Shown: piece after piece, positions 1 through 64,000 of the stretch | Position numbering within the stretch: the stretch's first letter is position 1 | How the letters are laid out: the number at the start of each line of letters is the position of its first letter | Virus record (IMG/VR): IMGVR_UViG_3300018080_000105 | Coordinates: 1 to 64,000 of that record | Direction: 5' to 3' (one strand) | Length of the DNA stretch: 64,000 nt | DNA from: a virus | Translations under genes and position numbers: made by a program | The notes under the pieces: model-generated | The model's database searches: none | Told to the model about the DNA's origin: nothing | What the model saw: only the letters and a program-made list of their open reading frames with translations

Positions 1-401
1 ATGTACAGGCCTGAAGGAAGGCCATCGACATTCGCCAGTCGTCCAATGACAATTTTTCCAACGCTGTCGTCGTAATCATCGGAACCAGCCAGGGCGTAGC
101 TACGGTTCTCTTCGTGCGCGTCCTTCGGAATACTTACACTGGCAACGGTGGGGTAGTCGGACCCGTCATCGTAGCCAAGCGTGATGGTATAGCCGGTGGG
201 ATAGATCCCTAACGTTTTGAGGTAAAACTTTTCCGGTTGCACGTTCAAACCGGCATGCACCGGAAAGTCGAGCCCTACTATGAAATCGTCCGGAATCGTG
301 ATCGATGCGGAGTCATCTTCGGCCGTACCCCAATCCGCCAGCGGGTAGGACCGCTGGCTGTTGTGGTTCAGCCATTGCAGATTGAAATTACCGACAGGCA
401 T
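1..401 (-). CDS. Virion structural protein (baseplate/fibre region), runs off the left edge
   Basis: Not in the ORF track. Manual translation from ATG at 401 with GGAGG RBS: MPVGNFNLQWLNHNSQRSYPLADWG..., open to position 1; follows the 622 aa gene. Confidence 0.7.
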   Translation of the reverse strand, partial: MPVGNFNLQWLNHNSQRSYPLADWGTAEDDSASITIPDDFIVGLDFPVHAGLNVQPEKFYLKTLGIYPTGYTITLGYDDGSDYPTVASVSIPKDAHEENRSYALAGSDDYDDSVGKIVIGRLANVDGLPSGLY

Positions 402-416
402 TGCGACCCTCCTGGT

Positions 417-2285
417 CTACGATCCGGCAACGATGACCCCACTGGGACGAAGCAGTCCGATGTCGTTGTTGTACTCCGGTACTGCGAAATCTTCTCGGGT
501 CATCGTAATAAACACGGTGTCGCCCGCACTCACCGCGAACTCGCTGCTCTCCACTTCAATAGCGTTGTCTGCTGGCAGATCTGTACCACCGCCGTCGTAG
601 TCATCGGTAGGCGTCACAATATCGTAGGTCAGCGATGTCGTTGACGGCGGTACCGATGTCGGTGTCCCGGCCGTCGGCCGAGCCACGCGGGCATAGACCA
701 TCAGGATTCCGGAGAACGGACCTGTGGCGCGGCCAAAGACTTGTGTACGGATCTTCATCTGCGGATTGGTGGGCAACCCGGCCGGCGGGACACGGAACTC
801 CATGATCAATGAAGAATCACGGCCCGGCGGGAAGGCCAAGTAGGTCATACCACCCAATTCGCGTTCCAGCGTATCATTCAGTTTCGTGATGTGCGGCAGT
901 AGCTCTCGCTCTGTCGGGTCCGTGACGACGTCCACCGTGATAAGCCCACGATGGATCATTGGGTTAGACTCGCTCTCGACCTCTTCCGGGTCGGTCAACT
1001 CCTGGTTGCTGCCGGTCAGTTGCACGGCGTCAGATCCGGCAATCAACCCTTCCGCCACCCACCCGCGATTGAAGCTGAGTGTGTTATCGTCAAGTGACTT
1101 GAAAACGTTGCCGCCACGTTCATTTTCGTCCTGCACCATCGCATCGGTATCGAGTGAGGCGTACAGGTCTCCTGTGGTGGCGTCTGCGCCCTCGCAGTCC
1201 ACAAACCGTAGCGGGGCGCCCGCAGCTGGCTGCAGACTGGTGACCACGCTTTTGTCGGTCGCAAATGTCATTTTCAGGAAAGACAAGACCACACGCACCG
1301 GGGGTTCGAGCGGACAGCTTTCGCTGGATGTCGTGTCGTTGGTAGTGCTCCACGGCACCTGGTTGTAACAGTTCGTCATCCACCAGATACCAAACTTGTC
1401 GATCGTGATGTAATCGGACGGTACCCGTTCCAGGCCCTCGAATCGTTCAATCTCTGTCAGACTCGGCTGGTGCATCTCGATGATTGCGGCAGAGATGGGT
1501 ACCGGCGGCCAAACATTGTTCAGGGCGGTATGCGCGGCCATGTTGTAGCCGAACATGGCACCTTCCGGAGCGTTACCATTGAACGAGGCGTCATCCGCCG
1601 GCAGCCACCCCATCTGGGCGCTGTCCGCTGACGTGATCGTATGAGGGTTGCCGGCCGACGGGGGTGTGTGCGTACCCGCTGGTTCGGCTGTCAGATCAAA
1701 CTCGTAGTGGATGTGGTCTTCAAGGAAGTCCCGCATCTGCGGATTGATGTACACCCACGAAGCTGTCTCACAGTCATCGGCCGGGCCAAGCACGTAAAGC
1801 ACTGCCACGCTTACCGGTGGCCGCTGAGAGACCAGCTTACCGGGGTTGGCTGATGACAGGTAATACCGTCCAGGCGCGGTCGTACCGTCGATCATAGATT
1901 CCAGCACGTCATTACTGACCTGCACCATACCGACAAGGCCGATCGTACCAGCGGTGGACGATTCCTTGGTCACACAGATTCCGAGGCAATCAGACGATGC
2001 CGTTGGAAGCAGTGAGTTGACCTCTTCGTTTTCCACTACACCAGCGAGCGCTCGATCGAATCGCTTGTTTTCGTCATCCCAATAGACCGCGTCACCTTCC
2101 ACGACATCGACAGCCACGGCTTGCTCCCGGCGTACCAGGAGCTGCCCAGCCTCGATTGCGTCGATGACGGCTTTGAGATAATTGGTTCGCGCTTCCAGGT
2201 CTCGGGTTGAGGCACTGGTGTTGCCTGCACTGACCGCAGAGTTCGGTTGTACATGGCTGACGCGACTTGGAAAGTTGCTGCTCAT
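417..2285 (-). CDS. Tail fibre or baseplate-attached structural protein (622 aa)
   Basis: N-terminal RTNYLKAVI resembles tail-fibre N-terminal anchors; acidic, beta-rich composition; lies downstream of the baseplate wedge genes. Confidence 0.55.
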   Translation of the reverse strand: MSSNFPSRVSHVQPNSAVSAGNTSASTRDLEARTNYLKAVIDAIEAGQLLVRREQAVAVDVVEGDAVYWDDENKRFDRALAGVVENEEVNSLLPTASSDCLGICVTKESSTAGTIGLVGMVQVSNDVLESMIDGTTAPGRYYLSSANPGKLVSQRPPVSVAVLYVLGPADDCETASWVYINPQMRDFLEDHIHYEFDLTAEPAGTHTPPSAGNPHTITSADSAQMGWLPADDASFNGNAPEGAMFGYNMAAHTALNNVWPPVPISAAIIEMHQPSLTEIERFEGLERVPSDYITIDKFGIWWMTNCYNQVPWSTTNDTTSSESCPLEPPVRVVLSFLKMTFATDKSVVTSLQPAAGAPLRFVDCEGADATTGDLYASLDTDAMVQDENERGGNVFKSLDDNTLSFNRGWVAEGLIAGSDAVQLTGSNQELTDPEEVESESNPMIHRGLITVDVVTDPTERELLPHITKLNDTLERELGGMTYLAFPPGRDSSLIMEFRVPPAGLPTNPQMKIRTQVFGRATGPFSGILMVYARVARPTAGTPTSVPPSTTSLTYDIVTPTDDYDGGGTDLPADNAIEVESSEFAVSAGDTVFITMTREDFAVPEYNNDIGLLRPSGVIVAGS

Positions 2286-2294
2286 GTCGAACTC

Positions 2295-2936
2295 CTATTC
2301 AAACGAGACGTCCCAGGTGATTCCGATTTGACTGGAGGCGAGCTTCAGGGTTTGGTTCCCGGTTGCGAAGTACGTGCGGGCTACGACTACGTCCTGTGTG
2401 GGATCTGCAAAGTCCGGCGTAGCTACGAGTGCCACTCCGAAGACTTTGGAATTGGCCCCGGCACTGAATGATTTCCCGTGAAACCCGGTTGAACCCTGGC
2501 TCTGGGTGTAGAACGTGGCCTGGTTACCATCGACCCCTGCCGTGAAGTAGTCTTCAAAACCAGCGGCAATCGAAATGCCGGGCTCTACCAATAGAGGGGC
2601 GCGGATGAAGTCCCGGTTGGCGCTGAGCGACAAGTCGGCGTAGTAATCGTAGCCTTCGTCGCGCCCGTATGTCGGAACAGCGACCGTATCACCCGGAGAG
2701 GCGACGTTCTCGTATTCGATGTAAATCGCGTTGACTTTGAAGTTACGGTTGCCTTTGGCAATACATTGGGCTGCTACAGTGCCCCAGCCGTACTGGATCT
2801 GGTTGGCCTGTGAAAACAAATGCTCCTCTCGGGAAGGTCGATGTTCAGGCTTACGGCCGCGGTCACGTATGTTGTGACAAATACGACTGACGCTGATTCG
2901 CCCGTTGGGCCGGGCGATTCTATCCTGCGTATCCAT
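2295..2936 (-). CDS. Baseplate/tail structural protein (~213 aa; start moved to MDTQDR)
   Basis: GGAGG RBS before ATG at 2936; position between wedge and fibre genes. Confidence 0.55.
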   Translation of the reverse strand: MDTQDRIARPNGRISVSRICHNIRDRGRKPEHRPSREEHLFSQANQIQYGWGTVAAQCIAKGNRNFKVNAIYIEYENVASPGDTVAVPTYGRDEGYDYYADLSLSANRDFIRAPLLVEPGISIAAGFEDYFTAGVDGNQATFYTQSQGSTGFHGKSFSAGANSKVFGVALVATPDFADPTQDVVVARTYFATGNQTLKLASSQIGITWDVSFE

Positions 2937-2949
2937 GATTGCCTCCTGC

Positions 2950-4554
2950 TTATTGACAGGTTCCATTGACGATTCGGACGGCCACTCGCTGATCAGAGAC
3001 CAGTGAAACCGGTACGCTGTCTGCCAGCGGCTCCATCCCTGTAAACAAAGACAGCTCTTCGTCAATTTGGGTTACTGTAACGGAATCGGCTGCCACAGTC
3101 AGGTCCACTATTACGAGCATGGCACTGTGTGGCGGAGCGATTTTTCTCAGAAGTTGGGCATTTCCCAGTCCTGTCCCGTTTTGAGCTGCTGCCGCTTTGA
3201 TGCGAACGATCCACGCATTGTTGCGTAGCACGTTCTCCACCAGAAACTGCAAAGGATTGATTGTCGCGGGCAGGTGGGCAGCCTTGGGTTCGCCGATCCG
3301 CTCCTGTCGAGTGTCCAGCAGGTGTGCGATGGTCCCTACGCGGGCGTAGGTCGTCTCCTCGTCACAGTCATTTGCCGGGTAGGTAATCTTTTCTTCACCA
3401 GCACAGTCGTCCACGCCGGCTTCAGCTGCCTCGACGCCACGAGCGTGCATATCATCGAAAAACTGGGCTACGTCAAGAGGGAACCCGCCGAGTGGCCAGC
3501 TCACTTTTGTGTAACCCGAGGGGTGGTCAGTCTCAACGGTAATTGGAAGATCTTGATTTTCAAAGACCAGGTCCGAGTAGTAGCACGTGGCTAGCATCCC
3601 CTCACCAAGAGCGAGGGCCGCCAAGTCTGTCGGCGTCGTCCCCGTATTCAGCTCGTAAATTCGCAGGGCGTCAGTCAGCACGTCGCAGCGTTGTACTGTG
3701 TCACCTACTTCGACAATCGGGGTGGCGTCCAAACCGTACGTGTAAACATGCTGGTCAGTGATGATTAACAGCTTGTCGGCATCTGCGGTGATGTCTTCCA
3801 CGACTTCTGTGGTTTCTCTCACCAACGGTACACCTGTCATCGCTGACAATGCCAGTTTCATCGCCCCGCGAGTCGGGCCACCAACCATGCCGTCGTAGAT
3901 CGCGTTCATGACGTCACGGTAACCGGCGCTGGATGCCATCCGGAGCCCGAGTACATATCCGAATTGGCGATACACGGTGTCCCAGTCAAACTGGCCTTGA
4001 AACACCCAGATCAACGCCTCTGTGTCTACAGCGACGCCATCTTCGTACAGCGTCCGTTTGGCGACGCGCACATCATTGAACGGGTTATTCAAGAAGACCA
4101 CAGCATCATCTTCCAGAATGAAATCAATGCCGGGACTCAGGACCAGTGTAGGGTCTGCAAACCGATTCATCAGCAACGGGATCTCAACAAGATCTGCTGG
4201 TTTTGGGAACGAGTACAAAGGCGTCGGCCGCGGTGCGTCGTATTGGTGCCCGTCCCCGTAGTCAGTGCTGCTATCAAATTGCAGCATGGCACTGTCTGGA
4301 GTATTCAGTTCGCTCTGTTTCAGATACAGCGGGTACCAGTTGCTGGTGTGGTAAATAGGAACCGAAAAACGACTGAGGGAAGAGATCAACTCCAGCAGGT
4401 CCAACATGGTCTGCGTTTCAGCTTGGCATTTGGCGTCAACTAGCGCACTGACTTGGTCCCGCGCAGCATACTCGTCCACCCACCACGAACCGAGGACGGA
4501 GAGCAGATTCTCTGGACGATCGTAAACTGATTCCGGGAAGACGAATCCAGCCAT
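2950..4554 (-). CDS. Baseplate wedge protein (P2 gpI / T4 gp7-like position)
   Basis: Directly after the baseplate-J-like gene with a shared stop/start base; size and composition fit. Confidence 0.55.
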   Translation of the reverse strand: MAGFVFPESVYDRPENLLSVLGSWWVDEYAARDQVSALVDAKCQAETQTMLDLLELISSLSRFSVPIYHTSNWYPLYLKQSELNTPDSAMLQFDSSTDYGDGHQYDAPRPTPLYSFPKPADLVEIPLLMNRFADPTLVLSPGIDFILEDDAVVFLNNPFNDVRVAKRTLYEDGVAVDTEALIWVFQGQFDWDTVYRQFGYVLGLRMASSAGYRDVMNAIYDGMVGGPTRGAMKLALSAMTGVPLVRETTEVVEDITADADKLLIITDQHVYTYGLDATPIVEVGDTVQRCDVLTDALRIYELNTGTTPTDLAALALGEGMLATCYYSDLVFENQDLPITVETDHPSGYTKVSWPLGGFPLDVAQFFDDMHARGVEAAEAGVDDCAGEEKITYPANDCDEETTYARVGTIAHLLDTRQERIGEPKAAHLPATINPLQFLVENVLRNNAWIVRIKAAAAQNGTGLGNAQLLRKIAPPHSAMLVIVDLTVAADSVTVTQIDEELSLFTGMEPLADSVPVSLVSDQRVAVRIVNGTCQ

Positions 4555-6191
4555 TAAGTGCTCCTGTTGACAACGCTAAGCCCTACGTCCTCCGCGTAGA
4601 GAATGAATGCGGTCGTGTTCGGTGTAACCAATGTGCTCGGAGAGTCTGGAAGTGACAGAACTTGACTGTCTCGCACAACGGTCGTTTCACCATCTGGCCG
4701 CAGAATCACACCGTGCATGTCCAACGGACCAACGGCCTGGCTTCCGCTCAGATAGTTGTGGATCACATCCAGGATCTGTGAGGCATACAGCGTTCCTGGA
4801 AAGTTTAGGTTATTGACGTAGTTGGCTACCGCCGCCCGGATGTCGTTAAGTAGCGGGGCGGATTCATTGGAGTCCTTGACAATGTCACAGTTGATACTGA
4901 GGAAGCAGGGGACAGCCGCTTTGACCAAAATGTCCGAATTCAGTGGCCGATAGGCTTCGCCGGACAAAAACTCTTGGATCTCGCGGATCAACGGTTGTGC
5001 TCGAACATCCGCCACGTAAGCACCCGTATCACCGACAGTCATGTCTGTTACGTCAGTCAGTGTGTCAGCAAAGCGAATGACAGCCGTTTGGTACCGAGAG
5101 AATGCGGCTTCAATCGTCGTCACGATATCCGGGTTCCAGGCGTCGTCATCGAAATCAAAGCCACGCTCGTCGTACGTGAGAGCAAAGCCATCCACGTCTA
5201 CCGGGTCTTCTGCCCGCCGTACAGTACGTACATCATAAAAGCCCGGCAACGAGTCGCGGTCCAGCGTGAACTGCCAGATCGAATCAGTGGCCCGCTTCTC
5301 GACCAGTGCCGCTGTCACGTTCAGCTTTACCGTCTGTGGCAGTGCATCGTTGTGAGCGTACACGTCTGTCCGGCCGCCGCCGGAGACAGGGAAGATCCAG
5401 TGCTGATCACGGGTCATCTCGGGGTCACCATAACCCACGATCGACAGGTGTTTGATGTCCGCGAATACAGGCTGATCTTTTACCAGCGACTCAATGTTCA
5501 AGCGGCCAGCAGCCACCTTGGCCGGGATACCGGTCTGCATGCGTGCAACCAGCTCTGTATTCGTTTCGTCCGACGTGCCTCCGGTAAAGTCTGCGGTAGC
5601 GAACGATGTCACATACCGTGGCGGTTCCGGGTTCGGCGTGAAGCGGGAGCCCGACTGCACATTGCCTTCCTCTCCAACTTCTACCGCGGTGGCTGGCACC
5701 GTGAATTCATAAGAGCCGTCTCCGCGGTCAGTCAGCACACGGTCATTGATGTTGGTCGTGGTCGACCCGGTTGGTAAGGCCGTAATAGGAGCGTCTACCT
5801 GGAACTCTACACCGTTGGCTGTGTAAGAGGCACCGGCACCGATCACAACAGCAGAGTTACCTTCTACAACGATCGTGACGTCCCCGGCCGCACGTTCCCC
5901 CGTCCTGCGGCTAATCAGGTAGTTGGACAGCAGATGGTCCACCAGTTCTGGGTCCGCCAATTGCGGGTTGGTTTCCAATGCGAGCAACGAGCGAGACTCC
6001 AGGACGCGGTTGATCTCAGTTCGGTTGATGGCCGTGTTGATAGAACCGAAGAATTGCACAATGTCATGGATGACACCGCGCTTCAGTTCCACTTCCGGGT
6101 ATTTCTCCTGGATCATCTGCGAAAGCTCAGCCTGGATCGCTTCCACCTGGTCAGCGCTGAGTTCGTCGATGCTGGTTACTGTCAGGGCCAT
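4554..6191 (-). CDS. Baseplate J / T4 gp6 / Mu gp47-like wedge protein
   Basis: Typical pattern: ISRRTGERAAGDVT, FTVPATAVEVGEEGNV, FTGGTSDETNTELVAR, then a C-terminal wedge domain. Confidence 0.85.
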   Translation of the reverse strand: MALTVTSIDELSADQVEAIQAELSQMIQEKYPEVELKRGVIHDIVQFFGSINTAINRTEINRVLESRSLLALETNPQLADPELVDHLLSNYLISRRTGERAAGDVTIVVEGNSAVVIGAGASYTANGVEFQVDAPITALPTGSTTTNINDRVLTDRGDGSYEFTVPATAVEVGEEGNVQSGSRFTPNPEPPRYVTSFATADFTGGTSDETNTELVARMQTGIPAKVAAGRLNIESLVKDQPVFADIKHLSIVGYGDPEMTRDQHWIFPVSGGGRTDVYAHNDALPQTVKLNVTAALVEKRATDSIWQFTLDRDSLPGFYDVRTVRRAEDPVDVDGFALTYDERGFDFDDDAWNPDIVTTIEAAFSRYQTAVIRFADTLTDVTDMTVGDTGAYVADVRAQPLIREIQEFLSGEAYRPLNSDILVKAAVPCFLSINCDIVKDSNESAPLLNDIRAAVANYVNNLNFPGTLYASQILDVIHNYLSGSQAVGPLDMHGVILRPDGETTVVRDSQVLSLPDSPSTLVTPNTTAFILYAEDVGLSVVNRST

Positions 6192-6201
6192 ACCTGGGCT
6201 C

Positions 6202-6687
6202 CTACAACGAAAGGTTCACGGGCGTAATGGAGATCGGGAGAATGACTTTTCGAGAGTCTCCTGCTCTGCTGGTCAACGTGACACCCAATTCCAACTGGCC
6301 AGGAGCCAGCCCAATCTCGTCAAGGCTCACGCTGCCAAACCGCTCCTCGTCCGGCATTGTGTCATCTTCTTCCAGCAACAACTGCGTACGAGTCTGCTCA
6401 GCAGCGAAGCCAAAGTAGGCCGTGACGTCATATTCGGTTCGCAGAATACCGCTGCGAGCCCACGTCATGAATTCACTGCCACGTGTTGCCATGTGAAAGC
6501 CCATAGACCCTTGCTCGGTCATGAACTCCAGCAACCAACGCTGCGCGAGCTTCTGTATGCCGGTACAGACTTCGCCGCCAACATCAGCCCCAAACAATGA
6601 CTGTTCGAGATTGATGTCGCCGCGAGATTCTGCCCCGCGAAACGCGAGTACATCAAAGAGGCGGCCGGCGTAGTCAGATGCACTCAT
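6202..6687 (-). CDS. gp25/gpW-like baseplate wedge (sheath initiator)
   Basis: TGIQKLAQRWLLEFMTEQGS...RGSEF and PDEERFGSVSLDEI...LELGVTLTSRAG pattern; upstream of the J-like gene. Confidence 0.7.
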   Translation of the reverse strand: MSASDYAGRLFDVLAFRGAESRGDINLEQSLFGADVGGEVCTGIQKLAQRWLLEFMTEQGSMGFHMATRGSEFMTWARSGILRTEYDVTAYFGFAAEQTRTQLLLEEDDTMPDEERFGSVSLDEIGLAPGQLELGVTLTSRAGDSRKVILPISITPVNLSL

Positions 6688-7151
6688 TAAGCTCCTCCGG
6701 CCGCGATGATTGATGTAATTTCCCGTTCCACTCCTTTACCAGCGGCCCACAGGATGCCCTTGCCCTGGCCTCGTCGCCGTCCGTGCCCGAGGCACATAGC
6801 CCGACACAGGCTCATGTGCCGGTGGCGAAAAGCTCGTTCTTCCATGGCGTTGTAATCAATTTGGAGCTTCAGGGCGATAACATCTCCGGTGGTGCCGGCG
6901 TTTGCTGGGTCATTTGTCGCACTATCGTACTCGTTGTTCATGTCCTCCCGCTCGAAAGCCGGCTCGTGCAGCTTCTCGACCTCCAGCAGTGATGTGCTCA
7001 TTTCTTCAGGAATTTGCCAGGATCGCTGGCCGTTTCCCTGAAAAGCATCCTGCATCGCATCAGCATTCTTCTGCAGCTCACGGAGCCGCTTTGTGAATGT
7101 GACGGAAACACTTGCCTTAGTTGTGCCGCGAGGGCCGCCTCCAGCTGTCAT
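6687..7151 (-). CDS. Hypothetical protein (154 aa)
   Basis: Coupled to both neighbours by overlapping stop/start codons. Confidence 0.6.
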   Translation of the reverse strand: MTAGGGPRGTTKASVSVTFTKRLRELQKNADAMQDAFQGNGQRSWQIPEEMSTSLLEVEKLHEPAFEREDMNNEYDSATNDPANAGTTGDVIALKLQIDYNAMEERAFRHRHMSLCRAMCLGHGRRRGQGKGILWAAGKGVEREITSIIAAGGA

Positions 7152-7954
7152 GCTCCACCTCCGAAGACGTTGTTCGTGGTGCGTTCATCCAACATCGCCT
7201 GGATCTTGGCTTTTCGCTGACTAATTGCTCCTGCGGAAAGACCTAGCCGCTGTGCGATTTGCTGGGTGCTCAATTGCGGCGAGCCCCGCAACCCGAGTGA
7301 GTAATCCATGATGGCCTGGTCGACACGCCCCAGGTCATGATAGACCATGTCCTGCCAGGCGTCTGCCGCACTGGTGTCGCCAGGAATATGAGATGCTGGG
7401 GAATACGGCATACCCGCGTCGTCCAGGATAGAGCCCGTGTTCGTGGCTCCGTGCGCTCCTCGCACGTATCCGATCCGCTTCAGCGACAATCCGGTGTAAT
7501 CGGCGATCTCTGCGTCACTGGGTGCCCGGCCCAGTTCGTCCTGTAGCTGCTGCTCCGCCTGTGACAGGTGCTGACGGTCAAGAGCCACGCGTTCCGGGAT
7601 ACTGATGACTTGGGCTGACTGGGCTGACGTACGTTGCAGACGCCGCAGATTGGCCAGTAGATGGTTCTCCATACTGCCGCGGTTGGGGTCGTATGTCTGG
7701 AATGCCTGCATTGCCAACAACTTGGCCTGACTTCGCGCTGCCGGGCCGGGGTTCTTGCCAGCATAGCTTTTGACGCCCTTGTCGATAGTCGGCTGCATCA
7801 CCCGCAGCAGTTGCCCGCGGCTCTTCGGCGTGTCGTTGTCTTTCCACGCGGTATAGGCTTCGTCGATCTTCGGCGCGGGCGTTGCTTTGCCGCCAGAACC
7901 AAATGGTAGTTCGGGGTCGAGGATCGATTTTGGCAGGTTGCTGTATGCTGGCAT
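7148..7954 (-). CDS. Sigma70-family RNA polymerase sigma factor (regions 2, 3, 4; FliA/SigB-like size)
   Basis: Region 2 MQAFQTYDPNRGSMENHL; region 3 ISIPER...LQDELGRAPSDAEIADYTGLS; region 4 HTH LSTQQIAQRLGLSAGAISQRKAKI. Confidence 0.88.
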   Translation of the reverse strand: MPAYSNLPKSILDPELPFGSGGKATPAPKIDEAYTAWKDNDTPKSRGQLLRVMQPTIDKGVKSYAGKNPGPAARSQAKLLAMQAFQTYDPNRGSMENHLLANLRRLQRTSAQSAQVISIPERVALDRQHLSQAEQQLQDELGRAPSDAEIADYTGLSLKRIGYVRGAHGATNTGSILDDAGMPYSPASHIPGDTSAADAWQDMVYHDLGRVDQAIMDYSLGLRGSPQLSTQQIAQRLGLSAGAISQRKAKIQAMLDERTTNNVFGGGA

Positions 7955-9585
7955 TATGAGGTCTCCGGTCCTGGTGCGCTAGGTATGAGCTTCGCCCCTC
8001 TCCATGCCTGTTGATACAGCGGAGGACCAGAAATGGCGAAACCGGGTGTATTATTCTCCCCTTCTGTACGGAGGTGATCAATACTGAAGGCTGTCCCTGC
8101 TTGCTGCGACTCAGCGTTGATGGATGTTGTTACCTGCAGCACAGTTCCGTAAACGTCCTGTGACAGCTGGGACTGGTTCGGAATCCCGACCCCGCCTTTT
8201 GCGTTGACACGCACTGTGGAACCCGGGGCGATATCGAACCGGAGCTTGCCGCCGACCTCGCCCATCCGTGCTTTCAGGTTCTCGACAACGTACCACTGCT
8301 CTGCGAACTTGTTCAGCAGAAATTTGTAAGCACTGTCAGCTTCTTTGGGGTCTGGACCGGTAGAGTCCTCACCAGTGCCTTCTTCATCCACGGCGGTGTT
8401 CGTTGTCTGATCATCCCCGATCGCTTCTGCATCGAATGAATGTTGCGGAGCCTGCAGGGTGTCTGTCAGCCACTTCGGTGGCCGCTTCAGCATCACCATG
8501 CCAGCCTCCTGCCCTGCTGGTTCAAACCACCCTGCCAGGCCGCCCCGGTCGATAGGGGTGGTGCCTTGCCCCAGGTCAAGGCCGGTGGCCGAGATCGTCG
8601 GGTGTGTGATGCCGACGCCTTTGAGAATCTGCGACATCTGAACGTTTAGATTCTCAGACGCCCAGTCTTCGCCACCAATGACAGCCCAAGGCTCGCCAGA
8701 CAAAGAGCCCACGTATGGAACAACCAACGCATCTTCGACACGTGGCACCACACAGAACCAGTAAGCAGGTGCCCATTCGCCGATCAGCTTGCCCCACAGG
8801 GTTGTGTTGATCCAGTTCCCGAATGTCTCGTTCGTCAATGCCTGCGTGATACCTGACGCGATCTGACTGGCGTTGTAACTACCGCTCACCAGTTGTAGCG
8901 GGACACCGTCCCCGCCCGGTTTCATACGATCAATCGCATCCAGCACTTTCGGATCGCCGCCGCCCTGTCCGCCGTTGATGGCCACATCGAACGGGTCCAT
9001 CTTGGAGACGGTCTCCATCCATTTGTGCAGCACGTTGCCCCAGATGTCAGACAGCCCTGCCGCCGAAATGGCGTCAAAGTTGATCGACGGCACCCATGAC
9101 GCTCTCGACGCCGCGGCAGTCTGCCCTGTCGGGTCCATCGTCGTGTACACACCTGGGTAAATGAAGTTTGCCGGATTGCCGGGGTGGCTCGTAGCAGATG
9201 CCGCAGAGGCGTAGTTGATATGTGACAACCAGTGCAGCAGATTCAGCCGGAAACGAGCACCGCCGGTCGTCCGCATCCAACCTGCCCCCACTAGCACACC
9301 CTCGAAGACCAACACTTCACTCTGCGGAACGCCGAAGTCTGCCTCAAACTCCGTCACCTGAAACGATCGCAGATAGACACGTGCTTCCATGCGGGGCGCT
9401 AACCCGTCCGCAGCTTGGTGAATGGTCGCCAAACTATCGTCATTAACAGATCGACCCACGGCGACCGTAACGGATGCCATAGGGATGCTGTTCAATGCGA
9501 ACGTACTATCGAAGGCAACGACATCATCAAACACGAAGTCGCCAATGATGGCTCGCAGACGTAGTTTACCACTGGCACTCGACAT
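7954..9585 (-). CDS. Baseplate hub protein (gp27/gpD-like; start moved to MSSASG)
   Basis: Hub-like N-terminus (FDSTFALNSIPMASVTV, VLVFEGVLVG) and C-terminus (GGKLRFDIAPGSTVRV...GTVLQVTTSI); position after the tape measure block. Confidence 0.65.
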   Translation of the reverse strand: MSSASGKLRLRAIIGDFVFDDVVAFDSTFALNSIPMASVTVAVGRSVNDDSLATIHQAADGLAPRMEARVYLRSFQVTEFEADFGVPQSEVLVFEGVLVGAGWMRTTGGARFRLNLLHWLSHINYASAASATSHPGNPANFIYPGVYTTMDPTGQTAAASRASWVPSINFDAISAAGLSDIWGNVLHKWMETVSKMDPFDVAINGGQGGGDPKVLDAIDRMKPGGDGVPLQLVSGSYNASQIASGITQALTNETFGNWINTTLWGKLIGEWAPAYWFCVVPRVEDALVVPYVGSLSGEPWAVIGGEDWASENLNVQMSQILKGVGITHPTISATGLDLGQGTTPIDRGGLAGWFEPAGQEAGMVMLKRPPKWLTDTLQAPQHSFDAEAIGDDQTTNTAVDEEGTGEDSTGPDPKEADSAYKFLLNKFAEQWYVVENLKARMGEVGGKLRFDIAPGSTVRVNAKGGVGIPNQSQLSQDVYGTVLQVTTSINAESQQAGTAFSIDHLRTEGENNTPGFAISGPPLYQQAWRGAKLIPSAPGPETS

Positions 9586-10364
9586 TAAGCAGCCTCCTGC
9601 GGCAACGTAGATGTGTGGCGAGCAATCGCCAGCAACAATGCGGCAAATCGCCATGCTGTTGCTGGGTGCGTCCGCCAGACTTCTTCCCACTCAGAGACAG
9701 GTTCTGCTGCTCCCGGCGGAAACAGTTTCACAATGTCACTGGAACTGAGTGTCTGCGTGACACGAGTCATTAACCGTGACAAGTCCAGCGTCGGACGGGC
9801 AACTGATCGTACCCGTGCTTTGAATCCCGTAACCGCGTCCGCCATGTACAGCAGTAACTGGGAGTCAGGCAGAATCACTGGCGAGCTGGCGTCGAAAGAG
9901 AGTTGCTGACTGATCAACGACCCCCGTCGTAAATCAACGTTAGCTACGCCAGGAGCAGTTACCTCCACATCCCAGATCGCCTCAGTACGCCCCAGGCTGT
10001 AATCGGCTTCGTACACACCGCCGACTGTCACGACAGCGGCAGGCCCTTCCAACCGTGTGACGGTTGTGCCGAACGCCTCAGTGAACAGCTCGGCATTGAA
10101 CGGCAGGTACGTGATACGTCGATCATCCAGAGTTACATCTCGCCCCAGCGGGGTCGCATGTAACAGCTGCATGATCTGTCGTGCCCGGTAATTCAAATAG
10201 ATCCGGTCTGGCTGCGTGCCAAACAGAATCCGTTGAATTCGAGCAATCATACTGTCAGCTTGTCGCGGCACGAAATCGGCAGGGATGTACTCCTCGCCGG
10301 GTGTGTCGAGACCGCTCCCTTCTCGGCTACGATTTAGCAGCAGCGTCCTGACATGGTTAATCAT
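9585..10364 (-). CDS. Hypothetical baseplate-region protein (259 aa)
   Basis: Translationally coupled within the tail operon. Confidence 0.6.
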   Translation of the reverse strand: MINHVRTLLLNRSREGSGLDTPGEEYIPADFVPRQADSMIARIQRILFGTQPDRIYLNYRARQIMQLLHATPLGRDVTLDDRRITYLPFNAELFTEAFGTTVTRLEGPAAVVTVGGVYEADYSLGRTEAIWDVEVTAPGVANVDLRRGSLISQQLSFDASSPVILPDSQLLLYMADAVTGFKARVRSVARPTLDLSRLMTRVTQTLSSSDIVKLFPPGAAEPVSEWEEVWRTHPATAWRFAALLLAIARHTSTLPQEAA

Positions 10365-10837
10365 ATCGACTCTCGTGGGAATGTGTTAAACCGGAAAGAC
10401 CATTCACCAAGTTGCAACTCAGGGTTCGACACGTTCAACGACAACCCGACCAGAAATGATCGGTAAACCGTTGTTCCAAAACTTACCAGTACCGGGGCGG
10501 CTCTTGTTGCGATCCGATTCACACGGTATCGCTCCAGCACCTGTTCCATACCGCTCTCCCCGCCGCTACAAGGGTTCGCAAAACAGATCCCTGAGACAGT
10601 CAGCTCTCCGATGCGGTCACCGAAGATGTATGCGTAGATCGTCTCACTGACAGTGTGCAGGAACTGAACGTTTCCTTTTTCGTTGATACTGGCAGACGTA
10701 ACAATCGCATTGACGTTCTGAGAACCAATGCCCACGCCTTGCATCAGAACACGAAACGGCAGTACGCCACCGCCTCCGCCGTTCTGGCTAGTCACGCGAA
10801 CTACCGCGCCACGGTCATGTGCAAAGAAAGCTGGCAT
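10361..10837 (-). CDS. Tail tube initiator / tube-fold baseplate protein
   Basis: Directly after the tape measure; beta-rich (YIFGDRIGELTVSG...FLVGLSLNV...WSFRF) like gp48/gp54/gpU-type proteins. Confidence 0.5.
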   Translation of the reverse strand: MPAFFAHDRGAVVRVTSQNGGGGGVLPFRVLMQGVGIGSQNVNAIVTSASINEKGNVQFLHTVSETIYAYIFGDRIGELTVSGICFANPCSGGESGMEQVLERYRVNRIATRAAPVLVSFGTTVYRSFLVGLSLNVSNPELQLGEWSFRFNTFPRESI

Positions 10838-13800
10838 TATCCAATCCCCACAGCAGACATCATGCGATCGATAATTCCCTCACCTTCACCTTCCACTGTC
10901 GCGGTTCCGTCTTCGTTGAGTGTGAGGTTTCCACTCTTCAATGTGATAGTCATCTTCTGATCTTCGGTCTTTTCTTCTGGCGCCGCACCCTGAATCCCGC
11001 CGATACGCCCCAGCAGATCATTGATAAGATCAGCCCCGTCTGCATCTGTGCCGAGACCGCTCATGCCGCCAGCACCTTCCTGCATTCGTTCCAGATCTGC
11101 TCTCTCTTCGTCAGTCAGGTCCAGATCAGATATCAGGTCGTATGCTGATGCACGCTCGTCGTCGGTGAGCTGTGACAGGTTCGTTTTGTCTCCGAACGCA
11201 CCACGCGACAATCCCATCCGCAGCATCTCTTCGGTGTTGCGACCCATGCGAGCTACGGCCCCGCCGCGGTCGCCTTCCGTCATAGCCTCCAGTAGCCGTT
11301 TGCGGCTTGTGGGGTCCTGCAACATTGCGGCGTCTTCGGCGGACATAACCGACGACAGCTGATCCAGGGCAGCTTCCGAACGAGCATCCCGCGTGCCGTG
11401 CATCCCGCGGAACCGCAAGTCTGCGTCGAGAGCGTCCTTTTCTGACTGAGTCATAGCTTCCTGGTCATTGGAGCCTTTGCCCGGCAAGAATCCACCAGCC
11501 TCTTCTCGGCGTTCCGCAATTTCGTCGCCCGCATCGGTAGCCTTGTCATACAGTGCTTGTGCTTTTTTCCGGGCCGTCCGCCCCGCTTTGCCGTCGAGCA
11601 ACTCACTCACAGTGACTCCGTGTTCGGCCGCCAGGCCTTCCAGCTCACGGGTACTCTGTGACAACGTCTGTGCCAGCGCTAGGCCACCACGCCCGAGGCC
11701 TTCCATGGAAGCCCGGTCGCCCATCAGCGATCGTGCTCGTGCGCCTGCACCTTCAACCCAGACATCGAGATCTTCGCCTTCCAGGTCTTGGCCACCCGCC
11801 ATAGTAGCGATCTGTTCGTCTGTCATAGTTGCGCCAACCATGGCGCCCATGTTTTCTACCTGAGCACTGACACTTTGCCCGCTACCGGCGGCGTCCAACA
11901 GCTCCAGCAACTCTTCGCTGCCGTATGTAAAGGAGCCGTCATCAAGACGAGCAGCTCGCATCTTCTTGGCTTCAGCCTCTGCGGCCGGGCCACCATCCAC
12001 CAGTGCTTTCATGATTGCGGTGTTTCGCTGGATCTGTGCAAATTCTGCTTCGTCTCGCGGATCCAGGCGGTTGTTGTCCTGGGCCAGGCCCAGCAGTGCG
12101 GCCACTGGGCCGTCGGGAGATGCACTCATAAGGGCTTTGTACTCAACGCCGCCCAGCGTGTCGGTAATCAAATCACCGATATCGGTGTCTGAGTCAGCTG
12201 TCTGGACGGCATCCATCAGTCGCTGGATCGGGCCGGACGCGCCTAAGTGAGACATAGCCGACTGCCGCATAGCGGTTGCCGACGCCTGCCGCCCGCGGCT
12301 GGCTGCTTCCTCCATCACACGCTCGTTGTTCAGGCCATAGAAACCCTGTGCGTTCCGCCATATAGGATTCTTGGATGCCTGCGCGTTGATCGTGGCATAC
12401 GTGGCTTCGCCGATTGCGTTTATTTCGGATGCAGGGGCCACCTGATCCAACAACGCATCGATTTCCGCAGCACCTGCATCCGGCATTCGTGCCTGCAAAG
12501 CTGCACGCATGTTTTTCCGGTAGGCTTCCCCCAGTGCTTTTCGGCGAGCTTCTGGATCACGGACAGTGGCTTCGTCCATCTTCAGGAATTCCAGCCCCAT
12601 CTGGCTGCCGATATCGTCTGCCAGCTTGGCAACATCAGCTTCGTTGACCACAGCCCCGGAAGAGATCAGTGTCTGGTCGGCTCCGTCGCCTGCCAGGATG
12701 CCGCGGTACCGGTGACCCAGCATCGGGCTGATGGATTGGTCCAGCGCCTCCATTGCCTGAATCTTGCGAATCACGTTCGTCGTGTTGTACTTCTGTCCGA
12801 ATTCCTGGTTGCCATTGTAGTCTGACAGCATGGTGTACGCTTCGGCCGCTGACACGCCGCCGTCCCGTTCCATCATCTGAGTTAGATCGGTCCACGCCAT
12901 TGCCACGCTGCGGGACTTCCCGTTGAAGGTGTAAGCATCCTTTCCCTGGCGGATAGCATCCAGCATCGCTGCCGTCTCTGTGCCTGCAGCGGCATTTAGC
13001 ATACCGGTATCGGCCATTCGGAGCATGGCGTTCATCTGGTTGGCCAGTGGGCTGGCAGCGGCGTGCATACGCAGTTGCTGGTCTGCCAGCGTCAACTGTT
13101 CCTGGCTCATGGCACCCCAGACTGGAATGTCCATTCGCAACGTGGAGCCGGCCGCTGCCCCGTACAAAGCAGCACCTTGTGCGCCACTCACCACGTAAGA
13201 ACGGTCCAGGCCGAGGGCATCTGCCAGCGGGGCGCCAAACTGTCCCTGCATTAACCCCATCATGCCGCCGACGCCGATCCCCGTCTGACGGGCAATCGTT
13301 TGTGTGCGGCGGACCATCATTTCCAGGTCACCAGGATTCATCGTGGACAAACCGCCCTGCGTCAGAGCTTCCAGGCCGTTGATCAGCTCTCGCATTGGGG
13401 CGTTCGGATTACCCATGTCGCCGAAGATGTCCCGCATGGCCTTCACAGCACCAGACAGGTTGCGGAGCTTCGAGCTGATGCGGTCGGCATCAGCTGCTCG
13501 AATGATCTCTTGCCCGCCAGGCATGTCTTCCAGATCTTCTGCGAACATCTGTTGTGCCGGGTCGATCAGCTGCGAATGGCTATCCCGTACCGTGTCACGG
13601 GCCTGTTGCAGCATCGCTTCACTGGGGGTGCCACCCTCGGCCAGCACATCACGAATTTCCGGAAGCGTCTCTGCAATCCTATTGACCAGATCATCTGCCA
13701 ACTGTTGCGGCAAGGCTGCTCGCTGCTCCTGGAAGCTCATAGCACCCATCGGCGTGCCGAGCATTCCGCGAGCCTGCAACTCGCCGGCAAGGATACCTGC

Positions 13801-14478
13801 CTGGCCGGCGGACATGCCTCGAAGCGCATCAATGTTGGCATCAGGGCCATACAGGTTGTCGTAGATCTCCTGCGTGACGCGGCCAGACGAAGAACCGCTG
13901 TACCCGACCATTCCCGTTACCGGGTCCAGGCTGGTACGCATTGCATTGTGAATCTGCTGTGCGAACACCGTCGCGGAACCGCGGGAACCATGCAACCGAT
14001 CGACCATGTCCGGCCCGAGCAATTGCGTCATGACGGGCATGAACTGATTCATCATTTGGGACATACGGAAGTTCTGAGCTTCCTGTGCCTGCGTCAGCGG
14101 CTGCCCAGTCATCATCTGCTGCACGCCGCCGAGCATGTTCTGCATCGCAGCCATGTCGCGGTTAGCTGCGTCCTGCATCGCCGACTGTTGATCCATGAAG
14201 TGCCGGGTGGCCTCCATCTGGTCGTACAGATTCTGCTGCGGGAAGAACTGCCCTGCAAAACCGCCACCTGTGAAGCCAGACATAATTGCCGGCATCAACA
14301 TCTGCAGCATGCCCATGTTACCGCCGCCGAAGTTGAACGGGCCGGTAAACGTGTGACCTGGATCCATTGCAAACATAGGCGTGTGGCCGAGCATCCCTGA
14401 CGCCATACTCGGCGGCATTCCGCCGGAGGGCATTCCTGGCCACGTCGTTTGCGGGTATGGATACATAGGGTGCCTCAC
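10837..14478 (-). CDS. Tail tape measure protein (1213 aa)
   Basis: Longest tail ORF; Ala/Gly/Met/Gln-rich and helical; follows two chaperone-like ORFs; no Cys. Confidence 0.8.
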   Translation of the reverse strand: MRHPMYPYPQTTWPGMPSGGMPPSMASGMLGHTPMFAMDPGHTFTGPFNFGGGNMGMLQMLMPAIMSGFTGGGFAGQFFPQQNLYDQMEATRHFMDQQSAMQDAANRDMAAMQNMLGGVQQMMTGQPLTQAQEAQNFRMSQMMNQFMPVMTQLLGPDMVDRLHGSRGSATVFAQQIHNAMRTSLDPVTGMVGYSGSSSGRVTQEIYDNLYGPDANIDALRGMSAGQAGILAGELQARGMLGTPMGAMSFQEQRAALPQQLADDLVNRIAETLPEIRDVLAEGGTPSEAMLQQARDTVRDSHSQLIDPAQQMFAEDLEDMPGGQEIIRAADADRISSKLRNLSGAVKAMRDIFGDMGNPNAPMRELINGLEALTQGGLSTMNPGDLEMMVRRTQTIARQTGIGVGGMMGLMQGQFGAPLADALGLDRSYVVSGAQGAALYGAAAGSTLRMDIPVWGAMSQEQLTLADQQLRMHAAASPLANQMNAMLRMADTGMLNAAAGTETAAMLDAIRQGKDAYTFNGKSRSVAMAWTDLTQMMERDGGVSAAEAYTMLSDYNGNQEFGQKYNTTNVIRKIQAMEALDQSISPMLGHRYRGILAGDGADQTLISSGAVVNEADVAKLADDIGSQMGLEFLKMDEATVRDPEARRKALGEAYRKNMRAALQARMPDAGAAEIDALLDQVAPASEINAIGEATYATINAQASKNPIWRNAQGFYGLNNERVMEEAASRGRQASATAMRQSAMSHLGASGPIQRLMDAVQTADSDTDIGDLITDTLGGVEYKALMSASPDGPVAALLGLAQDNNRLDPRDEAEFAQIQRNTAIMKALVDGGPAAEAEAKKMRAARLDDGSFTYGSEELLELLDAAGSGQSVSAQVENMGAMVGATMTDEQIATMAGGQDLEGEDLDVWVEGAGARARSLMGDRASMEGLGRGGLALAQTLSQSTRELEGLAAEHGVTVSELLDGKAGRTARKKAQALYDKATDAGDEIAERREEAGGFLPGKGSNDQEAMTQSEKDALDADLRFRGMHGTRDARSEAALDQLSSVMSAEDAAMLQDPTSRKRLLEAMTEGDRGGAVARMGRNTEEMLRMGLSRGAFGDKTNLSQLTDDERASAYDLISDLDLTDEERADLERMQEGAGGMSGLGTDADGADLINDLLGRIGGIQGAAPEEKTEDQKMTITLKSGNLTLNEDGTATVEGEGEGIIDRMMSAVGIG

Positions 14479-14954
14479 ATCCTTGCGGCGGCAGCCTTCC
14501 GGGCCTCACGGCGAGCCCGTCGAGCAGCGCGGTCTTGTTCCTTCTGCCTCTGCGTCAGTTTGCCCCGAGCAAACTCCTTCGTCAGGGCGTCGACCATCGC
14601 TTCATATCGTGGTTCACCCGGTCGTCCCACCATCTCATGGTAATCTGCAACAGCTTGTTCCCGGGCCGTCTGTGCTCCAACTTCTCCAATCTGTTCAGCA
14701 AACCACGGGTAGCTTAATCGAAGAACCTTGTTCAACGCACTACCAGCGTTGCCTCTAAATGTCTCGTAAGCCTCCTCTTTCACCCGCGGATTCGCTGCCA
14801 ACGTGGCCCAATACATGGCTTGTCGCTGCATCAGGTCTCGGTCGTCTCGATCTCCTACCTCTTTGAGGACCCATCGCAGTTTTCGCCAAGCCCAAAAATC
14901 CCAGGGATCAAACCGGCTGAAATCGAACGCCCCGCTGACGTCCGCTCGCAGCAT
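14475..14954 (-). CDS. Tail assembly chaperone, second ORF (gpT-like)
   Basis: Between the chaperone and the tape measure; ATG at 14954 overlaps the upstream TGA (TGATG); in the -1 frame relative to the upstream ORF. Confidence 0.55.
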   Translation of the reverse strand: MLRADVSGAFDFSRFDPWDFWAWRKLRWVLKEVGDRDDRDLMQRQAMYWATLAANPRVKEEAYETFRGNAGSALNKVLRLSYPWFAEQIGEVGAQTAREQAVADYHEMVGRPGEPRYEAMVDALTKEFARGKLTQRQKEQDRAARRARREARKAAAARM

Positions 14955-16129
14955 CAGACGGATGGTTCGATCCCTTTCCAAAAATCCGAATCATTTGCCA
15001 TCGCCTCCAGTGCCTCCACCAGGCGTTGGAATTCCTGATGTGCCTTCCCGATCATTCGCCGAAGCGATTCTGTCTTCGCGGCCCCTTCGTAGAATTTATG
15101 CCGCATGATCGGCAAAGCTGTGATCGGCATGATTTTCGGGCGGGCTGGGTCTTCTTTAATATCCTCATCTTCCAGCACACCTGCTCGATACACGTGATTC
15201 CCGCCTACAACCAGTTGTGCCACACTGGCGACCATACGCAATTCCATCAGGTTGAGCAGGTATTCGCCCTGCCCAGCACTGGTGCCTTCACGCATCATGT
15301 GACCTATTTCCAGCATAACCGTTTCGGTCTCACGACTGGTGAGGCTGCGGAACCGCACAACAACACTACCTCCCAGTAGCGTGTAGTCCTTCTCAAACCG
15401 GTTGAGGCCCAACATCGCTGCCATGAACTGTTGTTTGTCCTGCGTCGTAATCTCGACATCAAACGGTGTCCGAACCGGCCACTGACAACGTGGACAGTTT
15501 TTCGGCCCGGGCGGTAATTCCGCCATTGGGGACGGAGGTGTTTCACTCCTGGGGGCTGTTTCACTCGCTGGTGAAACAGGTGGTTCCAGTAAATCTTCAC
15601 GGTCGTCAATGACAGTGGACTGCTGCATCCGCGCCGCTTTCGCCTGCTCGCCTAACTGGATTTGGTTCCGCATGATGTCACGTTGCTCACCCTGCACACT
15701 GGGCGGGATCTGTGCTTCGATCTCGTCAGCGTGGGTCTGCACACGAGCCTGTTCTGCTACTGTCGCTTTGTACTCCTGCAGGTAAGCAGCTACTTCCTGC
15801 TGTTGTTCTTCCGGCAACTCTGTGATGTTGACGATCTTCGCTTCCACCGGCTTCCAGTTGCGAGCCAGTTCGGTGTCTTCCAGTCGTACCTCCTTCGCCA
15901 GCTCTGCTTGAATCTCTTTCAGTCGCTGCCCCAGATCAGATGGTATCGGATCGCCTTCCGTCCAGCCCACCGCCTCCAATTGCTCGCGAGTGTGCGGTGT
16001 CACGTGTGCTGACTTCGCTTTGTGAACCTGCCCGGTCTGTAGTGGCGCTCGTCCTGCTCCCGGAAGTTTTTCGGGAGGAATGCCGCCGTTTGCGGGCGGG
16101 GGTACTGGTTTAGGTCGCATTTCGTCCAT
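14954..16129 (-). CDS. Tail assembly chaperone (gpG-like) with Pro-rich N-terminal extension and CxxC
   Basis: C-terminal part (FEKDYTLLGGSVVVRFRSLT) resembles myovirus tail chaperones; upstream of the tape measure. Confidence 0.5.
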   Translation of the reverse strand: MDEMRPKPVPPPANGGIPPEKLPGAGRAPLQTGQVHKAKSAHVTPHTREQLEAVGWTEGDPIPSDLGQRLKEIQAELAKEVRLEDTELARNWKPVEAKIVNITELPEEQQQEVAAYLQEYKATVAEQARVQTHADEIEAQIPPSVQGEQRDIMRNQIQLGEQAKAARMQQSTVIDDREDLLEPPVSPASETAPRSETPPSPMAELPPGPKNCPRCQWPVRTPFDVEITTQDKQQFMAAMLGLNRFEKDYTLLGGSVVVRFRSLTSRETETVMLEIGHMMREGTSAGQGEYLLNLMELRMVASVAQLVVGGNHVYRAGVLEDEDIKEDPARPKIMPITALPIMRHKFYEGAAKTESLRRMIGKAHQEFQRLVEALEAMANDSDFWKGIEPSV

Positions 16130-16133
16130 GGCT

Positions 16134-18914
16134 CTACCTGATCACGGTGTACTGATTGAGTGATACGGGGTTCGCTGCCCCGAACTTCGGTTCCTTGTAC
16201 TCGTCGGATAGCGAGGGCTGTTCGCCACGATCTTTACTGTGTCCTGCAGATGCGTCAAACAACTCCAGGTCTTGTTGAATGAAATTGTCGTCAGAATCAA
16301 AGGCTTCTTTGCCCGGGTACGGATAAGTGTCCTGGCCTTTGAACGTGACCGGCCGCTCCTGCCAGGTTGCCGACGCCTTGCCAGTGATTCGCCCCAGCTG
16401 CTGCCAGACGTCTTCGTACAGTTTGAATTCTTCGGTGCGGTAGTCTTCCTGGATCCGGAGGCTGAAGCTGACGTTCTCGATGACTTCGTCACTACCTGGC
16501 CGCTGGCTCTCGTAGAATCTCGGCTTCAGGACGCTGTCCATCGTTTGCTGGCCGATTTGCTGCGGAATGAGTTCTTCTCGGTAGTTCTTGGCTTCCTCCA
16601 GGGCATCCTGCACTGCTGTGAGCGCGTCACCTTCCAGAGGGGCCACGAACGGGTAGACCACCCCGGAATAACCACTGGTCGAAAGAACCGATCCGTCGAA
16701 CATCCCCGAACCTTCAGCGATGATGGATCCACCGCAAAAGACCGTACCAGGCAGTGACGTGGTGTTATCGGTAATAGAGGCAGAAGGGCCATCAACCGTC
16801 TCATCGTTGGTGTTGAAGTGCCAGTAGGTGCCGTTCTTCACGTAGTTCTGGGACTGCTGGGCATACATCGTGATCATGCCCTCGCCCTTTCCGGCATCCA
16901 GCACGATCGGCCCGTTCGACAGGTCGCCACCTCCCGTTCGCAGGTAAATCTCGCTGGACCAGCTGACGAACGGGGCGTATTGCGACCGGATGCACACACC
17001 GGCCAACTCTGTTTTCTCGCCAGGCTCGTCGAACTTGTACTCGCCAGCCCCGCGGCTCTCCAACAGGATCCCGCCAATACCTTGATTACCGCCCAGGGCC
17101 ATCAAGTTCTTCTCGGCCTTTAGCCGGCCATCCCCCTCTGAAGAAGTGATGTCCCAACTATTCTTGGCGCGAATGATCGCGTCCTGTCCCGCCCAGACAT
17201 TGCAGTTCCGGCCGCCTTTCATCCAGACATCACCAGGAGCCGAGATTTCGACGCTACCGCCTGTCATCCGGATTGAGCCTCCGTAGCCGTCGGTGATCAG
17301 AACTGTCCCGTCGTCGAGCAGCTCGAAGCCACAGGACAGCGTGTAGAAGCTCTGCTCCCCGTACCGGTGGTCGATATTCCAGGTCTTTTTGTAGTCTTCG
17401 GCGTCAATGTACGACTCCGAAGCGAGTTTCCCGTAATCCGGTACTTCCGCACTCTTTCCTTCACTCCAGCTGGCGTCGCTCTCCTGATAGACCTTGTAGT
17501 CCTCGGCGTGGTAGAAGAACGGATGCAGGCCGGCATAGTTGAAGAAGTAGGCGTGCATGTCCCGGATACCCGCTGCACGGGTAAACCCGCTGTGTTGATC
17601 CTCGGGTACTTCGATGTCGCCGGTGATCTCGTGGTCCTCACCGCTGCCTTCTTGGCCGCTGGCTTTGTAATTCTCCTCAGTGTCTCCCTGGGCGTCCTCC
17701 GGCCGCCGTCGCCGCGTGGGCGCCATGATCGCGGCTCGTTTGACCAAGGAGATGCCTTTGGCCGCCTGAACGCACCAGCGGCCGTCTGCGGTGACGAAAG
17801 AATCGAATAGCCCTGGGTGACGGGCATCCGGGACACCGCCGCCGTCAGCGTACGACGCGAACGCGTCGCTGGACGCTAATTCTTCTGCCGGAGCCACTAC
17901 AATTCGTTTGCCGCCCTGGCCCAGGTAACCGTGGAACTCACGCTCTCGGTGCCACGGCATCATGTAGTTGTCTTTCGGCTCCATAGTGCCGTAGTACGGC
18001 TCGTCGACCTGCCATTCTGAAGCCGACTTCACCACTGCCGGGTTGCCCTTTGCTCCCATCCCCAGCTGTTCCCACGGGTACATGGCATAGCCGGTCCAGT
18101 CCAGGGTCTCTTCCTGGTCATTCATGGACTCGTGCTCACGACAAGCTGTCCACATCTGGAACTGGTACGTGGCAAGCCTTGCCAACATGTCATGGTGGTA
18201 GAACGTGAGCTGGTTGCACTCTTCACCGCCAATCTGGGCCATGAAGGAATCCACAAATACTCGCAGGCCGGTCTCGGAGATGTAGCCTGCCTCGCCGCCG
18301 TGAGTGGCGTCGTATGGTCGCCCAGCCAGGAATGCCGGAATGTTTCCATTGTTCTCCATACGAAATGGAGCTTTGTGAGCTTCGTCCACACGGGCGCGTG
18401 TCGCCTGGCTGAGGATTGCGTGCAGGTTTTGGTTCGAGGCCGTACCTACACCAGGCACTACCCCGATAATGCCAGCGAACGGGAGCTCGTCATACCAGAC
18501 GCAGACCACCATGGTTCCGGGGCGTAGCGTTGCCAGGTCACGAGCACCGAACGTACCGGTGGAGAGGCGTGAATTGTAGAAGGCGACGACCGGCTGTTTG
18601 AGGCCGTCGAGCTGGACGCGGTAGGCGTTTCCGATCGCCGTACTGTCCGAGATCATCCCCAACAGGAGACGCCCAGTTTCACCCAGACTGAGAAGCGATG
18701 CGGCGGACTGACTCTGTGGGTCCTGCCGAGGCTGGGTCTGTGCGTACGCACCAGGCGTACTGTGCTGATTTTCCAACATGCGGAGACGCAGCTCACGCAA
18801 CGTAGAGCCGTGTCCGCCGGATAAATGCCCGGGTCGTGTTCTCATTGTCCACCTCGAAAGGCGATATCGTGGGTTGAAGAAACCCCAACCCCGGGCCGTC
18901 TGGCCCGGGGTCAT
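16134..18914 (-). CDS. Baseplate central spike (gp5/gpV/VgrG-like: OB-fold plus beta-helix); start uncertain (18914, 18845 or 18779)
   Basis: OB-fold-like AYRVQLDG...LRPGTMVVCVW...IIGVVP; Gly-periodic beta segments (GGSIRMTGGSVEISAPGDVWMKGGRNCNVWAG); follows the tube gene. Confidence 0.7.
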   Translation of the reverse strand: MTPGQTARGWGFFNPRYRLSRWTMRTRPGHLSGGHGSTLRELRLRMLENQHSTPGAYAQTQPRQDPQSQSAASLLSLGETGRLLLGMISDSTAIGNAYRVQLDGLKQPVVAFYNSRLSTGTFGARDLATLRPGTMVVCVWYDELPFAGIIGVVPGVGTASNQNLHAILSQATRARVDEAHKAPFRMENNGNIPAFLAGRPYDATHGGEAGYISETGLRVFVDSFMAQIGGEECNQLTFYHHDMLARLATYQFQMWTACREHESMNDQEETLDWTGYAMYPWEQLGMGAKGNPAVVKSASEWQVDEPYYGTMEPKDNYMMPWHREREFHGYLGQGGKRIVVAPAEELASSDAFASYADGGGVPDARHPGLFDSFVTADGRWCVQAAKGISLVKRAAIMAPTRRRRPEDAQGDTEENYKASGQEGSGEDHEITGDIEVPEDQHSGFTRAAGIRDMHAYFFNYAGLHPFFYHAEDYKVYQESDASWSEGKSAEVPDYGKLASESYIDAEDYKKTWNIDHRYGEQSFYTLSCGFELLDDGTVLITDGYGGSIRMTGGSVEISAPGDVWMKGGRNCNVWAGQDAIIRAKNSWDITSSEGDGRLKAEKNLMALGGNQGIGGILLESRGAGEYKFDEPGEKTELAGVCIRSQYAPFVSWSSEIYLRTGGGDLSNGPIVLDAGKGEGMITMYAQQSQNYVKNGTYWHFNTNDETVDGPSASITDNTTSLPGTVFCGGSIIAEGSGMFDGSVLSTSGYSGVVYPFVAPLEGDALTAVQDALEEAKNYREELIPQQIGQQTMDSVLKPRFYESQRPGSDEVIENVSFSLRIQEDYRTEEFKLYEDVWQQLGRITGKASATWQERPVTFKGQDTYPYPGKEAFDSDDNFIQQDLELFDASAGHSKDRGEQPSLSDEYKEPKFGAANPVSLNQYTVIR
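18889..18910 (-). other. GC-rich stem-loop (9 bp stem, 4 nt loop)
   Basis: CCCCGGGCC-gtct-GGCCCGGGG; the following minus-strand U-tract is imperfect. Confidence 0.6.
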
Positions 18915-18940
18915 TGTCCACCGTTACGGTGCGTCTCTGC

Positions 18941-19375
18941 TTAGTAGTTCAGGTTGACGAAGATGAACTGAAGCGACTCGTTCACCACGACATCCTGTGC
19001 CGTCACCGTGACCCCGAGTGTGGTCAGCACGGCATCTTCCAGCGTGTACTCCGTTCCGCCAGCTTCGCAACCGGCGCTGGCATCAAAATTGATGTCCTGC
19101 GGACTACACAGATCGTTGAACCGAGTAATGAAGTCCCCGGCCAGAGGCGACGGCCCCACCACGCGAGCCAGTGAAGCACTTCCCTGTGCGCGGCCACCGA
19201 CGTAGTACACGTTGGATGAACCGATCTCGTACAGAGTGCTCACCTGCTGAGCGTATGAGAACTGAACCTGCTGAACCAGGAAACCGTTGACGTCCGTCCC
19301 GCCAAACTGCAGCGAGACCTGGTCCGCACGGAAACCTCCGTTATGAGTTTGCGCTCCTGAAAAGACCGCTGGCAT
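18941..19375 (-). CDS. Tail tube protein (144 aa)
   Basis: Directly after the sheath; LVQQVQFSYAQQVSTLYEIGS...GRAQGSASLARVVG is a tube-like pattern. Confidence 0.85.
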   Translation of the reverse strand: MPAVFSGAQTHNGGFRADQVSLQFGGTDVNGFLVQQVQFSYAQQVSTLYEIGSSNVYYVGGRAQGSASLARVVGPSPLAGDFITRFNDLCSPQDINFDASAGCEAGGTEYTLEDAVLTTLGVTVTAQDVVVNESLQFIFVNLNY

Positions 19376-19391
19376 TTTATCACCTCATGTG

Positions 19392-19457
19392 AAAAGAGGG
19401 CCGAAGCCCAAAACGTGGCTGAAAACAACCCCTCCCCCGGCCACCGGGCCGGGGGAG
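19392..19457 (-). terminator. Two tandem hairpins between sheath and tube (11 bp stem; cUUCGg hairpin followed by UCUUUU)
   Basis: CTCCCCCGGCC-accg-GGCCGGGGGAG at 19432-19457; on the minus strand GGGC-TTCG-GCCC-TCTTTT at about 19392-19409. Confidence 0.55.
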
Positions 19458-19467
19458 AAACAGTACG

Positions 19468-22395
19468 TCAGATTACGAGATGCAATTCAAGGAAGTTGAG
19501 CGGTGCCGGAACCGTCAGGTTCAGCACGATCTCAACACGGTCAGCCGCCAGCGGATGAATCCGCACGATTGGCTGGCCTTCACTATCCAGTGCAATCTCG
19601 CCAGAGATCAGCTGCGGGCCGAGTTCGTCGGTGTAACCATTGCTCGTGAGGAACTTGATTACCTGGCGAACTTCGTAACGCAGTTTCCGCAGCATAGTTT
19701 CCGTTGCGTTGGCTCGGCCGATGAACGGCTCCAGTCGACGCAGGAACACATAGCTGATGGAGTCCACGTTTCGGCGGATCATCTCTTCCTGAGAGTTCAG
19801 GTCCGTGGTACTCGTGGTCAGAGCGTGCCGCGTATGCGGTGTTCCGTCACGGTCCTCGGTTGCGATCCAGACTCCACCTTCAGCCAGATTATCCAGCTGG
19901 CTGGCAGTGAAGAGTTCCTTCGTTCGAGAGGCCAGGTCGTCAAACCCGGAGATCTCGACATTGGTCAGACCCTGGTGTGGCACCACGCCAGAGACCAGGC
20001 CGGCGAGCGCTGCACCCAGGAAGTAACCTTCCTGAGAGTTGCCAGCTGTGCCGACAATGTCCGGCCAGACTGCGACGACGCGGCGATCCGCGAACGCCTG
20101 AGCCTTGTCGACAATGTCGGTGACCATCTCGTCCTTGGTCTGAGTGTGATAGATCTCGACCATCTGCGGGACGGACACAGGAGCTGTGTTACCGGCCTGC
20201 AGCAGCAGAGAGCTTTCGGACAGCACTCGATCCACCACAAACTCAGAGTAGGTCGCGTCGCCGAAGGCGTCGATCGAGAACAGGTAGCGAACAACGTCGC
20301 CAGCCTGAACTCCATGAGTGACGAATCCAGCATTGTTGGCCGGCACACTCAGTCGCGTGTACTGAGTCCCGCTGGACTGCGGGTCGTCGTCCAACGTAGC
20401 CAAAACCGTTTCGCCATCGACAGACGTCGGTGTCAGAGCCTGAGTGTCCGCGTCGCTCTTGCCGACCACCATTCGTACGGACGGAGTCTGCAGGTTGACG
20501 AACATGGCTTTCCAGTTGCCCGCTTCGGCACTGGATTCCGCCGTCACCTGAGCGTGGAACAGGTTCTGAACCTCGGTGTCGTAGGTCAGTGGCACGAAGT
20601 TGTAAACGTCGTCCCGGCCAGACAGTTGCTCCAGCACATCCTGCCATGAATCCAGTGAAGTCGGATCCGCGACAGCGGTGTAACCCACCTTGGTGCCGTT
20701 GGCGTTCTGCAGTGCACGGTAGACACCCCACTTCAGTGGGTTGCCTTCGTCCAGCTGTCCCGGGATCTGATCGATATCCGCGATATCGTCGATGAACCCG
20801 ATCGCGCCGGTGAGAGCTGTCAGCCACTCAGCGTATTCGATGTAAACCACACCGAACTCGGTTGAGCTGGAAGCTGTACCAGACACGCCGTCCCAGACCG
20901 GCATGGCCTGCTCAACGCCGGACTTAGTCCAGGTGGCGTCGTAGGCAGTAATGCCGGCCTTGGTGATCAGCTGGGTGGTCTCAACTTCGTAGTTGACGTT
21001 TGGCGGAGAGCTCAGACGGTTTTCCGTGACCTCGATGGTCTTCGGAATGAACAGTCGAACGTCCAGGTCGGTTGCATCCTGAAGGTCTGTCGGGAGGTCG
21101 TCCCGCAGGATCAGGGTGCGAACCGGGCCATTGCTTCCGCTCACCACAGAAATGTGGAACTTGTCGCCCTTCCGCAGACCAGCGAGGGTGTCGTCACCCA
21201 TGCCGAAGCTGAAGGTAGCAGACGAGCTGGAAGACAGGTTCCCGCAGTCCTTGAACTGAGCAGTCAGTCCGTTGGAACCGACAGGGAAGCTGACGTTAGC
21301 CGCCGTGATGACAGTCGGGCCGGACGTATCCAGTCCCTTCGCCGTGGTCACAGAGACTTCAGGGAGTTCAGCCCACAGGCCGCCCTTCGTCACTTCGATC
21401 ACGTAGGTGTCATCGAAATCACCAGTGTACGTGGAACCTTCTTCGATGCAGGCTCGCTCGAACGCCTGGGTGACTTCCACAGTCCATTCCTGGCCGACAG
21501 TCAGTTCGCCGTCTTCGATACCGGCGGAGCTGGCAGAGTCAGAGCAGGTACCGGCAACGTCGCTGAACGTCACGGTCAGTCCACGAGTTCCGATGGTCGT
21601 GGGAGATCCCAGATCCGCCGGAGTCACGTCGTCAGCGTTGTCCGTACCGCTGTCGCTCACCACACGCAGGCGTGCAGCATTACAGCCGGAGACCGCAGAC
21701 TTGGTCACGGTGATCGTGTAGGTCTCACTGACGTAACCGTCAGCCAGGCCATTATAGGAGCCGCCAACGGCCGCCGCGATACAGTTGATCGGACCAGCGG
21801 TCTGACTTACTGAGCTGGCAGCTGTTTTAGAACCCTGGTTGTTGGTGTCATTCGTAGCACCAAAGATCGTGGCAGTCCCTTCTTCCGCCACAAAGCCGTC
21901 GATGTACGTCCAAAGTTCTTTTTCCGTACATTCGTCTTCTTCGCCGGCTACACCGCGAATGTAGGCCACGTCGCCAACCTGGGCGTCGCGGTCGTTCAGC
22001 AGAGCTGATCGCGGGTAAGATGTGCCGTTGGACTGGTAAGAGATCGTCGAGCTGGTCACGCGGTTTTTGTAACCAGCAACCGGCGTGTTGACTCCGCGAC
22101 CACCGGAACCATCTCCGATGACGTCCTCGAAGTACATCAGCAAGGCGTTTTCGATCCACACCTTGATGCTGTCTGGATCAACCAGACTGCCAGCGGTGCG
22201 ATCGGGCCACGGGTAGTTTTGGTCAGTGAGGCGATCATACGCCCCGACGTCGATATTCGCCTTTTCAGCTGCTTCCGAGTAACGGTGCAGCATGGCGTTC
22301 GCGCCGGAGATATGGGCTCGCAGCGGGTCTACTACCTCAGAAGAGGCCAGGCTGAATTCCTGGAAGACCTGCACTTGGGGCTTAACGTAGGACAT
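19468..22395 (-). CDS. Contractile tail sheath protein with large insertion domains (975 aa)
   Basis: N-terminal YVKPQVQVFQE; C-terminal LDNLAEGGVWI...EEMIRRNVDSIS...DRVEIVLNLTVPAPLNFLELHLVI; strong GGAGGAG RBS. Confidence 0.92.
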   Translation of the reverse strand: MSYVKPQVQVFQEFSLASSEVVDPLRAHISGANAMLHRYSEAAEKANIDVGAYDRLTDQNYPWPDRTAGSLVDPDSIKVWIENALLMYFEDVIGDGSGGRGVNTPVAGYKNRVTSSTISYQSNGTSYPRSALLNDRDAQVGDVAYIRGVAGEEDECTEKELWTYIDGFVAEEGTATIFGATNDTNNQGSKTAASSVSQTAGPINCIAAAVGGSYNGLADGYVSETYTITVTKSAVSGCNAARLRVVSDSGTDNADDVTPADLGSPTTIGTRGLTVTFSDVAGTCSDSASSAGIEDGELTVGQEWTVEVTQAFERACIEEGSTYTGDFDDTYVIEVTKGGLWAELPEVSVTTAKGLDTSGPTVITAANVSFPVGSNGLTAQFKDCGNLSSSSSATFSFGMGDDTLAGLRKGDKFHISVVSGSNGPVRTLILRDDLPTDLQDATDLDVRLFIPKTIEVTENRLSSPPNVNYEVETTQLITKAGITAYDATWTKSGVEQAMPVWDGVSGTASSSTEFGVVYIEYAEWLTALTGAIGFIDDIADIDQIPGQLDEGNPLKWGVYRALQNANGTKVGYTAVADPTSLDSWQDVLEQLSGRDDVYNFVPLTYDTEVQNLFHAQVTAESSAEAGNWKAMFVNLQTPSVRMVVGKSDADTQALTPTSVDGETVLATLDDDPQSSGTQYTRLSVPANNAGFVTHGVQAGDVVRYLFSIDAFGDATYSEFVVDRVLSESSLLLQAGNTAPVSVPQMVEIYHTQTKDEMVTDIVDKAQAFADRRVVAVWPDIVGTAGNSQEGYFLGAALAGLVSGVVPHQGLTNVEISGFDDLASRTKELFTASQLDNLAEGGVWIATEDRDGTPHTRHALTTSTTDLNSQEEMIRRNVDSISYVFLRRLEPFIGRANATETMLRKLRYEVRQVIKFLTSNGYTDELGPQLISGEIALDSEGQPIVRIHPLAADRVEIVLNLTVPAPLNFLELHLVI

Positions 22396-22444
22396 CGAGT
22401 CTCCTCCTGGAACAGGATGATTGAATTCGAGTTTAACTGCGGTA

Positions 22445-23164
22445 TCAGTACCCCGCCAGAACTTGCGACGTTCGCCACGTGATTCGTTTGATCCGCGGTG
22501 CTTCTTCCTGCAGTGTCCAGAATTCAGGGACAGCGTAGGCGACAGTCAGCGGAACAACGTAATTCTCCGTGGACTCCTTCAGGGCTGATACAGATCCGAT
22601 TGAAACAGGTACAAAGCGCTGAAGTTCCAATGCAGAAATGATCTGACTGGAGAACCACAACAGGCACTTCATAGTCTCGATGGCAAGCGTCTGAGCCTCC
22701 CGACCGCCATTCGCGATGGCGAAGATCGTATGAGTACCGGTCCAGTAGCCACCAAAGGTCTGAATACCTGACCTGAATTCGGTGCCTGCTTTGTCTCCGA
22801 TACCCAACCGCAGCCAACGCCACTCCCCTTCCTTCAGGATCAGCGCTGGTCTCGATTCCGTGAGCTCGGGCCGCCACCGATGCAGAGACTCAATCATGAG
22901 TCCGTTCTCGTTGTCCGGGCTCCACACCCCGTCGCGTTCCATCATTGCTCGCATGGATCGTGACAGGATGTTATTGCTGTCTGCGTAGTGCTGAATCAGC
23001 ACCTGCCGCAAGGCTCCCTGCATGACCAGTGGCGACTGGCCATAAGAGCAAAGCGACGAGATCGACTCGACTCGTTTCTCTGGCTTAGAACCCTGGGGAT
23101 ACCGGGACTCCACCGATTCGGGATTGTCCGGTTGTTCCGGGCATGTTTGCGAAATCGGGGCCAA
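22445..23164 (-). CDS. Tail completion / terminator-like neck protein (TTG start)
   Basis: Directly upstream of the sheath; AAGGA RBS 7 nt before TTG; alternating beta/alpha pattern. Confidence 0.55.
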   Translation of the reverse strand: MAPISQTCPEQPDNPESVESRYPQGSKPEKRVESISSLCSYGQSPLVMQGALRQVLIQHYADSNNILSRSMRAMMERDGVWSPDNENGLMIESLHRWRPELTESRPALILKEGEWRWLRLGIGDKAGTEFRSGIQTFGGYWTGTHTIFAIANGGREAQTLAIETMKCLLWFSSQIISALELQRFVPVSIGSVSALKESTENYVVPLTVAYAVPEFWTLQEEAPRIKRITWRTSQVLAGY

Positions 23165-23303
23165 AGGTGAATCCTTCCTTGGTTTCGGCAGGTAGCTTTC
23201 CCAGAGCTGCGTTTATTGCATCCTGGTCCGGCTCGAACTCGTGCATCGACAACTTCGGCAGAAAACCCATTTTGACTTTCTTGTCTCGGTCGTCGTCTGA
23301 CAT
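23085..23303 (-). CDS. Small hypothetical protein (72 aa, MSDDDRDKK...)
   Basis: Strong GAGGAGG RBS; overlaps the next gene by about 80 nt. Confidence 0.55.
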   Translation of the reverse strand: MSDDDRDKKVKMGFLPKLSMHEFEPDQDAINAALGKLPAETKEGFTFGPDFANMPGTTGQSRIGGVPVSPGF

Positions 23304-23354
23304 GATTGCCTCCTCGCGTAGGATAAACGCCGGGACGCGTGACAGCAATACCGG

Positions 23355-25100
23355 CTAGAATCCGCCAAAATCATCTTCAAAGTTGAAACGCTTACCTGCG
23401 TCATTTTGAGGGAGCCGTGGCGGTGGAGGCGGCGGGTTGCCGGCGGGAGGGGCGGCTGTGAGAGGAGCGGCGTCGCCAGCAGTGGCTTCGATACCGGTGA
23501 TTTCGACTCCGATGTAATTTAACAGCATTTCAGCCGAACGGTGGCCTGCCCGAAGTTCGACCCCGACCTGGAAATTCTCAAAATCAGAGGCATTCCAGAC
23601 GCCGGTAAACGTGACTACCTCAGTCTTCTCGCCGTCATCGTTGTCGAAATTGACTTGCAGAATAGACGACCAACCACCTCCGGCGTAAATCCGCACAAGA
23701 ACATCAAAGTCACTACTTGTAGCTTCTGCTTTCACAGACACATCGACTTGGGTAATACCATTGTCTATGTACGTTTTTACCGGGTTGGTTGTGCCGAAAA
23801 TACTCTGCTGGTATTCCGCAGAGTCATCAACAAAGACCGTAACGAGGTCATCGGCATGTAATGCGTAATAATTACCCCAAGGAACTGCGAAGTCCTCGTT
23901 CAGCACCAGCATCTCAGACGTGGTGAGTCCTGTCGATGACTGTGAGCTACAGTCTTCCGTGACTACGACAGTGGCTGTATCCGGACCAAATTCACCTGGC
24001 TTCTCAAATTGCAGTACATACGTATCGGGGACCAACAACATTGCCGTCGTCCACATCCCGTTCGCGTCTGTCTGGCTGGAAGCGACAGCATAATCCGGCG
24101 TACGGTTATTGGCTTCCCAGTTTGACTGCGTAAAGGCCAGGATTGTAGCGCCATCGATCGGGCAGCAGTCTGCTGCCTGGTAGATGTACTCACCTGCCCC
24201 ACAATAGTCGTGATCGATGCGGACGCATCCGGTGCCATCAGTTGGCTGGTAGTCTTCACCGCCTTCCCCGGTGGCAGGGTCGTACGACATCCCAGTCACA
24301 GGGATCTTGTACACAACATCGTTGTACGGCAGCAGGTTGATGGTCGCTTCAACGACCAGCGGAACACCGCGAAGTTTGGCCACGACCTGTACTTCATCGA
24401 TGCTCCATCGCTGATCGTTGCGAGCATCGACCCAGACATCTTCCTTGGAAATGGCAGGAAACCCGATAAACCGAGCACGCACAGTTCCGGGCCGGGAGCT
24501 GTACTGGGCAATGTTGTCACCGCCGCGCTTCTCAGCAATGAACTCCCCGGTCATGTCAGCCATGACCGGAACAGGTGGGTGGTACCCAACCTTAAAGGCG
24601 GTGCCCCATGTGGATAGGTCACCGCTGTCAATGACTTCGTCTGTGAGGAAGTCAGTGTTCTTCTCGCTCTTCACGCCATACCGCATCTTGCGGATCAGGT
24701 AGCCGTGACTGCCAGCCTGTTTCAATCGCAGCGATTCTTTGCGTACGATCTCTCGGGCCAGGTTCCAGTCCTTCGACTCCAGCAACCCCCAGATGCTTTC
24801 CGGGCCGGAGACGTAACGATGGCGAGAGGTTGTAAGGACAATCCGGTAATGTGTCCGAAGAGTCTTACCGGATTGCTCCCGGGAGGTATCATCGTCCAGG
24901 TAGGCTGGATTGACCGCAGCAGAACCAACGTCGACCCAGTCGAGCGCGTTGTCCGTGCCGGTATAGCTGGCCTGCAGCTGGAACGTGTACGGGTGAGGAT
25001 CACCAAAGGTATCCGCCAACTCCCACCAGATCCGAGAGGATCCATGGAACATGTGGTCGACCATAAGACGTTTGAACGGCCACCTATGACTCGAAGGCAT
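23355..25100 (-). CDS. Head-closure (neck) protein fused to additional beta-sandwich domains (581 aa)
   Basis: FN3-like N-terminus; neck-like core (TAFKVGYHPPV...RARFIGFPAISKEDVWV...RWSIDEVQ); carboxypeptidase-regulatory-like segment and a further C-terminal domain. Confidence 0.55.
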   Translation of the reverse strand: MPSSHRWPFKRLMVDHMFHGSSRIWWELADTFGDPHPYTFQLQASYTGTDNALDWVDVGSAAVNPAYLDDDTSREQSGKTLRTHYRIVLTTSRHRYVSGPESIWGLLESKDWNLAREIVRKESLRLKQAGSHGYLIRKMRYGVKSEKNTDFLTDEVIDSGDLSTWGTAFKVGYHPPVPVMADMTGEFIAEKRGGDNIAQYSSRPGTVRARFIGFPAISKEDVWVDARNDQRWSIDEVQVVAKLRGVPLVVEATINLLPYNDVVYKIPVTGMSYDPATGEGGEDYQPTDGTGCVRIDHDYCGAGEYIYQAADCCPIDGATILAFTQSNWEANNRTPDYAVASSQTDANGMWTTAMLLVPDTYVLQFEKPGEFGPDTATVVVTEDCSSQSSTGLTTSEMLVLNEDFAVPWGNYYALHADDLVTVFVDDSAEYQQSIFGTTNPVKTYIDNGITQVDVSVKAEATSSDFDVLVRIYAGGGWSSILQVNFDNDDGEKTEVVTFTGVWNASDFENFQVGVELRAGHRSAEMLLNYIGVEITGIEATAGDAAPLTAAPPAGNPPPPPPRLPQNDAGKRFNFEDDFGGF

Positions 25101-25284
25101 CAGTATCTTCTCCCCAGCAGGATTTTTGAATGTCTTCGATTATATCTTTTGGTGCGTGTACAACCGGTTGTGCGAGGGGTATGCGCGGTATCAACTTCTT
25201 CGCCAGCAGTAGCGACTCTTTTAGCGGTAGGTCTGCCGGAAGAGGGCGAGGAGACACAGGCACCCCGAAAAGATATTCAGTCAT
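25084..25284 (-). CDS. Small hypothetical protein (66 aa)
   Basis: ATGA-type overlap with the upstream gene; fills the gap in the operon. Confidence 0.45.
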   Translation of the reverse strand: MTEYLFGVPVSPRPLPADLPLKESLLLAKKLIPRIPLAQPVVHAPKDIIEDIQKSCWGEDTDAFES

Positions 25285-25619
25285 GAAAAGTCTGCCTGCG
25301 CAAGTTTACTGGTGGCGCCGATCACCGCGCCGAGAACTTCCCGACGATAACCGGCGTCGTATAATCGTTGATTTTCTTCTACGGTACGATTCTTCTTCTT
25401 CGCCAATACATCCAGTTCTGCAGCTTCCGGATCTTCCAGATTGAGAAGTGCACGGCGTTCTTCCGGTAACAAGTCCTCTACCGGGACCGTGTCAAAACAT
25501 GCCCCGAAATCCTTACCAAACAGAATCATCTTCTCGCCAATCGTCTCGCGGACGTAGGCCTCAACGCGGTCCAACTCACCGCGGATCGAATAGAACGTGT
25601 GATTGATCACCTCGGTCAT
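25281..25619 (-). CDS. Hypothetical protein (~112 aa; start moved to MTEVIN)
   Basis: TGATG coupling to the adaptor gene. Confidence 0.6.
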   Translation of the reverse strand: MTEVINHTFYSIRGELDRVEAYVRETIGEKMILFGKDFGACFDTVPVEDLLPEERRALLNLEDPEAAELDVLAKKKNRTVEENQRLYDAGYRREVLGAVIGATSKLAQADFS

Positions 25620-26644
25620 CACGAATACCTGTATGGAGAACCGACGCCGCCGTAACAATTCTCCAGGTTGATGGTTCCCTTCTGACGAGCTACGAAGATC
25701 TTGAATTCATCAAGTCGTCGCTGAGCGGCCTTCTCGTAGTTGGGTTCCTTGTCCTGGTCGTTAATGTTCACTCCTGCCGCAGAATACTGCAAGTTGTTCC
25801 GCCGCATTTGTTCTGCAGCAGTCAGAAACAGATAGCCGGAGATCGCCATCAGCCAGTGGTAGCGATACGGGAAGTTGGAAGTGGTATGAATGCTGACCGG
25901 CGGCGGGATCTCGTTCCAATACTGCACCGGCAACCAGATTGCCTGCATGATCTCTTCGTCAGAGAACGCCAGGTTGTCGAGCAGGTAGCTCTCTGCCGGA
26001 TCTGTGTCTCGCAGGTGCATCCGGATCTCGGGCAAAGACGGCGGACCCAGCGGGCCGTGCGAGCCCATGCGGTTATTCCACAGGTTCCGGCCAATGTGGA
26101 CATACACAGTGTTCGAGAAGACCGGGCGGTCCAGGTCTTCAGTGTCTGTCGTACATTCCACCAACACGAACTGCCCGAAGTACACACCCGGCGTACAGGT
26201 TGCCTCTTCTGGCAGGACAGCTGTGACGGAGCCGGCTGCGGCATCCGCCACTGTCACGGGATAATCAACGCCACTGCCGCCACTGAGGTATTCGTTAAGG
26301 CGGAAGACCATGTTGTAAGCGCACGCACAGTCTGACTCCGAAGAAGATTCGGACAGCGACAGTGAGCCGCCTTCGTCAGTACAAAGGCAGCCACTCAGAT
26401 CCACAGGGCTGCCGTCAGCATCCCGCATGATGTGAGAGATTTCGGCCTTCTGCTGACCCGGGATCTCGATGGCCCGAGTGCGGGTCAGCAGAGGCGTACC
26501 GGTTGACGGTTCCTTTGGCTCACGAGGAGCCAGCACATGTTGTCCGACGCACGAAACAGGGGACGGGTTCGGGAGAACTGCTCCCGGCGTACCATCCACG
26601 GTGCATGTTTCCGGGTTTCCTGCTGGTGTTCCAGTGATAGGCAC
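25619..26644 (-). CDS. Head-tail adaptor (connector) with N-terminal BppU/Ig-like domain
   Basis: C-terminal EIRMHLRD...FSDEEIMQAIW...YWNEIPP...RNNLQYSAAGVNINDQDK is a connector-type pattern; AGGAGG RBS before GTG. Confidence 0.65.
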   Translation of the reverse strand: MPITGTPAGNPETCTVDGTPGAVLPNPSPVSCVGQHVLAPREPKEPSTGTPLLTRTRAIEIPGQQKAEISHIMRDADGSPVDLSGCLCTDEGGSLSLSESSSESDCACAYNMVFRLNEYLSGGSGVDYPVTVADAAAGSVTAVLPEEATCTPGVYFGQFVLVECTTDTEDLDRPVFSNTVYVHIGRNLWNNRMGSHGPLGPPSLPEIRMHLRDTDPAESYLLDNLAFSDEEIMQAIWLPVQYWNEIPPPVSIHTTSNFPYRYHWLMAISGYLFLTAAEQMRRNNLQYSAAGVNINDQDKEPNYEKAAQRRLDEFKIFVARQKGTINLENCYGGVGSPYRYS

Positions 26645-26662
26645 GGCAGCCTCCTGATAGCT

Positions 26663-26701
26663 AAAAAAAACCGGACCGGACGGGCCGAAGCCCGCCGCGG
26701 T
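26663..26701 (-). terminator. Rho-independent terminator with cUUCGg loop
   Basis: Minus strand ACCGCGGCGGGC-TTCG-GCCCGTCCGGT-CCGG-T8. Confidence 0.85.
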
Positions 26702-26723
26702 TCAGTTTAACAACGGATCCGGA

Positions 26724-26903
26724 TCAGGGGTAGATCGGGCCGCGGGACTCCAGAGAGTCAGGAATCCGTGTCACAGCAGTCAGAGGTGCCGACTCGGGAT
26801 AGACGGCGTCATAGAGCAGAATGCTCGTGAGTGACATGAGGGCGCCCAGCATGCAGGCAGTGAACACGGCGTACGCTGAAATCAGAAACTTGGGAATGTA
26901 CAT
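26724..26903 (-). CDS. Small membrane protein (59 aa), not in the ORF track
   Basis: Manual translation MYIPKFLISAYAVFTACMLGALMSLTSILLYDAVYPESAPLTAVTRIPDSLESRGPIYP; one TM helix; shares the island leader motif. Confidence 0.65.
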   Translation of the reverse strand: MYIPKFLISAYAVFTACMLGALMSLTSILLYDAVYPESAPLTAVTRIPDSLESRGPIYP

Positions 26904-26950
26904 GAGAGATCCTTTGAAAATGGTTCACGAAAAGAGGGTACTTTTGTGAA

Positions 26951-27196
26951 TCAGTCGCGGTTGACAGACGCTTCCAGATTGCGGAGCAAGTCTTCCATGT
27001 CGTTCGCTTCGGGCAGCGTGTTCACAAGCCCTCCTTTGTACGCTACGCGGTGGACGTGCTCAGCCACGTTTTCAAGATCACCGCCCACCGTGCTGAAGGT
27101 TTCAGAAGCGGAGTGTCCATTGAACCAGCCAAGAACGACCAGGCCGACACAGATCAGGCCAAAGGCCATAACAGTATTTACAACGAATTCTTTCAT
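26951..27196 (-). CDS. Small membrane-anchored protein (81 aa)
   Basis: N-terminal TM segment; TTTGAAAG-N8-ATG leader. Confidence 0.7.
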   Translation of the reverse strand: MKEFVVNTVMAFGLICVGLVVLGWFNGHSASETFSTVGGDLENVAEHVHRVAYKGGLVNTLPEANDMEDLLRNLEASVNRD

Positions 27197-27240
27197 GAGG
27201 GTAACTTTCAAAGTGAAGTGAGGTGAAAAGTGAGGTGGAA

Positions 27241-27456
27241 CTAAAAAGACTCGTGGTACGCCCCGTATTCAGTCACGGCGTCCATGACTTCCTGCTGCCA
27301 GCGGCTCTCTTCGAGCAACTCCTGGTAAGCCGGTTCGTCCAACGCATCCATCTCGTCGCGAAGGGCACGCAGGTTCTCCAGTTCTTCAATGTCAGTGGCG
27401 CGTTCGATGGCAGCTTCCACACCAGCCTTGCGGCGTTTGAGATCAGCAGTAGTCAT
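27241..27456 (-). CDS. Small acidic helical protein (71 aa)
   Basis: TTTGAAAG-N8-ATG leader; coiled-coil-like composition. Confidence 0.7.
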   Translation of the reverse strand: MTTADLKRRKAGVEAAIERATDIEELENLRALRDEMDALDEPAYQELLEESRWQQEVMDAVTEYGAYHESF

Positions 27457-27467
27457 AACAGTAGCTT

Positions 27468-27701
27468 TCAAACAAGGGTTTTACGGAGCCGTTTAACTGC
27501 ACATGTCCATCGCAGCCGATAACGCTGATTTTGCATGGACAGTGGGACATCCCGGTAACAACAGGGACAGAACGCATACTTCAACTCTTTGTCGAACAGC
27601 GAGTTGTAGAACTCGGTGTCTGGGACCGCTGCGGGCGGCACCGGCCGCTGGCATACTTCACAGAGTTGAAGCTGCAGCAACTGCATGGCGAGTCCTGGCA
27701 T
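27468..27701 (-). CDS. Small Zn-ribbon protein (77 aa)
   Basis: CEVC...FCPCC; CAGGAGG RBS before ATG at 27701. Confidence 0.65.
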   Translation of the reverse strand: MPGLAMQLLQLQLCEVCQRPVPPAAVPDTEFYNSLFDKELKYAFCPCCYRDVPLSMQNQRYRLRWTCAVKRLRKTLV

Positions 27702-27773
27702 AGTGGCCTCCTGCGGTGAGTGGTAAATAAGAACCACCGCGAGCATGGCGTCTCGCGGTGGCTTTCTCTGTTC

Positions 27774-27790
27774 GACAGGTAATACCTGTC
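27774..27790. promoter_or_regulatory. Perfect 17 bp palindrome (operator or hairpin promoter candidate)
   Basis: GACAGGTA-A-TACCTGTC between the upstream terminator and the first island gene; contains TATTAC on the minus strand. Confidence 0.55.
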
Positions 27791-27830
27791 TACTTCACAT
27801 GCCGCATTTTCGCCGTTTGTTTAGCGCACG

Positions 27831-27860
27831 AAAAAAGGACGAGTCCGAAGACTCGCCCTT
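27831..27860 (-). terminator. Rho-independent terminator with cUUCGg loop ending the capsid transcript
   Basis: Minus strand AAGGGCGAGTC-TTCG-GACTCGTCCTT-TTTT. Confidence 0.88.
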
Positions 27861-27901
27861 AATATCCCAGGCAGGATGGGATCTCATTTTTCAGAGGAAG
27901 G

Positions 27902-28264
27902 TTAGACAGCCGCGTAGCTGTCTGAGTCATCTGAGGCGTAAGTTGGGTCAACGGTCCCGAGGGAACCACCCACTACGCTCAAAGAGACTGGCTGCTCGTC
28001 GGTGGTGTCCCACAGGACGGGAGCCGGCCGACTGTTGATCCGGATGTCCTGTGCTTTCACCGCTCGTTCGAGTCCGTCGAACGGTCGGCGTCGGCCGCCC
28101 TGCTGGACTTTGGAGCCCAGAGAGGCGATCAGGTCACCAGGAATGTTCACGACTTCCCCGGCACCCAACCTCATTCCGCGAGGGCCAAGGAACCCGAAAG
28201 TACGTTCACCGCCGGTGAGGTTTTCAACCACGGTGTACAGTTCGTCAGTAGAAGGATTCGCCAT
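27902..28264 (-). CDS. Putative capsid accessory protein (120 aa)
   Basis: GGAGGG RBS; last gene of the capsid transcript; beta-rich. Confidence 0.6.
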   Translation of the reverse strand: MANPSTDELYTVVENLTGGERTFGFLGPRGMRLGAGEVVNIPGDLIASLGSKVQQGGRRRPFDGLERAVKAQDIRINSRPAPVLWDTTDEQPVSLSVVGGSLGTVDPTYASDDSDSYAAV

Positions 28265-28324
28265 AATGGCCCTCCGTTGAATTTATGGTGAAGTGCGTCG
28301 TTCGCACGTCGCCGGACAGGCAGG

Positions 28325-28705
28325 TCAGGCACTCGCGGCGTGAGTATGAATACTCAGAATCGCGTGAGCCAGTTCCTGGTCTTCCTTTGACAGGTGAGCG
28401 GCAGCCACTTTGATGTTGTCAGTCTGAGGATCTTCTGCCAGTCCGGAGTCAACAAGCTGAGCATCGAGTGCCTGGCTTGCAGCATCCAGCATGGAGTTCG
28501 GTGACTGTGCAGCGGCTTGCTTTTCGTGAGCGTTCCGCAGTTTGCCAGCCATCTGGAGCATCTGTGCAGCCTGTTCGTCGTTCTCTGGTCGGATGTTGAA
28601 ATCCTGGGCCAGCTTGGCGAAGAAAGGCGGCGTGTACAGACGGTGCATCACCATTGAGTGAGCATCGTCAAACGACATTGGATTGTTGGGAGTCTGATCA
28701 GTCAC
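28325..28705 (-). CDS. Small head protein with K-x-A motifs (126 aa)
   Basis: AKLAQ, EKQAAA, IKVAAA; directly after the capsid gene. Confidence 0.7.
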   Translation of the reverse strand: MTDQTPNNPMSFDDAHSMVMHRLYTPPFFAKLAQDFNIRPENDEQAAQMLQMAGKLRNAHEKQAAAQSPNSMLDAASQALDAQLVDSGLAEDPQTDNIKVAAAHLSKEDQELAHAILSIHTHAASA

Positions 28706-28794
28706 GAGACTGGTTCCTTTATGAATTGAGGCTGCGGGAGAGGCACCCAGCAGAACGCCTGCCGGGTGCTCTCATCAGTCCCGATGAACAGAGG

Positions 28795-29724
28795 TCACGC
28801 GAAGTCCGCCCGCGCCAGGCCGCCAGAGTGGCCAATGGAGCCACCACAGGTTTCATAGCTGAAGAACTCCAGCATGTAGGCCTCGCGTCTCACGTACATC
28901 GTTGTATCCTCCAGAAGGTAGGATTTCCCGATGAACTTGGGGTCTGCGAACATGAACATCGTGTCATCTGGGACCAAGTCTCGCTTGATCGTGATGATCC
29001 ATCGCATGTTCATGAATTCGGTTTCAGCCCAGCCGTTCTTGACGACGTCCTGGCTGAAGTCACCACCCATTTCGTCACGACCGAACTTCTCGACTTCCTT
29101 GATCGTAACGTTGTTGATCAGTGCTGTGTGAGCTTCCAGATGGCTTGGCCCACGAGGCATGATCTTACGGGCGTCCTGCAACGTCTCACGAGTGATACCA
29201 CCGGAGATCGTTTCCCACTGCACAACGTTGCCGTTGTACGGTACAGGAGTGTCCGGGCCGATCATGGCCTGATTCACGGCAGACAGGAATTTGCTGTCTT
29301 CCTCTGCCAGCATATCCTTGATGGAGTTATCCGACAGAACCTGTCGAATGTCCATCACCCAGGTACGCAGCTCGTCAACGTCTTTGACGAAGCGAGGGGT
29401 AACGATGCGGTCGAACATCACGCGGTAGCGAGGACCACGGATGTACACGTTCGACGGCAGAGTTGCGAACGGGATAGAGATGGCTGCCGGTGAATCCGGT
29501 TCCTTGTCGACGATCTTCACTGGCTTGTCAGTGTCGTACTGACGGTCCAGTTCGTCGTTGCTGATTTGCAGCGGGGGAAGGATTCGACGGTAAACGCCAT
29601 CTTCCCGCATGGTTGTGCGGGTGAAGTCGTTGACCGCGTCGATAGCCTGTTTCTCCATTCCAGGAGTGTTGAGCTGCTCAAACAGTGTTTCGTTGAGCAT
29701 GTCGATTTCGGCACGAGTCGCCAT
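28795..29724 (-). CDS. Major capsid protein, HK97 fold (309 aa)
   Basis: Follows protease, scaffold and decoration genes; backbone-helix pattern RIVTPRFVKDVDELR...DIRQVLSDNSIKDMLAEEDSKFL; strong GGAGG RBS; EKQA at residues 24-27. Confidence 0.85.
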   Translation of the reverse strand: MATRAEIDMLNETLFEQLNTPGMEKQAIDAVNDFTRTTMREDGVYRRILPPLQISNDELDRQYDTDKPVKIVDKEPDSPAAISIPFATLPSNVYIRGPRYRVMFDRIVTPRFVKDVDELRTWVMDIRQVLSDNSIKDMLAEEDSKFLSAVNQAMIGPDTPVPYNGNVVQWETISGGITRETLQDARKIMPRGPSHLEAHTALINNVTIKEVEKFGRDEMGGDFSQDVVKNGWAETEFMNMRWIITIKRDLVPDDTMFMFADPKFIGKSYLLEDTTMYVRREAYMLEFFSYETCGGSIGHSGGLARADFA

Positions 29725-29784
29725 TGTATTTCCTCCGTGAAAGTCCCGCTGTGAAGCGGGGCGGATTAGTTTGAAACTACTTCA

Positions 29785-29812
29785 ACTAAGGGAGCCCGCA
29801 GGCTCCCTTAGT
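29785..29812 (-). other. 12 bp stem-loop upstream of the capsid gene, no U-tract
   Basis: ACTAAGGGAGCC-cgca-GGCTCCCTTAGT; likely an mRNA stabiliser or processing site. Confidence 0.6.
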
Positions 29813-29827
29813 GAAAGATCAGGTTAC

Positions 29828-30412
29828 CTACGCGGCAGCTGCCGGCAGGTAGACAGGCCAGAAGGCGAGAACGTCAACGCCGTGCTCGTTCTGGAACTGA
29901 CCGCGAGAGACAACGCCACAAGCAGCTTCCTGGTACTGACGAACAACACCAGAAGATCCACCGGCACCAGCGCGGTCGTTGGACAGAACTCCGCCAGTTG
30001 CCTGGACAGTGTTACTGGCCAGCGCCGTCAGAAGCTGGTTAGGCGCGTATGCAGTGTCCGGGGTCGTATCGAACTCGGTTGATTCGAGTTCGTACCCACC
30101 AGTGGCGACCAGCCCAGACATCGCACCGGTCGGAGCGATGGCCTGGTGCATGAAAGTACCAGAGCCGGTGGTTCCCGGGTTGCTGACGTCGTAGTCGGTA
30201 TCAGCCTGCAGAAGAAAGATTGGCATCGCCGCACCGGAGATACCCATTTCAAACTCGCCGCTGGAGTTCAGGTGAACAACGCGGCCACCGTAGGCTTCGA
30301 TGGTCACGGCTGAGGCGAGTTTGGCAACAAAGTCCAGAGCGGCAGGCTCGAACCATCCCTTGGGGTGGCTAAGTGCGTGCTCGAACATCAGAGAAGGAGA
30401 TGCGCCAGGCAT
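29828..30412 (-). CDS. Head decoration/cement protein (194 aa)
   Basis: Immediately upstream of the capsid gene; beta-tulip-like pattern (GRVVHLNSSGEFEMG...ELESTEFD...YAPNQLLT...CGVVS). Confidence 0.65.
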   Translation of the reverse strand: MPGASPSLMFEHALSHPKGWFEPAALDFVAKLASAVTIEAYGGRVVHLNSSGEFEMGISGAAMPIFLLQADTDYDVSNPGTTGSGTFMHQAIAPTGAMSGLVATGGYELESTEFDTTPDTAYAPNQLLTALASNTVQATGGVLSNDRAGAGGSSGVVRQYQEAACGVVSRGQFQNEHGVDVLAFWPVYLPAAAA

Positions 30413-30494
30413 AAGATTGAACCTCCATATTCAGTGAACTGCTCACCATGAGCAGAGGGTCGAAAACGTGTGTGACTGCTTCGTGCTGTGTCTA

Positions 30495-30956
30495 CTACTC
30501 GGTCGGCGGTTTGAGTCCCAGCCCTTTGAACAGGTTGACGCTCGACTGCTTTTCGCGAGTCGTTCGCTGACCAACAAAGGGAGTCGTAAGACTCGCACCG
30601 GGATCATGACTGGTGCCGGCAGCCGAAGCCTGCTTGACACCTGTACCGAGCTGTGATTCGTCTCGGTTGCGGTGACCCGCGGCCTTGATCAACAGTTCAA
30701 GGGCCTGGGCCGGATCTTTGAGCATTTCCGCACACTTCTCAGCCTGACTCGGCTGAATGCGTTCATGCTTCACAAGGGTCTCAACGACTTGCGGGATCAG
30801 GCTATCAACCTGGGCCTGCTTTTCGTTGGTTGCCTGCTCAGCCGCGGCGGCTTTTTGCAGGGCTGCATCAGTTAGACGGACGTGCTCGATTACACGTTCA
30901 GGCATTGTCATGCCGTCGGTGTCGATCGCAGCAGCGTTATCAGATGGAGTAGGCAT
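30495..30956 (-). CDS. Scaffold-like helical protein (~153 aa; start moved to MPTPSD)
   Basis: GGAGG RBS; QKAAAA, IKAAG, VKQASA. Confidence 0.65.
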   Translation of the reverse strand: MPTPSDNAAAIDTDGMTMPERVIEHVRLTDAALQKAAAAEQATNEKQAQVDSLIPQVVETLVKHERIQPSQAEKCAEMLKDPAQALELLIKAAGHRNRDESQLGTGVKQASAAGTSHDPGASLTTPFVGQRTTREKQSSVNLFKGLGLKPPTE

Positions 30957-31015
30957 CGTTTCGATTCCTCCGTGATTGCCTGTTTGAAACTGGGTCAAGC
31001 GGAAACCGCGTACGG

Positions 31016-32455
31016 CTACTTACCGTACGCCATCATCTCCTGAATGTGGCTTTTCAGATGGTTACGCAGCTGACGCTCCGTGGTGCCATCTTCGGCGGCC
31101 TTTTGCTCGTACTTGCCCTGGCGTTTGAAGTCCTGGACAGCCTGAGCGATTTTCATACCTTCGGTCATTTCCGGAGGAGCAGGTGCTCCACCTTCCATCG
31201 GAGGCATGTTGGCGTCCGGGCCGGCAAGACCAGCTGGAGCACCTTCCAGACCGCCACCTTCGAGAGGAGCTTCCGCGGGAGCACCGGCACCAGCCAGTTC
31301 TTCCAGAGGAATACCCAGTTCTTCCAGGGCAGCCACCAGCTGCATCAAAATCTCTTCCTGGGAAGCCCCGGCAAGTGGATCTCCACCGCCTTCGGCCAAC
31401 GGGTCACCGCCAGCCATGGGATCTTCACCGATAGCAGGAGCTGCTTCTCCGCCGCCTATCAGGCCGCCGAGATCACCACCGCCTCCGAGATCTTCCTCGC
31501 CGCCGCCCGCGGGGGCACCTTCTGCAGGAGCGGCCTCAGACTCCCCCGGCGTTTCTCCCCCGGCACCTTCAGCTTCGCTGGCGCCCGAAGTTACATCACC
31601 GGCTTCGTCATGGTCTTCACCGTCAGCAGCGTCAGCAGCCTGCTTGTTGAAGCCAGTCAGGTAGTTGCCGAGAAGCTCAGCATCCAGACGGGCATCTTCG
31701 AGCACGGCAGCAATCTCGTTGCCAACCAATTCCTGAGCAGCTTGCTTTTCGATGCCGAGCTGAGCCGCGAGCTGGTAACCAGCCGCCAGATCAGCGTCGA
31801 CTTCTTCGTTGCCACCTTCAGCAACAGCAGCCGCAGCTTTTTCAATCAACTGAGAAGTCTCAGTGATCTCGTTGGTGTCGGCAGCAGGAGCAGCGTCAGC
31901 CGCTTCCTTGGTTGCAGCTGGTGCGGGCTGTTCGGTCAGTTGATTTCCCTGACCGGTTGCCAGGTCCGCGAGGATCGAGTTTGCCAGCTTCGTATGAACT
32001 GACAAAGAATCCTGCAGACTCAGACTGGCATACTTGTGCCCGTCAAGCGAGTCGTTGTCGGTGCGAGCCGGGTGAGATGATCCAGGATCATCTTTGCCAC
32101 CCTTGTAGTCGTCCTCTGTCCCAGGGTCTTCCCCGGTGGCCGACTGGTTCGTGCCGATGTTCAGCTGGACATCGTCCTGCTGGCCAGGCTTAGCATCGGA
32201 AGCCTGATTGACTCCCGGAGCGCCCTGGTCTTTGTTGACATCGGCGGTGTGTTCGGATCCGCGAGAACCTTCCGACGCTTCCTGGCCGCGGTTGTCCACG
32301 TCCTTGGTCGCGTGAGTGGTTGCTCCCTGGTATCCACCGGGATCATCCGGCGTTGGGGTTTCTGCTGCTTTCTCAGCAGCAGCTTTTTCCTGGCCGTCGA
32401 TCGGCTGAACGAGTTTGTTCAGAGAATCAAACAGGCTTTGGGTCTGTGTACTCAT
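31016..32455 (-). CDS. Prohead scaffold/core protein (479 aa, acidic, low complexity)
   Basis: Between protease and capsid genes; largely disordered; at least nine K-x-A motifs. Confidence 0.7.
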   Translation of the reverse strand: MSTQTQSLFDSLNKLVQPIDGQEKAAAEKAAETPTPDDPGGYQGATTHATKDVDNRGQEASEGSRGSEHTADVNKDQGAPGVNQASDAKPGQQDDVQLNIGTNQSATGEDPGTEDDYKGGKDDPGSSHPARTDNDSLDGHKYASLSLQDSLSVHTKLANSILADLATGQGNQLTEQPAPAATKEAADAAPAADTNEITETSQLIEKAAAAVAEGGNEEVDADLAAGYQLAAQLGIEKQAAQELVGNEIAAVLEDARLDAELLGNYLTGFNKQAADAADGEDHDEAGDVTSGASEAEGAGGETPGESEAAPAEGAPAGGGEEDLGGGGDLGGLIGGGEAAPAIGEDPMAGGDPLAEGGGDPLAGASQEEILMQLVAALEELGIPLEELAGAGAPAEAPLEGGGLEGAPAGLAGPDANMPPMEGGAPAPPEMTEGMKIAQAVQDFKRQGKYEQKAAEDGTTERQLRNHLKSHIQEMMAYGK

Positions 32456-32499
32456 GAGTCTGTCAACTCCTTTTGACGCTGGAGCCTCCTGGCAAAGTC

Positions 32500-34008
32500 T
32501 TAGGCTGCGTAATTCTGCAGCAAGACCAGATCGGCTGTCAACGCTAAATCGGGTTTATGGGTAGGTTGTGCCCCGAGAAAACTCAGTTGGTACAGGGCAT
32601 ATTCTTCGGCCAGCTTACTCACATCACTGTTATCGGAAGCAACCTTCTCGTTCCCACTACGAAGAACAGGAGCTTCTTCCAGGTACAGTGCTGCTCGCGT
32701 CACTCGATCCTGCACGTGTGCCGGATGTAGTGAGAAGTGGCTGGCCAGCTTGGCTGCCCACGTCTCGAACCGGGGCGGTGCGACGGCAACTGACGGTGCG
32801 TAGTGACTTTTCTTCACTCGCGCCGGCAGATCTCCCTTCTCCAACATCCGTGTAAAGATCCCCGGGAGTTCCCGGGAAACCAACGCTGACACGGTCGCCG
32901 CTTTCTCGTGAGAGATATCGGTCGTGGCAGCGAGGAACGCGGACACTGGAAGGCAGATCTGCTGATCTGCCATTGCGCGCAGAGCGTACGCAAACTTATA
33001 GCGGAACTGTGGAGGCAGTTCCAAGTCAGCGTCCTGCACAGAGTCCCGAAACGCTAAGGCAGAAGTCGCCGACAGCGTATTCGGATCCTCGTGTATCTGG
33101 CTTTCTCGGGCGGCCAACAGGTAGGCCGTTTTGATCAGATGCTCGACTTCTTTGGGATAATCACCCTGCAGCATCATTTCGATTGGTTCCACAATGCCCA
33201 TCTGATGGGCCAGCTCGGCGCTCTTAATCACACGCCCATGAACGGCGGCGGATTTCTCCAGAGCGCCCATCACATAAGCGATGCGGTCAGCCGGCCGGTA
33301 GACGTTGCTGATATCGAAGAAGCTGGGTTGTGGGTTGTCAGCGTGCAGATGGTGGATACCGCCATCAATCTCGATCAGCGACCCAATGTTGTCGCGAAGC
33401 CCACCAGCTTTGCACATACCACCCTGGTAGGTCCCGGAACAATAATCAGCAGTAGTAGGAGCCACGTTCGCACAATACGAACAAACGTCGTGCGGAACGG
33501 AGCAGGCCATTGAGACAGCGATCTCTTTGTTCGCTGCCAGCTTTTCCATCTCACGATCAGCAATCAGCCCGCCGTTACGCCGGGCCGCGGCCTCGTTAGC
33601 GTTGAGAGCGACCAGCAGTTCGATCCGCTTCATGGGATCATGCCATGCAGATTTAACCACACGGCCGTAGCTCTTCTTGGGATCTTTGTTCTGATGGTTG
33701 CGATAGAAGCGAGCGAACTTCTCAAAGGTCGGGTGGTACTCGCGACAAACAGAAGCACGGAACCCATCACCGTTACGGTTCGGCCCGTAGAACTCCGTGG
33801 CGCCCATTGCCAACATGTGGACGAGCACCTCGTCGGACGCCACCTTCTCGCGGATACGATCAATGTCCCGGAGCAGGTCGTCAGAAGCGCGCTTCACGAA
33901 CGCATCACGGTCGCTGCCCGTTAGGCCGCGACCTGTGAGTTTGACTTCGCTTACCACGGGCTCGTCGTAATTGAGCGAGTCCGGAGTGACAACTTTGACG
34001 ATGCTCAT
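32500..34008 (-). CDS. Prohead maturation protease (HK97 gp4/S78-like fold) with Cys-rich insert and long C-terminal extension
   Basis: GPNRNGDGF, His in FYRNHQNKD...SYGRV, Ser in AVSMAC, closing FFDISNVYRPAD; CSVPHDVCSYC...C...C insert. Confidence 0.8.
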   Translation of the reverse strand: MSIVKVVTPDSLNYDEPVVSEVKLTGRGLTGSDRDAFVKRASDDLLRDIDRIREKVASDEVLVHMLAMGATEFYGPNRNGDGFRASVCREYHPTFEKFARFYRNHQNKDPKKSYGRVVKSAWHDPMKRIELLVALNANEAAARRNGGLIADREMEKLAANKEIAVSMACSVPHDVCSYCANVAPTTADYCSGTYQGGMCKAGGLRDNIGSLIEIDGGIHHLHADNPQPSFFDISNVYRPADRIAYVMGALEKSAAVHGRVIKSAELAHQMGIVEPIEMMLQGDYPKEVEHLIKTAYLLAARESQIHEDPNTLSATSALAFRDSVQDADLELPPQFRYKFAYALRAMADQQICLPVSAFLAATTDISHEKAATVSALVSRELPGIFTRMLEKGDLPARVKKSHYAPSVAVAPPRFETWAAKLASHFSLHPAHVQDRVTRAALYLEEAPVLRSGNEKVASDNSDVSKLAEEYALYQLSFLGAQPTHKPDLALTADLVLLQNYAA

Positions 34009-34019
34009 AGTTTCCCTCG

Positions 34020-35030
34020 CTAGTTCACGCCACTGCTGAGAGCCGTACCAGCGTTCCGGTAGGCGTTCGTCAGGTCGCGGCCAAACATATAGTTGCCGAG
34101 CAGGCCGACGCCTGCGCCCATAAGTCCGCCGCCAATTTTCCCGCCTATGCCGCCAAGTCGCGGGGTGTATCTACCCACACCTGTACGAGGCGCCAAATGT
34201 CCTGGCATCGCAGACGTACCAGCTCGCAATCGTTCCGCAACAATAGAATTCGGGCGTACGCGTTGCCGCAATGCCTTCCGCTCTGCTTGTGATTGTGAAC
34301 TGTAGCGGTCAAGGTCGCGCTGTGCCCTGTTCGGCAGCGCCGCTCGACGCTTTTGCTGTTGATCCCGAATATACTCTTGCTGAGCAAGCATGGTTTTCTG
34401 GTCACGCAAATTTTGCACGTTGCGAGCTTCTGCCGGATCCGGTTTATTGCCGAACAACTCTTCAACATTGTACTTGCCAACTGCCTGCCGAACTTTACGC
34501 GTATCATGCACGCGGTCAGCTACGTGCCCAGCCGCTGCGCCCGCCGCACCACCTGCCGCGGGCATCCCCCAATCAGTTGCCATCGCCAAATTACTTTCAG
34601 CAGTCGGCGACAATCCGGCCTCGTCTTGATAAGTCTCAGGCGTTATCTTATCGCCAGTACCCGCAGCGTCGAATCGACGCTGCACCGATTCAGGAGTCTC
34701 GATCCCTCCGTTATTGTACTTACGAGGTTGCTCACGAACCCCGGGAGCCTGTCGCTGATCCCACCAGTTCTTGCCAGCAGCACCAGACGCGCCAACGCCC
34801 GCACCCAGCAGCGAACCCAGGATCGCATTACGGAGCCATCGCTTTTTCTTACGCTTGCTCAGCGCACTTGCCAAGAGCCCGGTGCCAAGGCCGACACCGC
34901 CACCAATCAACGCAGAGCGACCCACATCGACCGCCTGCTTCTCATGGCCCACACTAAGCACAGCCTGGATTGCCACGAGACGTGACGCGTCATCAAGCGT
35001 CAGTATATTGGGGTCAAATGATTGAGGCAT
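34020..35030 (-). CDS. Glycine-zipper putative internal (ejection) protein (~336 aa; start moved to MPQSF)
   Basis: EKQAV followed by GGGVGLGTGLLASAL, GSLLGAGVGASGAAG and C-terminal GGIGGKIGGGLMGAGVGLLG; no Cys. Confidence 0.6.
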   Translation of the reverse strand: MPQSFDPNILTLDDASRLVAIQAVLSVGHEKQAVDVGRSALIGGGVGLGTGLLASALSKRKKKRWLRNAILGSLLGAGVGASGAAGKNWWDQRQAPGVREQPRKYNNGGIETPESVQRRFDAAGTGDKITPETYQDEAGLSPTAESNLAMATDWGMPAAGGAAGAAAGHVADRVHDTRKVRQAVGKYNVEELFGNKPDPAEARNVQNLRDQKTMLAQQEYIRDQQQKRRAALPNRAQRDLDRYSSQSQAERKALRQRVRPNSIVAERLRAGTSAMPGHLAPRTGVGRYTPRLGGIGGKIGGGLMGAGVGLLGNYMFGRDLTNAYRNAGTALSSGVN

Positions 35031-36402
35031 GTTGACTTCCTTGTGAGAGTGCTGCCTGATCACGAAGTTTCTTGTCGGCGTCAAGGATCTGATCCTGCTC
35101 GAATGTGTCGAGAGCGCCCTGCTGGAGCTTCTTCCGCAGAAGACTCTGTACCAGCATCCGCTGCCCGGCAATGTTCGGCGACAACTGCACCAGATCGTTG
35201 TATGCGTCGGTCACTTCCGGGGCATCGTAGCCAGAAATAACCTCGTCGTTCAACATGAGGTCCTGCAGAGTGGCTTGCGAATTGATTGCCCGCATCTGCG
35301 CCTCGTGCTCAGGATCGTGCAAACTAGCCAATGCCCCGCTCACCCGTTCATCTTCCGACGGCCCGCCCAGCTTCCCGAGACCTTCCGCAAGGTTAGTCGC
35401 GGCAGAGGCTCCGATCAGCGTCGTAAAGGGGTCCATCGACTGCTTTTCCCGCTCGTCAGATGATGAACCCAAGATCGAAGGGCTGACGAGGGGTTCCACG
35501 AAAGGGGCCAGGTCGTGCTCCTGATGGGCAGCCGCAGCCTTATTGGCTTCTGCCAGCTCGCCAGCAGCGATTCGGACATCTTCCGCAGCTTTCAGGACAC
35601 GGTTGACGATCGTGAATGGCGCCTCAGTGGCGTCCAGGTCATCGACAGTTACCGGAAAGGCGTGGCGGCCGGGACTCAGCACAGAGTGACCCAAGTGGTG
35701 GTCTGACAGCTTGGTCAGCCCCGGGTTGACGCTGATCAGCTCGTCCATGACCCGCTTGCCTTTGTTGCCGTGCATCAGCACAACTGCTTCCTTCACAACC
35801 GGAATCGGGTGAGCACCCGGCCGGCGGAAGTAGTCAGTCAGATCGTTGAACGCACTACCCAGTTCATCGAACGCACTGGCATGCTTGCGGCGAGCATCGT
35901 CACAAGCCCACTGCAGCCGCCGCTGTTCGTTGAGTACCGGTCGGAATTCGTTCTTCTCAGATGGCAGGTCTTCCGCCTTCTTGATCAGCATGTCACGAAG
36001 TTGCGACCACTCAGGCAATGATGCCTTCTTCATCAAGCGATGCCGCCGTTGCAGCATAGCTCGCGGACTATAGTTGTACTCCGAGGAGACCACCGTATCG
36101 ATCACAGAGGCTGAGGCCTCTTTGGTCTGTGGCGGGTACAGCGTGTGCTTGACCACTTGCAGGTCTGCCAGCGGGAACTCCGCGCGCTTCTGCAACAAGT
36201 CTTCATTGCTTTTCCGCTGGTGAGTCGTCTGGCCGACGTTGTACGCGTGCACAACCAGGTCGAGTTCTCCCGGGCGCAACTGCATCTCGCGAGCAACCTT
36301 GACGATTGCTTTGTTCGGATCTTCTCCGGCAAGCACGGCATCGGTGGTATGCGAAATCGCATCCATCATGCGTCGCTCTGTTTCCGGTGCGATCTTTTTC
36401 AT
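35014..36402 (-). CDS. Putative internal head protein (462 aa, helical)
   Basis: Multiple K-x-A sites (KKIAP, KEASA, KKASL, KKAED, KHASA, KAAAA); located in the head module. Confidence 0.6.
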   Translation of the reverse strand: MKKIAPETERRMMDAISHTTDAVLAGEDPNKAIVKVAREMQLRPGELDLVVHAYNVGQTTHQRKSNEDLLQKRAEFPLADLQVVKHTLYPPQTKEASASVIDTVVSSEYNYSPRAMLQRRHRLMKKASLPEWSQLRDMLIKKAEDLPSEKNEFRPVLNEQRRLQWACDDARRKHASAFDELGSAFNDLTDYFRRPGAHPIPVVKEAVVLMHGNKGKRVMDELISVNPGLTKLSDHHLGHSVLSPGRHAFPVTVDDLDATEAPFTIVNRVLKAAEDVRIAAGELAEANKAAAAHQEHDLAPFVEPLVSPSILGSSSDEREKQSMDPFTTLIGASAATNLAEGLGKLGGPSEDERVSGALASLHDPEHEAQMRAINSQATLQDLMLNDEVISGYDAPEVTDAYNDLVQLSPNIAGQRMLVQSLLRKKLQQGALDTFEQDQILDADKKLRDQAALSQGSQHASII

Positions 36403-36404
36403 GG

Positions 36405-37367
36405 TTACGCCTCCAGAATCTGGGTCGATTCAGTTTGTGGGAACTCCAACCGTCGTAATACCTCGGGCCGGATGATGTCCTTTCCAACGGACACACGCAT
36501 GGTTTCTTCGTACGTCAGTTCAGCTGCTGTAGTATTGAACTCGTGAGTCACGCTGAACAACTCTTCCTTCTTCCGTCCAATACTGAACGGCAACGTCGTC
36601 ATCATCGCATGGATGTGATCGAGTACCTGTTCCTGTGCTTTACCCGCACTGTCTGTGTTTCGTTCGACTTCAACAAACTTCGTGAACTGTTCCATCAACG
36701 CCAGTTGTGTACCCTGGTTGACGCTGACAGTTTTGGCTGCCAACGCTGCTTTCAGCTTCAGCGTACTGACCGCGTCGTCCAAAACACTGGCACCTACGGC
36801 ATCTGGTGTGCCACACCATACAGGATTTGCGAACTTACTCTCCAGAGCGTCTACGATGTAAGGCCCCAGAAAATATCCATACAGCTTCCAAAGCAGGTCG
36901 TGTTCTCGTTCTGACAAGCCCCGGTGAATCGCTGGCCCCATGACACAGTTCAGAATGTACGAGCGATGTTCCAGCTTCTCTTTGACGTTGAAAAACAAGG
37001 CTTCGTAAGCCGTGATCACCGCCGGGTCCATGTCGCAGCGGAACGCGATAGAGAAATCATCGGTCCGAGCCAGAAGGTGGGCTTCGATCAGGTGCTTCTG
37101 AACATTGGTCGCGGAACTCCAGGCAGTGTGCGCCCAGAAGATGTGAGGTCGTTTAGTAGCCAGGCGGGCCAGTGCGGCTTCGTCCTCAGACGCTCTCTGG
37201 TAGGCACGCAAAAACGATACGGCTTTATTGATCCACTTAAAGCCTTTGAGCCCGTCGCGCTTTCGAGAAGCACGCGGGCCGTCGCGATCGACAATCTCTA
37301 CCGCCCGTTGCCACATCCAGTCGGCGGGGCGGAAGGGATTGCTTGCCATAATGTGGAGAGCGGGCAT
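36405..37367 (-). CDS. Hypothetical protein (320 aa)
   Basis: Clean ORF tightly packed in the operon. Confidence 0.7.
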   Translation of the reverse strand: MPALHIMASNPFRPADWMWQRAVEIVDRDGPRASRKRDGLKGFKWINKAVSFLRAYQRASEDEAALARLATKRPHIFWAHTAWSSATNVQKHLIEAHLLARTDDFSIAFRCDMDPAVITAYEALFFNVKEKLEHRSYILNCVMGPAIHRGLSEREHDLLWKLYGYFLGPYIVDALESKFANPVWCGTPDAVGASVLDDAVSTLKLKAALAAKTVSVNQGTQLALMEQFTKFVEVERNTDSAGKAQEQVLDHIHAMMTTLPFSIGRKKEELFSVTHEFNTTAAELTYEETMRVSVGKDIIRPEVLRRLEFPQTESTQILEA

Positions 37368-37371
37368 GTGA

Positions 37372-37794
37372 TTATCCGTTCAATGCCGACGGTTCAATCA
37401 ACAGGCTGAGGCCGTAGGTTTCCGTCCCAGAACCTCCACTGTTGATACGCATCCACAGCCGCCGTACAGGGTTTGTCGGCGTGCCGTCTCTATTGATGTA
37501 AGGGTAGTCTACCGCCGCCCGGTACGCCCCGCTCGTAATGGACACTTGTCCATTCGTAATCGAGTGCGCTTCCGGGTCACCGCCTTCCGTGGCAGAATCG
37601 GCAGACGAGCCAGCTGTCGCCATCGCCGCTACTTCGGAATCATAGATCTCGAAGTTGCCGGCGTCGGTGCCAGAGAGCTGTTTCAAATTGATCTGTTTGA
37701 TCGTCCCACGATGCGGCACATCAAGTCGCACGATCTCTTCCTGTCCAGCCTCGACAGAAAACTGAACAGGGCCATAACCCCATTGGTTACTCAT
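37372..37794 (-). CDS. Small beta-rich putative virion protein (~140 aa; start moved to MSNQW)
   Basis: ATG overlaps the HNH stop; jelly-roll-like composition with a SSADS loop. Confidence 0.6.
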   Translation of the reverse strand: MSNQWGYGPVQFSVEAGQEEIVRLDVPHRGTIKQINLKQLSGTDAGNFEIYDSEVAAMATAGSSADSATEGGDPEAHSITNGQVSITSGAYRAAVDYPYINRDGTPTNPVRRLWMRINSGGSGTETYGLSLLIEPSALNG

Positions 37795-38518
37795 GGTCGG
37801 TTCCCCAAAAGATGTTGAATTCGTCAGCGGCCTGCGCGATCTTGATAGCCATCTCAGGCGGGAGTTCAGAAAGGTCTTTGGCGCCCTTCTGCGAGTTGCA
37901 GACACGGCACAATGTAACAGCGTTGCCTGGTCGAAGGCCGTGCCCCTTGGACAACGGCTTTACGTGGTCAGTACACAGACTACGCTGACTGTTACAGTTC
38001 ACGCAGGCCGGCTGCGACTCCCGGAGAGCCTGCTCCATTTCAAGAGTCCACGCGGCATCCAACTGCTGTTTCCTTTCCATCCTCTCGCGGACTTTCATAC
38101 GAGCATACGCAGGCGTCCTTGACTGTCCGTGCGTGCTATTAACCGCACTAGCCCGGCTCCGCTGATAGCACCCGCAGGACTGTGTGTGCCCGTTGCGGAG
38201 CTTGGCAGCCATCACGGCAATCTCACGACCACAGTCACAAAGACATGGCCAGAAATTATTTCCAGGAGCAGGCCGGCGAAGAATCATCAGCCGACCGTAA
38301 CGAGCACCTACTACGAGACGCGATGGCAAGTTGTCCAAGTGCTCTCTCAGAACACAACCACAAGACGTGATCTTGCCCTGCTGGAGGTCCCCAGACCTGA
38401 TCGACTTCTCATTACCGCAGGTACAAACGCATAACCAATACACGCCCTTCCGCGAGGTGTCTCGCTGAAGGACGGTCAGCCGTCCATATCTTCGTCCTGT
38501 GCGGTCAATGAGTTTCAT
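37787..38518 (-). mobile_element. Free-standing HNH homing endonuclease with duplicated N-terminal DNA-binding repeat
   Basis: Two GxRYGRLxx...WxCxCxCG...SCGC repeats; HNH core CVNC...TDHVKPLSKG...NAVTLCRVCNSQK. Confidence 0.88.
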
Positions 38519-40974
38519 CAGTTTGCAACATCCCGAAGACTAAGGTCAGAACTGTCTTCTTCTGGGTACGGTTCAATTGTCTTTTGCTTTAAGAAGAGCA
38601 CGATATCGCCAGTCGACTCGAACGCGTTCCGCAATGAGTCTTCCAGTTCGGGCATATCCTGCTTGCCGTACCTATCGGCAAACTGCTCCTGGTGCCAGTA
38701 GAACTGGAACAGGATACGCCCTAATCGATCAACCGACCGGATGATATCAGGAATGTACCGATCAATCATCGTATCGTCTCGCACAGCTTTCAGCATGGAG
38801 CCGATCATCGCTGTGTCGAAGACTTCCTTCTGACCGGAAGCAGCTGCGTCTGCTACAGCTGCGTGATCCATCGGTCCCGGTGTGGCGCCAGGGCGTACAT
38901 CATAAACCGAAGGATCGGTGTTAGCTGCTGACAACGCCTCGACAGGAACCTCTTCTTCCTGCATGGCGATCGTGTTGCCCTGGAAGCCCATCGGGTTGTA
39001 GCCGCCCTGCATCGCTTCCGGGAATGATGGAGCCATCGGGGCTCCCTCGGTCAGGAAGGGATTAGCGTACTTCACGCGACAAACCATGCCGTTACCAGCA
39101 TGGCTTTTGTGCTTCGCAGTCTTCAGCAGTTCCTGAGAGGCCGGCACAGAAAGCCCGTGGTCATAAACCAGGTGGACCTGTGCATCCCGCGGAGTTAGCC
39201 GGTGACCATTGACGATGTAGCGGGTGCCCTCGTCTACGATTCGCAGCTTTGCGGTTTTCTTCATGATGTTCGCAGTGGCGTCGAACAGGTTGCCAGGCTG
39301 GATCGGCGGATCCTTGCTCGTGGTGTCGTCAGCACAGCAAGGCTCGATATGAGCCTTGTTCTTCCGACGCTCATCCCAGTTCGTCATCTGGACTTTGACA
39401 ACCTTGCAACCCTTCGGCACAAACAAGTCGCCTCGACTGGACCGCATATCGGTTCCGTCTTTGGCATCCAGATGAATCCGTTGCCCGTCAGACCATTTGC
39501 TATACCGATCATAGTTGGATGACGTATCGTAGTCTGTCCAACGACGCATACCCACTTCACGACTACGCGGGTGGTCAGTCTCGAAGTCGACTTTGTAAGA
39601 GTCATCGCCGATCGAATCTTCCACGCGGAACGTACAGGTCGCGTTGCGTCGCGGTCCAACAAGCATGTAGCGATCACCAACAGTCAGAGAGCTGGCGTCA
39701 GACTGACTATCGAGCCAGTCTTGCCAATTCTCTTCGCCGCCCATTTCTTCTTCCTGGCCGGCGGTCCAGATGTCGTGGCGGTCGAAGTTGCCCCAGCTCT
39801 TGTCCCCTTCAAGCCGCACAACCAGGCAGGTGCTTTCACGCCCATCTGGGCCGACTGGGTTGATGACTACCAGACACTTATCGAACTCGCCCGGCTTCGT
39901 CAGCACCTGATAGATGCCAGTTTCACCAGGATTGACGAGCTTTTGTTCGACCTGCAGGTTTACCGCCACAGAGATCTCATCGCCGGAGCGGTGATCTTTG
40001 ATCAGCATGCCGTCTCGCAGCAGCTTTTCCTGGTCCTCTTCGGCGAGGTCCTCGGGCGGCCCGTCCACCATACTCTGTTCGCTGGTGATGATACGGATCT
40101 TCTGACGTGCGTCCGGGCCGTCGTCATCGTCGGCCGCAGTCTTCTCGCCCAGGATGGAACCGGTGATGATTTGGTTCTTATTTACCGAAGCGTACGGGTC
40201 ATCCATCACGGAGCTGATGTTGCTCCGGTTGCGTGCCTCTGACACGGCATCGGTCAGCACATCCATCCCGTGCCAGTTAGCGAAGGCAGCTGCGATCTTG
40301 GGCTTCCGCTGCATCATTTCCACAACCGCCTGCAACGCTGGCAGGCTGGCTTGCTTCATGAAGTCACTCAGATCGAGCTTCGTTTGACAATGATCCGCAA
40401 ATTCGGAGATGCTGTCTTGCAGAGGCCGTGTCGCTAAGTGCCCAAACACTGGCATGAACGCAGCGACAGCAGACGCGTACTTGTGCGGCGACTCGCGGAG
40501 CTTCGAGAGTTCTGGCTGGCTCACGCCGATAGCCGACAGGTTACGGTCAATACCTGCGCCAATGATGTTCGGCTTACGATTGATGACGTAGTTGAGCCAG
40601 TTCTCTTTGAGCGGGACAAACATGTCCTGATTCTTCAGGTACAACAGTTCGTGGCCCTTCAGCTCACCTTGAAGAAAGAACACTGGAGCAAACAGCTGAG
40701 AGCTGCCTACCTTAAAGGCCATCACACCGACAGCCTGGGTGTTCTCTTCGTTGCGGTCGAGCAGCTGGAAGCCCAGCTCGTGATCGAGCAGGGTCGGAGC
40801 TTTATCCCGCATGTAAGCGTGAGCCAAATTGGAGAAGGCCTGCTCAAAGGGAGCGTCGGCACCATCTCCTCCCAATTCGGCTACTTTGATCGTCTGTTCC
40901 GGCGCGTGTGCGTAGTCACGGACACGGTTCATCCAGTAGTCGATTTCATGAGTCTGAGGCATGGGGCGCTCCAT
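38518..40974 (-). CDS. Large putative internal head polyprotein (818 aa)
   Basis: Segments separated by IKVAE, KYASA, KQASL, EKTAA, KKTAK, KYANP; lies between RNAP and the head genes. Confidence 0.6.
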   Translation of the reverse strand: MERPMPQTHEIDYWMNRVRDYAHAPEQTIKVAELGGDGADAPFEQAFSNLAHAYMRDKAPTLLDHELGFQLLDRNEENTQAVGVMAFKVGSSQLFAPVFFLQGELKGHELLYLKNQDMFVPLKENWLNYVINRKPNIIGAGIDRNLSAIGVSQPELSKLRESPHKYASAVAAFMPVFGHLATRPLQDSISEFADHCQTKLDLSDFMKQASLPALQAVVEMMQRKPKIAAAFANWHGMDVLTDAVSEARNRSNISSVMDDPYASVNKNQIITGSILGEKTAADDDDGPDARQKIRIITSEQSMVDGPPEDLAEEDQEKLLRDGMLIKDHRSGDEISVAVNLQVEQKLVNPGETGIYQVLTKPGEFDKCLVVINPVGPDGRESTCLVVRLEGDKSWGNFDRHDIWTAGQEEEMGGEENWQDWLDSQSDASSLTVGDRYMLVGPRRNATCTFRVEDSIGDDSYKVDFETDHPRSREVGMRRWTDYDTSSNYDRYSKWSDGQRIHLDAKDGTDMRSSRGDLFVPKGCKVVKVQMTNWDERRKNKAHIEPCCADDTTSKDPPIQPGNLFDATANIMKKTAKLRIVDEGTRYIVNGHRLTPRDAQVHLVYDHGLSVPASQELLKTAKHKSHAGNGMVCRVKYANPFLTEGAPMAPSFPEAMQGGYNPMGFQGNTIAMQEEEVPVEALSAANTDPSVYDVRPGATPGPMDHAAVADAAASGQKEVFDTAMIGSMLKAVRDDTMIDRYIPDIIRSVDRLGRILFQFYWHQEQFADRYGKQDMPELEDSLRNAFESTGDIVLFLKQKTIEPYPEEDSSDLSLRDVAN

Positions 40975-41043
40975 CCATGGTCGCGGGATTGCGTTATCAC
41001 CGAATTATGTTAGCAGGGCGAGGTTTTTGAGACTACCTCAGCC

Positions 41044-42939
41044 CTACGGGGTCGTTTTGTTAGTGTCAAGATCCTTCCAGCCCTGGGTTGCTCCATGCTC
41101 CCCAAAGCCAGCTCCGTGGGCCAGGGCCGGCACATAGCTGGTCCCGCCCTCGTCCGATACAGCACCTCGTCGGGCGCCTTCCAAAAGACTGTTTTTCTGG
41201 TAACTACCCAACATCCTGGTCATCCAGTCCGGGTCATGTGCCGCATTCGACATTCCCCGAATCATTTCCGGCTGAAACGGAGGAGGCTCGGTATGTGCGT
41301 AAATCGACCGAACTCCGTGTTTCTGCAGATGTTTTACCATCGAAGGCTGGATCTTGGTACCCACGGAATAATGTAGGACGGGTCGTTCGAGATATTTTCC
41401 TGCTGCCTGGTTCGGTGTAATGACCGCGTGGCCCTCACGCGGTTTCCACTGTCGCTCCAGTAATTGGTAAGGAACCACATCATCCTGGACCCAGTCACCC
41501 ATCTCTTCGGTGAGCCTGACATGGTTGATCAGGCCCCGAGAAAGCAGCTCGATATTACGTCGGTGACCACGTGTTCCCATACCGTCAAGCGTGTCGCGGA
41601 ATGCCTTCACAAAGTACCGTCGACCTTCTCCGACGCCTTTATGCTTTACGACTTCGGCCGGGTTGGGGATTCCTTCGGAGATAACATCTCCGGCTTCGAC
41701 CGTGTCACCCTTTTTGACTTTGAGCTCGTAGCCGTGACCAACATAGTGGTCTTCGTTCCCAATGTGGACGTAGTGTCCGCCCTGCGGAGCTTCTCGCACA
41801 GAGTGCACAGTCCCGTCCAACTGAGCATGTGCCGCACCCGCGGCGAATTTCTTAGGGACTTGCACCAGCTGGTTGATGAACTGGAAACCTGAGATGGCAC
41901 CCGCCCCTGCTCCCGCCACGCCCCCAGAATGCTTTGAGGAAATTTGGGCCTGCGTGATCGGTTCCGCGAGTGCCTGGGCCGCGGCAATACCAACATAGTC
42001 ACCGATTGGCGACAATCCTCCACGTTCGCGATATCCCAAATCACGGGCATAAACTCCGCCGTCCTGCGGCCCGCCCACGGTCGGACTGCGAACAAGTATT
42101 TCATCAATGCCATCAGCTTCCAGCTCTTTCAAAATCTTCGGTGTCAGGACCGTATTGCGTTTGTACCCGCCGATCGGGTGCGCCAGCAGTGAACCAGCTG
42201 TATCTGAGTCGTTCGTATTTACCGGCAAACCGCGTGGCGTAGATTCGTCGTAGGGATCGTCATCATCGTCTGACGTAACCAGCAGGCGATGAGTTGCCTG
42301 CACGAGCTGCTTTGCCAGGAATCCGGCATCCTGTGTCGCACTCTTCAAGTCCTGAATCCCTTTCCTCGCACCGAACGCCCCGGCGAAATACTCATAGGGC
42401 TTCAGTCCCATGGAATAACTGCGAAGCACAGGAATCGGCAATGCGTTGCCGCGGTGGTCGGTGTACAGGAGGTCAGCTCCGCGAAGAGAATTCAGATTTA
42501 CGCTGTTACCCCGCGAACCAGACTGTACCTGCATTGCAAGCGGGTTGCCTTCGTCCTTGGATTCCTGCAGGACATCTTTGTGCAGCTGTCCCTGATATTT
42601 CTGCACAGCGAGCAAGACTGCGGTGTCCTTTTGTTCGTCAGACATGTTGGACGAATAGATCTTGTCCAGTTCCTTCTGCATCTTCATCCGCATCTGCCGC
42701 CCAGCCAGTGACTGTCGCAGAGATTTCAATCCAAATGAATAGCCACCCTCGGAGAACGAAGCATCCCGCCCAATGTCAGACAGGCGTTTGGCGACTTCGC
42801 GATATTTATCCGGGTGTTTATCGGCTACTTCCTGGAGCAAAGCACGGATGCCTTTCTTGTCCAGTACCCGGTCGTGGTCGACCAAGTCTTCTGGCAAGAC
42901 ACTGTTGATCCAGAGTTGTCCAAGAGTCGTTTCCAGCAT
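41044..42939 (-). CDS. rpoC: Two-barrel RNA polymerase, beta' C-terminal subunit (bridge helix, trigger loop)
   Basis: ETTLGQ (TTxGR); bridge helix GARKGIQDLKSATQDAGFLAKQLV; trigger loop AAAQALAEPITQAQISSKHSGG; C-terminal LLEGARRGAVSD. Confidence 0.93.
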   Translation of the reverse strand: MLETTLGQLWINSVLPEDLVDHDRVLDKKGIRALLQEVADKHPDKYREVAKRLSDIGRDASFSEGGYSFGLKSLRQSLAGRQMRMKMQKELDKIYSSNMSDEQKDTAVLLAVQKYQGQLHKDVLQESKDEGNPLAMQVQSGSRGNSVNLNSLRGADLLYTDHRGNALPIPVLRSYSMGLKPYEYFAGAFGARKGIQDLKSATQDAGFLAKQLVQATHRLLVTSDDDDDPYDESTPRGLPVNTNDSDTAGSLLAHPIGGYKRNTVLTPKILKELEADGIDEILVRSPTVGGPQDGGVYARDLGYRERGGLSPIGDYVGIAAAQALAEPITQAQISSKHSGGVAGAGAGAISGFQFINQLVQVPKKFAAGAAHAQLDGTVHSVREAPQGGHYVHIGNEDHYVGHGYELKVKKGDTVEAGDVISEGIPNPAEVVKHKGVGEGRRYFVKAFRDTLDGMGTRGHRRNIELLSRGLINHVRLTEEMGDWVQDDVVPYQLLERQWKPREGHAVITPNQAAGKYLERPVLHYSVGTKIQPSMVKHLQKHGVRSIYAHTEPPPFQPEMIRGMSNAAHDPDWMTRMLGSYQKNSLLEGARRGAVSDEGGTSYVPALAHGAGFGEHGATQGWKDLDTNKTTP

Positions 42940-42944
42940 TCGTA

Positions 42945-43196
42945 TCAGCCAGATTTGATCTGAGGTTGCCCCGGGGCATTAACGTCGATGACTGCGACCG
43001 TCTTATCGATACCAAGGTTACGCAGTACCTCGTTGAACTGTCGCTGCGTAGATTCCTGTGCAGTCTCTGCGATGATCAACTCATCTCCAAGTTCTGCGGC
43101 GACGGCGATCGGATTGTCGAACTTATCAAGAACAACGACCCGAGTGACTTCTTTGGTTGTGAAGTCGCCCAGGCCATTGTGAAACATGATCTTCAT
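42945..43196 (-). CDS. Small hypothetical protein inside the beta' split (83 aa)
   Basis: TGATG-coupled to the upstream gene. Confidence 0.65.
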   Translation of the reverse strand: MKIMFHNGLGDFTTKEVTRVVVLDKFDNPIAVAAELGDELIIAETAQESTQRQFNEVLRNLGIDKTVAVIDVNAPGQPQIKSG

Positions 43197-43879
43197 CAGA
43201 CCTGCGTCCTCTGCCGCATAATTGCCGCCACAGCCGCAGCCCCGGTCTCGGGGTCGTAGTTGTTGAGAACATCACGCACAGTCAACTGTGCTGCCTTCTC
43301 GCCTCCGCCCCCGGCCAAGCCGGCCTGCATCGGGTTAATATCTGGAATCGGTCCACCGCCGTCATCCGCTGGAGCCATTGCAGCTCCCGGATCCTGCGGC
43401 CCGCCAGGCACTGCCGCTTCCGCGACAGGTGTCGGCGAGCCTGGAGGTGTGATCAGGGCACCCGGATCGAGCTGAATGCCCTGTGCGTTCATAATAGCCG
43501 TCAATTGTTGCTGCAGATTGTACAACCTGAAGTCCAACATCTGCATCATTTGCTCGGGCTTCATTTTTGGCGGGGCTGCTCCAGCACCGCCGGCGGCAGC
43601 TGCCGCCGGGTCGGCTGGAGGAGCGGCACCAGCTGCCATCGCTGGGTCCATCGCACCACCGACCATAGCTGGATCAACAGGAGGCGCCGCTCCGGGCATT
43701 GCTCCAGCCATTGCCGGGTCCATCGGGGGCATGCCGCCTGCAGCCGCCATAGCCGGGTCCATCGGGGCGCCGGCGGGCGCTGCAGGAACGACTGCAATCT
43801 TTTCCATTGAAGGACCGCCTTGATCCTTCCACACACGATGCTGCGCGAGTTCAAGAAGAGCAGGGTTGTAACCGGTCAT
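43196..43879 (-). CDS. Pro/Ala/Met-rich low-complexity protein inside the beta' split (227 aa)
   Basis: PMDPAMA-type repeats bracketed by MEKIAV and GEKAAQ. Confidence 0.7.
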   Translation of the reverse strand: MTGYNPALLELAQHRVWKDQGGPSMEKIAVVPAAPAGAPMDPAMAAAGGMPPMDPAMAGAMPGAAPPVDPAMVGGAMDPAMAAGAAPPADPAAAAAGGAGAAPPKMKPEQMMQMLDFRLYNLQQQLTAIMNAQGIQLDPGALITPPGSPTPVAEAAVPGGPQDPGAAMAPADDGGGPIPDINPMQAGLAGGGGEKAAQLTVRDVLNNYDPETGAAAVAAIMRQRTQV

Positions 43880-44487
43880 CAGTTGATCTCCGAATCAGAT
43901 TGGCACGGGCATACGCCGTCATTCATCTTCTTGCCGAAATTGCAATTTGCGCACAACGTCTGCAGAGTATCTGGGAAACCATTCTGAATAGCCCAACGAT
44001 ACAAGTTCGTGGGACCGATTTCCTTCCGGTGAAGATACCCGTCATCGTTCACATGGTCAATTTGTAAGAAATACTCGCGAGTTTCGCCACAGCAGACGCA
44101 TTTCCGTCCGTAGTGATCAAAGACTTGTGACTTCTGCCGCTGATACCGCTCAACCTTCTTGGCCTTGCAGCCCAAGCAGTAAACTCCCGTCTCTACCGGA
44201 GTAGTACAGGTCGGACACAGGCCGGCTTCTCTCCAGGCTGCTCTCCGTTCGTTACTGTTCCGCTGCTGGCTCTTGGCACAGACGGCGCATCTTACACGCC
44301 CAGCTCGGGGTGAGCGAACCCCGCAGTTGACACATTTCCCCGAATTCTTCCGCCGTTCTCGCCGGTCCCTGGATTTCGCCTTGGCGATCTCCGCACAGGC
44401 AGGGCACAGAGCCTTGTCGGTCGGAGTCTCGCACTCAGTGCACTGACCCGCAGCACGACGCCGCCTGTATTGCATGAGGGAAGCCAT
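43879..44487 (-). mobile_element. HNH endonuclease with multiple CxxC zinc fingers
   Basis: CTEC, CPAC, CVNC, CAVC, CPTC, CLGC; HNH core CVCC...LQIDHVNDDG...LQTLCANCN; single-base overlaps with both neighbours. Confidence 0.85.
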
Positions 44488-47400
44488 TATTTCTCCATGA
44501 TCTTGACCCGCCGACCGACGCCGATCTTGCCCTGTTTGTAGGCTTTGACCGCATCCTGGACAGTGGCGAAAGTGGCGGGGGCGTTCTTCTTGTCCTGCTG
44601 GGCCGAGGCTTCGTAGAGGCCTCCGATATATTCTTGGGAAGGTAAAAAATGTACGCCAAAAGAAGCTGCGCTAAACAAATTCCTGGATGGCAACATTTTC
44701 TGCAGCGCCTCTTCCTTCGCGTCGTCGTCCAGCGGGACGTGATACTGCATGGCGTCCCCGTCGAAATCTGCACCAAATCCGCCCACCACGAGAGGACTAA
44801 TCTTCAAAACGGTGCCTTTCACCAGCCGTGGACGGGCTGCCATGACACCATACCGGTGCAACGTGGGAGCCCGGTTGATCACCACCACGCCACTTTCCAT
44901 CTCGTCCATCATGGCTTTTCGAGCTGTCGGGGTCTTATCTTCAACAGCCCGAGCAGCATCCACACGACTCATACCGCGTCGCACCATCCGGCGAATCATC
45001 GTCGGGCGATAGATCTCCCAGGCTGTCTCTTCCGGAATACCCACTTGATCCATATCGAGGTCAGGGTCCGGGGCAATCACTGAACGACCAACCATGTCTG
45101 TAGAGGAACCCAGCAAACGACGCTGAACCGTCCCGGTCTTTGGGGACGATCCAAAGATGTGTTTCAGAATTCCTTTGACCTTCCGCTCCTGATTCTTTGG
45201 GTGCGTCGGATCACCGAGACCTGTCACGGCTTTGAACGCCTCGTATGTTGCGAGACGTTCATCACCAATATCCTCTTCGTCAAGCTGTTCAGACAACTGC
45301 TTCAGATTGTTGTTTGCATCCCACAGCTCTTTGTAGAGATAGTTCGGGTCCGCAACGAGTGGTAACTTCTTCGCACCCATCGTCGACACCGGACGAAACG
45401 CCGGAGGCAAAACAGGGGCGCGCTTCAGCACCCAGTCTCGCGGATGGATGTTGAGACGCTTTGCACTCTTCAGATATCCGAGCCGGCGGACCGCTTTGTC
45501 TCGGTGAGTCTTCTTCCCGCTGGCGATCTCAGCTCGTGCCCTCGCAATCTCCTTGTCGAGTTCGAGCCCGTTGAGTGCGGCGGCAACAGCGCCCGGACCG
45601 ACACGTCCGTTGAGCTTCTCGCGGCCCGCCAGAATGTCGTTGAACTTGTTCTTTGTCAGCCCCAGCAGCCGCCTGATCGGTTCCTCCATCACAGGGTTCG
45701 GCATGGGTTCCGCAAGTTTGATCGCTGCCCATCGGTTTCCTCCTCCATCGGCGGTTTGGTGCCCGCCAGTCAGCGACTGGTCAAAGAGTCCGCCTTTTGA
45801 CGGCTCCATCGTCTTCCAGTCTACGGTTTCAACATTCTTCAATTCGCGTTCGCCAGCCAGTTCATCAACGTCCTTGTCGGTGAGTGCCATGATATGCACT
45901 TTGTCACCGTTGCGGACCACGTTGATCCCTGACGCTTTCAGACTGTTCACGAACTTACGGTACACATGCGGCACCTCCGGAGTCGGAGGTTTGAACCCGC
46001 TCATATACTGTGCCCAGTAATCCGGATTGGCCTGGCCCCGGATGATGCTGCCGTCTCGAACCACCGATGTAGCTCCGTGTGACAGCAGTGCGTTTGTTTC
46101 CAACATCCCGACACGTTTAGCGCCAGTCTTCCCGCCCTTCGCCGGCGTACGCTCGGCGGTGTATGAGCCAATGCCGCGACCCTGCGCTTTGGAATCAGCT
46201 GTGTGGTGCAGCTTCATCACCCAACGATTACCGGTGAAGATGTCATTCACCTTCCGGTCGTTGGTTGGGTCGATGATTGTCTCCGTGTCTTCCAACCCGG
46301 CTTTCTGAAGTTCGCGTAACGCGAACTCGATCATGTCTTCCTCGTCCTGGAAGTCTGGAACCTTGAATGGCTCACCACGTTTGGCCGCGATCTTTCCAAG
46401 AGCAGCTTCCACAATCTGAGCAGGATTGGTACGGCTGATGACACCCAACGGGTTAAGCAACAGATCGTAGGCTTTGCCATCCTGGTCGGTCGGCATTTGA
46501 TCGTCGGGAATGACGTGGCTGATGATCCCTTTGTCGCCATACCGTCCGCTCAGCTTGTCGCCGACCTTCATTGGGATAGATGCCTTCACAACCACCGACG
46601 CACCCTTCGGCGTCTGGACTACATCAATCACTTCGCCATCGTAGTCGTGGTCCCACTTTAGACTGACGTCCTGAAAGCTGGGCTTCCCACCTTTCAGCAG
46701 ACTCTTCTTGTTTCGTTCCTTTTCACGCGCCACCAGGATCAGTGGGTCGCCTTCTGAGACTTTAGTACCGGGCTTTACCACACCTTCATCGTCGAATCGC
46801 TCCAGAATGTCGCGCCCGTACTTCGACGGAAAGATCGACTGGAACGATTTACGTCCGCGGTGGTCACTCTTCTCCCAGTCATGCGAGTTCTGGTAAGTGT
46901 GCTGCGACGACATTCGCTTCGCGAACGATGCACTGATGACATTGGCATCTTCAAAGTTAAGGCCACCCCATGGAACGTACGCCACACGGGCATTCATTCC
47001 GAGAGCAGTAGTACCCTGTTCGTCTGTGAAGTTAGAGCGCGCCAGCAACTGTCCAGCCTCAAACTGATCACCAGGTTGGACAGTGGCTGTCTGATGCAAG
47101 CTGGTCTTCCGATTGAACGGGAAGTTGTTGTACAGAGGTAGCTCTGCCTTTTTCCCGTCGGCGTAGCGAACCTTGATCCCGTCCGGCGACACCGCTTCAA
47201 CCACCCCTGGCTGGTCAGCGTGAAGGGCGCCCATCTTGTCGGCATACTCTTGCTCGAAGCTGCGACCCTCAACGCCGGGCATCCCTGATTGCACGAGAGG
47301 AGCCTCGGCACCATCCAACGGCATAGCCTGCGTAAGCATTCGTGCGGCCATCACCGCTCGCTGCCCCTTCACCATGGATTTCATGGGGATCATGTTGCCG

Positions 47401-48914
47401 AGAGGACTGAACGTGTCCTCCATATCGGGCACCTCGAAGTCAACCTGTGACTTGTTGACGGTGCGGACCTTGCCGCGAACCAGCGCTCGCACAAAGTCCT
47501 GATCCTTATTCATCTCATTCGGGAACGCTACCACAGAGTCCGCAAAGTCTCGCGGCGATTTGTACACGGTCTGACCGTCCAGTGTCTTCACTGGCGTGTA
47601 CAGTTGTCCGTCTTCCCCTTTGACCGCTCCACGGGCTAATCGCACATCCACGCCAACCTTGCCGCTCTCCGGGGTCCGGAGGAAGTCGATGAAGCCGAAC
47701 TGAGATGGCTGAACCGCGCGGCTCTCGTCCGGGATAGCGTCCAGCGACGTGATACCGCCCTCGCCCATCCGCGTTACACGAGACTGCTGGTCGTACACCT
47801 CGGCCGGGTTGATCTCTTCCAGCGGAGATGCCAGCCCGGAACTCATGAGCGTCGACATCACCGTGTCCTGGTAGGGACTGGTCGCCAAGTTGTCGAGATT
47901 CTTCCGCGGCGTTGCCTTCCACAGCATCTGCCGGGCCACGTTCTTAGCTCGCGACAACCGATCAGCAAACAGGTCTTCGGGACCGTACAGCTTCTGATAA
48001 GCCAACGCGTCACGGTCATCCTCTTCGTCTTCGTCTTTCGCCACACGGATCAGTTTACGGGTGACTTCCAACAGCGTGTCCGCATTGACGTTCTTTACCC
48101 CACGGCCCAGTGTTCGCTGCGTCACCTCCGGATCCAGTTCCATCTCTTCAAACGACTTCACAACAGCAGCCACCTGCCCGAGATCGTCGGCAGTGCCGTT
48201 GCGGTGCAACTTTTTGTACAGCTTACCGATCGCACCTTTGTCGAGCTTCTTCATATTCTCGGCGGTCAGCTCGTTACCCCAGGCCTCTCGCAGCTGCCGG
48301 TCTTCGACACCCATAGCCTTCAATAACGGCATCAGCGGAATACGAGCCTGTCCCATCTGAATGCGGAACACACCGGTCGCGGGGTCGAGGTACAGACGAT
48401 GGCCGTACCCTTTGGAGACATTGACGTGGCTCTCGATCTCGCCGTTGCTCTTCCGGCGAGTGAAGATGCCAGGCCGCAGCCGGGCCTGGTGAGCCATTGT
48501 GTACTCGTTACCGTTCAAAATGAACGTGCCGCGCTGGGTCATGTACGGGACCTTCGCCAGCTGCATGCTACGGCGGGAGACCTCGTTGCCTTCCAGATCT
48601 CGCAGCACGGCATCACCAGTCAGCTTCCTCGCGAGAGTCCCGCGGGCCAGCAAGGCCTTCTTCTGCGCAGCAATGTCGTAGCTGTCCGGCCCGGCCCATC
48701 GCGGGTTTTCGATCGCCAACTGATACTGAGAGTTGCTGACTGGCTCAAACGACTTCGCTGCGGCCAACACGTTGTCAAAAATCATTTGACGCGTACGGGC
48801 GGCGTCTCCGAACCGCCGAAAGTTCCCCGGCCCAACCGCCGGAGCGGGAGCCACTGGAGTTGTCGGCGTCGGTGCGGGTTCTTGATCGTCCAGAATACTG
48901 GGATCAGGCCGCAT
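44487..48914 (-). CDS. rpoB: Two-barrel RNA polymerase: full beta fused to beta' N-terminal half including the catalytic DFDGD
   Basis: Beta motifs YMTQRGTFILNG, RTPESGKVG, NFEDA, GDKLSGRYGDKG, LLNPLGVISRTN, KLHH...GAKRVGMLE; beta' motifs GGLFD, PVLPPAFRP, GRSVI, NRAPTLHR, GADFDGDAM, PSQEYIGGLY. Confidence 0.96.
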   Translation of the reverse strand: MRPDPSILDDQEPAPTPTTPVAPAPAVGPGNFRRFGDAARTRQMIFDNVLAAAKSFEPVSNSQYQLAIENPRWAGPDSYDIAAQKKALLARGTLARKLTGDAVLRDLEGNEVSRRSMQLAKVPYMTQRGTFILNGNEYTMAHQARLRPGIFTRRKSNGEIESHVNVSKGYGHRLYLDPATGVFRIQMGQARIPLMPLLKAMGVEDRQLREAWGNELTAENMKKLDKGAIGKLYKKLHRNGTADDLGQVAAVVKSFEEMELDPEVTQRTLGRGVKNVNADTLLEVTRKLIRVAKDEDEEDDRDALAYQKLYGPEDLFADRLSRAKNVARQMLWKATPRKNLDNLATSPYQDTVMSTLMSSGLASPLEEINPAEVYDQQSRVTRMGEGGITSLDAIPDESRAVQPSQFGFIDFLRTPESGKVGVDVRLARGAVKGEDGQLYTPVKTLDGQTVYKSPRDFADSVVAFPNEMNKDQDFVRALVRGKVRTVNKSQVDFEVPDMEDTFSPLGNMIPMKSMVKGQRAVMAARMLTQAMPLDGAEAPLVQSGMPGVEGRSFEQEYADKMGALHADQPGVVEAVSPDGIKVRYADGKKAELPLYNNFPFNRKTSLHQTATVQPGDQFEAGQLLARSNFTDEQGTTALGMNARVAYVPWGGLNFEDANVISASFAKRMSSQHTYQNSHDWEKSDHRGRKSFQSIFPSKYGRDILERFDDEGVVKPGTKVSEGDPLILVAREKERNKKSLLKGGKPSFQDVSLKWDHDYDGEVIDVVQTPKGASVVVKASIPMKVGDKLSGRYGDKGIISHVIPDDQMPTDQDGKAYDLLLNPLGVISRTNPAQIVEAALGKIAAKRGEPFKVPDFQDEEDMIEFALRELQKAGLEDTETIIDPTNDRKVNDIFTGNRWVMKLHHTADSKAQGRGIGSYTAERTPAKGGKTGAKRVGMLETNALLSHGATSVVRDGSIIRGQANPDYWAQYMSGFKPPTPEVPHVYRKFVNSLKASGINVVRNGDKVHIMALTDKDVDELAGERELKNVETVDWKTMEPSKGGLFDQSLTGGHQTADGGGNRWAAIKLAEPMPNPVMEEPIRRLLGLTKNKFNDILAGREKLNGRVGPGAVAAALNGLELDKEIARARAEIASGKKTHRDKAVRRLGYLKSAKRLNIHPRDWVLKRAPVLPPAFRPVSTMGAKKLPLVADPNYLYKELWDANNNLKQLSEQLDEEDIGDERLATYEAFKAVTGLGDPTHPKNQERKVKGILKHIFGSSPKTGTVQRRLLGSSTDMVGRSVIAPDPDLDMDQVGIPEETAWEIYRPTMIRRMVRRGMSRVDAARAVEDKTPTARKAMMDEMESGVVVINRAPTLHRYGVMAARPRLVKGTVLKISPLVVGGFGADFDGDAMQYHVPLDDDAKEEALQKMLPSRNLFSAASFGVHFLPSQEYIGGLYEASAQQDKKNAPATFATVQDAVKAYKQGKIGVGRRVKIMEK

Positions 48915-49851
48915 TGACGGTGTCTTCCTCAGTTGTTGCCATCAGCGATACAGGTGCCCGAGACGCCTGCTGCTGTCGGCGGAGCTTCAGTGCTTTGTCC
49001 AACACAGCTTTGTCGGTACTGTCACGACCCCAGTTGTACCCTGCTTTACCGCCAGCCAGCAGTGCCAGCAGCTCCCCGCCGTGAATAGCCCCTCGCGTAG
49101 CGGCCCACCGGTCAGCATTCATACCCGGGGCCTTCGAGATGAGACCATTTTTACGCGTGATCTCGCCCAGCACCGGAATGTTATCAAGCAACGGGAAGAA
49201 TGCCTGCTTCTCCTGCCCATTAGCAACGGCGTCGGCATACTGGTCGGCCAGATCGTTGATGCCCAGGTCGTCACCGGCATTCTTGGCCGCCATTGCTGAC
49301 GCATATTGGTCGCGAATCGCCTGCTGGTATTCACCTTGGGCGGCGTCAACATCTTGTTGATCTGACCAGGCTTTCTCTTTACCGAGCAACCAGTCAATCA
49401 GCTTGTAGCCGCCAAGAGCCCCGGCGCCGCCAACGCCAATAGTCGCCGGTACGCCCCAGTCATTAGCCAATGGATTGGACGTATCACTGACAGGCATCAA
49501 CTTTGAACCGGCATCAAAAGCCTTCTGCCCCAGCTGTTGGGCGCCTCGGCCGATATTCTGAACCGTGTCGCCGAGATCGAACGCCTGTTTGTCCTGCCGC
49601 GGCGGCCCTTGCACGCGCACCGGCTGGGCCTGGTACATCGGCGGCACCACAGTTTCCTGGGTATCGCGAACCATATCCCCGATGCCTTTAAGGCCGCGGT
49701 ACGCCGCACCGCCGGCCGCCCCCACACCAAACGTCAGCAGCAGTTTCCGAAGAGCTTCTCGCTGCAGAGCTTGATTCATCTGTGGCGAGGCTTGCTTCTG
49801 AATGTTACGCAAAAGCGGTTTGCGCTGCGATGGCTTGGATTGTGGTTCCAT
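48904..49851 (-). CDS. Glycine-zipper putative internal protein (~315 aa; start moved to MEPQSK)
   Basis: GGAGGG RBS; QKQAS, DKQAF and EKQAF each followed by Gly-rich amphipathic segments; no Cys. Confidence 0.65.
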   Translation of the reverse strand: MEPQSKPSQRKPLLRNIQKQASPQMNQALQREALRKLLLTFGVGAAGGAAYRGLKGIGDMVRDTQETVVPPMYQAQPVRVQGPPRQDKQAFDLGDTVQNIGRGAQQLGQKAFDAGSKLMPVSDTSNPLANDWGVPATIGVGGAGALGGYKLIDWLLGKEKAWSDQQDVDAAQGEYQQAIRDQYASAMAAKNAGDDLGINDLADQYADAVANGQEKQAFFPLLDNIPVLGEITRKNGLISKAPGMNADRWAATRGAIHGGELLALLAGGKAGYNWGRDSTDKAVLDKALKLRRQQQASRAPVSLMATTEEDTVNAA

Positions 49852-50224
49852 GACTCCCTCCTGGAGTTGTGCCGTTGGGTGATTTGGCGTTTGGTGACTC
49901 ACCGTAGATCTGCACCCATTCGAGGATAACGTGCAGGCCCTGGTGTTCTTCGTTCCAGTTGTCTGTTCTTTTGGACACTGCGTACCAACCATTGACCACT
50001 CGGTCCATGATCGTCGCAAACTCCTTCATGTCATCTTCCTCCCACAGCTTGAACTGCTGGATGTGGAAGTCCATCACATGAGGAAGGTTCTCGAACTCTT
50101 CTCTGCGAAGGTCTGCTTTACCACCACGAACAGGGAATCCGCCAGCGGTGCCTGGCCAGTGAAGGTCGCCACCATGTTGCGGACCCCCGTGTTCGCCGTG
50201 ATACTTCTTTCTGCTAAACGTCAT
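49805..50224 (-). CDS. Hypothetical protein (~139 aa)
   Basis: Clean ORF between the KOW genes and the Gly-zipper gene. Confidence 0.6.
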   Translation of the reverse strand: MTFSRKKYHGEHGGPQHGGDLHWPGTAGGFPVRGGKADLRREEFENLPHVMDFHIQQFKLWEEDDMKEFATIMDRVVNGWYAVSKRTDNWNEEHQGLHVILEWVQIYGESPNAKSPNGTTPGGSHGTTIQAIAAQTAFA

Positions 50225-50232
50225 GCTGCTGA

Positions 50233-50442
50233 TCAACCTGAACAGTTACTGTAGCTGATCGGATCCGTTGATGTGATCACACGCATTTGAGCGGTGAGCA
50301 ACGATACACGCGAGTTGCAACCGTGACCGGAGAGACGCACTTCATGCGAATCGCCGGAGACGGCCTTCACAACCCCACGCTTGTTGCGGTACTCAGAGTT
50401 CTGGTCAGTGACCAGGACTTTGTCATCCACACTGTGGGCCAT
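50233..50442 (-). CDS. Stand-alone KOW/SH3-like protein, paralogue 2
   Basis: VDDKVLVTDQNSEYRNKRGVVKAV...EVRLSG; GGAGG RBS. Confidence 0.6.
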   Translation of the reverse strand: MAHSVDDKVLVTDQNSEYRNKRGVVKAVSGDSHEVRLSGHGCNSRVSLLTAQMRVITSTDPISYSNCSG

Positions 50443-50492
50443 GATTGCCTCCAGAAAGAAAAGAGATCGTAAGCAGCAAACGCTGCCGTCGA

Positions 50493-50699
50493 TCAGTAAG
50501 TGATGGGTGAAGCGTGACCCGTCGTGTGCAGTTCGCTGTCACTCAGCCCAACGGTTTTCCCGACAGCATAGCCATCAAGACGAACCTGGTTGAGAGAGTT
50601 GGGATCAGCGGCAGCCGCAATTTCAACCGTGCCGAGTTTGCCTCGCCATGGTGATTTTTGACTGGTCACTTTGACACGGTCGTCAGCATTGAACGCCAT
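50493..50699 (-). CDS. Stand-alone KOW/SH3-like protein, paralogue 1
   Basis: FNADDRVKVTSQKSPWRGKLGTVE...QVRLDG...VGLSDSEL; GGAGG RBS. Confidence 0.6.
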   Translation of the reverse strand: MAFNADDRVKVTSQKSPWRGKLGTVEIAAAADPNSLNQVRLDGYAVGKTVGLSDSELHTTGHASPITY

Positions 50700-50709
50700 G
50701 GTAGGCCTC

Positions 50710-51120
50710 CTATGACATGAGTTGAGGTTCAGCAGGCACGGGAGCCTGCCGGTAACTGCGCTGCTTGGCTCGCTGCCGAATGCGATCTGCGTGCATTCGA
50801 TACAACGCCGCCAGTTCCTGCTGTTTGATTTCTTCGGGGTCGCGGGCCTCGCCCATGGCTTTGCCTAATTGCCGGCCACCATACAACCCCAGTGCCCCGG
50901 CCCCGGCCATGCTGGCACCAACCCCGTACACGGGATACTTAACCAGCCAACTCGCCAAGTTGGTGAGGTGGTCTGTAAAGCCTTCAGCTTCTTTGATCAG
51001 CCGAGGTAGTTCCTTGGCCAGTTTGACGCGTGTTTGGATCTCGTCCCGGTCGCAGCCTTCCTCAGCGCAACGCAGCAGGAAGCCCATCCGAAAACGCTCC
51101 TGTTGTGTCAGTCCATCCAT
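50710..51120 (-). CDS. Small glycine-zipper protein with K-x-A motifs (136 aa)
   Basis: VKLAK, IKEAE; YGVGASMAGAGALGLYGG. Confidence 0.7.
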   Translation of the reverse strand: MDGLTQQERFRMGFLLRCAEEGCDRDEIQTRVKLAKELPRLIKEAEGFTDHLTNLASWLVKYPVYGVGASMAGAGALGLYGGRQLGKAMGEARDPEEIKQQELAALYRMHADRIRQRAKQRSYRQAPVPAEPQLMS

Positions 51121-51135
51121 GGTCTGGTCCTCGCG

Positions 51136-51768
51136 TTATGTGATCAGTCCGCTACGGTTCTTGCGGACAGGTTTCTTGTGGAGCTTCACGCCTTGCGTCA
51201 CGTTCTGCTGTGGCACGCTGCTACCGATAACGCCGGCACCCGCGCCGAGAGTTGGCAATTGAGGGTAACCAGCCGCATCGCAACCCGCACTCAGCGAGAC
51301 CGAAGAATTTCTCTGGTGACGTTGCCAATACGCCTGCACTTTCGGGTCGCTCGGATCACCCATCTCGCGAGCCTCGCGAATGCACTCCATGCAGTTCTCA
51401 GCACCCTGGATGCGTTTGTCCATCTGTGCACGCTGAAACTTGTCGAGCTGAGCACGGGTCTTGCCGCGGTATGGCTGATTGACCGCTGTAATGCGTTCCT
51501 TCAGCTCTTTGGGCGTGACGATGTTAGCTTGACCTTCGTCCTTGCCAGGACGTTCGTCAATAATGCAAATCAGGCCCTCGCACGCGAACACGGATAAATC
51601 CATGAACTTACGAACGGGACCAGTACGGGCATCAACAGACCAGGCAGGTTTTTTCATTGGGGCTCTCGGCTTCTCGGGAGGCGGCGAGGATAACAAATCC
51701 CAGAACGCACTACCAGAGAATAGCAACTCAGGAACCGCCTGAGTAGGTCTCTGCATAGCCGGCGGCAA
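51136..51768 (-). CDS. Hypothetical protein (start uncertain)
   Basis: CxxxxC and CxxC present; fills the operon. Confidence 0.55.
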   Translation of the reverse strand: MPPAMQRPTQAVPELLFSGSAFWDLLSSPPPEKPRAPMKKPAWSVDARTGPVRKFMDLSVFACEGLICIIDERPGKDEGQANIVTPKELKERITAVNQPYRGKTRAQLDKFQRAQMDKRIQGAENCMECIREAREMGDPSDPKVQAYWQRHQRNSSVSLSAGCDAAGYPQLPTLGAGAGVIGSSVPQQNVTQGVKLHKKPVRKNRSGLIT

Positions 51769-52195
51769 TCATCATCTGATTGATATTTACCTTCCGGCCC
51801 CGATTGTCCGCTCCGTAGAGCGTCACCAACCACCGGCCGAACTTCCCTTTTTCCGACGCTGGCAGATCATCAAACCACTTATTGTGGCCTTTCTCCGTGC
51901 GGATTTTGAACTTCAGTCCCAGCTGTCGTGTTTCAGAATCGTGCCGATTGAGGGCGTACCGCGTCAACAGCTTCTGCAGGTGATTTCTGGCTCGCTCACC
52001 CGCTTTCCGCGTCACGAGAGGCCAGATCTCCGGGGAGTCGATATCCAAAAGGCGGCCTGTTTGAAAGGCCGCCCAGTGGTTGTAACCGAGATCCGCGTGG
52101 TAGTAGACCGTGTCACCGTCGTAGACGTCGAAGATGTAACAGTCAGATTCGTACCGCGGTTTCAGTGACTCAGCAATGTCTTCCGGAAAAGCCAC
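51728..52195 (-). CDS. Thermonuclease (SNase) family protein (~155 aa; GTG start)
   Basis: VYDGDT, RLLDIDSPE, GKFGRWL, INQMMIAAGYA. Confidence 0.85.
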   Translation of the reverse strand: MAFPEDIAESLKPRYESDCYIFDVYDGDTVYYHADLGYNHWAAFQTGRLLDIDSPEIWPLVTRKAGERARNHLQKLLTRYALNRHDSETRQLGLKFKIRTEKGHNKWFDDLPASEKGKFGRWLVTLYGADNRGRKVNINQMMIAAGYAETYSGGS

Positions 52196-52196
52196 T

Positions 52197-52535
52197 CTAC
52201 CACTCTTGGTAATAGACACGCCTACCGCCGCCGAGCAAGCCAAACAGGCCGGTCGGCTGATAATTCCACACGTACCCACGTGGACGGCGAAGCGGTACTC
52301 TGACCGGTACTTTTGGGTAAAAGTATTCCGGGCCGAGGACACAGTGCGAAGAACCTGCATTACCGGTGTTACACGGACAATCATCTCCACATTTGCAACC
52401 TGGCCCGCAAGGACAGACGTCCCCGCAGCGGCAGCCTTTGGCATCAGCTGTTTCATAAAAACCAGCGAAAGTAGCTGGCGAAGCACACAACAGCAACATG
52501 ATTGACGCAACAATAACCTTCATGATTTCCTCCAT
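52197..52535 (-). CDS. Secreted small protein with metallothionein-like CxC cluster
   Basis: Signal peptide MKVIVASIMLLLCASPATFA; GCRCGDVCPCGPGCKCGDDCPC. Confidence 0.7.
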   Translation of the reverse strand: MEEIMKVIVASIMLLLCASPATFAGFYETADAKGCRCGDVCPCGPGCKCGDDCPCNTGNAGSSHCVLGPEYFYPKVPVRVPLRRPRGYVWNYQPTGLFGLLGGGRRVYYQEW

Positions 52536-52540
52536 GATGT

Positions 52541-52906
52541 TCAGGCTGGCGGTGTTTCCGGCAGCCTTCCATTAGCTCTGAGAATGTCCTGGGCTTGCTT
52601 CTCTACGGCGCTTTTGAAGTCGTCGTCGAGAGCGGCAGCCGCAATCATCTCTGATGCCCACCGCGAATGCCATAGCATCTGCTCTTTGTAGTACGGATCG
52701 GCCGCGATTTCCTCCGGAACCGGAACCGTAGGCCCAGGCAGGACGTATCCTTTCGCTACGCGATCTCGATGGTCAGCCAACAATTTGAACAGCTCCTCAT
52801 TGGCTTGGGCCTGGTTGGCTTGCATCTGCTCAATCCCCTTTTGAAGGATTGAGGAGATTGGAGACGGCTGCGGAGGCTGCTGATCTGATCCAACTGGGTC
52901 AGTCAT
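52541..52906 (-). CDS. Hypothetical helical protein (~121 aa; start moved to MTDPVG)
   Basis: Coupled to the upstream gene. Confidence 0.6.
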   Translation of the reverse strand: MTDPVGSDQQPPQPSPISSILQKGIEQMQANQAQANEELFKLLADHRDRVAKGYVLPGPTVPVPEEIAADPYYKEQMLWHSRWASEMIAAAALDDDFKSAVEKQAQDILRANGRLPETPPA

Positions 52907-53579
52907 CTTCGGATTCCGTGAGAGTTTCTGCGATCTGCTGCATGACCTGTTCACGCAACGCAGGGTTTTTCTGGAATGCTTCCAGTGTCTTTTCACCCAG
53001 CGGTGTTCTGGGAGCACTCAGACCTTCCGAACGAAGAAGGCTCAGCGTGTCGGCGTCGGCTGCCACGGGGTCCGCAGGAGCAACCACGGCAGGAGGTTGC
53101 GGGGCTGGTGGTTCGTCGCCATCCGGCCACAGCGACCACAGGGCGGCGACGGCCGCCAACCCTGGCACGCCAGCCAGGCTGCCGATCGTAGCCAGCTTCC
53201 CGAGAGACAGATCAGTCTTCCCGGCAGCAACTTTCTCAACTTGCTGGTTTTGATGCTCCATCGCTACCTGGCGTTCGATCTGCGAGTTGGTCTCTTTCTG
53301 ACGTAGCAAGCCGACCAGGTCCTGCACAGTTGTGTCGACCTGCTCGGTTTCAACTTCATCATCCAGAATGACCCGCTCCCCAGCGCTTGGCAGCCCGTGC
53401 CGGATAGCTGACATCTGCTTAATCATGTGGTCAGCGTCTAATTGCGTCTGCAGAAACGCTCGTCGTTCTTTGGGGGTCATCTGAGACAGCAGGTTAGTTC
53501 GCCGAGTACGTGTTGTAAGCGGTACAACAGCTCCGGAACCGGGAGTTGCTGCGGGGGCCTGATCAGACATAGTGATCAC
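52899..53579 (-). CDS. Membrane-anchored hypothetical protein (226 aa)
   Basis: One TM segment LATIGSLAGVPGLAAVAALWSLW followed by a Pro-rich linker. Confidence 0.65.
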   Translation of the reverse strand: MITMSDQAPAATPGSGAVVPLTTRTRRTNLLSQMTPKERRAFLQTQLDADHMIKQMSAIRHGLPSAGERVILDDEVETEQVDTTVQDLVGLLRQKETNSQIERQVAMEHQNQQVEKVAAGKTDLSLGKLATIGSLAGVPGLAAVAALWSLWPDGDEPPAPQPPAVVAPADPVAADADTLSLLRSEGLSAPRTPLGEKTLEAFQKNPALREQVMQQIAETLTESEDD

Positions 53580-53866
53580 TCCTGCGTGAGTGGGCTTTCC
53601 GGCTCCTCGCCCGCTGACTCCCCCTCGGTGGTTACTCCGGGGGCAGCTTCCGTGACGTCTACCGGTGCGTTCGGGTCTGCATCAGTGAGTCTCGCGCCAA
53701 TGCGAGCCTGCTGCAGCAACATGATGTTCGTGGCGTTCGCTCCCTCGTTCGCCCGTGCAATCTCGTCCAGGTCTTCTCGCCGCTCCTTGCGTGCATCCCG
53801 AATAAATGCGAGCATTTCGTTTGGACTCATGATCGACTTTCTACTTTGCAGGTTACGTAACGGCAT
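53576..53866 (-). CDS. Hypothetical acidic protein (96 aa)
   Basis: Overlapping coupling on both sides. Confidence 0.6.
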   Translation of the reverse strand: MPLRNLQSRKSIMSPNEMLAFIRDARKERREDLDEIARANEGANATNIMLLQQARIGARLTDADPNAPVDVTEAAPGVTTEGESAGEEPESPLTQE

Positions 53867-54161
53867 TCAGTCCGGCGAAGCTCACCATATCCTGCGACTT
53901 CTTCAAGGTGTCAGCAACCGCCGCATCGAGCGGCGACAATTCCGTCACTGACTTCAAAAGGCTCATACTACCTTGCTGCACGCCCAATGTCAGCATGGCG
54001 GCGTTGGCCGCTACATCATTTCGAGCAGCCATCGCGTTGACTTCAAAGTTGTGACGCCCCATTGACAGAATCTGTGTCGTGATCTGGTCTGCCACTGCCG
54101 GGTCGAAATCCGGACGATCATCGTTGGCGTAGGCATTTGAGAATCCAGAATCAAAAGGCAT
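53853..54161 (-). CDS. Ala/Gln-rich small protein, paralogue B (possible Reb-like; ~102 aa)
   Basis: AAGGAG RBS; aligns by eye with 54249..54539 along most of its length. Confidence 0.7.
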   Translation of the reverse strand: MPFDSGFSNAYANDDRPDFDPAVADQITTQILSMGRHNFEVNAMAARNDVAANAAMLTLGVQQGSMSLLKSVTELSPLDAAVADTLKKSQDMVSFAGLNAVT

Positions 54162-54183
54162 CGTATTCTCCTTGTGGTGAATC

Positions 54184-54217
54184 AAAAGATGCCGCCCCAC
54201 CCGCAAGCAGGGCGGCA
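54184..54217 (-). terminator. Stem-loop with short U-tract between the two paralogues
   Basis: TGCCGCCC...GGGCGGCA followed on the minus strand by TCTTTT. Confidence 0.45.
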
Positions 54218-54248
54218 CCTATTACGTCGGCAGATCCTGCCGCATCAC

Positions 54249-54539
54249 TTAACCAGTGATGGCGCCGGACTTAGGAATCCCTGCCGCAGTATTCAAGCCA
54301 GCAAAGTGGCTCGGATCCTGTGACGAGCGGACGTTAGCAGCAGCAGCTGCTTCCATCGGGTCCAGTGAAGTCTGCTGCTTCAGACTTGCAGAGTTGATCT
54401 GCTGTACGCCCAGAGTCAGAACGGTACCCGCAGCGGCCGTCATGTTACGGTCCATTGCGCCGTTCAGCTGCTGAGCATTCTGTGCAGAAACCAGCGTCAG
54501 CTGAGTCAGCTGGTCTGCGATGGCTGGGTCCAGTGCCAT
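54249..54539 (-). CDS. Ala/Gln-rich small protein, paralogue A (possible Reb-like; 96 aa)
   Basis: GAGGAGG RBS; LDPAIADQLTQ N-terminus. Confidence 0.75.
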   Translation of the reverse strand: MALDPAIADQLTQLTLVSAQNAQQLNGAMDRNMTAAAGTVLTLGVQQINSASLKQQTSLDPMEAAAAANVRSSQDPSHFAGLNTAAGIPKSGAITG

Positions 54540-54618
54540 AGTTATTCCTCCTCATGAGAAATGACCCATTCCTGTCAGCCCTGCCATCACGCGATGACAG
54601 ATCTCAACTGCCAGGGTG

Positions 54619-56391
54619 TCAGAATTCGTCGCGAACAATCTTCTGGAGAATCTTGGAAACTCCGTCAGTGCCTTTGACGATCTCTGGTTCCCCCGTACCT
54701 CCAACGGGGTAGACGACGATCTGCGGCAATTCTTTGAACCGAAGTCCCTTGCCTTTCACGTCGTACAGGACGATGGCTGGATACTTGGCCTTGGCAGCTT
54801 CGTACTCACCCTTCATTCTGTTCCAATGGTCAGCGGAAGTATCCGTTACAAGTACCATGTGGTCAACGCCAGTGCTCTGCTGGAGCGCCCAGAGGACAGA
54901 AACGTCAACGTAGGCGGGACTGATGTAACGCCCTGATTCGACTTTGAGCGTGACGGCCGCCTCTGATGGATTATCCCGAAGCTCCCGTACCAATTCCAAA
55001 ATCTTAACCTGGTTTTCCTGAAGCCCCTGAATGCCCTGTAGCAACGATTCATGCTCACCGCTGGGTGCCGATAGCTTCCCAGACAACTCGTCCTGTTTAT
55101 CCGCCAGTCCCTGGATCAGTTTGATTAACTGCTCGTGATCCCTTCTCAACGAGTGCTGGTTCTCGATAAGCACGTTGATCGGATCCAATAGGCCAGGAGC
55201 CGGTGTCGGATTGTTGGCCGGCGGGCCTGTCGGCGTGTCCGGGTTGCCAGAAGGCGGATTGCCTGATGGCGGGGTGTCCGGCACAGAATCCGGGACAGGT
55301 TCAGTAACAGGTTCCGAAGGAGGAACAACAACGGGCTGCTCACCACCCAAATCTTCCGTGGGATGCGGGAAAACTTGCGGAGGCGGCGACTGCGGGCGGC
55401 TTCGAGGCGGCTGCGGCGAAACAGGGCGACGTGGCTGCGCGCGAGGCTGAGGATAGTATGGGTAGCATGGTTGCGACGGATAACACGGCTGACAACTCGG
55501 GGATGATGGCGGACAACACCAGGCATACGTTTCACTGACCTTCGTTCCGAGGAACGTTGTGATCGTGCCGGCATAGGTCCCTATCGATCCAGAGGAGTCC
55601 CCGCCCCAGAACACACCAACCAGTTTTCCGTTCGTATCGAACATCGGGCCGCCACTGTCACCTCTACGAAGATGACCAGACGCCACCAGCAACTGATTGT
55701 TGCCGCTCGTCACAAACTGATGCGAAGGGTGTCCCGGAACAAACTTACCAGGCGAGTCCGCTTTGTAGCCGGCGGAAGTGTAACCTTGCAGCGCGCCAAA
55801 GTGTGCCCGGTAAATGTTGCGTGTCCCGCCGAAACCCGCCACGCCAATGTTAGGCTCTTTATCTGGATCAATGATCTTCGTATTGATCTCCATCGGGACA
55901 GTGCCTTTAGGAGCATACACTGCCAACGCACACAAATCATTTTCCCAGTCAAGCGCCAGCACCTTGGCACTTGACCGCATGCCTTTGAACTCTGCGACCG
56001 GTTTCTGCGATTCGGCACATTGAATATCACCGCACTCAAAGATGTGAGCGCACGTCAGAATGACCGCGGTGACCCGTCCATCTTTTTCCGGACGAGTGGC
56101 GATAACCGTCCCAGTGCCCAGCGAACGAGTCCTGGTCATGTGCAGCCGCACGACCGAACTACGAACGCGATTGTACAGCGCAACCGCTTCTCTATCGCTC
56201 GCCTTCGGAGACCACACGGCACCGCCCGAAGCACGGTTACGCGCAACCTTGTAACTGCGCGTCGGGGAGTTCGGATCCTGTGGGACCCGAAACACATGAA
56301 ACCCTTCCGGATTGAACTTCACCGGGAGGGCGGCATAGGTCTGTGACACCAGCATGACCACTGCCACGAGAACGCTGAAAATCCGTTTCAT
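54619..56391 (-). CDS. Secreted trypsin-like serine protease with Pro-rich linker, coiled coil and C-terminal domain
   Basis: Signal peptide; catalytic triad ILTCAH, NDLCAL, GDSGGP. Confidence 0.88.
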   Translation of the reverse strand: MKRIFSVLVAVVMLVSQTYAALPVKFNPEGFHVFRVPQDPNSPTRSYKVARNRASGGAVWSPKASDREAVALYNRVRSSVVRLHMTRTRSLGTGTVIATRPEKDGRVTAVILTCAHIFECGDIQCAESQKPVAEFKGMRSSAKVLALDWENDLCALAVYAPKGTVPMEINTKIIDPDKEPNIGVAGFGGTRNIYRAHFGALQGYTSAGYKADSPGKFVPGHPSHQFVTSGNNQLLVASGHLRRGDSGGPMFDTNGKLVGVFWGGDSSGSIGTYAGTITTFLGTKVSETYAWCCPPSSPSCQPCYPSQPCYPYYPQPRAQPRRPVSPQPPRSRPQSPPPQVFPHPTEDLGGEQPVVVPPSEPVTEPVPDSVPDTPPSGNPPSGNPDTPTGPPANNPTPAPGLLDPINVLIENQHSLRRDHEQLIKLIQGLADKQDELSGKLSAPSGEHESLLQGIQGLQENQVKILELVRELRDNPSEAAVTLKVESGRYISPAYVDVSVLWALQQSTGVDHMVLVTDTSADHWNRMKGEYEAAKAKYPAIVLYDVKGKGLRFKELPQIVVYPVGGTGEPEIVKGTDGVSKILQKIVRDEF

Positions 56392-56404
56392 CTTACACCT
56401 ACCT

Positions 56405-57244
56405 TTACGACGGTTTGAGGGTGAGTTCCATTCCGTCCAGATTGATGGTGACCGTCCCTGTCACATCGAACGGCCCTTCAGGAAAGGCCGGAGCGCAAGG
56501 CTCAGAAGCATTGGGTGCCGGGGTTGGGGTTTCTTCCAAACCATAGACACGGGCCAGCCTGGCCTTGTCGCCTTCTTGTGGGTAGATCACCTGGGGATTG
56601 TAGTAAGGAGCCATCAGGTCGGCCGGATCAGCACTGTGCTCCAAGCCCATCAGATGGCCAAGTTCGTGCAACCACACGGCCCTCATAATGACACCTGGGC
56701 CGGACTCACGCAAGTTCCATGGCTCCGTATCGTCGAACATCGACAAAAGCTGAGGGTCGCCAGCCCTGCAAGGCAGCTCCGCCCAGGCCAGGACATTTCC
56801 GGGGCCGTCAAAGTCCCATCTACTGCCCCGTCCACGACCTACGCGTATATCTGCCTCGTTCCAATTATTGATTTCAACAAAGGTCTTACCCGTCAACGCC
56901 TCGTAGTAGGTGAACCCCTCCCGCACGATATTCTTGCTTTTCTCGACCTGCCCAGCCAACCGAAACTTGCTGCCAATCGAGTACGTGATGGTGTCCTTTT
57001 CCCATTTGCAATGATTCCCGTCAACCCTTACAGGCTGCCGCAGCGGGCCGTCGCCCCTCGCGCACCGAAACAACCCCATCGCCCGACGTGTCACCGGGCC
57101 AGCAATTGCATCCTCCACCAGCCCGTAGATCTTTTGCATCTGTACAATCGCTTTATCGAACTCATCGGCTGTCGGGTAACGTGAGAGCAGATACCCAAAA
57201 TGATGCAACCAGGCGATCGTCTTCTGCGGCGTATCAATGGGCAT
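56405..57244 (-). CDS. Matrixin (M10) zinc metallopeptidase with N-terminal peptidoglycan-binding-like pro-region
   Basis: HELGHLMGLEH plus Met-turn LMAPYY; AIVQMQKIYGL...GIAGPVT-like helix and RCARGD (cysteine-switch-like). Confidence 0.88.
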   Translation of the reverse strand: MPIDTPQKTIAWLHHFGYLLSRYPTADEFDKAIVQMQKIYGLVEDAIAGPVTRRAMGLFRCARGDGPLRQPVRVDGNHCKWEKDTITYSIGSKFRLAGQVEKSKNIVREGFTYYEALTGKTFVEINNWNEADIRVGRGRGSRWDFDGPGNVLAWAELPCRAGDPQLLSMFDDTEPWNLRESGPGVIMRAVWLHELGHLMGLEHSADPADLMAPYYNPQVIYPQEGDKARLARVYGLEETPTPAPNASEPCAPAFPEGPFDVTGTVTINLDGMELTLKPS

Positions 57245-57968
57245 TCAATCGCTCCGAGTTCAAAGCTGCTGTGGCTACCGCTTCGCCGCCGGCATGCTGG
57301 CCGGCGATTGTAAACTGGTACTTGTAAAACAATGAGTACGTCAACATGGTCGGCGTTACCAGGTAATGAGGGCACCGCGGCACTGGATCGACACGGCCGC
57401 CCAAATGTGTAGCTAGACTGACGGCATGAGAACAGAACGGTTGACGGATAGGCTTACCATCTACAGGCAACTGGTCGTTTGTCGTTGGCGGGTACAACCG
57501 CCACAGAAACGGTGTACGACGGGCCGCCATTCGCCAGATACCGAACCAACCGTATTCGTGATCAGTGAGTCTTCGCATAGCGGTTGCCGCGCCGTCACCA
57601 TCAAACTCAGACCACCGCACCGTGTCAGGTGCGAACACATCAATCCGCTGTGGCTGTGATAAGTGATACGCCAACGTACGGCGCTGTCCGCCTTTGAACT
57701 CTCTCAACTCCAGCACGTCAATCTTGCCGCCGCCATTTTTGAGGAACATAGCACTGTGCGAGTGCACGCCCTGCGTACTATTACGGATCAATCGCGACAC
57801 AAACGTGTCAGACAGATATTGCCCAATCCACCCGCTCTGGATCCGTGACGCAGCATACTCCTCCGTGACCCAAAAAGGAGCCTCAACGTCAAACTGGCGA
57901 CCCCGAAGACCCCCCATGATCAACCTCCGATAATAGTTCTGGATGCGGCGACGGCGAACGGCCAGCAA
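57234..57968 (-). CDS. Permuted NlpC/P60 (YiiX/YaeF-like) cysteine amidase/peptidase; start uncertain
   Basis: His first (HSHSAMF), YGWFGI, Cys last (PFCSHAV). Confidence 0.75.
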   Translation of the reverse strand: MLAVRRRRIQNYYRRLIMGGLRGRQFDVEAPFWVTEEYAASRIQSGWIGQYLSDTFVSRLIRNSTQGVHSHSAMFLKNGGGKIDVLELREFKGGQRRTLAYHLSQPQRIDVFAPDTVRWSEFDGDGAATAMRRLTDHEYGWFGIWRMAARRTPFLWRLYPPTTNDQLPVDGKPIRQPFCSHAVSLATHLGGRVDPVPRCPHYLVTPTMLTYSLFYKYQFTIAGQHAGGEAVATAALNSERLNAH

Positions 57969-58452
57969 TGAACATCTGGATCCGACTCAACGCGGCATTA
58001 TATGTCTGCTCCTCGACCGCCGAAAGCTCTGCACGTACCGGGCGTACATTCTTCTTGTTCCAGTCATCACCTGTGGGATCCGGCACAACCAAATCGTCAT
58101 CGATACGATGCAGGTCCTGAGTAATGGCGTACTGCTTGTATTCAAAAATACGAGAAACAAACCATTGAGCAACACCAAGTTGCTCTCGATCGAGCCCCGT
58201 TTCCGGGCCAAATTCATCGAAACCCTCGACCGGCGAAAGCGTAAGCATTTCATCAATTTGCGAACCTGCCAGGTCAACACGAAAGGTCCAATCACCGTTC
58301 GCAACCGTAAACCCTTCAGAATCCATCGCTACGAGCTGCCCCGTAGGGTCACCGGTATCGTTGATTTTTTGGTAGAGATCCGGAAATCGTTCCTGCATGG
58401 TACTCAACAGCTTGTCGGATAGACGCACACGATCACCAGGCTTGAAACTCAT
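57889..58452 (-). CDS. Hypothetical protein with SH3/KOW-like N-terminus (187 aa)
   Basis: FKPGDRVRL...TGQLV start. Confidence 0.6.
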   Translation of the reverse strand: MSFKPGDRVRLSDKLLSTMQERFPDLYQKINDTGDPTGQLVAMDSEGFTVANGDWTFRVDLAGSQIDEMLTLSPVEGFDEFGPETGLDREQLGVAQWFVSRIFEYKQYAITQDLHRIDDDLVVPDPTGDDWNKKNVRPVRAELSAVEEQTYNAALSRIQMFIAGRSPSPHPELLSEVDHGGSSGSPV

Positions 58453-58456
58453 TCGG

Positions 58457-60121
58457 TCACCTTAGTCCAAGAACAGAGCCAGTTACACCGCGAATCATAC
58501 CGCCCCACAATCCCATGTTCTGCAACTTCTTCTGGGCTTGTGGTTTGAGACCGCCAAGAACTCCAAGAACGCCACCCGCGATATGTGCCGTCGCCAAATC
58601 CACGCCGGCTGTCGCCAACCCGCGAATGAAATGCCGCGGCGACAACATCGACGGATTACCATGTAGTTGCTGCACGCCGGTAACCAGTCCGGAAGCAGCC
58701 GCTGCGTGCATCGGTGGAGTGTGGCGACCAGCATCACCCCAAATTGCACGATTAAACGCGTCAACCGGGACAGACTGTAACGCTACCCCGCGACTGCCCG
58801 TGTACCCACTGGAGTTCACTGCGCGTTTAATTCGGTTGACACTTTTCTCAAACTGATCGGACGCTGTGAGTCCCAACGTGTCGAGGTAATCCAAAGCCTG
58901 CTGCTGCGCGCTGGCCTTGTAGTGATTCATATAATCAATTTCGCTCGGAGCGATGTTCTGCTGCGTGACCGGCTGCAGGAATGACTTCCGCCACTGCGGC
59001 TTCCCGGTCGCGTTCTGGTTCATCTGTGCATTAGCCAAGCCTTGTGGGACATGTAAAGCCGCGCCGCCAAGCCCGCCGAGTATCGCCAGGTTCCGTCGCA
59101 GTTTACCGCGTTCCAGGTACTCTTCTGGCAGCAACTGCTCAGCAAGCCAGCCACCGCCGTAACCCAGCCCGGCGCCCAGCAACCCAGACACGATGGAGTT
59201 GGACATTGCCGAAGGCCCACCGGTCAGCTTACCCGCCGCACGGTATGGCAACCCCAGGTACTCCAGCGCAGAGGCTTTCTTGACCATGATCCAATTATCA
59301 GAGTCAGACGGGCCAACCTCAGATTCGGCGATGACTTTGTCGACCCCGTCGATCGAGTTGACGGCTTTCTCCCACTGCTCATAAACCTCTCGGCCGTCAG
59401 AGTCACCAAGCACGATCCACGCCGTCTTGTTTTCCGGATGCCAGTAAACGTAACCGTAACCAGGCATAGCCGGCAGATCTTTAATCGCCGTCTTTAGGGC
59501 GTCCCGGATGGCAGCCGCGAGCTTTAAGCGTTGGGTGACAAGTGCCGGGACCTGTCGCCACAGCGACAGTTCGCCCTTTTTTTCGATGCGTTTGATAGTT
59601 TCATCAGCCACGGTTTTCCATGCCCTCCTGGCGTCTACTGCGCGGTCGTCGAGATAGAGGTCCGCTACAACTTTGTCTGAGGCATCTTCCGGCTGGTCTG
59701 GGTTCTCGTTGATATGGTCGAACGGAATATCGTGTTCTTCCAACCAGCTGCGAACCAGTTTTTTGTCACCACGCACCGTGTTAATGATGATCTGATAACC
59801 CTCGTCCCGAAACCGCTGCATACTCTTCTTGGCGCCCGGCCTCGGCTTCTCGATCTTCTTCGGATCGAACTTGTCGTACATCGAAGCTAGCGTGCCGTCG
59901 AGATCTACAGCCACTGTGGGGAGTCGGTCCGCACGCGACTTCCCCGCAGCGGACTTTCGTCGCCCATCCAACACAGCACTGAGGCCGTCCAGCGGCAGAG
60001 AGGCTTCGGGGGTTTGTATGATCGTGGATAGTCGCGACATTGCGTTTCCCATGACTCCATGGCCTCTTTGAACCACTTCCAGAAAGCCGCGATCGCTCGC
60101 CGCCTTTGTTTGCTTCTCCAC
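58457..60121 (-). CDS. HAD-phosphatase / glycine-zipper multidomain protein; true start probably further upstream
   Basis: HAD motifs VAVDLDGTL, IINTVR, K, LYLDDR; C-terminal Gly zippers; K-x-A linkers; no Cys. Confidence 0.8.
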   Translation of the reverse strand: MEKQTKAASDRGFLEVVQRGHGVMGNAMSRLSTIIQTPEASLPLDGLSAVLDGRRKSAAGKSRADRLPTVAVDLDGTLASMYDKFDPKKIEKPRPGAKKSMQRFRDEGYQIIINTVRGDKKLVRSWLEEHDIPFDHINENPDQPEDASDKVVADLYLDDRAVDARRAWKTVADETIKRIEKKGELSLWRQVPALVTQRLKLAAAIRDALKTAIKDLPAMPGYGYVYWHPENKTAWIVLGDSDGREVYEQWEKAVNSIDGVDKVIAESEVGPSDSDNWIMVKKASALEYLGLPYRAAGKLTGGPSAMSNSIVSGLLGAGLGYGGGWLAEQLLPEEYLERGKLRRNLAILGGLGGAALHVPQGLANAQMNQNATGKPQWRKSFLQPVTQQNIAPSEIDYMNHYKASAQQQALDYLDTLGLTASDQFEKSVNRIKRAVNSSGYTGSRGVALQSVPVDAFNRAIWGDAGRHTPPMHAAAASGLVTGVQQLHGNPSMLSPRHFIRGLATAGVDLATAHIAGGVLGVLGGLKPQAQKKLQNMGLWGGMIRGVTGSVLGLR

Positions 60122-60325
60122 AACGTATGTGATTTCCTGACTGACTTTGCTGCCCGCCGATAATCTTTCGGGGGAACCTTCCTCTGCAGGTTTCGCCGGC
60201 GGCGAGCTCTCTGCTTCGGGGTCATCGGACGCTTCACAGGTTGTGTTGAAACCATGCTTTCTCCTGAATAAAAGGATCGTCAGAAGTGCGGCGGGGCAAG
60301 TCTACCAGATCACACGCAGATGCCG

Positions 60326-61243
60326 CTATGTGCCTTTTCGAGGCCGCTTCTTCGGAGTCTTCTTCGGAGTCTTCTTCGGAGTCTTTTTCCGTGGTGGAAT
60401 TTCGGGAACTTTTCGCTTTGGACGTTTCTTTCGCTTGGGTTTCTTCAGTACGTGTTTTGGTGCCTTCTTTTTTCGCTTTTCATTCTTTCCCTCCAACACG
60501 TCCTGCCGGCCACGGGCTCTTTTCTTCCTGCGACGCGGACCTTTTGGTTTACCGTCCGGATGATCTTCCTTCCACAGCACCTTCTCTTCTCTCACCATAG
60601 GCGTCTTACCATCGACGTCGACTGGAATTGGCTGTTCCTCAATCGACGGCAACACGGGAAGATCATCGAGGTCAATCTCCGGAGGCACAATCACTCCGTT
60701 CCGAATATCTTCAGCAATCTGCATGTGAGTGTACGGGTACTCACCGTTCTCGGCTTTCCACTCGTCGTGAACTTGTTGCACAAGATCAGGCAACAACGCC
60801 GCAGAGCCATTGTTGTCGATGACAATGTCACAGTCTTCCGGACGAATTTGACAAGAGTCCACATTCTCCGGCGGATGACGTTGCGACGCATCAACCCAAA
60901 TGGACACATCCACCAGACCGATATCTTTCAACGCCTGCAACTCAGCAGTGCGGCGGATGCCTTCAAGAATGTCATTCTCTTCCAGCATGTCAACGTAGAG
61001 TGTCAAACCGCTGGGCTCGTTGTACTGCCAGATGATGTCGGCCCACTCGGCACGGTGGTTGTGGCGATCATCCCAGCACTCCTCGATGCTCTGATAGCCG
61101 TAAACCGACTTCAAAGTCTCATAGACGACACGTGCCGCGCCTTCGCTGGTGGATTCTTTGTACGCAAGGCCACTGATGCTGGAAAGAATTCGTGCTGTTG
61201 TACCTTTGCCGTGCCGGCCGTAGCCGCAAATCGCAACTGCCAT
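60326..61243 (-). CDS. dNMP-kinase-like P-loop protein with a very basic C-terminal tail
   Basis: ICGYGRHGKGT P-loop, EGIRR..EL, DIVIDNNGS; tail KPKRKKRPKRK...KKTPKKTPKKTPKKRPRK. Confidence 0.7.
   Translation of the reverse strand: MAVAICGYGRHGKGTTARILSSISGLAYKESTSEGAARVVYETLKSVYGYQSIEECWDDRHNHRAEWADIIWQYNEPSGLTLYVDMLEENDILEGIRRTAELQALKDIGLVDVSIWVDASQRHPPENVDSCQIRPEDCDIVIDNNGSAALLPDLVQQVHDEWKAENGEYPYTHMQIAEDIRNGVIVPPEIDLDDLPVLPSIEEQPIPVDVDGKTPMVREEKVLWKEDHPDGKPKGPRRRKKRARGRQDVLEGKNEKRKKKAPKHVLKKPKRKKRPKRKVPEIPPRKKTPKKTPKKTPKKRPRKGT
60348..60383. repeat. 12 bp tandem repeat, three copies, encoding (T)PKK units
   Basis: TTCTTCGGAGTC x3 on the plus strand. Confidence 0.9.
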
Positions 61244-62371
61244 TTATCGCACTCCCTGCAGGAAACGGTCCAATGGATGATGCACCAGTGGCTTCCGTTG
61301 ACCTGACAGGTATGAAGACAGCTGACGCATGGAACGATCTGGATCAGCAGCATTTGCCAGCCGATCCTGTGCGGCAGCCTCGCTGATTGCTCGGTCACCG
61401 CGATGCTTGACCGCCCCCACATGGTTTACCAGATTATCGAGCACTCCGCGAGTGTGGTCGTACTGAAACGGAGTCTGATTGATTGCATTCATGTAGACGC
61501 TGCCGGCCTGCTTGGGTTCGCCGTACGGTTTTCCTTTGTACTGGTACTTCAACGGCCCCAGCACATTAGTTGTACGAACATAGTCAGCCGTCAGCTCCTC
61601 GCCAGAGACAATGTCTCGCAGAGCCCGCATCTGGACATACCCGTCACCTTTGACAATTTCAGTGTTCGGACTGTCCGAGTGATTGGTGTAACGAGCGTCA
61701 TCTGATTGTTCATAGACGTGCTTGCCGTCTTCGTTATCCGGCAAAACTGTCATCAGGCGATCAACGATGATGTCGCCATCGCTGAACTTCTGCGCAGCGA
61801 ACAAACCTTTACCGTGAATAGCCGACTCCCCCACACGGACGGACCTCGCGGCCGCCTTTTGCATGTGGATCATCGACGGCTGTCGTCGTTTCTTCTTACG
61901 GATAGCAAACGTCACATGGAACGGATACTGCGGCGGGCCGAGGCCCAGGTTACGACGAAGCTCCATCAGCCCCGGCGACTTGGCTTCCAGCGCCCAGCAC
62001 TTGGAAACACCGTCCCACGTATGCGGTGTGATCTTTCGGACCACGCCCAGGTTGAACCCGAACATTTGCCCGCGTTCTTTGATCCCGTCCGGGCCGCCGA
62101 TCGATTCCAACTCTTCAGGACGCGCCACAGAGATGTGAGCGTTGTACTGCCCGCTGGAGTCCTGTTTCGGTTGCTCGACCCCGGGTTCGTCAAGAGCCTG
62201 AAACGCACCATTCCCGATTGCATTGGGAACGTCAAGCAAAAGCCATCCAGAGTTGGAAAGGTACAGCTTCCCTTTCATCGCATATGACAGCGGGGGACGT
62301 GCGTCCGCCTGTTTATCTCGCTGCGACAATAGAACAGCCGCTTCCCCGATATCGTATAACGATGCAGACAT
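61244..62371 (-). CDS. 2H phosphoesterase + SET domain + C-terminal domain fusion
   Basis: 2H motifs HIS (H79) and HVT (H152); SET motifs SAIHGKGLFA, RYTNHSDSPN, ALRDIVSGEELTADY. Confidence 0.85.
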   Translation of the reverse strand: MSASLYDIGEAAVLLSQRDKQADARPPLSYAMKGKLYLSNSGWLLLDVPNAIGNGAFQALDEPGVEQPKQDSSGQYNAHISVARPEELESIGGPDGIKERGQMFGFNLGVVRKITPHTWDGVSKCWALEAKSPGLMELRRNLGLGPPQYPFHVTFAIRKKKRRQPSMIHMQKAAARSVRVGESAIHGKGLFAAQKFSDGDIIVDRLMTVLPDNEDGKHVYEQSDDARYTNHSDSPNTEIVKGDGYVQMRALRDIVSGEELTADYVRTTNVLGPLKYQYKGKPYGEPKQAGSVYMNAINQTPFQYDHTRGVLDNLVNHVGAVKHRGDRAISEAAAQDRLANAADPDRSMRQLSSYLSGQRKPLVHHPLDRFLQGVR

Positions 62372-62376
62372 ACCAG

Positions 62377-63135
62377 TTACTTAAAAGAGTTGGCGGCACC
62401 TTTGAGCCGGCCTGCCAGCAAAGTGCACCGCAAAAATGTCGCGTCTGAGATACTGCCTTCATGAGCAGCGAAAGAACAATATGTAACCGCCCGGGACTCG
62501 CTATTCGGTAAGTCCCGATCTTCAATGTGAAACCATGCTGACGCGGATACACCTTCTGCCTGGTAAATCTGTTTGATGCCCACGTCGTCCGGAAGGGCGT
62601 CCACATCAAAACGGATTTTGCCCGTACGAGAGATTTCCTGCAATCGTAAAATATAGTCACTGTCCAGTTCGTAATGCACGTAACTGATTGGCTCTTGCTG
62701 CCCTTGTCGCACCTGCAATACCGCCGTCGTCCATCTTGGTGACAGCACACCATTCCACGCCCGCAGGATCAGGAAACGATCGATATTGGTGTTTTCCATT
62801 AAATTGTCGAGCTCGCTTACAACATCCGACCATTCTTCCATGAACGAAGAAAAATCCAAGCTCGCAACTTGGAACTCCATCTCGTTCTCAGCCATCACCC
62901 GTGCTTGGTTGTGCTTCAACACCCCGAGGTAGCCGAAATAAGCGGTGACGCAAACGCCCGCAAAACCAATCCCAGCAACGATGACTTCTGTTGAGAGTTT
63001 GTGATCCTTAAAGGACTGCACTCCGAACGTGATGCCAACCGTCACAAGCACAGAGAGTAACGCTACGACCACGAGAAGAGCTAGATGGGCGGGGAATGTA
63101 AGCGGAAGAACATAATCCTTTTTACGGTCACTCAT
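62377..63135 (-). CDS. Two-TM membrane protein with GAF-like soluble domain (~252 aa; start moved to MSDRKK)
   Basis: Two hydrophobic helices, then an alpha/beta domain ending GVSASAWFHI...TYCSFAA. Confidence 0.55.
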   Translation of the reverse strand: MSDRKKDYVLPLTFPAHLALLVVVALLSVLVTVGITFGVQSFKDHKLSTEVIVAGIGFAGVCVTAYFGYLGVLKHNQARVMAENEMEFQVASLDFSSFMEEWSDVVSELDNLMENTNIDRFLILRAWNGVLSPRWTTAVLQVRQGQQEPISYVHYELDSDYILRLQEISRTGKIRFDVDALPDDVGIKQIYQAEGVSASAWFHIEDRDLPNSESRAVTYCSFAAHEGSISDATFLRCTLLAGRLKGAANSFK

Positions 63136-63379
63136 CGGCGCTTTGCATCCTTTCGGCGACGACACAACGACAACTATCGGACCCCCTGCCATCCCCGAGC
63201 GACAGGGTCCGGGCTCTCAAAGAGAACCACAACAGCGGCATACTCGGGTACTTCCACTGCTCCACCTCCCCCACCGTAGGCGTTTACCAGATGAGGTTTC
63301 CAAAACTCCCTAACGAATCCATTTCGCTGGATGTTCTCTACCGGTCGGTACCTCGACCAATCCGATAACTGTCGTTGTA

Positions 63380-64000
63380 TCAAGTACGCCCTAGAAAGGC
63401 GTTCTGCGCTTCAGGTGACATCGCTCGCAATTTTTCCATATTGGCTCGCTGATCGTCCGACAGGAAGGTGCTCCAGACTGACTCTGGCAAAGTCTCCACA
63501 GCCCAGTTTTTCGCACCATCCTTCATCCTATCAAACCAACCTTGTTCGCCAGCATCTGATGTCGCAGGCTGTGGAGCCTGTTCGCCGCTTCCCTGGCTTC
63601 CGAAGAGACCAGAGATCGCGTTCTGTGCTCCTTCACCGAACATCCCCGCACCGGCAGCCGCGGCTCCTGCCCCGCCCAGTCCCAGGGCCGCCATCAGCCA
63701 AGACTCAATCCCGCCATCAGACAACGCACTAATCAACCCGATACCGCCAAGCGTCACGCCGAGCCCAAGTAACCACTTCATTGGCGTGTCCATGTTGTTC
63801 CACATCTCGGGGATCTGTTCCATGCTAAAACCGTTCTTGGCCAGTTCAGCTGTACCAGTTTCCTGCATTCCCGGAGTCATCTCGCCAGTCTCTAACGCTT
63901 TAGCGACTTCCTCGTTGCCCGACCACATGTCTTTGATCTTGGTACCCAAGTCAGTAGCCATCGCCGTCGCTTGCTGCGGCATGGACGCGACGAAATCAGC
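63380..64000 (-). CDS. Glycine-zipper membrane-type protein, probably 5'-truncated by the window edge
   Basis: Frame is open to position 64000; WLLGLGVTLGGIGLISAL and AALGLGGAGAAAAGAG; no Cys in the visible part. Confidence 0.65.
   Translation of the reverse strand, partial: ADFVASMPQQATAMATDLGTKIKDMWSGNEEVAKALETGEMTPGMQETGTAELAKNGFSMEQIPEMWNNMDTPMKWLLGLGVTLGGIGLISALSDGGIESWLMAALGLGGAGAAAAGAGMFGEGAQNAISGLFGSQGSGEQAPQPATSDAGEQGWFDRMKDGAKNWAVETLPESVWSTFLSDDQRANMEKLRAMSPEAQNAFLGRT

Follow-up and report, generated by a model that had tools for sequence, protein, structure and literature searches.

The T4 head protease gp21 acts on many substrates that bear a short P3-x-P1 motif (L/I-x-E), including the scaffold gp22, gp67, gp68, the internal proteins IPI-III, gpAlt, and the capsid proteins gp23 and gp24. 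The phiKZ gp175 and SPN3US gp245 proteases likewise have multiple substrates, in heads that contain many internal or ejected proteins, a virion RNA polymerase among them. Both consist of an N-terminal protease domain and a C-terminal extension. Herpesvirus assemblin is fused to a scaffold-like C-terminal part and is released by cuts at (V/L/I)-x-A followed by S. During T4 head maturation, core proteins are chopped to small peptides, and the N-terminal leaders of packaged proteins and the capsid propeptide are removed (PMC9958956). The giant-phage heads of phiKZ and SPN3US have extra copies of the motif within propeptides, and SPN3US cleavages remove N-terminal propeptides, with the exception of protease self-cleavage (PMC10052503).

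A further precedent is provided by the polyvalent proteins, multi-domain effectors with 2H phosphoesterase, InPase, NUDIX, and GNAT type domains, for which head packaging, injection, and processing into units have been predicted (Iyer et al. 2017, PMC5512222). According to that study's proposal, the processing is done by a metallopeptidase domain within the polyvalent protein itself, and the phrase "SET domain" is absent from its text (PMC5512222).

In a 184-kb uncultured phage, a Lys-x-Ala (K-x-A) mark is conserved in the proteins encoded around the capsid gene, as it also is in relatives. The window is the whole stretch of DNA that was analyzed, 64,000 nucleotides (positions 1 to 64,000 of IMG/VR virus record IMGVR_UViG_3300018080_000105), and the interval considered here spans positions 28,325 to 62,371. 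We assign a probability of about 0.68 to the reading that a gp21-like head protease cuts at a hydrophobic residue followed by (E/V/I)-K-x-A and then A/S, breaking down the core proteins and either trimming or separating those that are packaged. Enrichment, confinement, conservation in ten genomes, fold, and linker positions were computed, and from these we infer cleavage, the bond cut, and the packaging and injection of enzymes. K-x-A is most likely the site at which a T4-like head-maturation protease cuts, a system of a familiar kind; no description of such a head-protease specificity was found in the literature. The head genes are:

28325..28705, minus strand: 126-aa small head protein, downstream of the capsid gene; 3 K-x-A, 0.9 expected
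28795..29724, minus strand: major capsid protein, 309 aa (phrog_2522, major head protein)
29644..29652, minus strand: codons for capsid K25-Q26-A27, the predicted propeptide cleavage site and the sole conserved K-x-A of the protein
30495..30998, minus strand: 167-aa small core protein; 5 K-x-A, 1.3 expected
31016..32455, minus strand: 479-aa Ala-rich protein, probable scaffold/core, between the protease and capsid genes
32500..34008, minus strand: 502-aa putative head-maturation protease precursor, with an N-terminal leader, a gp21-fold domain (~58-241), and a C-terminal helical domain
33286..33837, minus strand: protease domain (residues ~58-241) with an invariant four-Cys insert, the model range aligned to gp21 and herpesvirus proteases
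35014..36402, minus strand: 462-aa internal head protein; 10 K-x-A, 2.9 expected
38518..40974, minus strand: 818-aa internal head protein; 8 K-x-A, 3.4 expected

The excess of K-x-A is limited to a contiguous set of six genes beside the capsid gene (49 observed, 15.4 expected, p=7e-12), and the remaining genome is at expectation (184 observed, 175 expected). In an unbiased scan of 1600 residue-pair patterns, pooled K-x-A in the six genes ranks first, with the runner-up at p ~2e-3, and no x-E pattern is found among the enriched pairs. The 502-aa protein has 13 K-x-A (3.4 expected) and the 479-aa protein has 10 (3.2 expected). Over seven genomes, the families of the 479-, 462-, 818-, 167-, and 126-aa proteins contain 75 (29.3 expected), 77 (21.6), 76 (25.8), 35 (11.9), and 26 (7.9) copies, respectively, and 26 of 40 lysines in the 126-aa family sit in K-x-A. 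Each of these seven genomes shows a 2.6-3.9-fold enrichment of the six ortholog families and no enrichment of interleaved genes. The other 29 genes of the interval, which include those for the 227-, 320-, and 136-aa proteins, show no pooled excess by count (45 observed, 43.1 expected); non-core interval proteins instead carry single K-x-A sites that are kept in position. Excluding the six core genes, core-like flanks surround 10 of 40 K-x-A within the interval versus 5 of 144 elsewhere (p=1e-4).

These counts bear on several claims of an earlier note on this DNA. The motif was said to span many genes; it does recur, but in the composition-matched count that the note proposed its excess is confined to six genes near the capsid, with the rest at expectation. 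Its figures of at least 9 copies in the scaffold and at least 10 in the protease hold for bare K-x-A, but only 4 and 5 copies match the full five-residue motif. Tail proteins, described as sparse in the motif, are so per residue (0.34 versus 1.92 per 100 aa in the core set) but are merely at expectation for their composition (30 observed, 23.1 expected). The capsid N terminus does read E24-K25-Q26-A27. Bare K-x-A does not work as a payload tag, because about 184 of the 233 genomic copies are at chance level, so that flanking residues and conservation are needed for a usable one. The computations support K-x-A as a conserved motif that is under selection and associated with the head module.

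By structural modeling, the N-terminal domain of the 502-aa protein has the fold of T4 gp21 and herpesvirus assemblin. VIA-align matches T4 gp21 (5jbl_B) to the AlphaFold model (pLDDT 79.8) with Z=10.1, an rmsd of 3.3, and 147/164 residues aligned, and Foldseek gives a probability of 0.97 to gp21. The assemblins are weak structural matches (Z 3.5-5), and the next unrelated folds have Z <5. The sequences themselves are not similar: hhalign to T4 gp21 gives a probability of 0.3, and a local alignment score of 37 is inside the shuffle range (32.6 +/- 5.9). Nor does the protein match any Pfam family at E up to 5, neither Peptidase_S78 nor Peptidase_S77, and the earlier label "S78-like" is better replaced by a T4 gp21 fold. 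No protease family could be linked to the protein by sequence, so its catalytic residues can only be guessed at. Residues H105, S166, C176, C179, C190, C199, H222, and D232 are invariant in 30 homologues. The spacing of H105 and S166, which may be the catalytic His and Ser, is 61, versus 55 for the catalytic pair of gp21. Both residues are also present in phage G gp19, a tblastn match that is annotated as a head maturation protease (PMC12484599). Conserved K-x-A at 39 and 54-55 precede the protease domain, and those at 251-252 and 262 are in a low-confidence linker behind it; K-x-A sites likewise bracket the domain in gp19.

Gene order provides another similarity to T4, in which gene 21 is also just upstream of scaffold-like and capsid genes. 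Seven close genomes share the order protease, 479 aa, 167 aa, 194 aa, capsid. In Salmonella phage Arash, the protease gene is also upstream of the capsid gene, and the few genes that separate the two are different ones. Unlike gp21, the 502-aa protein adds a helical C-terminal domain of ~250 residues and the four-Cys insert.

As in T4/phiKZ-type head maturation, the motif is over-represented in core and internal head proteins and near the capsid N terminus. The capsid protein is 29% identical to the Arash major capsid protein gp226 and 84-85% identical to those of two close relatives. Its K25-Q-A27 site is kept in 7/7 relatives, and the Arash and Vibrio phage D69 capsid proteins have K-E-A at residue 27. 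Conserved K-x-A are found at 23, 29, 141, 153, 205, 236, 271, 435, and 448 of the 479-aa protein, whose probable scaffold role is deduced solely from gene order. In the 462-aa protein, a weak match of Arash structural protein gp220, K-x-A are scattered across the first 317 residues (35, 72, 94, 125, 231, and 317 being conserved), with none in the C-terminal 145. The 818-aa protein, for which Pfam, PHROG, and Atlas give no lead, has conserved sites at 30, 165, 207, 245, 278, 573, 618, and 635. One K-x-A of the 167-aa protein, whose true start is probably near residue 30, survives within a variable, indel-rich stretch.

Enrichment of the same set of orthologs is seen in ten phage genomes, among them Arash, D69, and IMG/VR contig L002, and a prohead-protease-fold protein co-occurs with the enrichment in 10/10. 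The three most K-x-A-enriched ORFs of the Arash genome (gp220, gp225, and gp223) are beside its capsid gene, and K-x-A again comes first when the residue-pair scan is repeated in Arash and D69. At 31 conserved sites, Lys is kept in 88% (Arg 1%) and Ala in 89% (Ser 5%, Gly 2%), and x is free. Strict Lys and Ala around a free residue looks like an enzyme-subsite pattern, and the best reading of the fuller motif is a hydrophobic residue, E/V/I, Lys, any residue, Ala, and then usually Ala or Ser. The P1 Glu of T4/phiKZ-type motifs has no counterpart at the conserved positions.

How might such a motif be used? The protease precursor, the core proteins (479, 167, 126, 462, and 818 aa), the capsid protein, and some cargo would co-assemble into a prohead. 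Cleavage would occur after Ala, making Lys P3 and Ala P1, in keeping with the P3-x-P1 arrangement recognized in T4 (L/I-x-E), phiKZ (S/A/G-x-E), and assemblin ((V/L/I)-x-A then S). The protease would then release itself from its flanking segments and chop the core proteins into pieces of 10-100 residues, the capsid protein would lose 27 residues and begin at residue 28 in its mature form, and the leaders and inter-domain linkers of two enzyme fusions (2H/SET and HAD, below) would be cut. Core chopping, leader removal, and capsid propeptide removal would all be shared with T4, although the T4 propeptide has 65 residues rather than the predicted 27. Phage fold relatives of known specificity take Glu, not Ala, at P1, which counts against this proposal. 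The P1 Ala and P1' Ser of assemblin match K-x-A then A/S, but assemblin has a hydrophobic P3 instead of Lys and very few substrates, compared with dozens of K-x-A sites in about ten proteins.

Alternatively, K-x-A may be a functional short motif that is not cleaved, either a docking (capsid-targeting) signal through which core and cargo proteins attach to the inner face of the capsid or to one another, or a lysine-modification site, for example for a phage SET enzyme. The structural models lend this some weight: about 8 of the 13 K-x-A of the 502-aa protein fall in confidently predicted helices or strands, with K119 inside a strand and K97 and K156 inside the protease fold, suggesting that some conserved K-x-A may be structural. 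Strict retention of Lys with exclusion of Arg would fit a modified lysine too, a viral SET enzyme reportedly methylates histone H3 in a K-S-A context, and motif-rich Arash proteins are detected in virion preparations. However, one would not expect a docking signal at each domain junction in the enzyme fusions or on both sides of the protease domain, and protease subsites typically combine small residues at the Ala and the next position with a free middle one. Only some relatives have SET, and Arash keeps the enrichment with no detected SET domain and no homologue of the trypsin-like gene described next, so those two enzymes cannot explain the motif. We regard this alternative as unlikely.

Somewhat less likely still is that a different protease cuts, after Lys rather than Ala. 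Candidates would be a host enzyme or either of two proteins encoded in the same interval:

54619-56391: trypsin-like 590-aa protein with a Trypsin_2 domain, beginning with a signal-peptide-like segment
56405-57244: M10 metallopeptidase with a Peptidase_M10 domain

Cleavage after Lys is characteristic of trypsin-type enzymes and is also seen when the HK97 protease processes its capsid protein. Nevertheless, both candidate genes are in a variable accessory region, the signal-peptide-like start and the absence from motif-keeping Arash argue against the trypsin-like protein, and among protease-like genes that of the gp21-fold protein alone was found beside the motif-rich genes in 10/10 genomes. 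An enzyme cutting after Lys would also have to depend strictly on the second residue downstream while ignoring the first, which would be unusual.

A by-product of composition or of helical Ala/Lys/Glu-rich low complexity, with no specific function, is very improbable even for such Ala-rich, largely helical proteins, because global and 20-residue local shuffles reject it (the excess is unchanged between them), A-x-K, K-A, K-x-x-A, and A-K occur in these proteins about as often as expected, R-x-A is absent from the enriched pairs of the 1600-pattern scan, motif Lys and Ala are better conserved than other Lys and Ala, and Arash, D69, and L002 show the pattern again despite sequence identities of about 30%.

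We return to cleavage by the gp21-like protease and to candidate substrates beyond the core genes. The central part of the interval contains:

41044..48914, minus strand: two multisubunit RNA polymerase genes and small genes between them (Pfam and PHROG matches)
43196..43879, minus strand: 227-aa candidate substrate, between the two RNA polymerase genes, with conserved sites 27 and 195
48904..53579, minus strand: 371-, 136-, 210-, 261- (SNase-like), 158-, and 226-aa proteins, weak candidates, several with single high-scoring sites

The polymerase genes (1475 aa, beta plus the beta-prime N-half; 631 aa, the beta-prime C-half) are within the module and unmarked (11 K-x-A, 12.9 expected), and over seven genomes K-x-A is depleted in the C-half (13 versus 25.9, P=0.004). 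Mass spectrometry of Arash virions found their orthologs to be more abundant than any other protein (Arash paper). The 227-aa family has 11 K-x-A over four genomes (4.5 expected). Position-matrix scores of >=2 are found for K75, K144, and K271 (371 aa), K26 (261 aa, which matches SNase and phrog_452), K140 (158 aa), and K116 (226 aa).

The two enzyme fusions are at the end of the interval:

58457..60121, minus strand: 554-aa protein with a HAD phosphatase head (Pfam LNS2/PNKP-type HAD, residues 70-156) and a constant Gly-rich hydrophobic module, candidate packaged/ejected protein
61244..62371, minus strand: 375-aa fusion of 2H phosphoesterase, SET, and a helical tail (Pfam 2H-SAK and SET), candidate polyprotein

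Neither has an excess by count (375 aa, 3 K-x-A versus 2.0 expected; 554 aa, 7 versus 3.7, with A-x-K at 7 and K-x-x-A at 9), and the evidence comes from position. In the 375-aa model, K-x-A at 20, 172, and 287 are in or adjoin low-confidence linkers (25-28, 163-182, and 284-290), with a chance of ~0.003 for all three. The linker between 2H and SET has K-x-A in 14/15 orthologs, versus 4.6 after within-linker shuffling, and in one subclade the N-leader site reads K-Q-G. In the 554-aa family (n=15), K-x-A is conserved before HAD, at the start of the constant module (14/15), and at two further positions, and Lys conservation is 0.67 in K-x-A versus 0.43 elsewhere. The earlier placement of K-x-A at fusion domain junctions is supported, and the note's expectation that sites map to disordered linkers holds for the 375-aa protein but for only part of the sites of the 502-aa protein. 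If K-x-A is cleaved, cuts after residues 22, 174, and 289 would divide the 375-aa protein into 2H, SET, and tail pieces.

Both families show the domain shuffling of polyvalent proteins, with several unrelated effector domains per polypeptide. Relatives of the 554-aa family swap the N-terminal head, and the constant module bears HAD, 2H-SET, or no head; the 375-aa family combines 2H-SAK and SET with or without InPase, and NUDIX, GNAT, and peptidase partners occur in relatives. Unlike polyvalent proteins, these fusions carry a predicted head-protease motif at their junctions, and Pfam detects no built-in metallopeptidase, the 375-aa protein matching only 2H-SAK and SET and the 554-aa protein only HAD-type domains. 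The sites between enzyme domains also set this phage apart from SPN3US, and the K-x-A phages, which are Arash-like with genomes of about 180-230 kb, are a different lineage from phiKZ/SPN3US, whose motif ends in Glu (A/S/G-x-E).

If K-x-A cleavage is confirmed, it would be a distinct specificity among phage assemblin-fold proteases, whose known motifs all end in Glu, and P1 Ala with P1' Ser/Ala would echo herpesvirus assemblin. Motif, flanks, and conservation would form a rule predicting propeptides, mature termini, and packaged proteins across a large clade of phages with genomes of roughly 200 kb, which are known almost solely from metagenomes, and polyvalent effector proteins lacking their own peptidase domain would gain a concrete processing route. 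It is a tentative extension, with slightly less than even odds, that this mostly uncultured 180-230-kb clade as a whole has an Ala-P1 head protease cutting at K-x-A before A/S that, besides maturing the capsid, cleaves 2H/SET/InPase/HAD polyproteins into individual effectors inside the head; the injected payload of uncultured phages would then be readable from sequence. The clade includes >700 homologues of the 502-aa protease, some with inteins, and the cultured phages Arash and D69, and perhaps reaches megaphage G.

K-x-A is a motif concentrated in six contiguous genes that adjoin the capsid gene of this large phage, and the best reading is that a head protease with the T4 gp21 fold cuts at it (probability roughly 0.7). 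The window opens a single contig of 184,021 bp, of which it covers the first 64 kb, and nearly all genes lie on the minus strand. Among cultured phages, it is most closely related to Salmonella phage Arash (180.8 kb) and to three Vibrio phages of ~187 kb each; identity is ~29% across the capsid protein and 34-35% across part of the 502-aa protein, the protease candidate. Metagenomes contain more than 700 homologues of the latter, many of them encoded on 200-230-kb contigs.

Features discussed here (transcription order; window coordinates unless stated)
61244-62371, minus strand, 2H-phosphoesterase/SET fusion, 375 aa
60326-61243, minus strand, 305-aa protein with an N-terminal P-loop, dNMP-kinase-like part (phrog_38514, phrog_139)
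58457-60121, minus strand, HAD fusion, 554 aa
54619-57244, minus strand, Peptidase_M10 protein (279 aa, with a peptidoglycan-binding domain) and trypsin-like Trypsin_2 protein (590 aa, signal-peptide-like start), followed by small genes including an SNase-like one
41044-48914, minus strand, multisubunit RNA polymerase in the head module, two genes (beta and beta-prime N-half fused; beta-prime C-half), followed by the 818-aa gene
37787-38518, minus strand, HNH homing endonuclease, 243 aa, between the 818-aa and 177-aa genes
Downstream of it, genes for proteins of 177, 320, 462, 383, 502 (32500-34008), 479, 167 and 194 aa, then the 309-aa capsid protein (28795-29724), with the 126-aa gene last
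125101-127161 of the genome, minus strand, portal gene, outside the window and ~80 kb away from the capsid and protease genes

When K-x-A counts in all minus-strand ORFs of the genome were compared with shuffles of each protein, the highest enrichments fell to the 502-, 462-, 479-, 167-, 818- and 126-aa proteins, which together carry 49 sites versus 15.4 expected (p=7e-12). Across 1600 residue pairs (gaps 0-3) scanned without bias, K-x-A leads the next-best pair by nine orders of magnitude, and its excess persists after shuffling within 20-residue windows. None of A-x-K, K-A, K-x-x-A, A-K and K-x-x-x-A, its mirrored or shifted versions, departs from expectation, and a composition artefact is ruled out by these shuffle and pattern controls. 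An earlier note had the motif recurring throughout 28325-62371. Against a composition null this is real for the six core genes, but the other 29 genes of that interval hold 45 sites versus 43.1 expected, so by count K-x-A marks six genes and not the 34-kb span. Neither the tail genes (30 versus 23.1) nor the remaining genome (184 versus 175) is enriched, and the RNA polymerase genes have 11 sites versus 12.9 expected. Outside the head module, enrichment is limited to a 534-aa tail-region protein (window 2950-4554, minus strand; 5 sites versus 1.1), which may be a chance result given the 179 proteins tested.

The same genes carry the motif in relatives. With the syntenic module taken from six metagenomic relatives, each of these genomes shows K-x-A enriched 2.6-3.9-fold across the six core ortholog families (88 sites versus 22.9 in the 502-aa family). 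The interleaved 177-, 383-, 194- and 120-aa families and the beta-prime C-half are not enriched, and the last is depleted (13 versus 25.9, P=0.004, seven genomes). A genome-wide scan of Arash places gp220, gp225 and gp223, encoded just upstream of the capsid gene, as the top three enriched ORFs and the protease homologue gp222 sixth. K-x-A is again the top residue pair in Arash and also in Vibrio phage D69 (50 versus 20.7, p=3e-8), and one IMG/VR contig is likewise enriched.

The conservation pattern within these families marks K-x-A as a short linear motif under selection. The Lys and Ala of the motif are better conserved than other Lys and Ala of the same families. At 31 well-conserved sites, Lys fills 88% of cells and Arg 1%, and Ala fills 89%, being replaced mainly by Ser or Gly. 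Any residue is tolerated between them; the two positions ahead of Lys favor L/F/M and then E/V/I, and A/S is preferred after Ala. In the 167-aa family one K-x-A persists as an island within an indel-rich variable stretch. In the capsid protein a single K-x-A is conserved, occupying residues 25-27 in 7/7 close genomes; the Arash and D69 capsids have K-E-A at residue 27. Cleavage at this site would remove a 27-residue leader.

Fold alone, not sequence, connects the 502-aa protein to proteases. It has no Pfam match at E values up to 5 and no PDB sequence match, and neither hhalign to T4 gp21, with an alignment at noise level, nor Smith-Waterman alignment links it to a protease family. An AlphaFold model built from 30 homologues (pLDDT 79.8) matches T4 gp21 over residues 15-241 (Z=10.1, 147/164 residues aligned); the next matches are herpesvirus proteases (Z 3.5-5), with Z below 5 for unrelated folds. 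The model supports a gp21/assemblin-type prohead protease at fold level; the "S78-like" assignment of the earlier note is not supported. The protein also matches phage G gp19 (tblastn, 25% identity), annotated as a head maturation protease in a recent paper (PMC12484599). H105 and S166 are invariant and common to gp19, and short gp21-like stretches can be picked out by eye, though without statistical support: an N-R-N turn, a helix followed by a His and, ahead of the Ser strand, a K-L-A-A-N helix. Naming H105 and S166 as the catalytic residues is a guess, because the gp21 sequence alignment is at noise level. Four further invariant residues, C176, C179, C190 and C199, define an insert in the protease domain (residues 176-199; window 33400-33500, minus strand) that is absent from T4 gp21 but has a counterpart in the cysteines found there in phage G gp19; the insert is possibly a zinc ribbon. 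In some relatives, inteins (LAGLIDADG or Hint) lie inside the protease gene and the gene for the RNA polymerase beta-prime C-half (intein-linked records: homologues P0073, P0078, P0086, P0094 and P0107; L004:41-3076; L007:668-3517).

Conserved K-x-A sites flank the protease domain, at 39 and 54-55 on its N-terminal side and at 251-252 and 262 in a low-confidence linker of the model on its C-terminal side. Five more (293, 338, 368, 420 and 455) are scattered over the helical C-terminal half. Proteases of phiKZ-type phages and herpesviruses release themselves from a precursor through such flanking sites, and by analogy the layout looks like self-release. Counting against that layout are K97, K119 and K156, which the model places inside the folded domain and which are probably structural. 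Phage G gp19 (L022, the genome of Bacillus megaphage G, 14743-15645) has 8 K-x-A versus 2.4 expected, two of them just before the protease domain and two just after, and its neighbour gp21 has 7 versus 2.8. Extending the motif to phage G is tentative, because the head module as a whole is weakly enriched (20 versus 11, p=0.009) and the capsid N-terminus has no K-x-A.

The claim that the motif sits at domain junctions of the enzyme fusions held up, although the 2H/SET fusion has an unremarkable count (3 versus 2.0). Across 15 orthologs of varied architecture, K-x-A follows the N-terminal helix (K-Q-G in one subclade), occupies the linker between the 2H and SET domains, and immediately precedes a conserved C-terminal tail (6/6 scorable cases). 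The linker contains it in 14/15 orthologs versus 4.6 after within-linker shuffling, a linker-level test used because indel-rich linkers make column-wise comparison flat (0.40 for K-x-A versus 0.39 for other Lys). On the 375-aa model, all three sites lie in or beside the three segments between domains where pLDDT is below 50 (chance about 0.003). In 15 relatives of the HAD fusion, the motif precedes the HAD domain, stands where a constant module begins (14/15) and recurs at two more places, with Lys conservation of 0.67 inside the motif versus 0.43 outside. This C-terminal module (residues about 180-554) is Gly-rich and hydrophobic, like membrane segments, and its N-terminal heads swap among relatives (HAD, 2H-SET or none); the protein may be an ejection or membrane-inserting protein. 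The 305-aa protein between the two fusions has no K-x-A excess. Polyvalent proteins have been proposed as packaged, processed phage effectors, with a built-in metallopeptidase invoked (PMC5512222); the 2H/SET and HAD families fit this concept, but without a built-in metallopeptidase. These two families are also the motif carriers in the accessory regions of two relatives.

When non-core K-x-A sites are scored with a position matrix derived from the core sites of the relatives, 10/40 within the interval reach 2 or more versus 5/144 elsewhere (p=1e-4). Further candidate substrates by this matrix are the 371-, 261-, 226-, 158- and 194-aa proteins and the portal C-terminus, whose high-scoring site lies 25 residues before the end.

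If a gp21-fold protease reads K-x-A, the cut would fall after Ala, with Lys as P3, Ala as P1, P2 free and P1' small. This placement is favored because a strict P3 and P1 around a free P2, with a small P1', match T4, phiKZ and assemblin, and because a cut after Lys would require a strict P2' with an indifferent P1'. A non-proteolytic role in docking or lysine modification is unlikely, as it poorly suits sites at junctions and bracketing the protease domain; SET-mediated methylation was set aside, Arash having the motif and no SET domain. A trypsin-like enzyme was also set aside, there being no such gene in Arash; neither the trypsin-like gene nor the M10 gene is conserved together with the motif, both being present in one of two relatives examined and neither being seen in the other. 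Cleavage by the gp21-fold protease would then make this a system of the T4/phiKZ kind with a different code, likely used additionally at polyprotein junctions. The head protease motifs of T4 (PMC9958956) and phiKZ-type giant phages (PMC10052503) end in Glu. No K-x-A specificity of a prohead protease turned up in a full-text literature search. To our knowledge, all known phage head-protease motifs end in Glu.

Among the 116 proteins that virion mass spectrometry detected in an Arash particle preparation, replication enzymes included, were most of the module proteins and the RNA polymerase subunits, and the RNA polymerase orthologs were the most abundant. Values under 'Coverage' in Table 2 of the Arash paper cannot represent sequence coverage, because 100% is listed for a protein of 129 aa that had two unique peptides; the capsid value of 86.6% was therefore not used. 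An ESM Atlas search with the 818-aa protein gave no lead. The HNH homing-endonuclease gene next to it looks like a recent mobile insertion, since the position is empty in 6/6 syntenic relatives.

Follow-up and report, generated by a model that had tools for sequence, protein, structure and literature searches.

A fused and split bacterial-type RNA polymerase core and a probable sigma factor of its own in a large uncultured phage

Architecture of the two RNA polymerase genes

The window analysed here, a stretch of 64,000 nucleotides of phage DNA, raises the question of whether a cellular-type multisubunit RNA polymerase (RNAP) is encoded as one chain that joins beta to the N-terminal part of beta' and a second chain that carries the rest of beta', and of how such an enzyme would be assembled and used. 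The original prediction of a phage-encoded, two-barrel enzyme with this partition is confirmed by Pfam and by mapping onto the E. coli subunits. Indeed, P0001 (44487..48914, minus strand) is a single ORF of 1475 amino acids that encodes a complete, compact beta followed by beta' from about residue 19 to residue 553 (E. coli numbering), with Pfam matches to Rpb2_6 (2e-52) and Rpb1_2 (2.5e-25) and weak ones to Rpb2_3 and Rpb1_1. P0002 (41044..42939, minus strand; 631 amino acids; Rpb1_5, 4.3e-18) spans beta' from about residue 569 to near the C-terminus, and the rpoC profile is aligned to it at positions 548-1050. The enzyme aligns with bacterial beta and beta' with E-values of about 1e-54 to 1e-67.

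At the fusion junction (45900..45920, minus strand), residue ~1000 of P0001 corresponds to E. coli beta 1338 and residue ~1005 to beta' 19, so that the beta C-terminus runs directly into the beta' N-terminus, as had been claimed, without a linker domain. The further claim that both barrels and the catalytic Asp triad lie on one chain also holds: P0001 carries both double-psi beta-barrels and the clamp helices, the beta active-site lysines are conserved (K787 and K795, equivalent to E. coli beta K1065 and K1073), and the catalytic motif GADFDGD (44754..44774, minus strand) supplies D1383, D1385 and D1387 (beta' D460, D462 and D464). The first residue of this motif is G in 72 relatives and N in 34. 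The C-terminal residue of P0001, 1475, corresponds to beta' 553. The second chain opens, as predicted, at ETTLGQ; its N-terminus reads MLETTLGQ, residue 1 corresponds to beta' 569, just ahead of the TTxGQ motif, and more than 60 orthologues begin with MLKTTxGQ. In P0002 the bridge helix occupies about residues 188-221 and the trigger loop, whose His aligns with E. coli beta' H936, about residues 318-343; the chain has no SI3 and lacks the beta' C-terminal tail (E. coli 1386-1407). The fused and split core is almost certainly real and functional.

Sigma-family gene and possible virion packaging

A gene for a sigma-70-family factor, P0293 (7148..7954, minus strand; 268 amino acids), is also encoded in the window. 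It is a homologue of gp10 of Salmonella phage Arash (tblastn, 1e-13), a cultured phage that has the same RNAP layout, as do the cultured Vibrio phages D69, D148 and D181. In Pfam, Sigma70_r3 scores above its gathering cut-off (28.9 bits; cut-off 25.3), region 4 scores below its own (19.6 bits; cut-off 24.1) and region 2 gives no significant match, and NCBIfam sigma subfamilies are matched with E-values of 7e-7 to 4e-4. Each of the 50 best Foldseek matches is a sigma factor (E about 1e-7), and 230-260 columns of the fold model are aligned to sigma A, B and S with a probability of 1.00 and a low TM-score, the latter because the domain arrangement differs. Homologues of P0293 number 67, several of them on contigs equal in size to those that bear the fused RNAP. 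P0293 probably gives the phage RNAP its promoter specificity, and the pairing of this core with the phage sigma factor is likely.

The RNAP genes share a minus-strand block with head genes, and in Arash they lie next to the portal gene. The major capsid protein of the window phage (28795..29724, minus strand) was recognised by Arash gp226 (tblastn, 4e-34) and by phrog_2522, 'major head protein' (2e-6). In Arash virion preparations the RNAP orthologues belong to the most abundant proteins: Gp206 (3516 spectra, 100% coverage) is the most-detected virion protein, ahead of the major capsid protein, Gp216 is represented by 1210 spectra and the sigma factor Gp10 is covered at 100% (PMC10585845). Furthermore, P0001 and P0002 together contain no cysteine in 2106 residues versus 1.5% in the other ORFs (P about 6e-15); the Arash orthologues are Cys-poor, not Cys-free (1 and 4 Cys). 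From the Arash proteomics, the position in the head module and the lack of cysteine we infer virion packaging for this phage; the enzyme may well be both packaged and independent of alpha.

The same fused and split RNAP could instead be a non-virion enzyme, made after infection for middle or late transcription like the phiKZ nvRNAP, its presence in Arash particles being carry-over. The Arash authors themselves point out that proteins made in quantity during infection could end up as contaminants of virion preparations (PMC10585845), and the phage genome encodes only one RNAP set (a single match), which, in a phage that does without the host enzyme, must at least also work inside the cell. However, the first rank of Gp206 in the Arash virion proteome, the presence of sigma Gp10 beside it and the embedding of the genes in structural modules all argue against an exclusively intracellular role, which would moreover leave the conserved lack of cysteine unexplained; such a role is possible but doubtful.

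Missing subunits and zinc sites

Across the entire 184-kb record, Pfam gave no match to alpha (PF01000) or omega (PF01192) at E<=0.1, which extends to the record the earlier remark that neither is recognisable in the window; all the control genomes were positive in the same search (14/14), the record is 89% complete, which leaves room for an absent gene, and Pfam would miss alpha- or omega-like proteins that have diverged strongly. In beta', segment 70-96 is absent, which deletes the first zinc site and its domain (ZBD; E. coli C70, C72, C85 and C88), and the second zinc site (E. coli C814, C888, C895 and C898) reads D, G, Y, D.

The missing alpha and omega genes and the clearly bacterial-type beta and beta' regions would also suit a core that still requires the host alpha dimer, and perhaps host omega, as its assembly platform, the phage giving the catalytic chains and sigma. 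Nevertheless, the phiKZ and AR9 enzymes need neither alpha nor omega for activity (PMC7598289), the fusion is an alternative means of holding beta and beta' together, and the beta' C-terminal tail is missing. In addition, interfaces specific to host alpha are unlikely to have been kept at 24-29% identity to any bacterial enzyme when the hosts range from Salmonella and Vibrio to those of sediment and other environmental phages. Dependence on host alpha is thus considered improbable.

Genes between the two RNA polymerase genes and origin of the split

P0001 and P0002 are not adjacent: they are 1.55 kb apart, and the gap is filled by three translationally coupled ORFs. These three ORFs, like the sigma-family gene, did not figure in the original RNAP observation. 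The first, P0124 (43879..44487, minus strand; 202 amino acids), is Cys-rich (19 Cys, several CxxC pairs) and is placed exactly between the P0001 stop and the start of gene X, with TAATG and TGATG overlaps; a DH..N..CxxC..N pattern at its C-terminus is HNH-like by eye, and no support for an HNH assignment was found in Pfam, PHROG, NCBIfam or PDB. Gene X (P0122; 43196..43879, minus strand; 227 amino acids) is Pro/Ala/Met-rich and largely of low complexity, with a strongly conserved central helix (KPEQMMQMLD..LYN..QQQLT); it is kept between the RNAP genes across the family and was matched by tblastn in 56 of the 82 related loci. Gene Y (P0123; 42945..43196, minus strand; 83 amino acids) is conserved immediately upstream of beta'C across the family. 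Its predicted model (pLDDT 84) has five strands and one helix and gave no fold match (Foldseek E>=0.38, VIA Z<=2.9); gene Y is not omega-like. If X and Y were extra subunits, which they could be, the two-chain description of the enzyme would be incomplete.

The surveyed relatives show how general the layout is. Family members occur on at least 571 IMG/VR contigs, and the best 150 clusters at 50% identity are all fused. The fused chain ends at the same residue in 266 of 267 relatives and includes beta'C in none of them, and in 71 of the 82 loci a beta'C gene follows downstream on that strand, most often after a gap of about 975 nt. The partition described as new in the original prediction is therefore real, but hundreds of phages share it: it is the norm in a very large metagenomic family and is also seen in the cultured phages Arash and D69. 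No paper describing or remarking on the fused and split layout was found in the literature.

The HNH-like ORF directly abuts the end of the fused gene, which recalls gene splitting by homing endonucleases, and a recent split of beta' by insertion of this putative mobile gene was considered. An annotated homing endonuclease does break the fused gene, at another place, in Vibrio phages D181 and D148, and an unsplit beta-beta' fusion exists in a sister lineage of the same phage clade (L005, a phage contig with 32% identity). Yet the split point is identical in the 266 relatives, in Arash and in D69, mostly without this HNH-like ORF, and the gap in relatives holds X and Y alone. Homologues of P0124 are present in only 2 of the 82 loci, at other positions, which points to an insertion specific to the window. 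The family survey all but rules out a recent HNH-driven origin, although an ancient mobile-element origin is possible. By the same comparisons, the beta' split is ancient and fixed in this phage lineage, and P0124 is a later entrant into the gap, in this phage only.

Independent assemblies and phylogenetic placement

A 60-kb Logan contig, probably from the source sample itself, shows 0 differences to window positions 41000-49000, and contigs of two other studies cross the fusion junction and the boundary between the stop and the HNH-like ORF. A 438-nt contig of an independent sediment metagenome (X2), 94% identical, crosses the junction gap-free. In the beta/beta' phylogeny, 28 bacteria from more than 15 phyla stand together on one side of a branch of 1.22 (SH-aLRT 100) in a tree of which mReC sequences were not part; Arash and Vibrio D69 fall with the window family and L005 in the same phage clade. 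Identity to cellular sequences reaches 24-29% at best, and a scan of 185,579 species genomes turned up no family member. With the 28 bacteria apart and identity at this level, the RNAP forms a clade outside these bacteria and is not a recent bacterial capture. The idea that the fusion and split are an assembly or frameshift artefact, or a recently captured host rpoBC, can be set aside almost entirely, as the arrangement is common to independent assemblies, to the relatives and to cultured genomes, the peptides of Arash Gp206 cover the whole protein and a long branch separates the family from bacteria.

Proposed working of the enzyme

Taken as a whole, it is probable that this large uncultured phage encodes a two-polypeptide, bacterial-type multisubunit RNAP core and its own sigma factor, and that this enzyme is packaged and alpha-free. 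Chain 1, with compact beta and beta' ~19-553, holds both barrels and the clamp helices together with the beta lysines and the Mg-binding Asp triad, and chain 2, from beta' ~569 to the end, the bridge helix, the trigger loop and parts of the jaw and cleft. The covalent link between beta and beta' would replace the assembly platform of the alpha dimer, which is absent from the phage, and the enzyme would have dispensed with omega, both beta' zinc sites, the inserts SI1 and SI2 of beta and SI3 of beta', and all cysteines. Promoter specificity would be provided by the sigma-70-family factor. The RNAP would be produced alongside the head proteins, taken up into the capsid and then ejected together with the DNA, allowing early genes to be transcribed independently of the host RNAP; since only one RNAP set is encoded, the same enzyme may serve later stages too.

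Comparison with known systems

The N4 virion RNAP and gp66 of crAss-like phages offer a functional analogy only, namely a large RNAP that travels in the particle and serves early transcription. The N4 enzyme is a T7-like single-subunit RNAP. The crAss-like gp66 and YonO enzymes have both barrels on one chain, a likeness that is again analogy only; unlike the window RNAP, they have no HMM-detectable similarity to COG0085 or COG0086.

The mReC polymerases (Weinheimer & Aylward 2020), as here, belong to uncultured tailed phages and have alignable cellular-like beta and beta' outside the cellular clades. However, all listed mReC contigs carry separate genes for beta (about 900-1560 amino acids) and beta' (about 900-1390 amino acids), selection required beta and beta' proteins of >=800 amino acids and an NADxDGD motif in beta', and no fusion or split was described (PMC7481178). 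As the window RNAP is fused and reads GADFDGD, the suggested membership of this lineage is unsupported by architecture.

The phiKZ/AR9-type enzymes of jumbo phages are likewise phage-encoded, two-barrel RNAPs without alpha or omega, and exist as virion and non-virion sets, one of which is packaged in the virion (PMC7598289, PMC7824862). Membership of this type was rejected: their beta is in two to three pieces and never fused to beta', they have two paralogous sets and no sigma-family factor, and their sequences are far more diverged from cellular enzymes, whereas the window phage has an unsplit and fused beta, a single set and a sigma homologue. The earlier statement that they are split differently is accurate for beta but not for beta', whose split right after the DPBB, near the one seen here, is reported to coincide with the cyanobacterial one (PMC7598289).

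In cyanobacteria and plastids, beta' is cut into gamma (rpoC1) and beta'' (rpoC2) a short way past the catalytic barrel, on the same part of the surface. In cyanobacteria beta has a gene of its own, and the enzyme keeps alpha, omega and its zinc sites. The cut falls at another residue: the end of P0001 lies at position 551 of the gamma profile, which has 619 positions, and residue 24 of P0002 corresponds to position 5 of the rpoC2 profile, placing the phage split ~20 residues plus a loop upstream of the gamma/beta'' split, in agreement with the original prediction; with beta fused in addition, the phage layout is not the cyanobacterial one.

Complete rpoB-rpoC fusions (Helicobacter and Wolbachia, NF007172 and NF011417; Paceibacterota MAG L133; L005) share the direct beta-beta' join, but their beta' is continuous in one chain of about 2300-2900 amino acids, versus a cut at beta' ~553/569 in the window. 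The bacterial rpoBC fusions coexist with alpha and omega. P0001 was rejected as a complete fusion, since its beta' stops at ~553 and its scores are far under the cut-offs, the best NCBIfam match being NF007172 (353 bits; cut-off 5372), with NF011417 at 283 (cut-off 4632).

The same fusion and the same split point are found in Arash, with gp206 (1525 amino acids), gp216 (606 amino acids) and sigma gp10: P0001 58-1472 aligns with gp206 35-1524 and P0002 5-613 with gp216 7-599. In the annotation of Arash, gp206 is simply called 'beta' and the fusion goes unmentioned (PMC10585845). The Arash and Vibrio proteins share only about 25-31% identity with those of the window and are not strictly Cys-free, 4.8 kb and nine other genes separate the two RNAP genes of Arash, and D69 has two unrelated small ORFs where the window family has X and Y. 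Arash and Vibrio phages D69, D148 and D181 nevertheless resemble the window phage in having a sigma homologue, in their major capsid protein, which is homologous, and in genome size (~180-187 kb), and the window phage presents the Arash-like layout of a chain of ~1450-1530 amino acids ending before TTxGQ and a beta'C of ~600-650 amino acids.

Partition of the RNA polymerase genes

The fused beta-beta'(N) protein (P0001) is encoded at 44487..48914 on the minus strand by a single open frame of 1475 aa, and the beta'(C) protein (P0002) at 41044..42939, also on the minus strand, by a single open frame of 631 aa. In P0001, Pfam recognises domains of beta (Rpb2_6 at 2e-52 and, weakly, Rpb2_3) as well as of the N-terminal part of beta' (Rpb1_2 at 2.5e-25 and, weakly, Rpb1_1); in P0002 it recognises Rpb1_5 (4.3e-18). 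In a PDB sequence search, (i) bacterial beta, nearly to its C-terminus, pairs with P0001 ~78-1028 (E down to 1.4e-67), (ii) E. coli beta' 160-550 pairs with P0001 ~1086-1472, and (iii) residue 563 of a 1188-aa beta' pairs with P0001 1473, and residues 577-1083 of the same protein with P0002 2-482. In the alignment with E. coli RpoB and RpoC, P0001 1000 corresponds to beta 1338 and P0001 1005 to beta' 19; by this alignment, the join of beta and beta' is direct, without a linker domain. At the split, P0001 1475 corresponds to beta' 553 and P0002 1 to beta' 569, so that about 15 loop residues are lost. The residues beta K1065/K1073, beta' D460/462/464 (GADFDGD) and the trigger-loop His are all kept. 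On the basis of the ORF coordinates, the Pfam matches and the PDB and E. coli alignments, the description of a fused and a split gene in the original prediction is therefore correct.

The window comes from an IMG/VR virus record that is 184,021 bp long and 89% complete. Over 41000-49000, a Logan contig obtained independently from the probable source sample, a sediment metagenome, shows 0 differences. Two further studies contribute one contig each: one of 438 nt (94% identity) crosses the fusion junction gap-free, and one of 151 nt crosses the P0001 stop together with the start of the adjacent HNH-like ORF. No RNA data set is among the public runs listed as containing the sequence. The independent contigs agree, and the partition is not an artefact.

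Conservation of the partition among relatives

Beta and beta' Pfam domains are present in one protein in all of the 120 top-ranking clusters at 90% identity, whose identity over the junction half is 59% or more. The same holds for all of the 150 top-ranking 50%-identity clusters (E<=1e-157) in a search with the 575-aa junction-spanning part of P0001 as query. All but one of the 267 fused proteins end within 40 residues of the P0001 end position, and none (0/267) contains beta'(C) sequence. The beta'(C) gene lies downstream on the same strand in 71 of the 82 fetched loci, with a modal gap of about 975 nt, and more than 60 beta'(C) genes start with M-L-K-T-T-x-G-Q. In environmental metagenomes this clade is highly abundant: an alignment-based scan recovered at least 571 contigs from IMG/VR. 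This type of scan was needed, a single-sequence scan of IMG/VR having given two loci only.

Among cultured phages, the same layout is found at about 30% identity in Vibrio phage D69 and in Salmonella phage Arash, where gp206 has 1525 aa and gp216, encoded 4.8 kb from it, has 606 aa. The partition is thus not peculiar to this phage, and the survey of relatives, proposed originally as a check, gave a constant fusion and a near-constant split point (266/267). An IMG/VR contig (L005, 32% identity) encodes one 2646-aa ORF in which beta' is continuous across the split region, with a LAGLIDADG intein after DFDGD. The layout of Arash and D69 and the full fusion in L005 indicate that the beta-beta' tether is common to the whole clade; of the three branches sampled, two have the split. 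In Vibrio phages D181 and D148, the fused gene is broken into ORFs of 514 aa and 1006 aa (D181, L002 7941-13455), between which lie two very small ORFs and a gene annotated as a homing endonuclease. This may be a recent break associated with the endonuclease, or an intron; the D69 gene (L171 8941-13524) is intact.

Inteins abound in this family, with 258 insertions exceeding 100 aa among the 267 fused proteins and a hot spot directly after the catalytic DFDGD (38 insertions). Recurrent intein sites lie, in P0001 numbering, at ~420-440, 600, 650, 790, 830, 910-930 and 1260, and intein-bearing entries include, among others, P0005, P0007, P0013, P0022 and L005:14021-16003. P0001 itself is intein-free. 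The fused RNAP family is a rich intein reservoir within a single essential gene.

Genes within the beta' split

P0001 and P0002 are 1.55 kb apart, and the three ORFs between them are translationally coupled: P0124 (43879..44487, minus strand; 202 aa, 19 Cys), X (P0122; 43196..43879, minus strand; 227 aa, Pro/Ala/Met-rich) and Y (P0123; 42945..43196, minus strand; 83 aa). P0124 has an HNH-like motif pattern without profile support: no significant match was obtained in Pfam, PHROG or NCBIfam, the PDB sequence search gave zinc-finger noise only, and there is no significant similarity to the bona fide HNH gene of the window. Among the 82 fetched loci, homologues of P0124 occur in just two others, at different places; P0124 is therefore an insertion specific to this phage, in a gap that already existed, and did not cause the split.

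X orthologues of 203-307 aa and Y orthologues of 68-95 aa occupy the gap in relatives. Vibrio phage D69 has two small ORFs that are unrelated to Y. Neither X nor Y has a significant Pfam or PHROG family match. The structure model of Y is confident, yet without a fold relative (best Foldseek E 0.38; best VIA-align Z 2.9). An assignment of Y as omega was dropped because Y is mainly beta-strand.

The bona fide HNH endonuclease (37787..38518, minus strand; Pfam HNH 1e-7, phrog_374 4e-36) follows the 818-aa gene downstream of beta'(C), and in the related locus L006 an HNH gene comes immediately after beta'(C). Upstream of the RNAP block, a trypsin-like peptidase is encoded (54619..56391, minus strand; Pfam Trypsin_2 at 2e-12), and L006 has Trypsin_2, Peptidase_M10 and Band_7 genes at this position. 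The KOW paralogues proposed at 50233..50699 have no Pfam match at E<=0.1.

Missing modules, phage sigma factor and candidate promoter

Several segments of the E. coli enzyme have no counterpart here: in beta, residues 228-345, 938-1049 and 1124-1177; in beta', the zinc-binding segment (70-96), residues 152-173, SI3 (945-1131) and the C-terminal tail. At the second beta' zinc site the residues are D/G/Y/D. The prediction that alpha and omega are not recognisable in the window holds for the whole 184-kb record (89% complete), in which no Pfam match to alpha, omega or sigma region 2 and no second RNAP set were found.

Cysteine is absent from both P0001 and P0002 (0-1 Cys in nearly all intein-free relatives); the remaining ORFs of the phage average 1.5% Cys, and the absence has P ~6e-15. 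Three more large ORFs are Cys-free (10837..14478, 1213 aa; 31016..32455, 479 aa; 58457..60121, 554 aa; all minus strand), and these three may encode proteins that are ejected as a set. The 1213-aa ORF lies near the position of the virion cell-wall hydrolase gp8 in Arash, in a block whose ORFs 2950..4554, 4554..6191 and 7148..7954 match Arash gp14, gp13 and gp10.

The ORF 7148..7954 (minus strand) encodes a probable sigma-70-family protein, with Sigma70_r3 over the gathering score and matches to several NCBIfam sigma subfamilies. The best 50 Foldseek matches of its model (pLDDT 83) are all sigma factors, it is homologous to Arash gp10, and several of its homologues sit on contigs equal in length to those carrying the fused RNAP.

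A 12-mer, GTAAATARGAAC, usually followed by C, has 15 exact copies in the 184-kb record (0.0 expected). Copies in the window are located at 4351 (plus strand), 27723 (plus strand), 40185 (minus strand) and 42222 (minus strand, one mismatch), and, in coordinates of the whole record, at 65390, 82442, 96187, 111180, 115607, 119764, 137327, 149769, 160439, 168400, 170721 and 183436. Four copies lie 4-20 nt ahead of start codons. Two close relatives keep the 40185 copy, in frame and at an identical codon position of their orthologue of the 818-aa gene, with differing flanks; distant relatives lack it. The TAAATA core is reminiscent of the T4 late promoter, and the 12-mer may serve the phage sigma/RNAP as a promoter.

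Proposed mechanism and significance

No cellular multisubunit RNAP is known to do without an alpha-like platform, and the known exceptions are limited to the highly diverged phiKZ/AR9 enzymes. In the present enzyme, the tether would probably stand in for this platform and the phage sigma would probably confer promoter specificity. Packaging of the RNAP into the capsid, which we infer for this phage, is suggested by the virion proteome of Arash, in which Gp206 is the most-detected protein and Gp216 and Gp10 are present (PMC10585845), by the location of the RNAP genes in a block with head genes, including that of the major capsid protein (28795..29724), and by the absence of Cys. A possible, if rather doubtful, joint reading is that of a self-sufficient bacterial-type RNAP made of two catalytic chains and a phage sigma, without alpha, omega, zinc or cysteine, carried inside the capsid and passing through the tail together with the DNA; X (disordered) and Y (a new small fold) would either serve specifically in assembly or packaging or be new subunits, GTAAATARGAAC would be the promoter, and the clade would form an independent old two-barrel branch in which tethering replaced the alpha platform.

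The clade can still be aligned to bacterial RNAP residue by residue, and with its subunits re-cut, without alpha or omega, without either zinc site and without any cysteine, it represents a natural experiment on the minimal bacterial-type core. Since Arash is cultured, alpha-independent assembly, sigma pairing, rifampicin sensitivity and the packaging and ejection of a core of ~230 kDa are directly testable.

Comparison with cellular and phage RNA polymerases

Among 185,579 prokaryote species (one genome each), only ordinary rpoB-rpoC loci were found, at 24-29% identity; these being cellular rpoBC only, they provide no host clue. An LG+G4 tree (51 rows, 1938 columns) places 28 bacteria from more than 15 phyla on one side of a branch of length 1.22 (SH-aLRT 100) and the window family, Arash with D69, and L005 on the other, and as this tree is unrooted and long-branch effects were flagged, 'deep-branching' is not separable in it from 'fast-evolving'. 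The clade does not nest within these bacteria, and a recent bacterial capture, the alternative raised by the original prediction, is excluded. Helicobacter and Wolbachia are not alone in having a complete beta-beta' fusion: in a CPR bacterium, a Candidatus Paceibacterota MAG, one 2284-aa ORF covers rpoB as well as rpoC (L133:163-7014).

No description of the present partition was found in the literature covered, mostly other than subscription journals. The 'moraphage' paper (PMC12619734) was discarded as a relevant precedent, as it reports no RNAP genes. The Arash paper labels gp206 'beta' (PMC10585845), and current annotation names the fused protein merely 'beta'. Membership in the multimeric-RNAP-encoding Caudovirales (mReC), suggested originally, is not supported by architecture, since beta and beta' are separate genes in those contigs (PMC7481178) and fused here. 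As anticipated, the split falls just before the cyanobacterial one, which lies about 20 residues into P0002. The phiKZ-type enzymes, expected to be split differently, indeed have a split beta and no sigma (PMC7598289, PMC7824862), in contrast to the fused beta and sigma homologue found here, but the position reported for the split in their beta' is the cyanobacterial one, close to that between P0001 and P0002 (PMC7598289).

Follow-up and report, generated by a model that had tools for sequence, protein, structure and literature searches.

The locus discussed here raises the question of why a phage should encode a multisubunit RNA polymerase without a single cysteine, and whether this absence betrays how the enzyme reaches its host. 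It lies within the first 64,000 nucleotides of an IMG/VR virus record (IMGVR_UViG_3300018080_000105), which we refer to as the window, and the whole contig measures 184 kb. The phage is uncultured, with a genome of approximately 200 kb.

A bacterial-type polymerase core encoded by two genes

The first of the two genes (44487..48914, minus strand) encodes P0001, a fusion of beta with the N-terminal half of beta' (1475 amino acids, no cysteine). The second (41044..42939, minus strand) encodes P0002, the C-terminal half of beta' with the bridge helix and the trigger loop (631 amino acids, again no cysteine). In Pfam searches, P0001 matches Rpb2_6 with 179 bits (cut-off 23.4) and Rpb1_2 with 90 bits (cut-off 25.3), while P0002 matches Rpb1_5 with 66 bits (cut-off 28.5). 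Compared with solved structures in the PDB, P0001 finds bacterial beta with an E-value of 1e-67 and beta' with 4e-54, and the alignment of P0002 covers residues 691-939 and 1195-1282 of Salmonella RpoC. The top Foldseek matches of an AlphaFold2 model of P0002 (pLDDT 76) are bacterial beta' subunits (E 3.5e-25).

The catalytic Mg-binding motif ADFDGD is located at 44754..44771 on the minus strand (P0001 residues 1382-1387), with GADFDGD in place of NADFDGD, and the lysine motif of beta (GDK..GDKG) is present as GDKLSGRYGDKG at P0001 residues 785-796. In P0002, the bridge helix occupies residues 190-213 and the trigger loop, including its histidine, residues 321-340. Together, the two genes encode a bacterial-type multisubunit RNA polymerase core that is catalytically complete, and its catalytic motifs are intact. 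Domains, catalytic motifs, bridge helix, trigger loop and sigma dependence are shared with the cellular enzyme (Salmonella RpoB/RpoC). The partition of the chains differs, in that one chain comprises beta and the N-terminal half of beta' and the other only the C-terminal half; the cut in beta' falls where cyanobacteria separate gamma from beta'. Furthermore, the cellular enzyme carries 22 cysteines, eight of which are ligands of its two zinc ions, and it requires two alpha subunits and omega; all of these are missing from the phage enzyme.

A search for the alpha subunit (PF01000 and PF01193) gave no match in the 184-kb contig, which is an estimated 89% complete, and recovered 14 of 14 controls; borrowing of alpha from the host by the phage core is conceivable. 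Only one polymerase set is found in the contig. The rifampicin pocket is substituted relative to cellular polymerases at three positions (H526 to Q, F514 to P, Q513 to S), which fits an early transcription that would be independent of the host polymerase.

Three open reading frames lie between the polymerase genes, all on the minus strand. One (43879..44487, 202 amino acids) is rich in cysteine, with 19 residues in repeated CxxC zinc-ribbon motifs followed by an HNH-like motif, as read from the translation. It probably is a homing endonuclease inserted at the beta' split, as its motifs suggest; it has no match in Pfam or PHROG and no orthologue in 68 related loci. Next to it is a low-complexity frame rich in alanine, proline, methionine and glycine (43196..43879, 227 amino acids, no cysteine), for which 37 orthologues have 0.12% cysteine and 26 of the 37 have none. 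The third is a small frame of unassigned function (42945..43196, 83 amino acids, no cysteine). The polymerase genes are translationally coupled to neighbouring genes and are part of the structural module, adjoining homologues of proteins that were detected in virions of phage Arash, with the capsid gene 11 kb away. The initial annotation of this DNA had placed them among head-cargo genes. The label of head cargo is not supported as worded; most of the neighbours have an ordinary cysteine content.

Cysteine is excluded from the mature protein

Counting bore out the initial annotation, which had described some 2100 residues of polymerase without cysteine: the two open reading frames together have none in 2106 residues. 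Relative to a background of 0.97% in the open reading frames of the window, 1.52% in the whole contig and 0.71% in 68 related loci, the probability of this is 1e-9, 1e-14 and 3e-7, respectively. The codons TGT and TGC are abundant in the two wrong frames of both genes (61 + 59 and 29 + 28) but do not occur in frame, and 391 codons of the polymerase genes are one substitution away from a cysteine codon. The avoidance therefore acts at the level of the protein.

The extension of the count to homologues, which the initial annotation had recommended, gave the same picture. Among intein-free homologues, the fusion protein has 13 cysteines in 142,818 residues (n = 97) and the C-terminal half of beta' one in 60,723 (n = 96), such that both chains together reach 14 cysteines in 203,541 residues of approximately 190 homologues. 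In the 68 IMG/VR loci, cysteine amounts to 0.046% of the fusion and 0.09% of the C-terminal half of beta', as against the background of 0.71%.

Inteins provide an internal control. They interrupt 47 of the polymerase homologues at about 13 sites, and in these proteins cysteine makes up 2.43% of the inteins and 0.018% of the exteins. The first residue of the intein is always cysteine or serine, and the residue following the intein is always serine or threonine. Hence, cysteine is accepted only in the segment removed by splicing, and this pattern is a direct demonstration of selection on the mature protein.

The notion that the lack of cysteine is an accident of composition, or simply follows from base composition in the absence of selection, has nothing in its favour other than the general rarity of cysteine in phage proteins, and we give it practically no credence. 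The probabilities calculated for the present genome alone (1e-9 to 1e-14), the abundant out-of-frame TGY codons, the conservation of the absence over some 340 homologues of three proteins and a GC range of 53-69%, and the cysteine-rich inteins within the very same genes already refute it. The absence of cysteine is maintained by purifying selection across the polymerase family, as judged from these counts.

A cysteine-free sigma factor and a third protein

The depletion extends to few other proteins. Of the 31 orthogroups common to five genomes, only sigma (0 cysteines in 790 residues), the fusion (2 in 5520) and the C-terminal half of beta' (6 in 4193) are depleted, whereas portal, terminase, tail and replication proteins in the same comparison have 0.5-3.2% cysteine. 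The sigma70-family factor with which the core works is encoded 34 kb away (7148..7954, minus strand; 268 amino acids, no cysteine) and is a homologue of Arash gp10 (phmmer E 3e-13). It matches Pfam Sigma70_r3 with 28.9 bits (cut-off 25.3); region 4 reaches 19.6 bits, which is below the cut-off, and for region 2 there was no Pfam match in this open reading frame. A profile of the family aligns to SigA, RpoD and RpoS chains over positions 72-248 (E 8e-13), and 150 representatives have 5 cysteines in 39,039 residues.

A candidate further member of the cysteine-free set is an open reading frame of unassigned function at 10837..14478 on the minus strand, which encodes 1213 amino acids. Its homologues (n = 36, 28-52% identical) have a single cysteine in 47,120 residues. 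A Pfam search gave no match for this protein, and tape-measure proteins appeared as a sub-threshold lead only. In the phage, the absence of cysteine is confined to the polymerase, sigma and this one protein; it is conserved, and the depleted families have 0.002-0.018% cysteine as compared to a background of 0.7-1.5%.

Loss of both zinc sites

Both zinc sites of beta' count as near-universal structural elements in polymerases of the cellular type. The loss of the two sites, another claim of the initial annotation, is confirmed by alignment to RpoC, in which all of the ligands are gone; that both had been deleted is true for the first site only. At the N-terminal site (Zn1), the 12-residue, glycine-rich loop GGHQTADGGGNR without cysteine (45732..45767, minus strand; P0001 residues 1050-1061, aligned to Salmonella RpoC) stands, as had been stated, for RpoC residues ~58-100, i.e., for a ribbon of about 40 residues with the zinc ligands C70, C72, C85 and C88. 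A loop shorter by another five residues (seven residues) is found in 71 of 97 homologues, and the family consensus reads LTGGH(-----)GGNRW.

At the second site (Zn2), the ligands have been substituted and the domain is retained, with a shortening by four residues and an AlphaFold2 pLDDT of 83-94. All four ligands (C814, C888, C895 and C898 in E. coli numbering) are replaced in P0002. The position of C814 lies in TSDDDDDPYD (42247..42276, minus strand; residues 222-231), and those of C888, C895 and C898 lie in RSPTVGGPQDGGVYARDLG (42034..42090, minus strand; residues 284-302, aligned to RpoC), a motif that is conserved in 96 homologues. Selection has taken all cysteines from the mature core and sigma, including the eight that are zinc ligands in cellular enzymes.

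Is the polymerase a passenger of the virion?

The explanation that we consider probable is that the holoenzyme travels in the virion and has been purged of cysteine and zinc for this reason. Packaging in the present phage, injection, and the reason for the avoidance of cysteine are what we infer from the findings above. The holoenzyme would be made late in infection, be packed into the head, spend long periods outside cells, and be delivered by the tail together with the DNA. Inside the host it would transcribe the earliest phage genes, needing neither the host polymerase nor newly made protein. For a protein carried in this way, both free thiols and Cys4-Zn clusters are liabilities: they oxidize during storage, the periplasmic Dsb system can cross-link them during entry, and a zinc cluster impedes unfolding and refolding.

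A precedent is Arash, where gp206 ranks first among all proteins of the virion proteome (128 unique peptides, 3516 spectra), alongside gp216 with 40 peptides and the sigma factor gp10 with 24 (PMC10585845). Arash is the sole family member with virion data, and its polymerase shares only about 30% identity with that of the window. The preparation, from a sucrose gradient, contained 116 proteins, ribonucleotide reductase and a kinase among them, and its authors allow for carry-over of abundant proteins (PMC10585845).

This caveat is one of the points in favour of an unpackaged enzyme that acts inside the cell and resists thiol- or zinc-directed stress, such as the oxidative defence of the host, zinc starvation, or a takeover chemistry by which the phage disables the zinc-containing host polymerase. 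Likewise, the non-virion polymerase of AR9 is without the zinc ribbon (PMC7618050), and loss of Zn1 is for this reason not specific to packaged enzymes. Also, neither a packaging signal nor a late promoter was identified in the contig; a search for promoter motifs on it found none, and nearly all of its genes are on one strand. However, replication, recombination and nucleotide-metabolism proteins share the same cytoplasm and have 0.9-3.2% cysteine, the 128 unique peptides of gp206 compare with 2-11 for likely contaminants, and three unrelated polymerases whose injection is established show an equal depletion. We therefore regard an unpackaged enzyme as improbable.

Polymerases that are injected independently of this family (N4, phi14:2, AR9 and phiKZ) trend likewise toward low cysteine content. 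The pieces of the AR9 virion polymerase have 3 cysteines in 1549 residues, versus 16 in 2174 (0.74%) for its non-virion counterpart, and the phiKZ virion polymerase has 16 in 2614 (0.61%), versus 1.16%. These two non-virion enzymes also speak against the possibility, raised at the outset, that non-packaged phage polymerases are equally free of cysteine. Nonetheless, zero cysteine does not prove injection, and injection does not require it, because Arash retains its Zn2 cysteines and the phiKZ virion polymerase has 16. Since packaging does not demand zero cysteine, the extreme state in the present clade needs a further cause.

Cysteine and zinc might have been purged from the packaged holoenzyme for shelf life rather than passage, a reading that we consider possible but rather unlikely. 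A polymerase that has to work once it has spent weeks in oxic water could not bear oxidizable thiols or zinc thiolates, whereas capsid and tail need only stay assembled. Storage oxidation alone is insufficient as an explanation, because capsid, portal and tail share the particle and yet keep their cysteines, but it is the enzymatic passengers, polymerase and sigma, that are free of cysteine, and not the structural proteins. Moreover, the C-terminal half of beta' in Arash and Vibrio phage D69 keeps only four metal-bound cysteines, with no more than one or two free thiols left in the whole core, and the contractile tails of this family (Arash is a myovirus) would shield the cargo from the periplasm. 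Against shelf life stand the free cysteines retained in the virion polymerases of phiKZ and AR9 and the 1213-residue cysteine-free protein, which has no enzymatic signature; shelf life and passage are inseparable by sequence alone.

Relation to known systems and implications

The closest relatives are Arash (gp206 and gp216 with sigma gp10; OQ632216, PMC10585845) and the Vibrio phages D69, D148 and D181, which belong to the same family and have the same arrangement of beta-beta'N fusion and separate beta'C. The polymerase of the window is 30% identical to that of Arash and 25-27% to those of the Vibrio phages. Common to all are the deleted zinc ribbon, one or two free cysteines at most in the fusion, a cysteine-free sigma and a location in the structural module. 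Arash and D69 differ in that they retain exactly the four Zn2 cysteines that are replaced in the window's clade, and in that the portal gene is adjacent to the polymerase, whereas it is 76 kb away here. In addition, Arash encodes another sigma (gp196) and packages a helicase (gp217), neither of which has a detectable homologue in the window's phage.

For N4 (Schitoviridae), the statement in the initial annotation of a cysteine-free virion polymerase of 3500 residues was correct: the giant enzyme gp50 has 0 cysteines in 3500 residues, gp51 0 in 644 and gp52 0 in 150. The link that it drew to passage through the envelope has a basis in the literature, where the suppression of cysteine in N4-like ejection proteins is connected with their crossing of the periplasm; it is family-wide in the Schitoviridae and limited to few co-delivered proteins (PMC11445570). 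In contrast to the window's enzyme, a two-barrel core with a sigma70-family factor whose cultured family member is a myovirus, gp50 is a single-subunit, T7-like polymerase without zinc sites, from a podovirus in which the ejection proteins extend across the periplasm.

The virion polymerases of phiKZ-like and AR9-like jumbo phages are multisubunit, beta/beta'-like, packaged and injected, and transcribe early genes (PMC7598289, PMC5312081). Like the present enzyme, they have no alpha subunit, and they are poorer in cysteine than their non-virion paralogues. They are, however, made up of 4-5 very divergent polypeptides, lack a sigma homologue, coexist with a second, non-virion set and are not free of cysteine, whereas the window's enzyme is near to bacterial polymerase (E 1e-67), with no further set found in its contig, and is paired with a genuine sigma70-family factor. 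Finally, the crAss-like phage phi14:2 carries a two-barrel polymerase, gp66, in its virions according to the record annotation from MS/MS, with 2 cysteines in 2180 residues; together with gp65 (1 in 1421) and gp67 (1 in 1797), this amounts to 4 in 5398. In contrast to the window's enzyme, gp66 consists of one chain, has its relatives among the RNAi-type polymerases, lacks a sigma and shows no sequence homology to beta/beta' at the level seen here. A literature search found no publication describing a cysteine-free polymerase of the present kind.

The existence of a large natural clade without both zinc sites, the other cysteines and alpha means that these features are dispensable, and it offers a naturally cysteine-less scaffold that can be labelled site-specifically and used to study metal-free folding. 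If packaging is true, this would be a virion-carried enzyme that depends on sigma70, unlike the sigma-less phiKZ type. That the capsid carries a complete sigma70-dependent holoenzyme without alpha, zinc or thiol for delivery to the host, and that absolute, conserved avoidance of cysteine, with inteins and adjacent genes as controls, is a sequence-only marker of such cargo, is a joint proposition to which we give even chances. The avoidance of cysteine known for N4-like ejection proteins recurs in the window's family and in crAss-like gp66, and more weakly in the virion polymerases of AR9 and phiKZ. This recurrence suggests that delivered proteins are under a general physical constraint, which would be usable for predicting cargo from sequence. 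If the cargo reading is true, the cargo of uncultured phages would become identifiable by its avoidance of cysteine, and in the window's phage it would consist of the polymerase, sigma and the 1213-residue protein.

Polymerase genes and their setting

The polymerase is encoded on an IMG/VR viral contig of 184,021 bp (estimated completeness 89%), whose first 64 kb make up the window, and nearly all genes of this contig (1-184021) are on the minus strand. In one gene (44487-48914, minus strand, 1475 aa), termed the fusion, the RNAP beta domains run on into the N-terminal half of beta', in which GADFDGD lies; a second gene (41044-42939, minus strand, 631 aa) specifies the remainder of beta' (beta'-C) with bridge helix and trigger loop. 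Bacterial beta (E 1e-67) and beta' (E 4e-54) are the closest matches among solved structures, and beta' is cut at the position of the cyanobacterial gamma/beta' cut. The 631-aa chain, modelled with AlphaFold2 (pLDDT 76) and searched with Foldseek, had a bacterial beta' as its top match (E 3.5e-25), which re-confirmed the beta' identity and revealed nothing further. The same polymerase proteins are also encoded by a 220.6-kb contig. Of phages in culture, Salmonella phage Arash and Vibrio phages D69, D148 and D181 come nearest, at about 30% identity and with the same gene partition. No second polymerase set, second sigma or alpha was found in the contig, nor any homologue of Arash gp196 and gp217, at its completeness of about 89%.

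Between the two polymerase genes lie an 83-aa ORF, a low-complexity ORF of 227 aa rich in Ala, Pro and Met, and a 202-aa ORF (43879-44487, minus strand) with 19 Cys, CxxC ribbon repeats and an HNH-like motif, which is probably a homing endonuclease located at the beta' split. The latter and an ORF with 15 Cys at 37787-38518 (minus strand) are both Cys-rich HNH-type endonuclease ORFs inside the structural/polymerase block, and neither has an orthologue in the 68 related loci, as is expected for mobile homing genes. In a 590-aa ORF (54619-56391, minus strand), Pfam recognises a serine protease domain of the trypsin-like kind (Trypsin_2, 48.5 bits), which makes its product a candidate protease of the virion, for head maturation or another role. 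In the rifampicin-pocket region (residues ~350-380 of the fusion, P0001; window 46,5xx-47,9xx), E. coli Q513 is replaced by S, F514 by P, H526 by Q and S531 by T; judging from its sequence, the phage polymerase is probably insensitive to rifampicin.

Absence of cysteine and fate of the zinc sites

The initial annotation had described about 2100 residues of RNAP without Cys, and counting on the translations bears this out, with 0 Cys in both chains, though the phenomenon is wider than its reader could see. The probability of such an absence is 1e-9 at the window's background Cys frequency of 0.97%, 1e-14 at the contig's 1.52% and 3e-7 at the 0.71% of related loci; Salmonella RpoB and RpoC have 22 Cys combined. 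Avoidance of a DNA motif can be ruled out as the cause, since out-of-frame TGY is plentiful: TGT/TGC occurs 120 and 57 times in the wrong frames of the two genes and never in frame. Codons one step away from Cys number 391.

The accompanying claim that both beta' Zn sites are deleted holds for the first site only. Alignment with RpoC shows a true deletion of the N-terminal Zn ribbon (C70, C72, C85, C88), which has shrunk to GGHQTADGGGNR, whereas the second site (C814, C888, C895, C898) is substituted by TSDDDDD and RSPTVGGPQDGGVYARDLG, with its domain retained (modelled pLDDT 83-94). Both replacement motifs are conserved family-wide. A literature search found no paper in which the loss of Cys or of Zn from these polymerases is described.

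Near-absence of cysteine likewise extends to the relatives: 97 fusion homologues without inteins (54-74% identical) contain 13 Cys in 142,818 residues, and 96 beta'-C homologues a single one in 60,723. Across 68 related IMG/VR loci, Cys stands at 0.046% for the fusion and 0.09% for beta'-C, against 0.24-2.15% for neighbouring proteins.

Inteins, present in 47 homologues at about 13 distinct sites, provide an internal comparison, with 448 Cys in 18,474 intein residues (2.43%) versus 9 in 49,449 extein residues (0.018%). Their first residue is Cys (Ser in two), and the one retained in the product is invariably Ser or Thr. Cys is thus tolerated before splicing and excluded from the mature enzyme. 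As a side observation covering homologues P0008-P0112 and P0153-P0240, the polymerase family is a hot spot for inteins, with one or two inteins in about one fifth of homologues, many with LAGLIDADG domains; every insertion precedes Ser or Thr and none precedes Cys. The sites correspond to residues ~161, 361, 397, 416, 603, 788 and 828 of the fusion and ~199, 208, 324, 333, 337 and 355 of beta'-C (P0002).

Depletion is specific to the transcription machinery

A further Cys-free protein, encoded at 7148-7954 (268 aa), belongs to the sigma70 family: Pfam region 3 scores above cut-off, the family profile matches SigA/RpoD structures (E 8e-13), and the protein is homologous to Arash gp10. Its family, in 150 diverse representatives, has 5 Cys in 39,039 residues. 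A 2026 jumbo-phage review describes phage multisubunit polymerases as being without sigma homologues and does not mention the window's clade.

Because a related-locus search with the sigma protein returned one locus, whole genomes were compared instead, namely those of Arash and of three relatives with a GC of 56-69%, two of which have terminal repeats. Of the 31 orthogroups in common, sigma, fusion and beta'-C alone show Cys depletion, against 0.5-3.2% in portal, terminase, tail and replication proteins. Depletion is therefore specific to the transcription machinery. A general Cys poverty of virion proteins is ruled out as an explanation by the normal Cys content of portal, tail and an 818-aa structural neighbour.

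Arash has two sigma-like genes (L001, 120656-121693, and L005, 11892-12596): gp10 has 0 Cys and was detected in virions, and gp196 has 3 Cys and is absent from the virion list. This pair would fit a single core served by a packaged early sigma (gp10) and a later, newly made one.

Ten ORFs of at least 180 aa in the contig are Cys-free, eight of them between 7 and 60 kb. The largest (10837-14478, minus strand, 1213 aa), 3 kb from the sigma gene, has no known domain; its 36 homologues contain 1 Cys in 47,120 residues, and an atlas search returned only sub-threshold tape-measure leads. Others are a 479-aa ORF (31016-32455, minus strand), whose orthologues are only moderately depleted (0.36%), a 226-aa ORF (52899-53579, minus strand) and a 554-aa ORF (58457-60121, minus strand) whose N-terminal domain resembles a phosphatase of the HAD/PNKP type (Pfam 28.7 bits; phrog_1238).

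Cysteine in other phage polymerases

The N4 virion RNAP, to which the window's enzyme had been likened, is indeed Cys-free (gp50, 0 of 3500 residues), as are N4 gp51 and gp52; Cys suppression in N4-like ejection proteins has already been published, together with a proposed link to the periplasm (PMC11445570). The crAss-like phage phi14:2 has 2 Cys in 2180 residues of gp66, 1 in 1421 of gp65 and 1 in 1797 of gp67. For the jumbo phages phiKZ and AR9, subunits were identified by iterative phmmer and record annotation, as Pfam recovered only some. In AR9, the virion subunit pieces have 3 Cys in 1549 residues, a partial figure because these genes are intron-interrupted (joined from 3 and 6 pieces) and only exon-sized ORFs were counted, versus 16 in 2174 for the non-virion subunits. 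In phiKZ, the virion set has 16 in 2614 (0.61%) and the non-virion set 33 in 2850 (1.16%), with 1.01% for the proteome. Thus, the non-packaged enzymes of phiKZ and AR9 are not Cys-poor, and the finding that the initial annotation said would refute it, equally Cys-free RNAPs in phages that do not package them, did not turn up in this comparison, but the contrast is graded: Cys poverty recurs in delivered polymerases to varying degrees and is absent in non-delivered ones. The Zn ribbon is absent in the AR9 non-virion enzyme and kept in that of phiKZ (PMC7618050).

Order of loss and the question of packaging

Arash gp216 and D69 0264, the beta'-C counterparts, have exactly four Cys each, namely the four ligands of the second Zn site, while the fusions have one (Arash) and two (D69). 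It follows that the ribbon and free thiols were lost first in the family; the metal-bound Cys of the second site were then replaced only in the window's clade.

The initial annotation had further proposed a virion-packaged, injected polymerase. In the Arash virion proteome, the fusion gp206 tops detection (128 unique peptides, 3516 spectra), with 40 peptides for gp216 and 24 for sigma gp10, and likely contaminants such as ribonucleotide reductase and primase at 2-11 peptides; its authors left open a carry-over of abundant enzymes (PMC10585845). The window's polymerase genes sit amid homologues of the Arash virion proteins gp218, gp222 and capsid gp226. Around these genes, a consensus scan gave fewer sigma70-like sites than in shuffles and no convincing intergenic terminator, and ten-fold k-mer enrichment tests on 80-90 upstream regions of two genomes yielded no shared motif. 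The packaging interpretation is limited by the fact that Arash, the sole member demonstrated in virions, retains the Cys4 site that the window's clade is without. Packaging of the polymerase in the virion and its delivery is nevertheless the best available reading, with analogy and the proteome of a distant relative as its basis, and we regard it as rather probable. The constraint behind the avoidance of Cys may be passage or storage.
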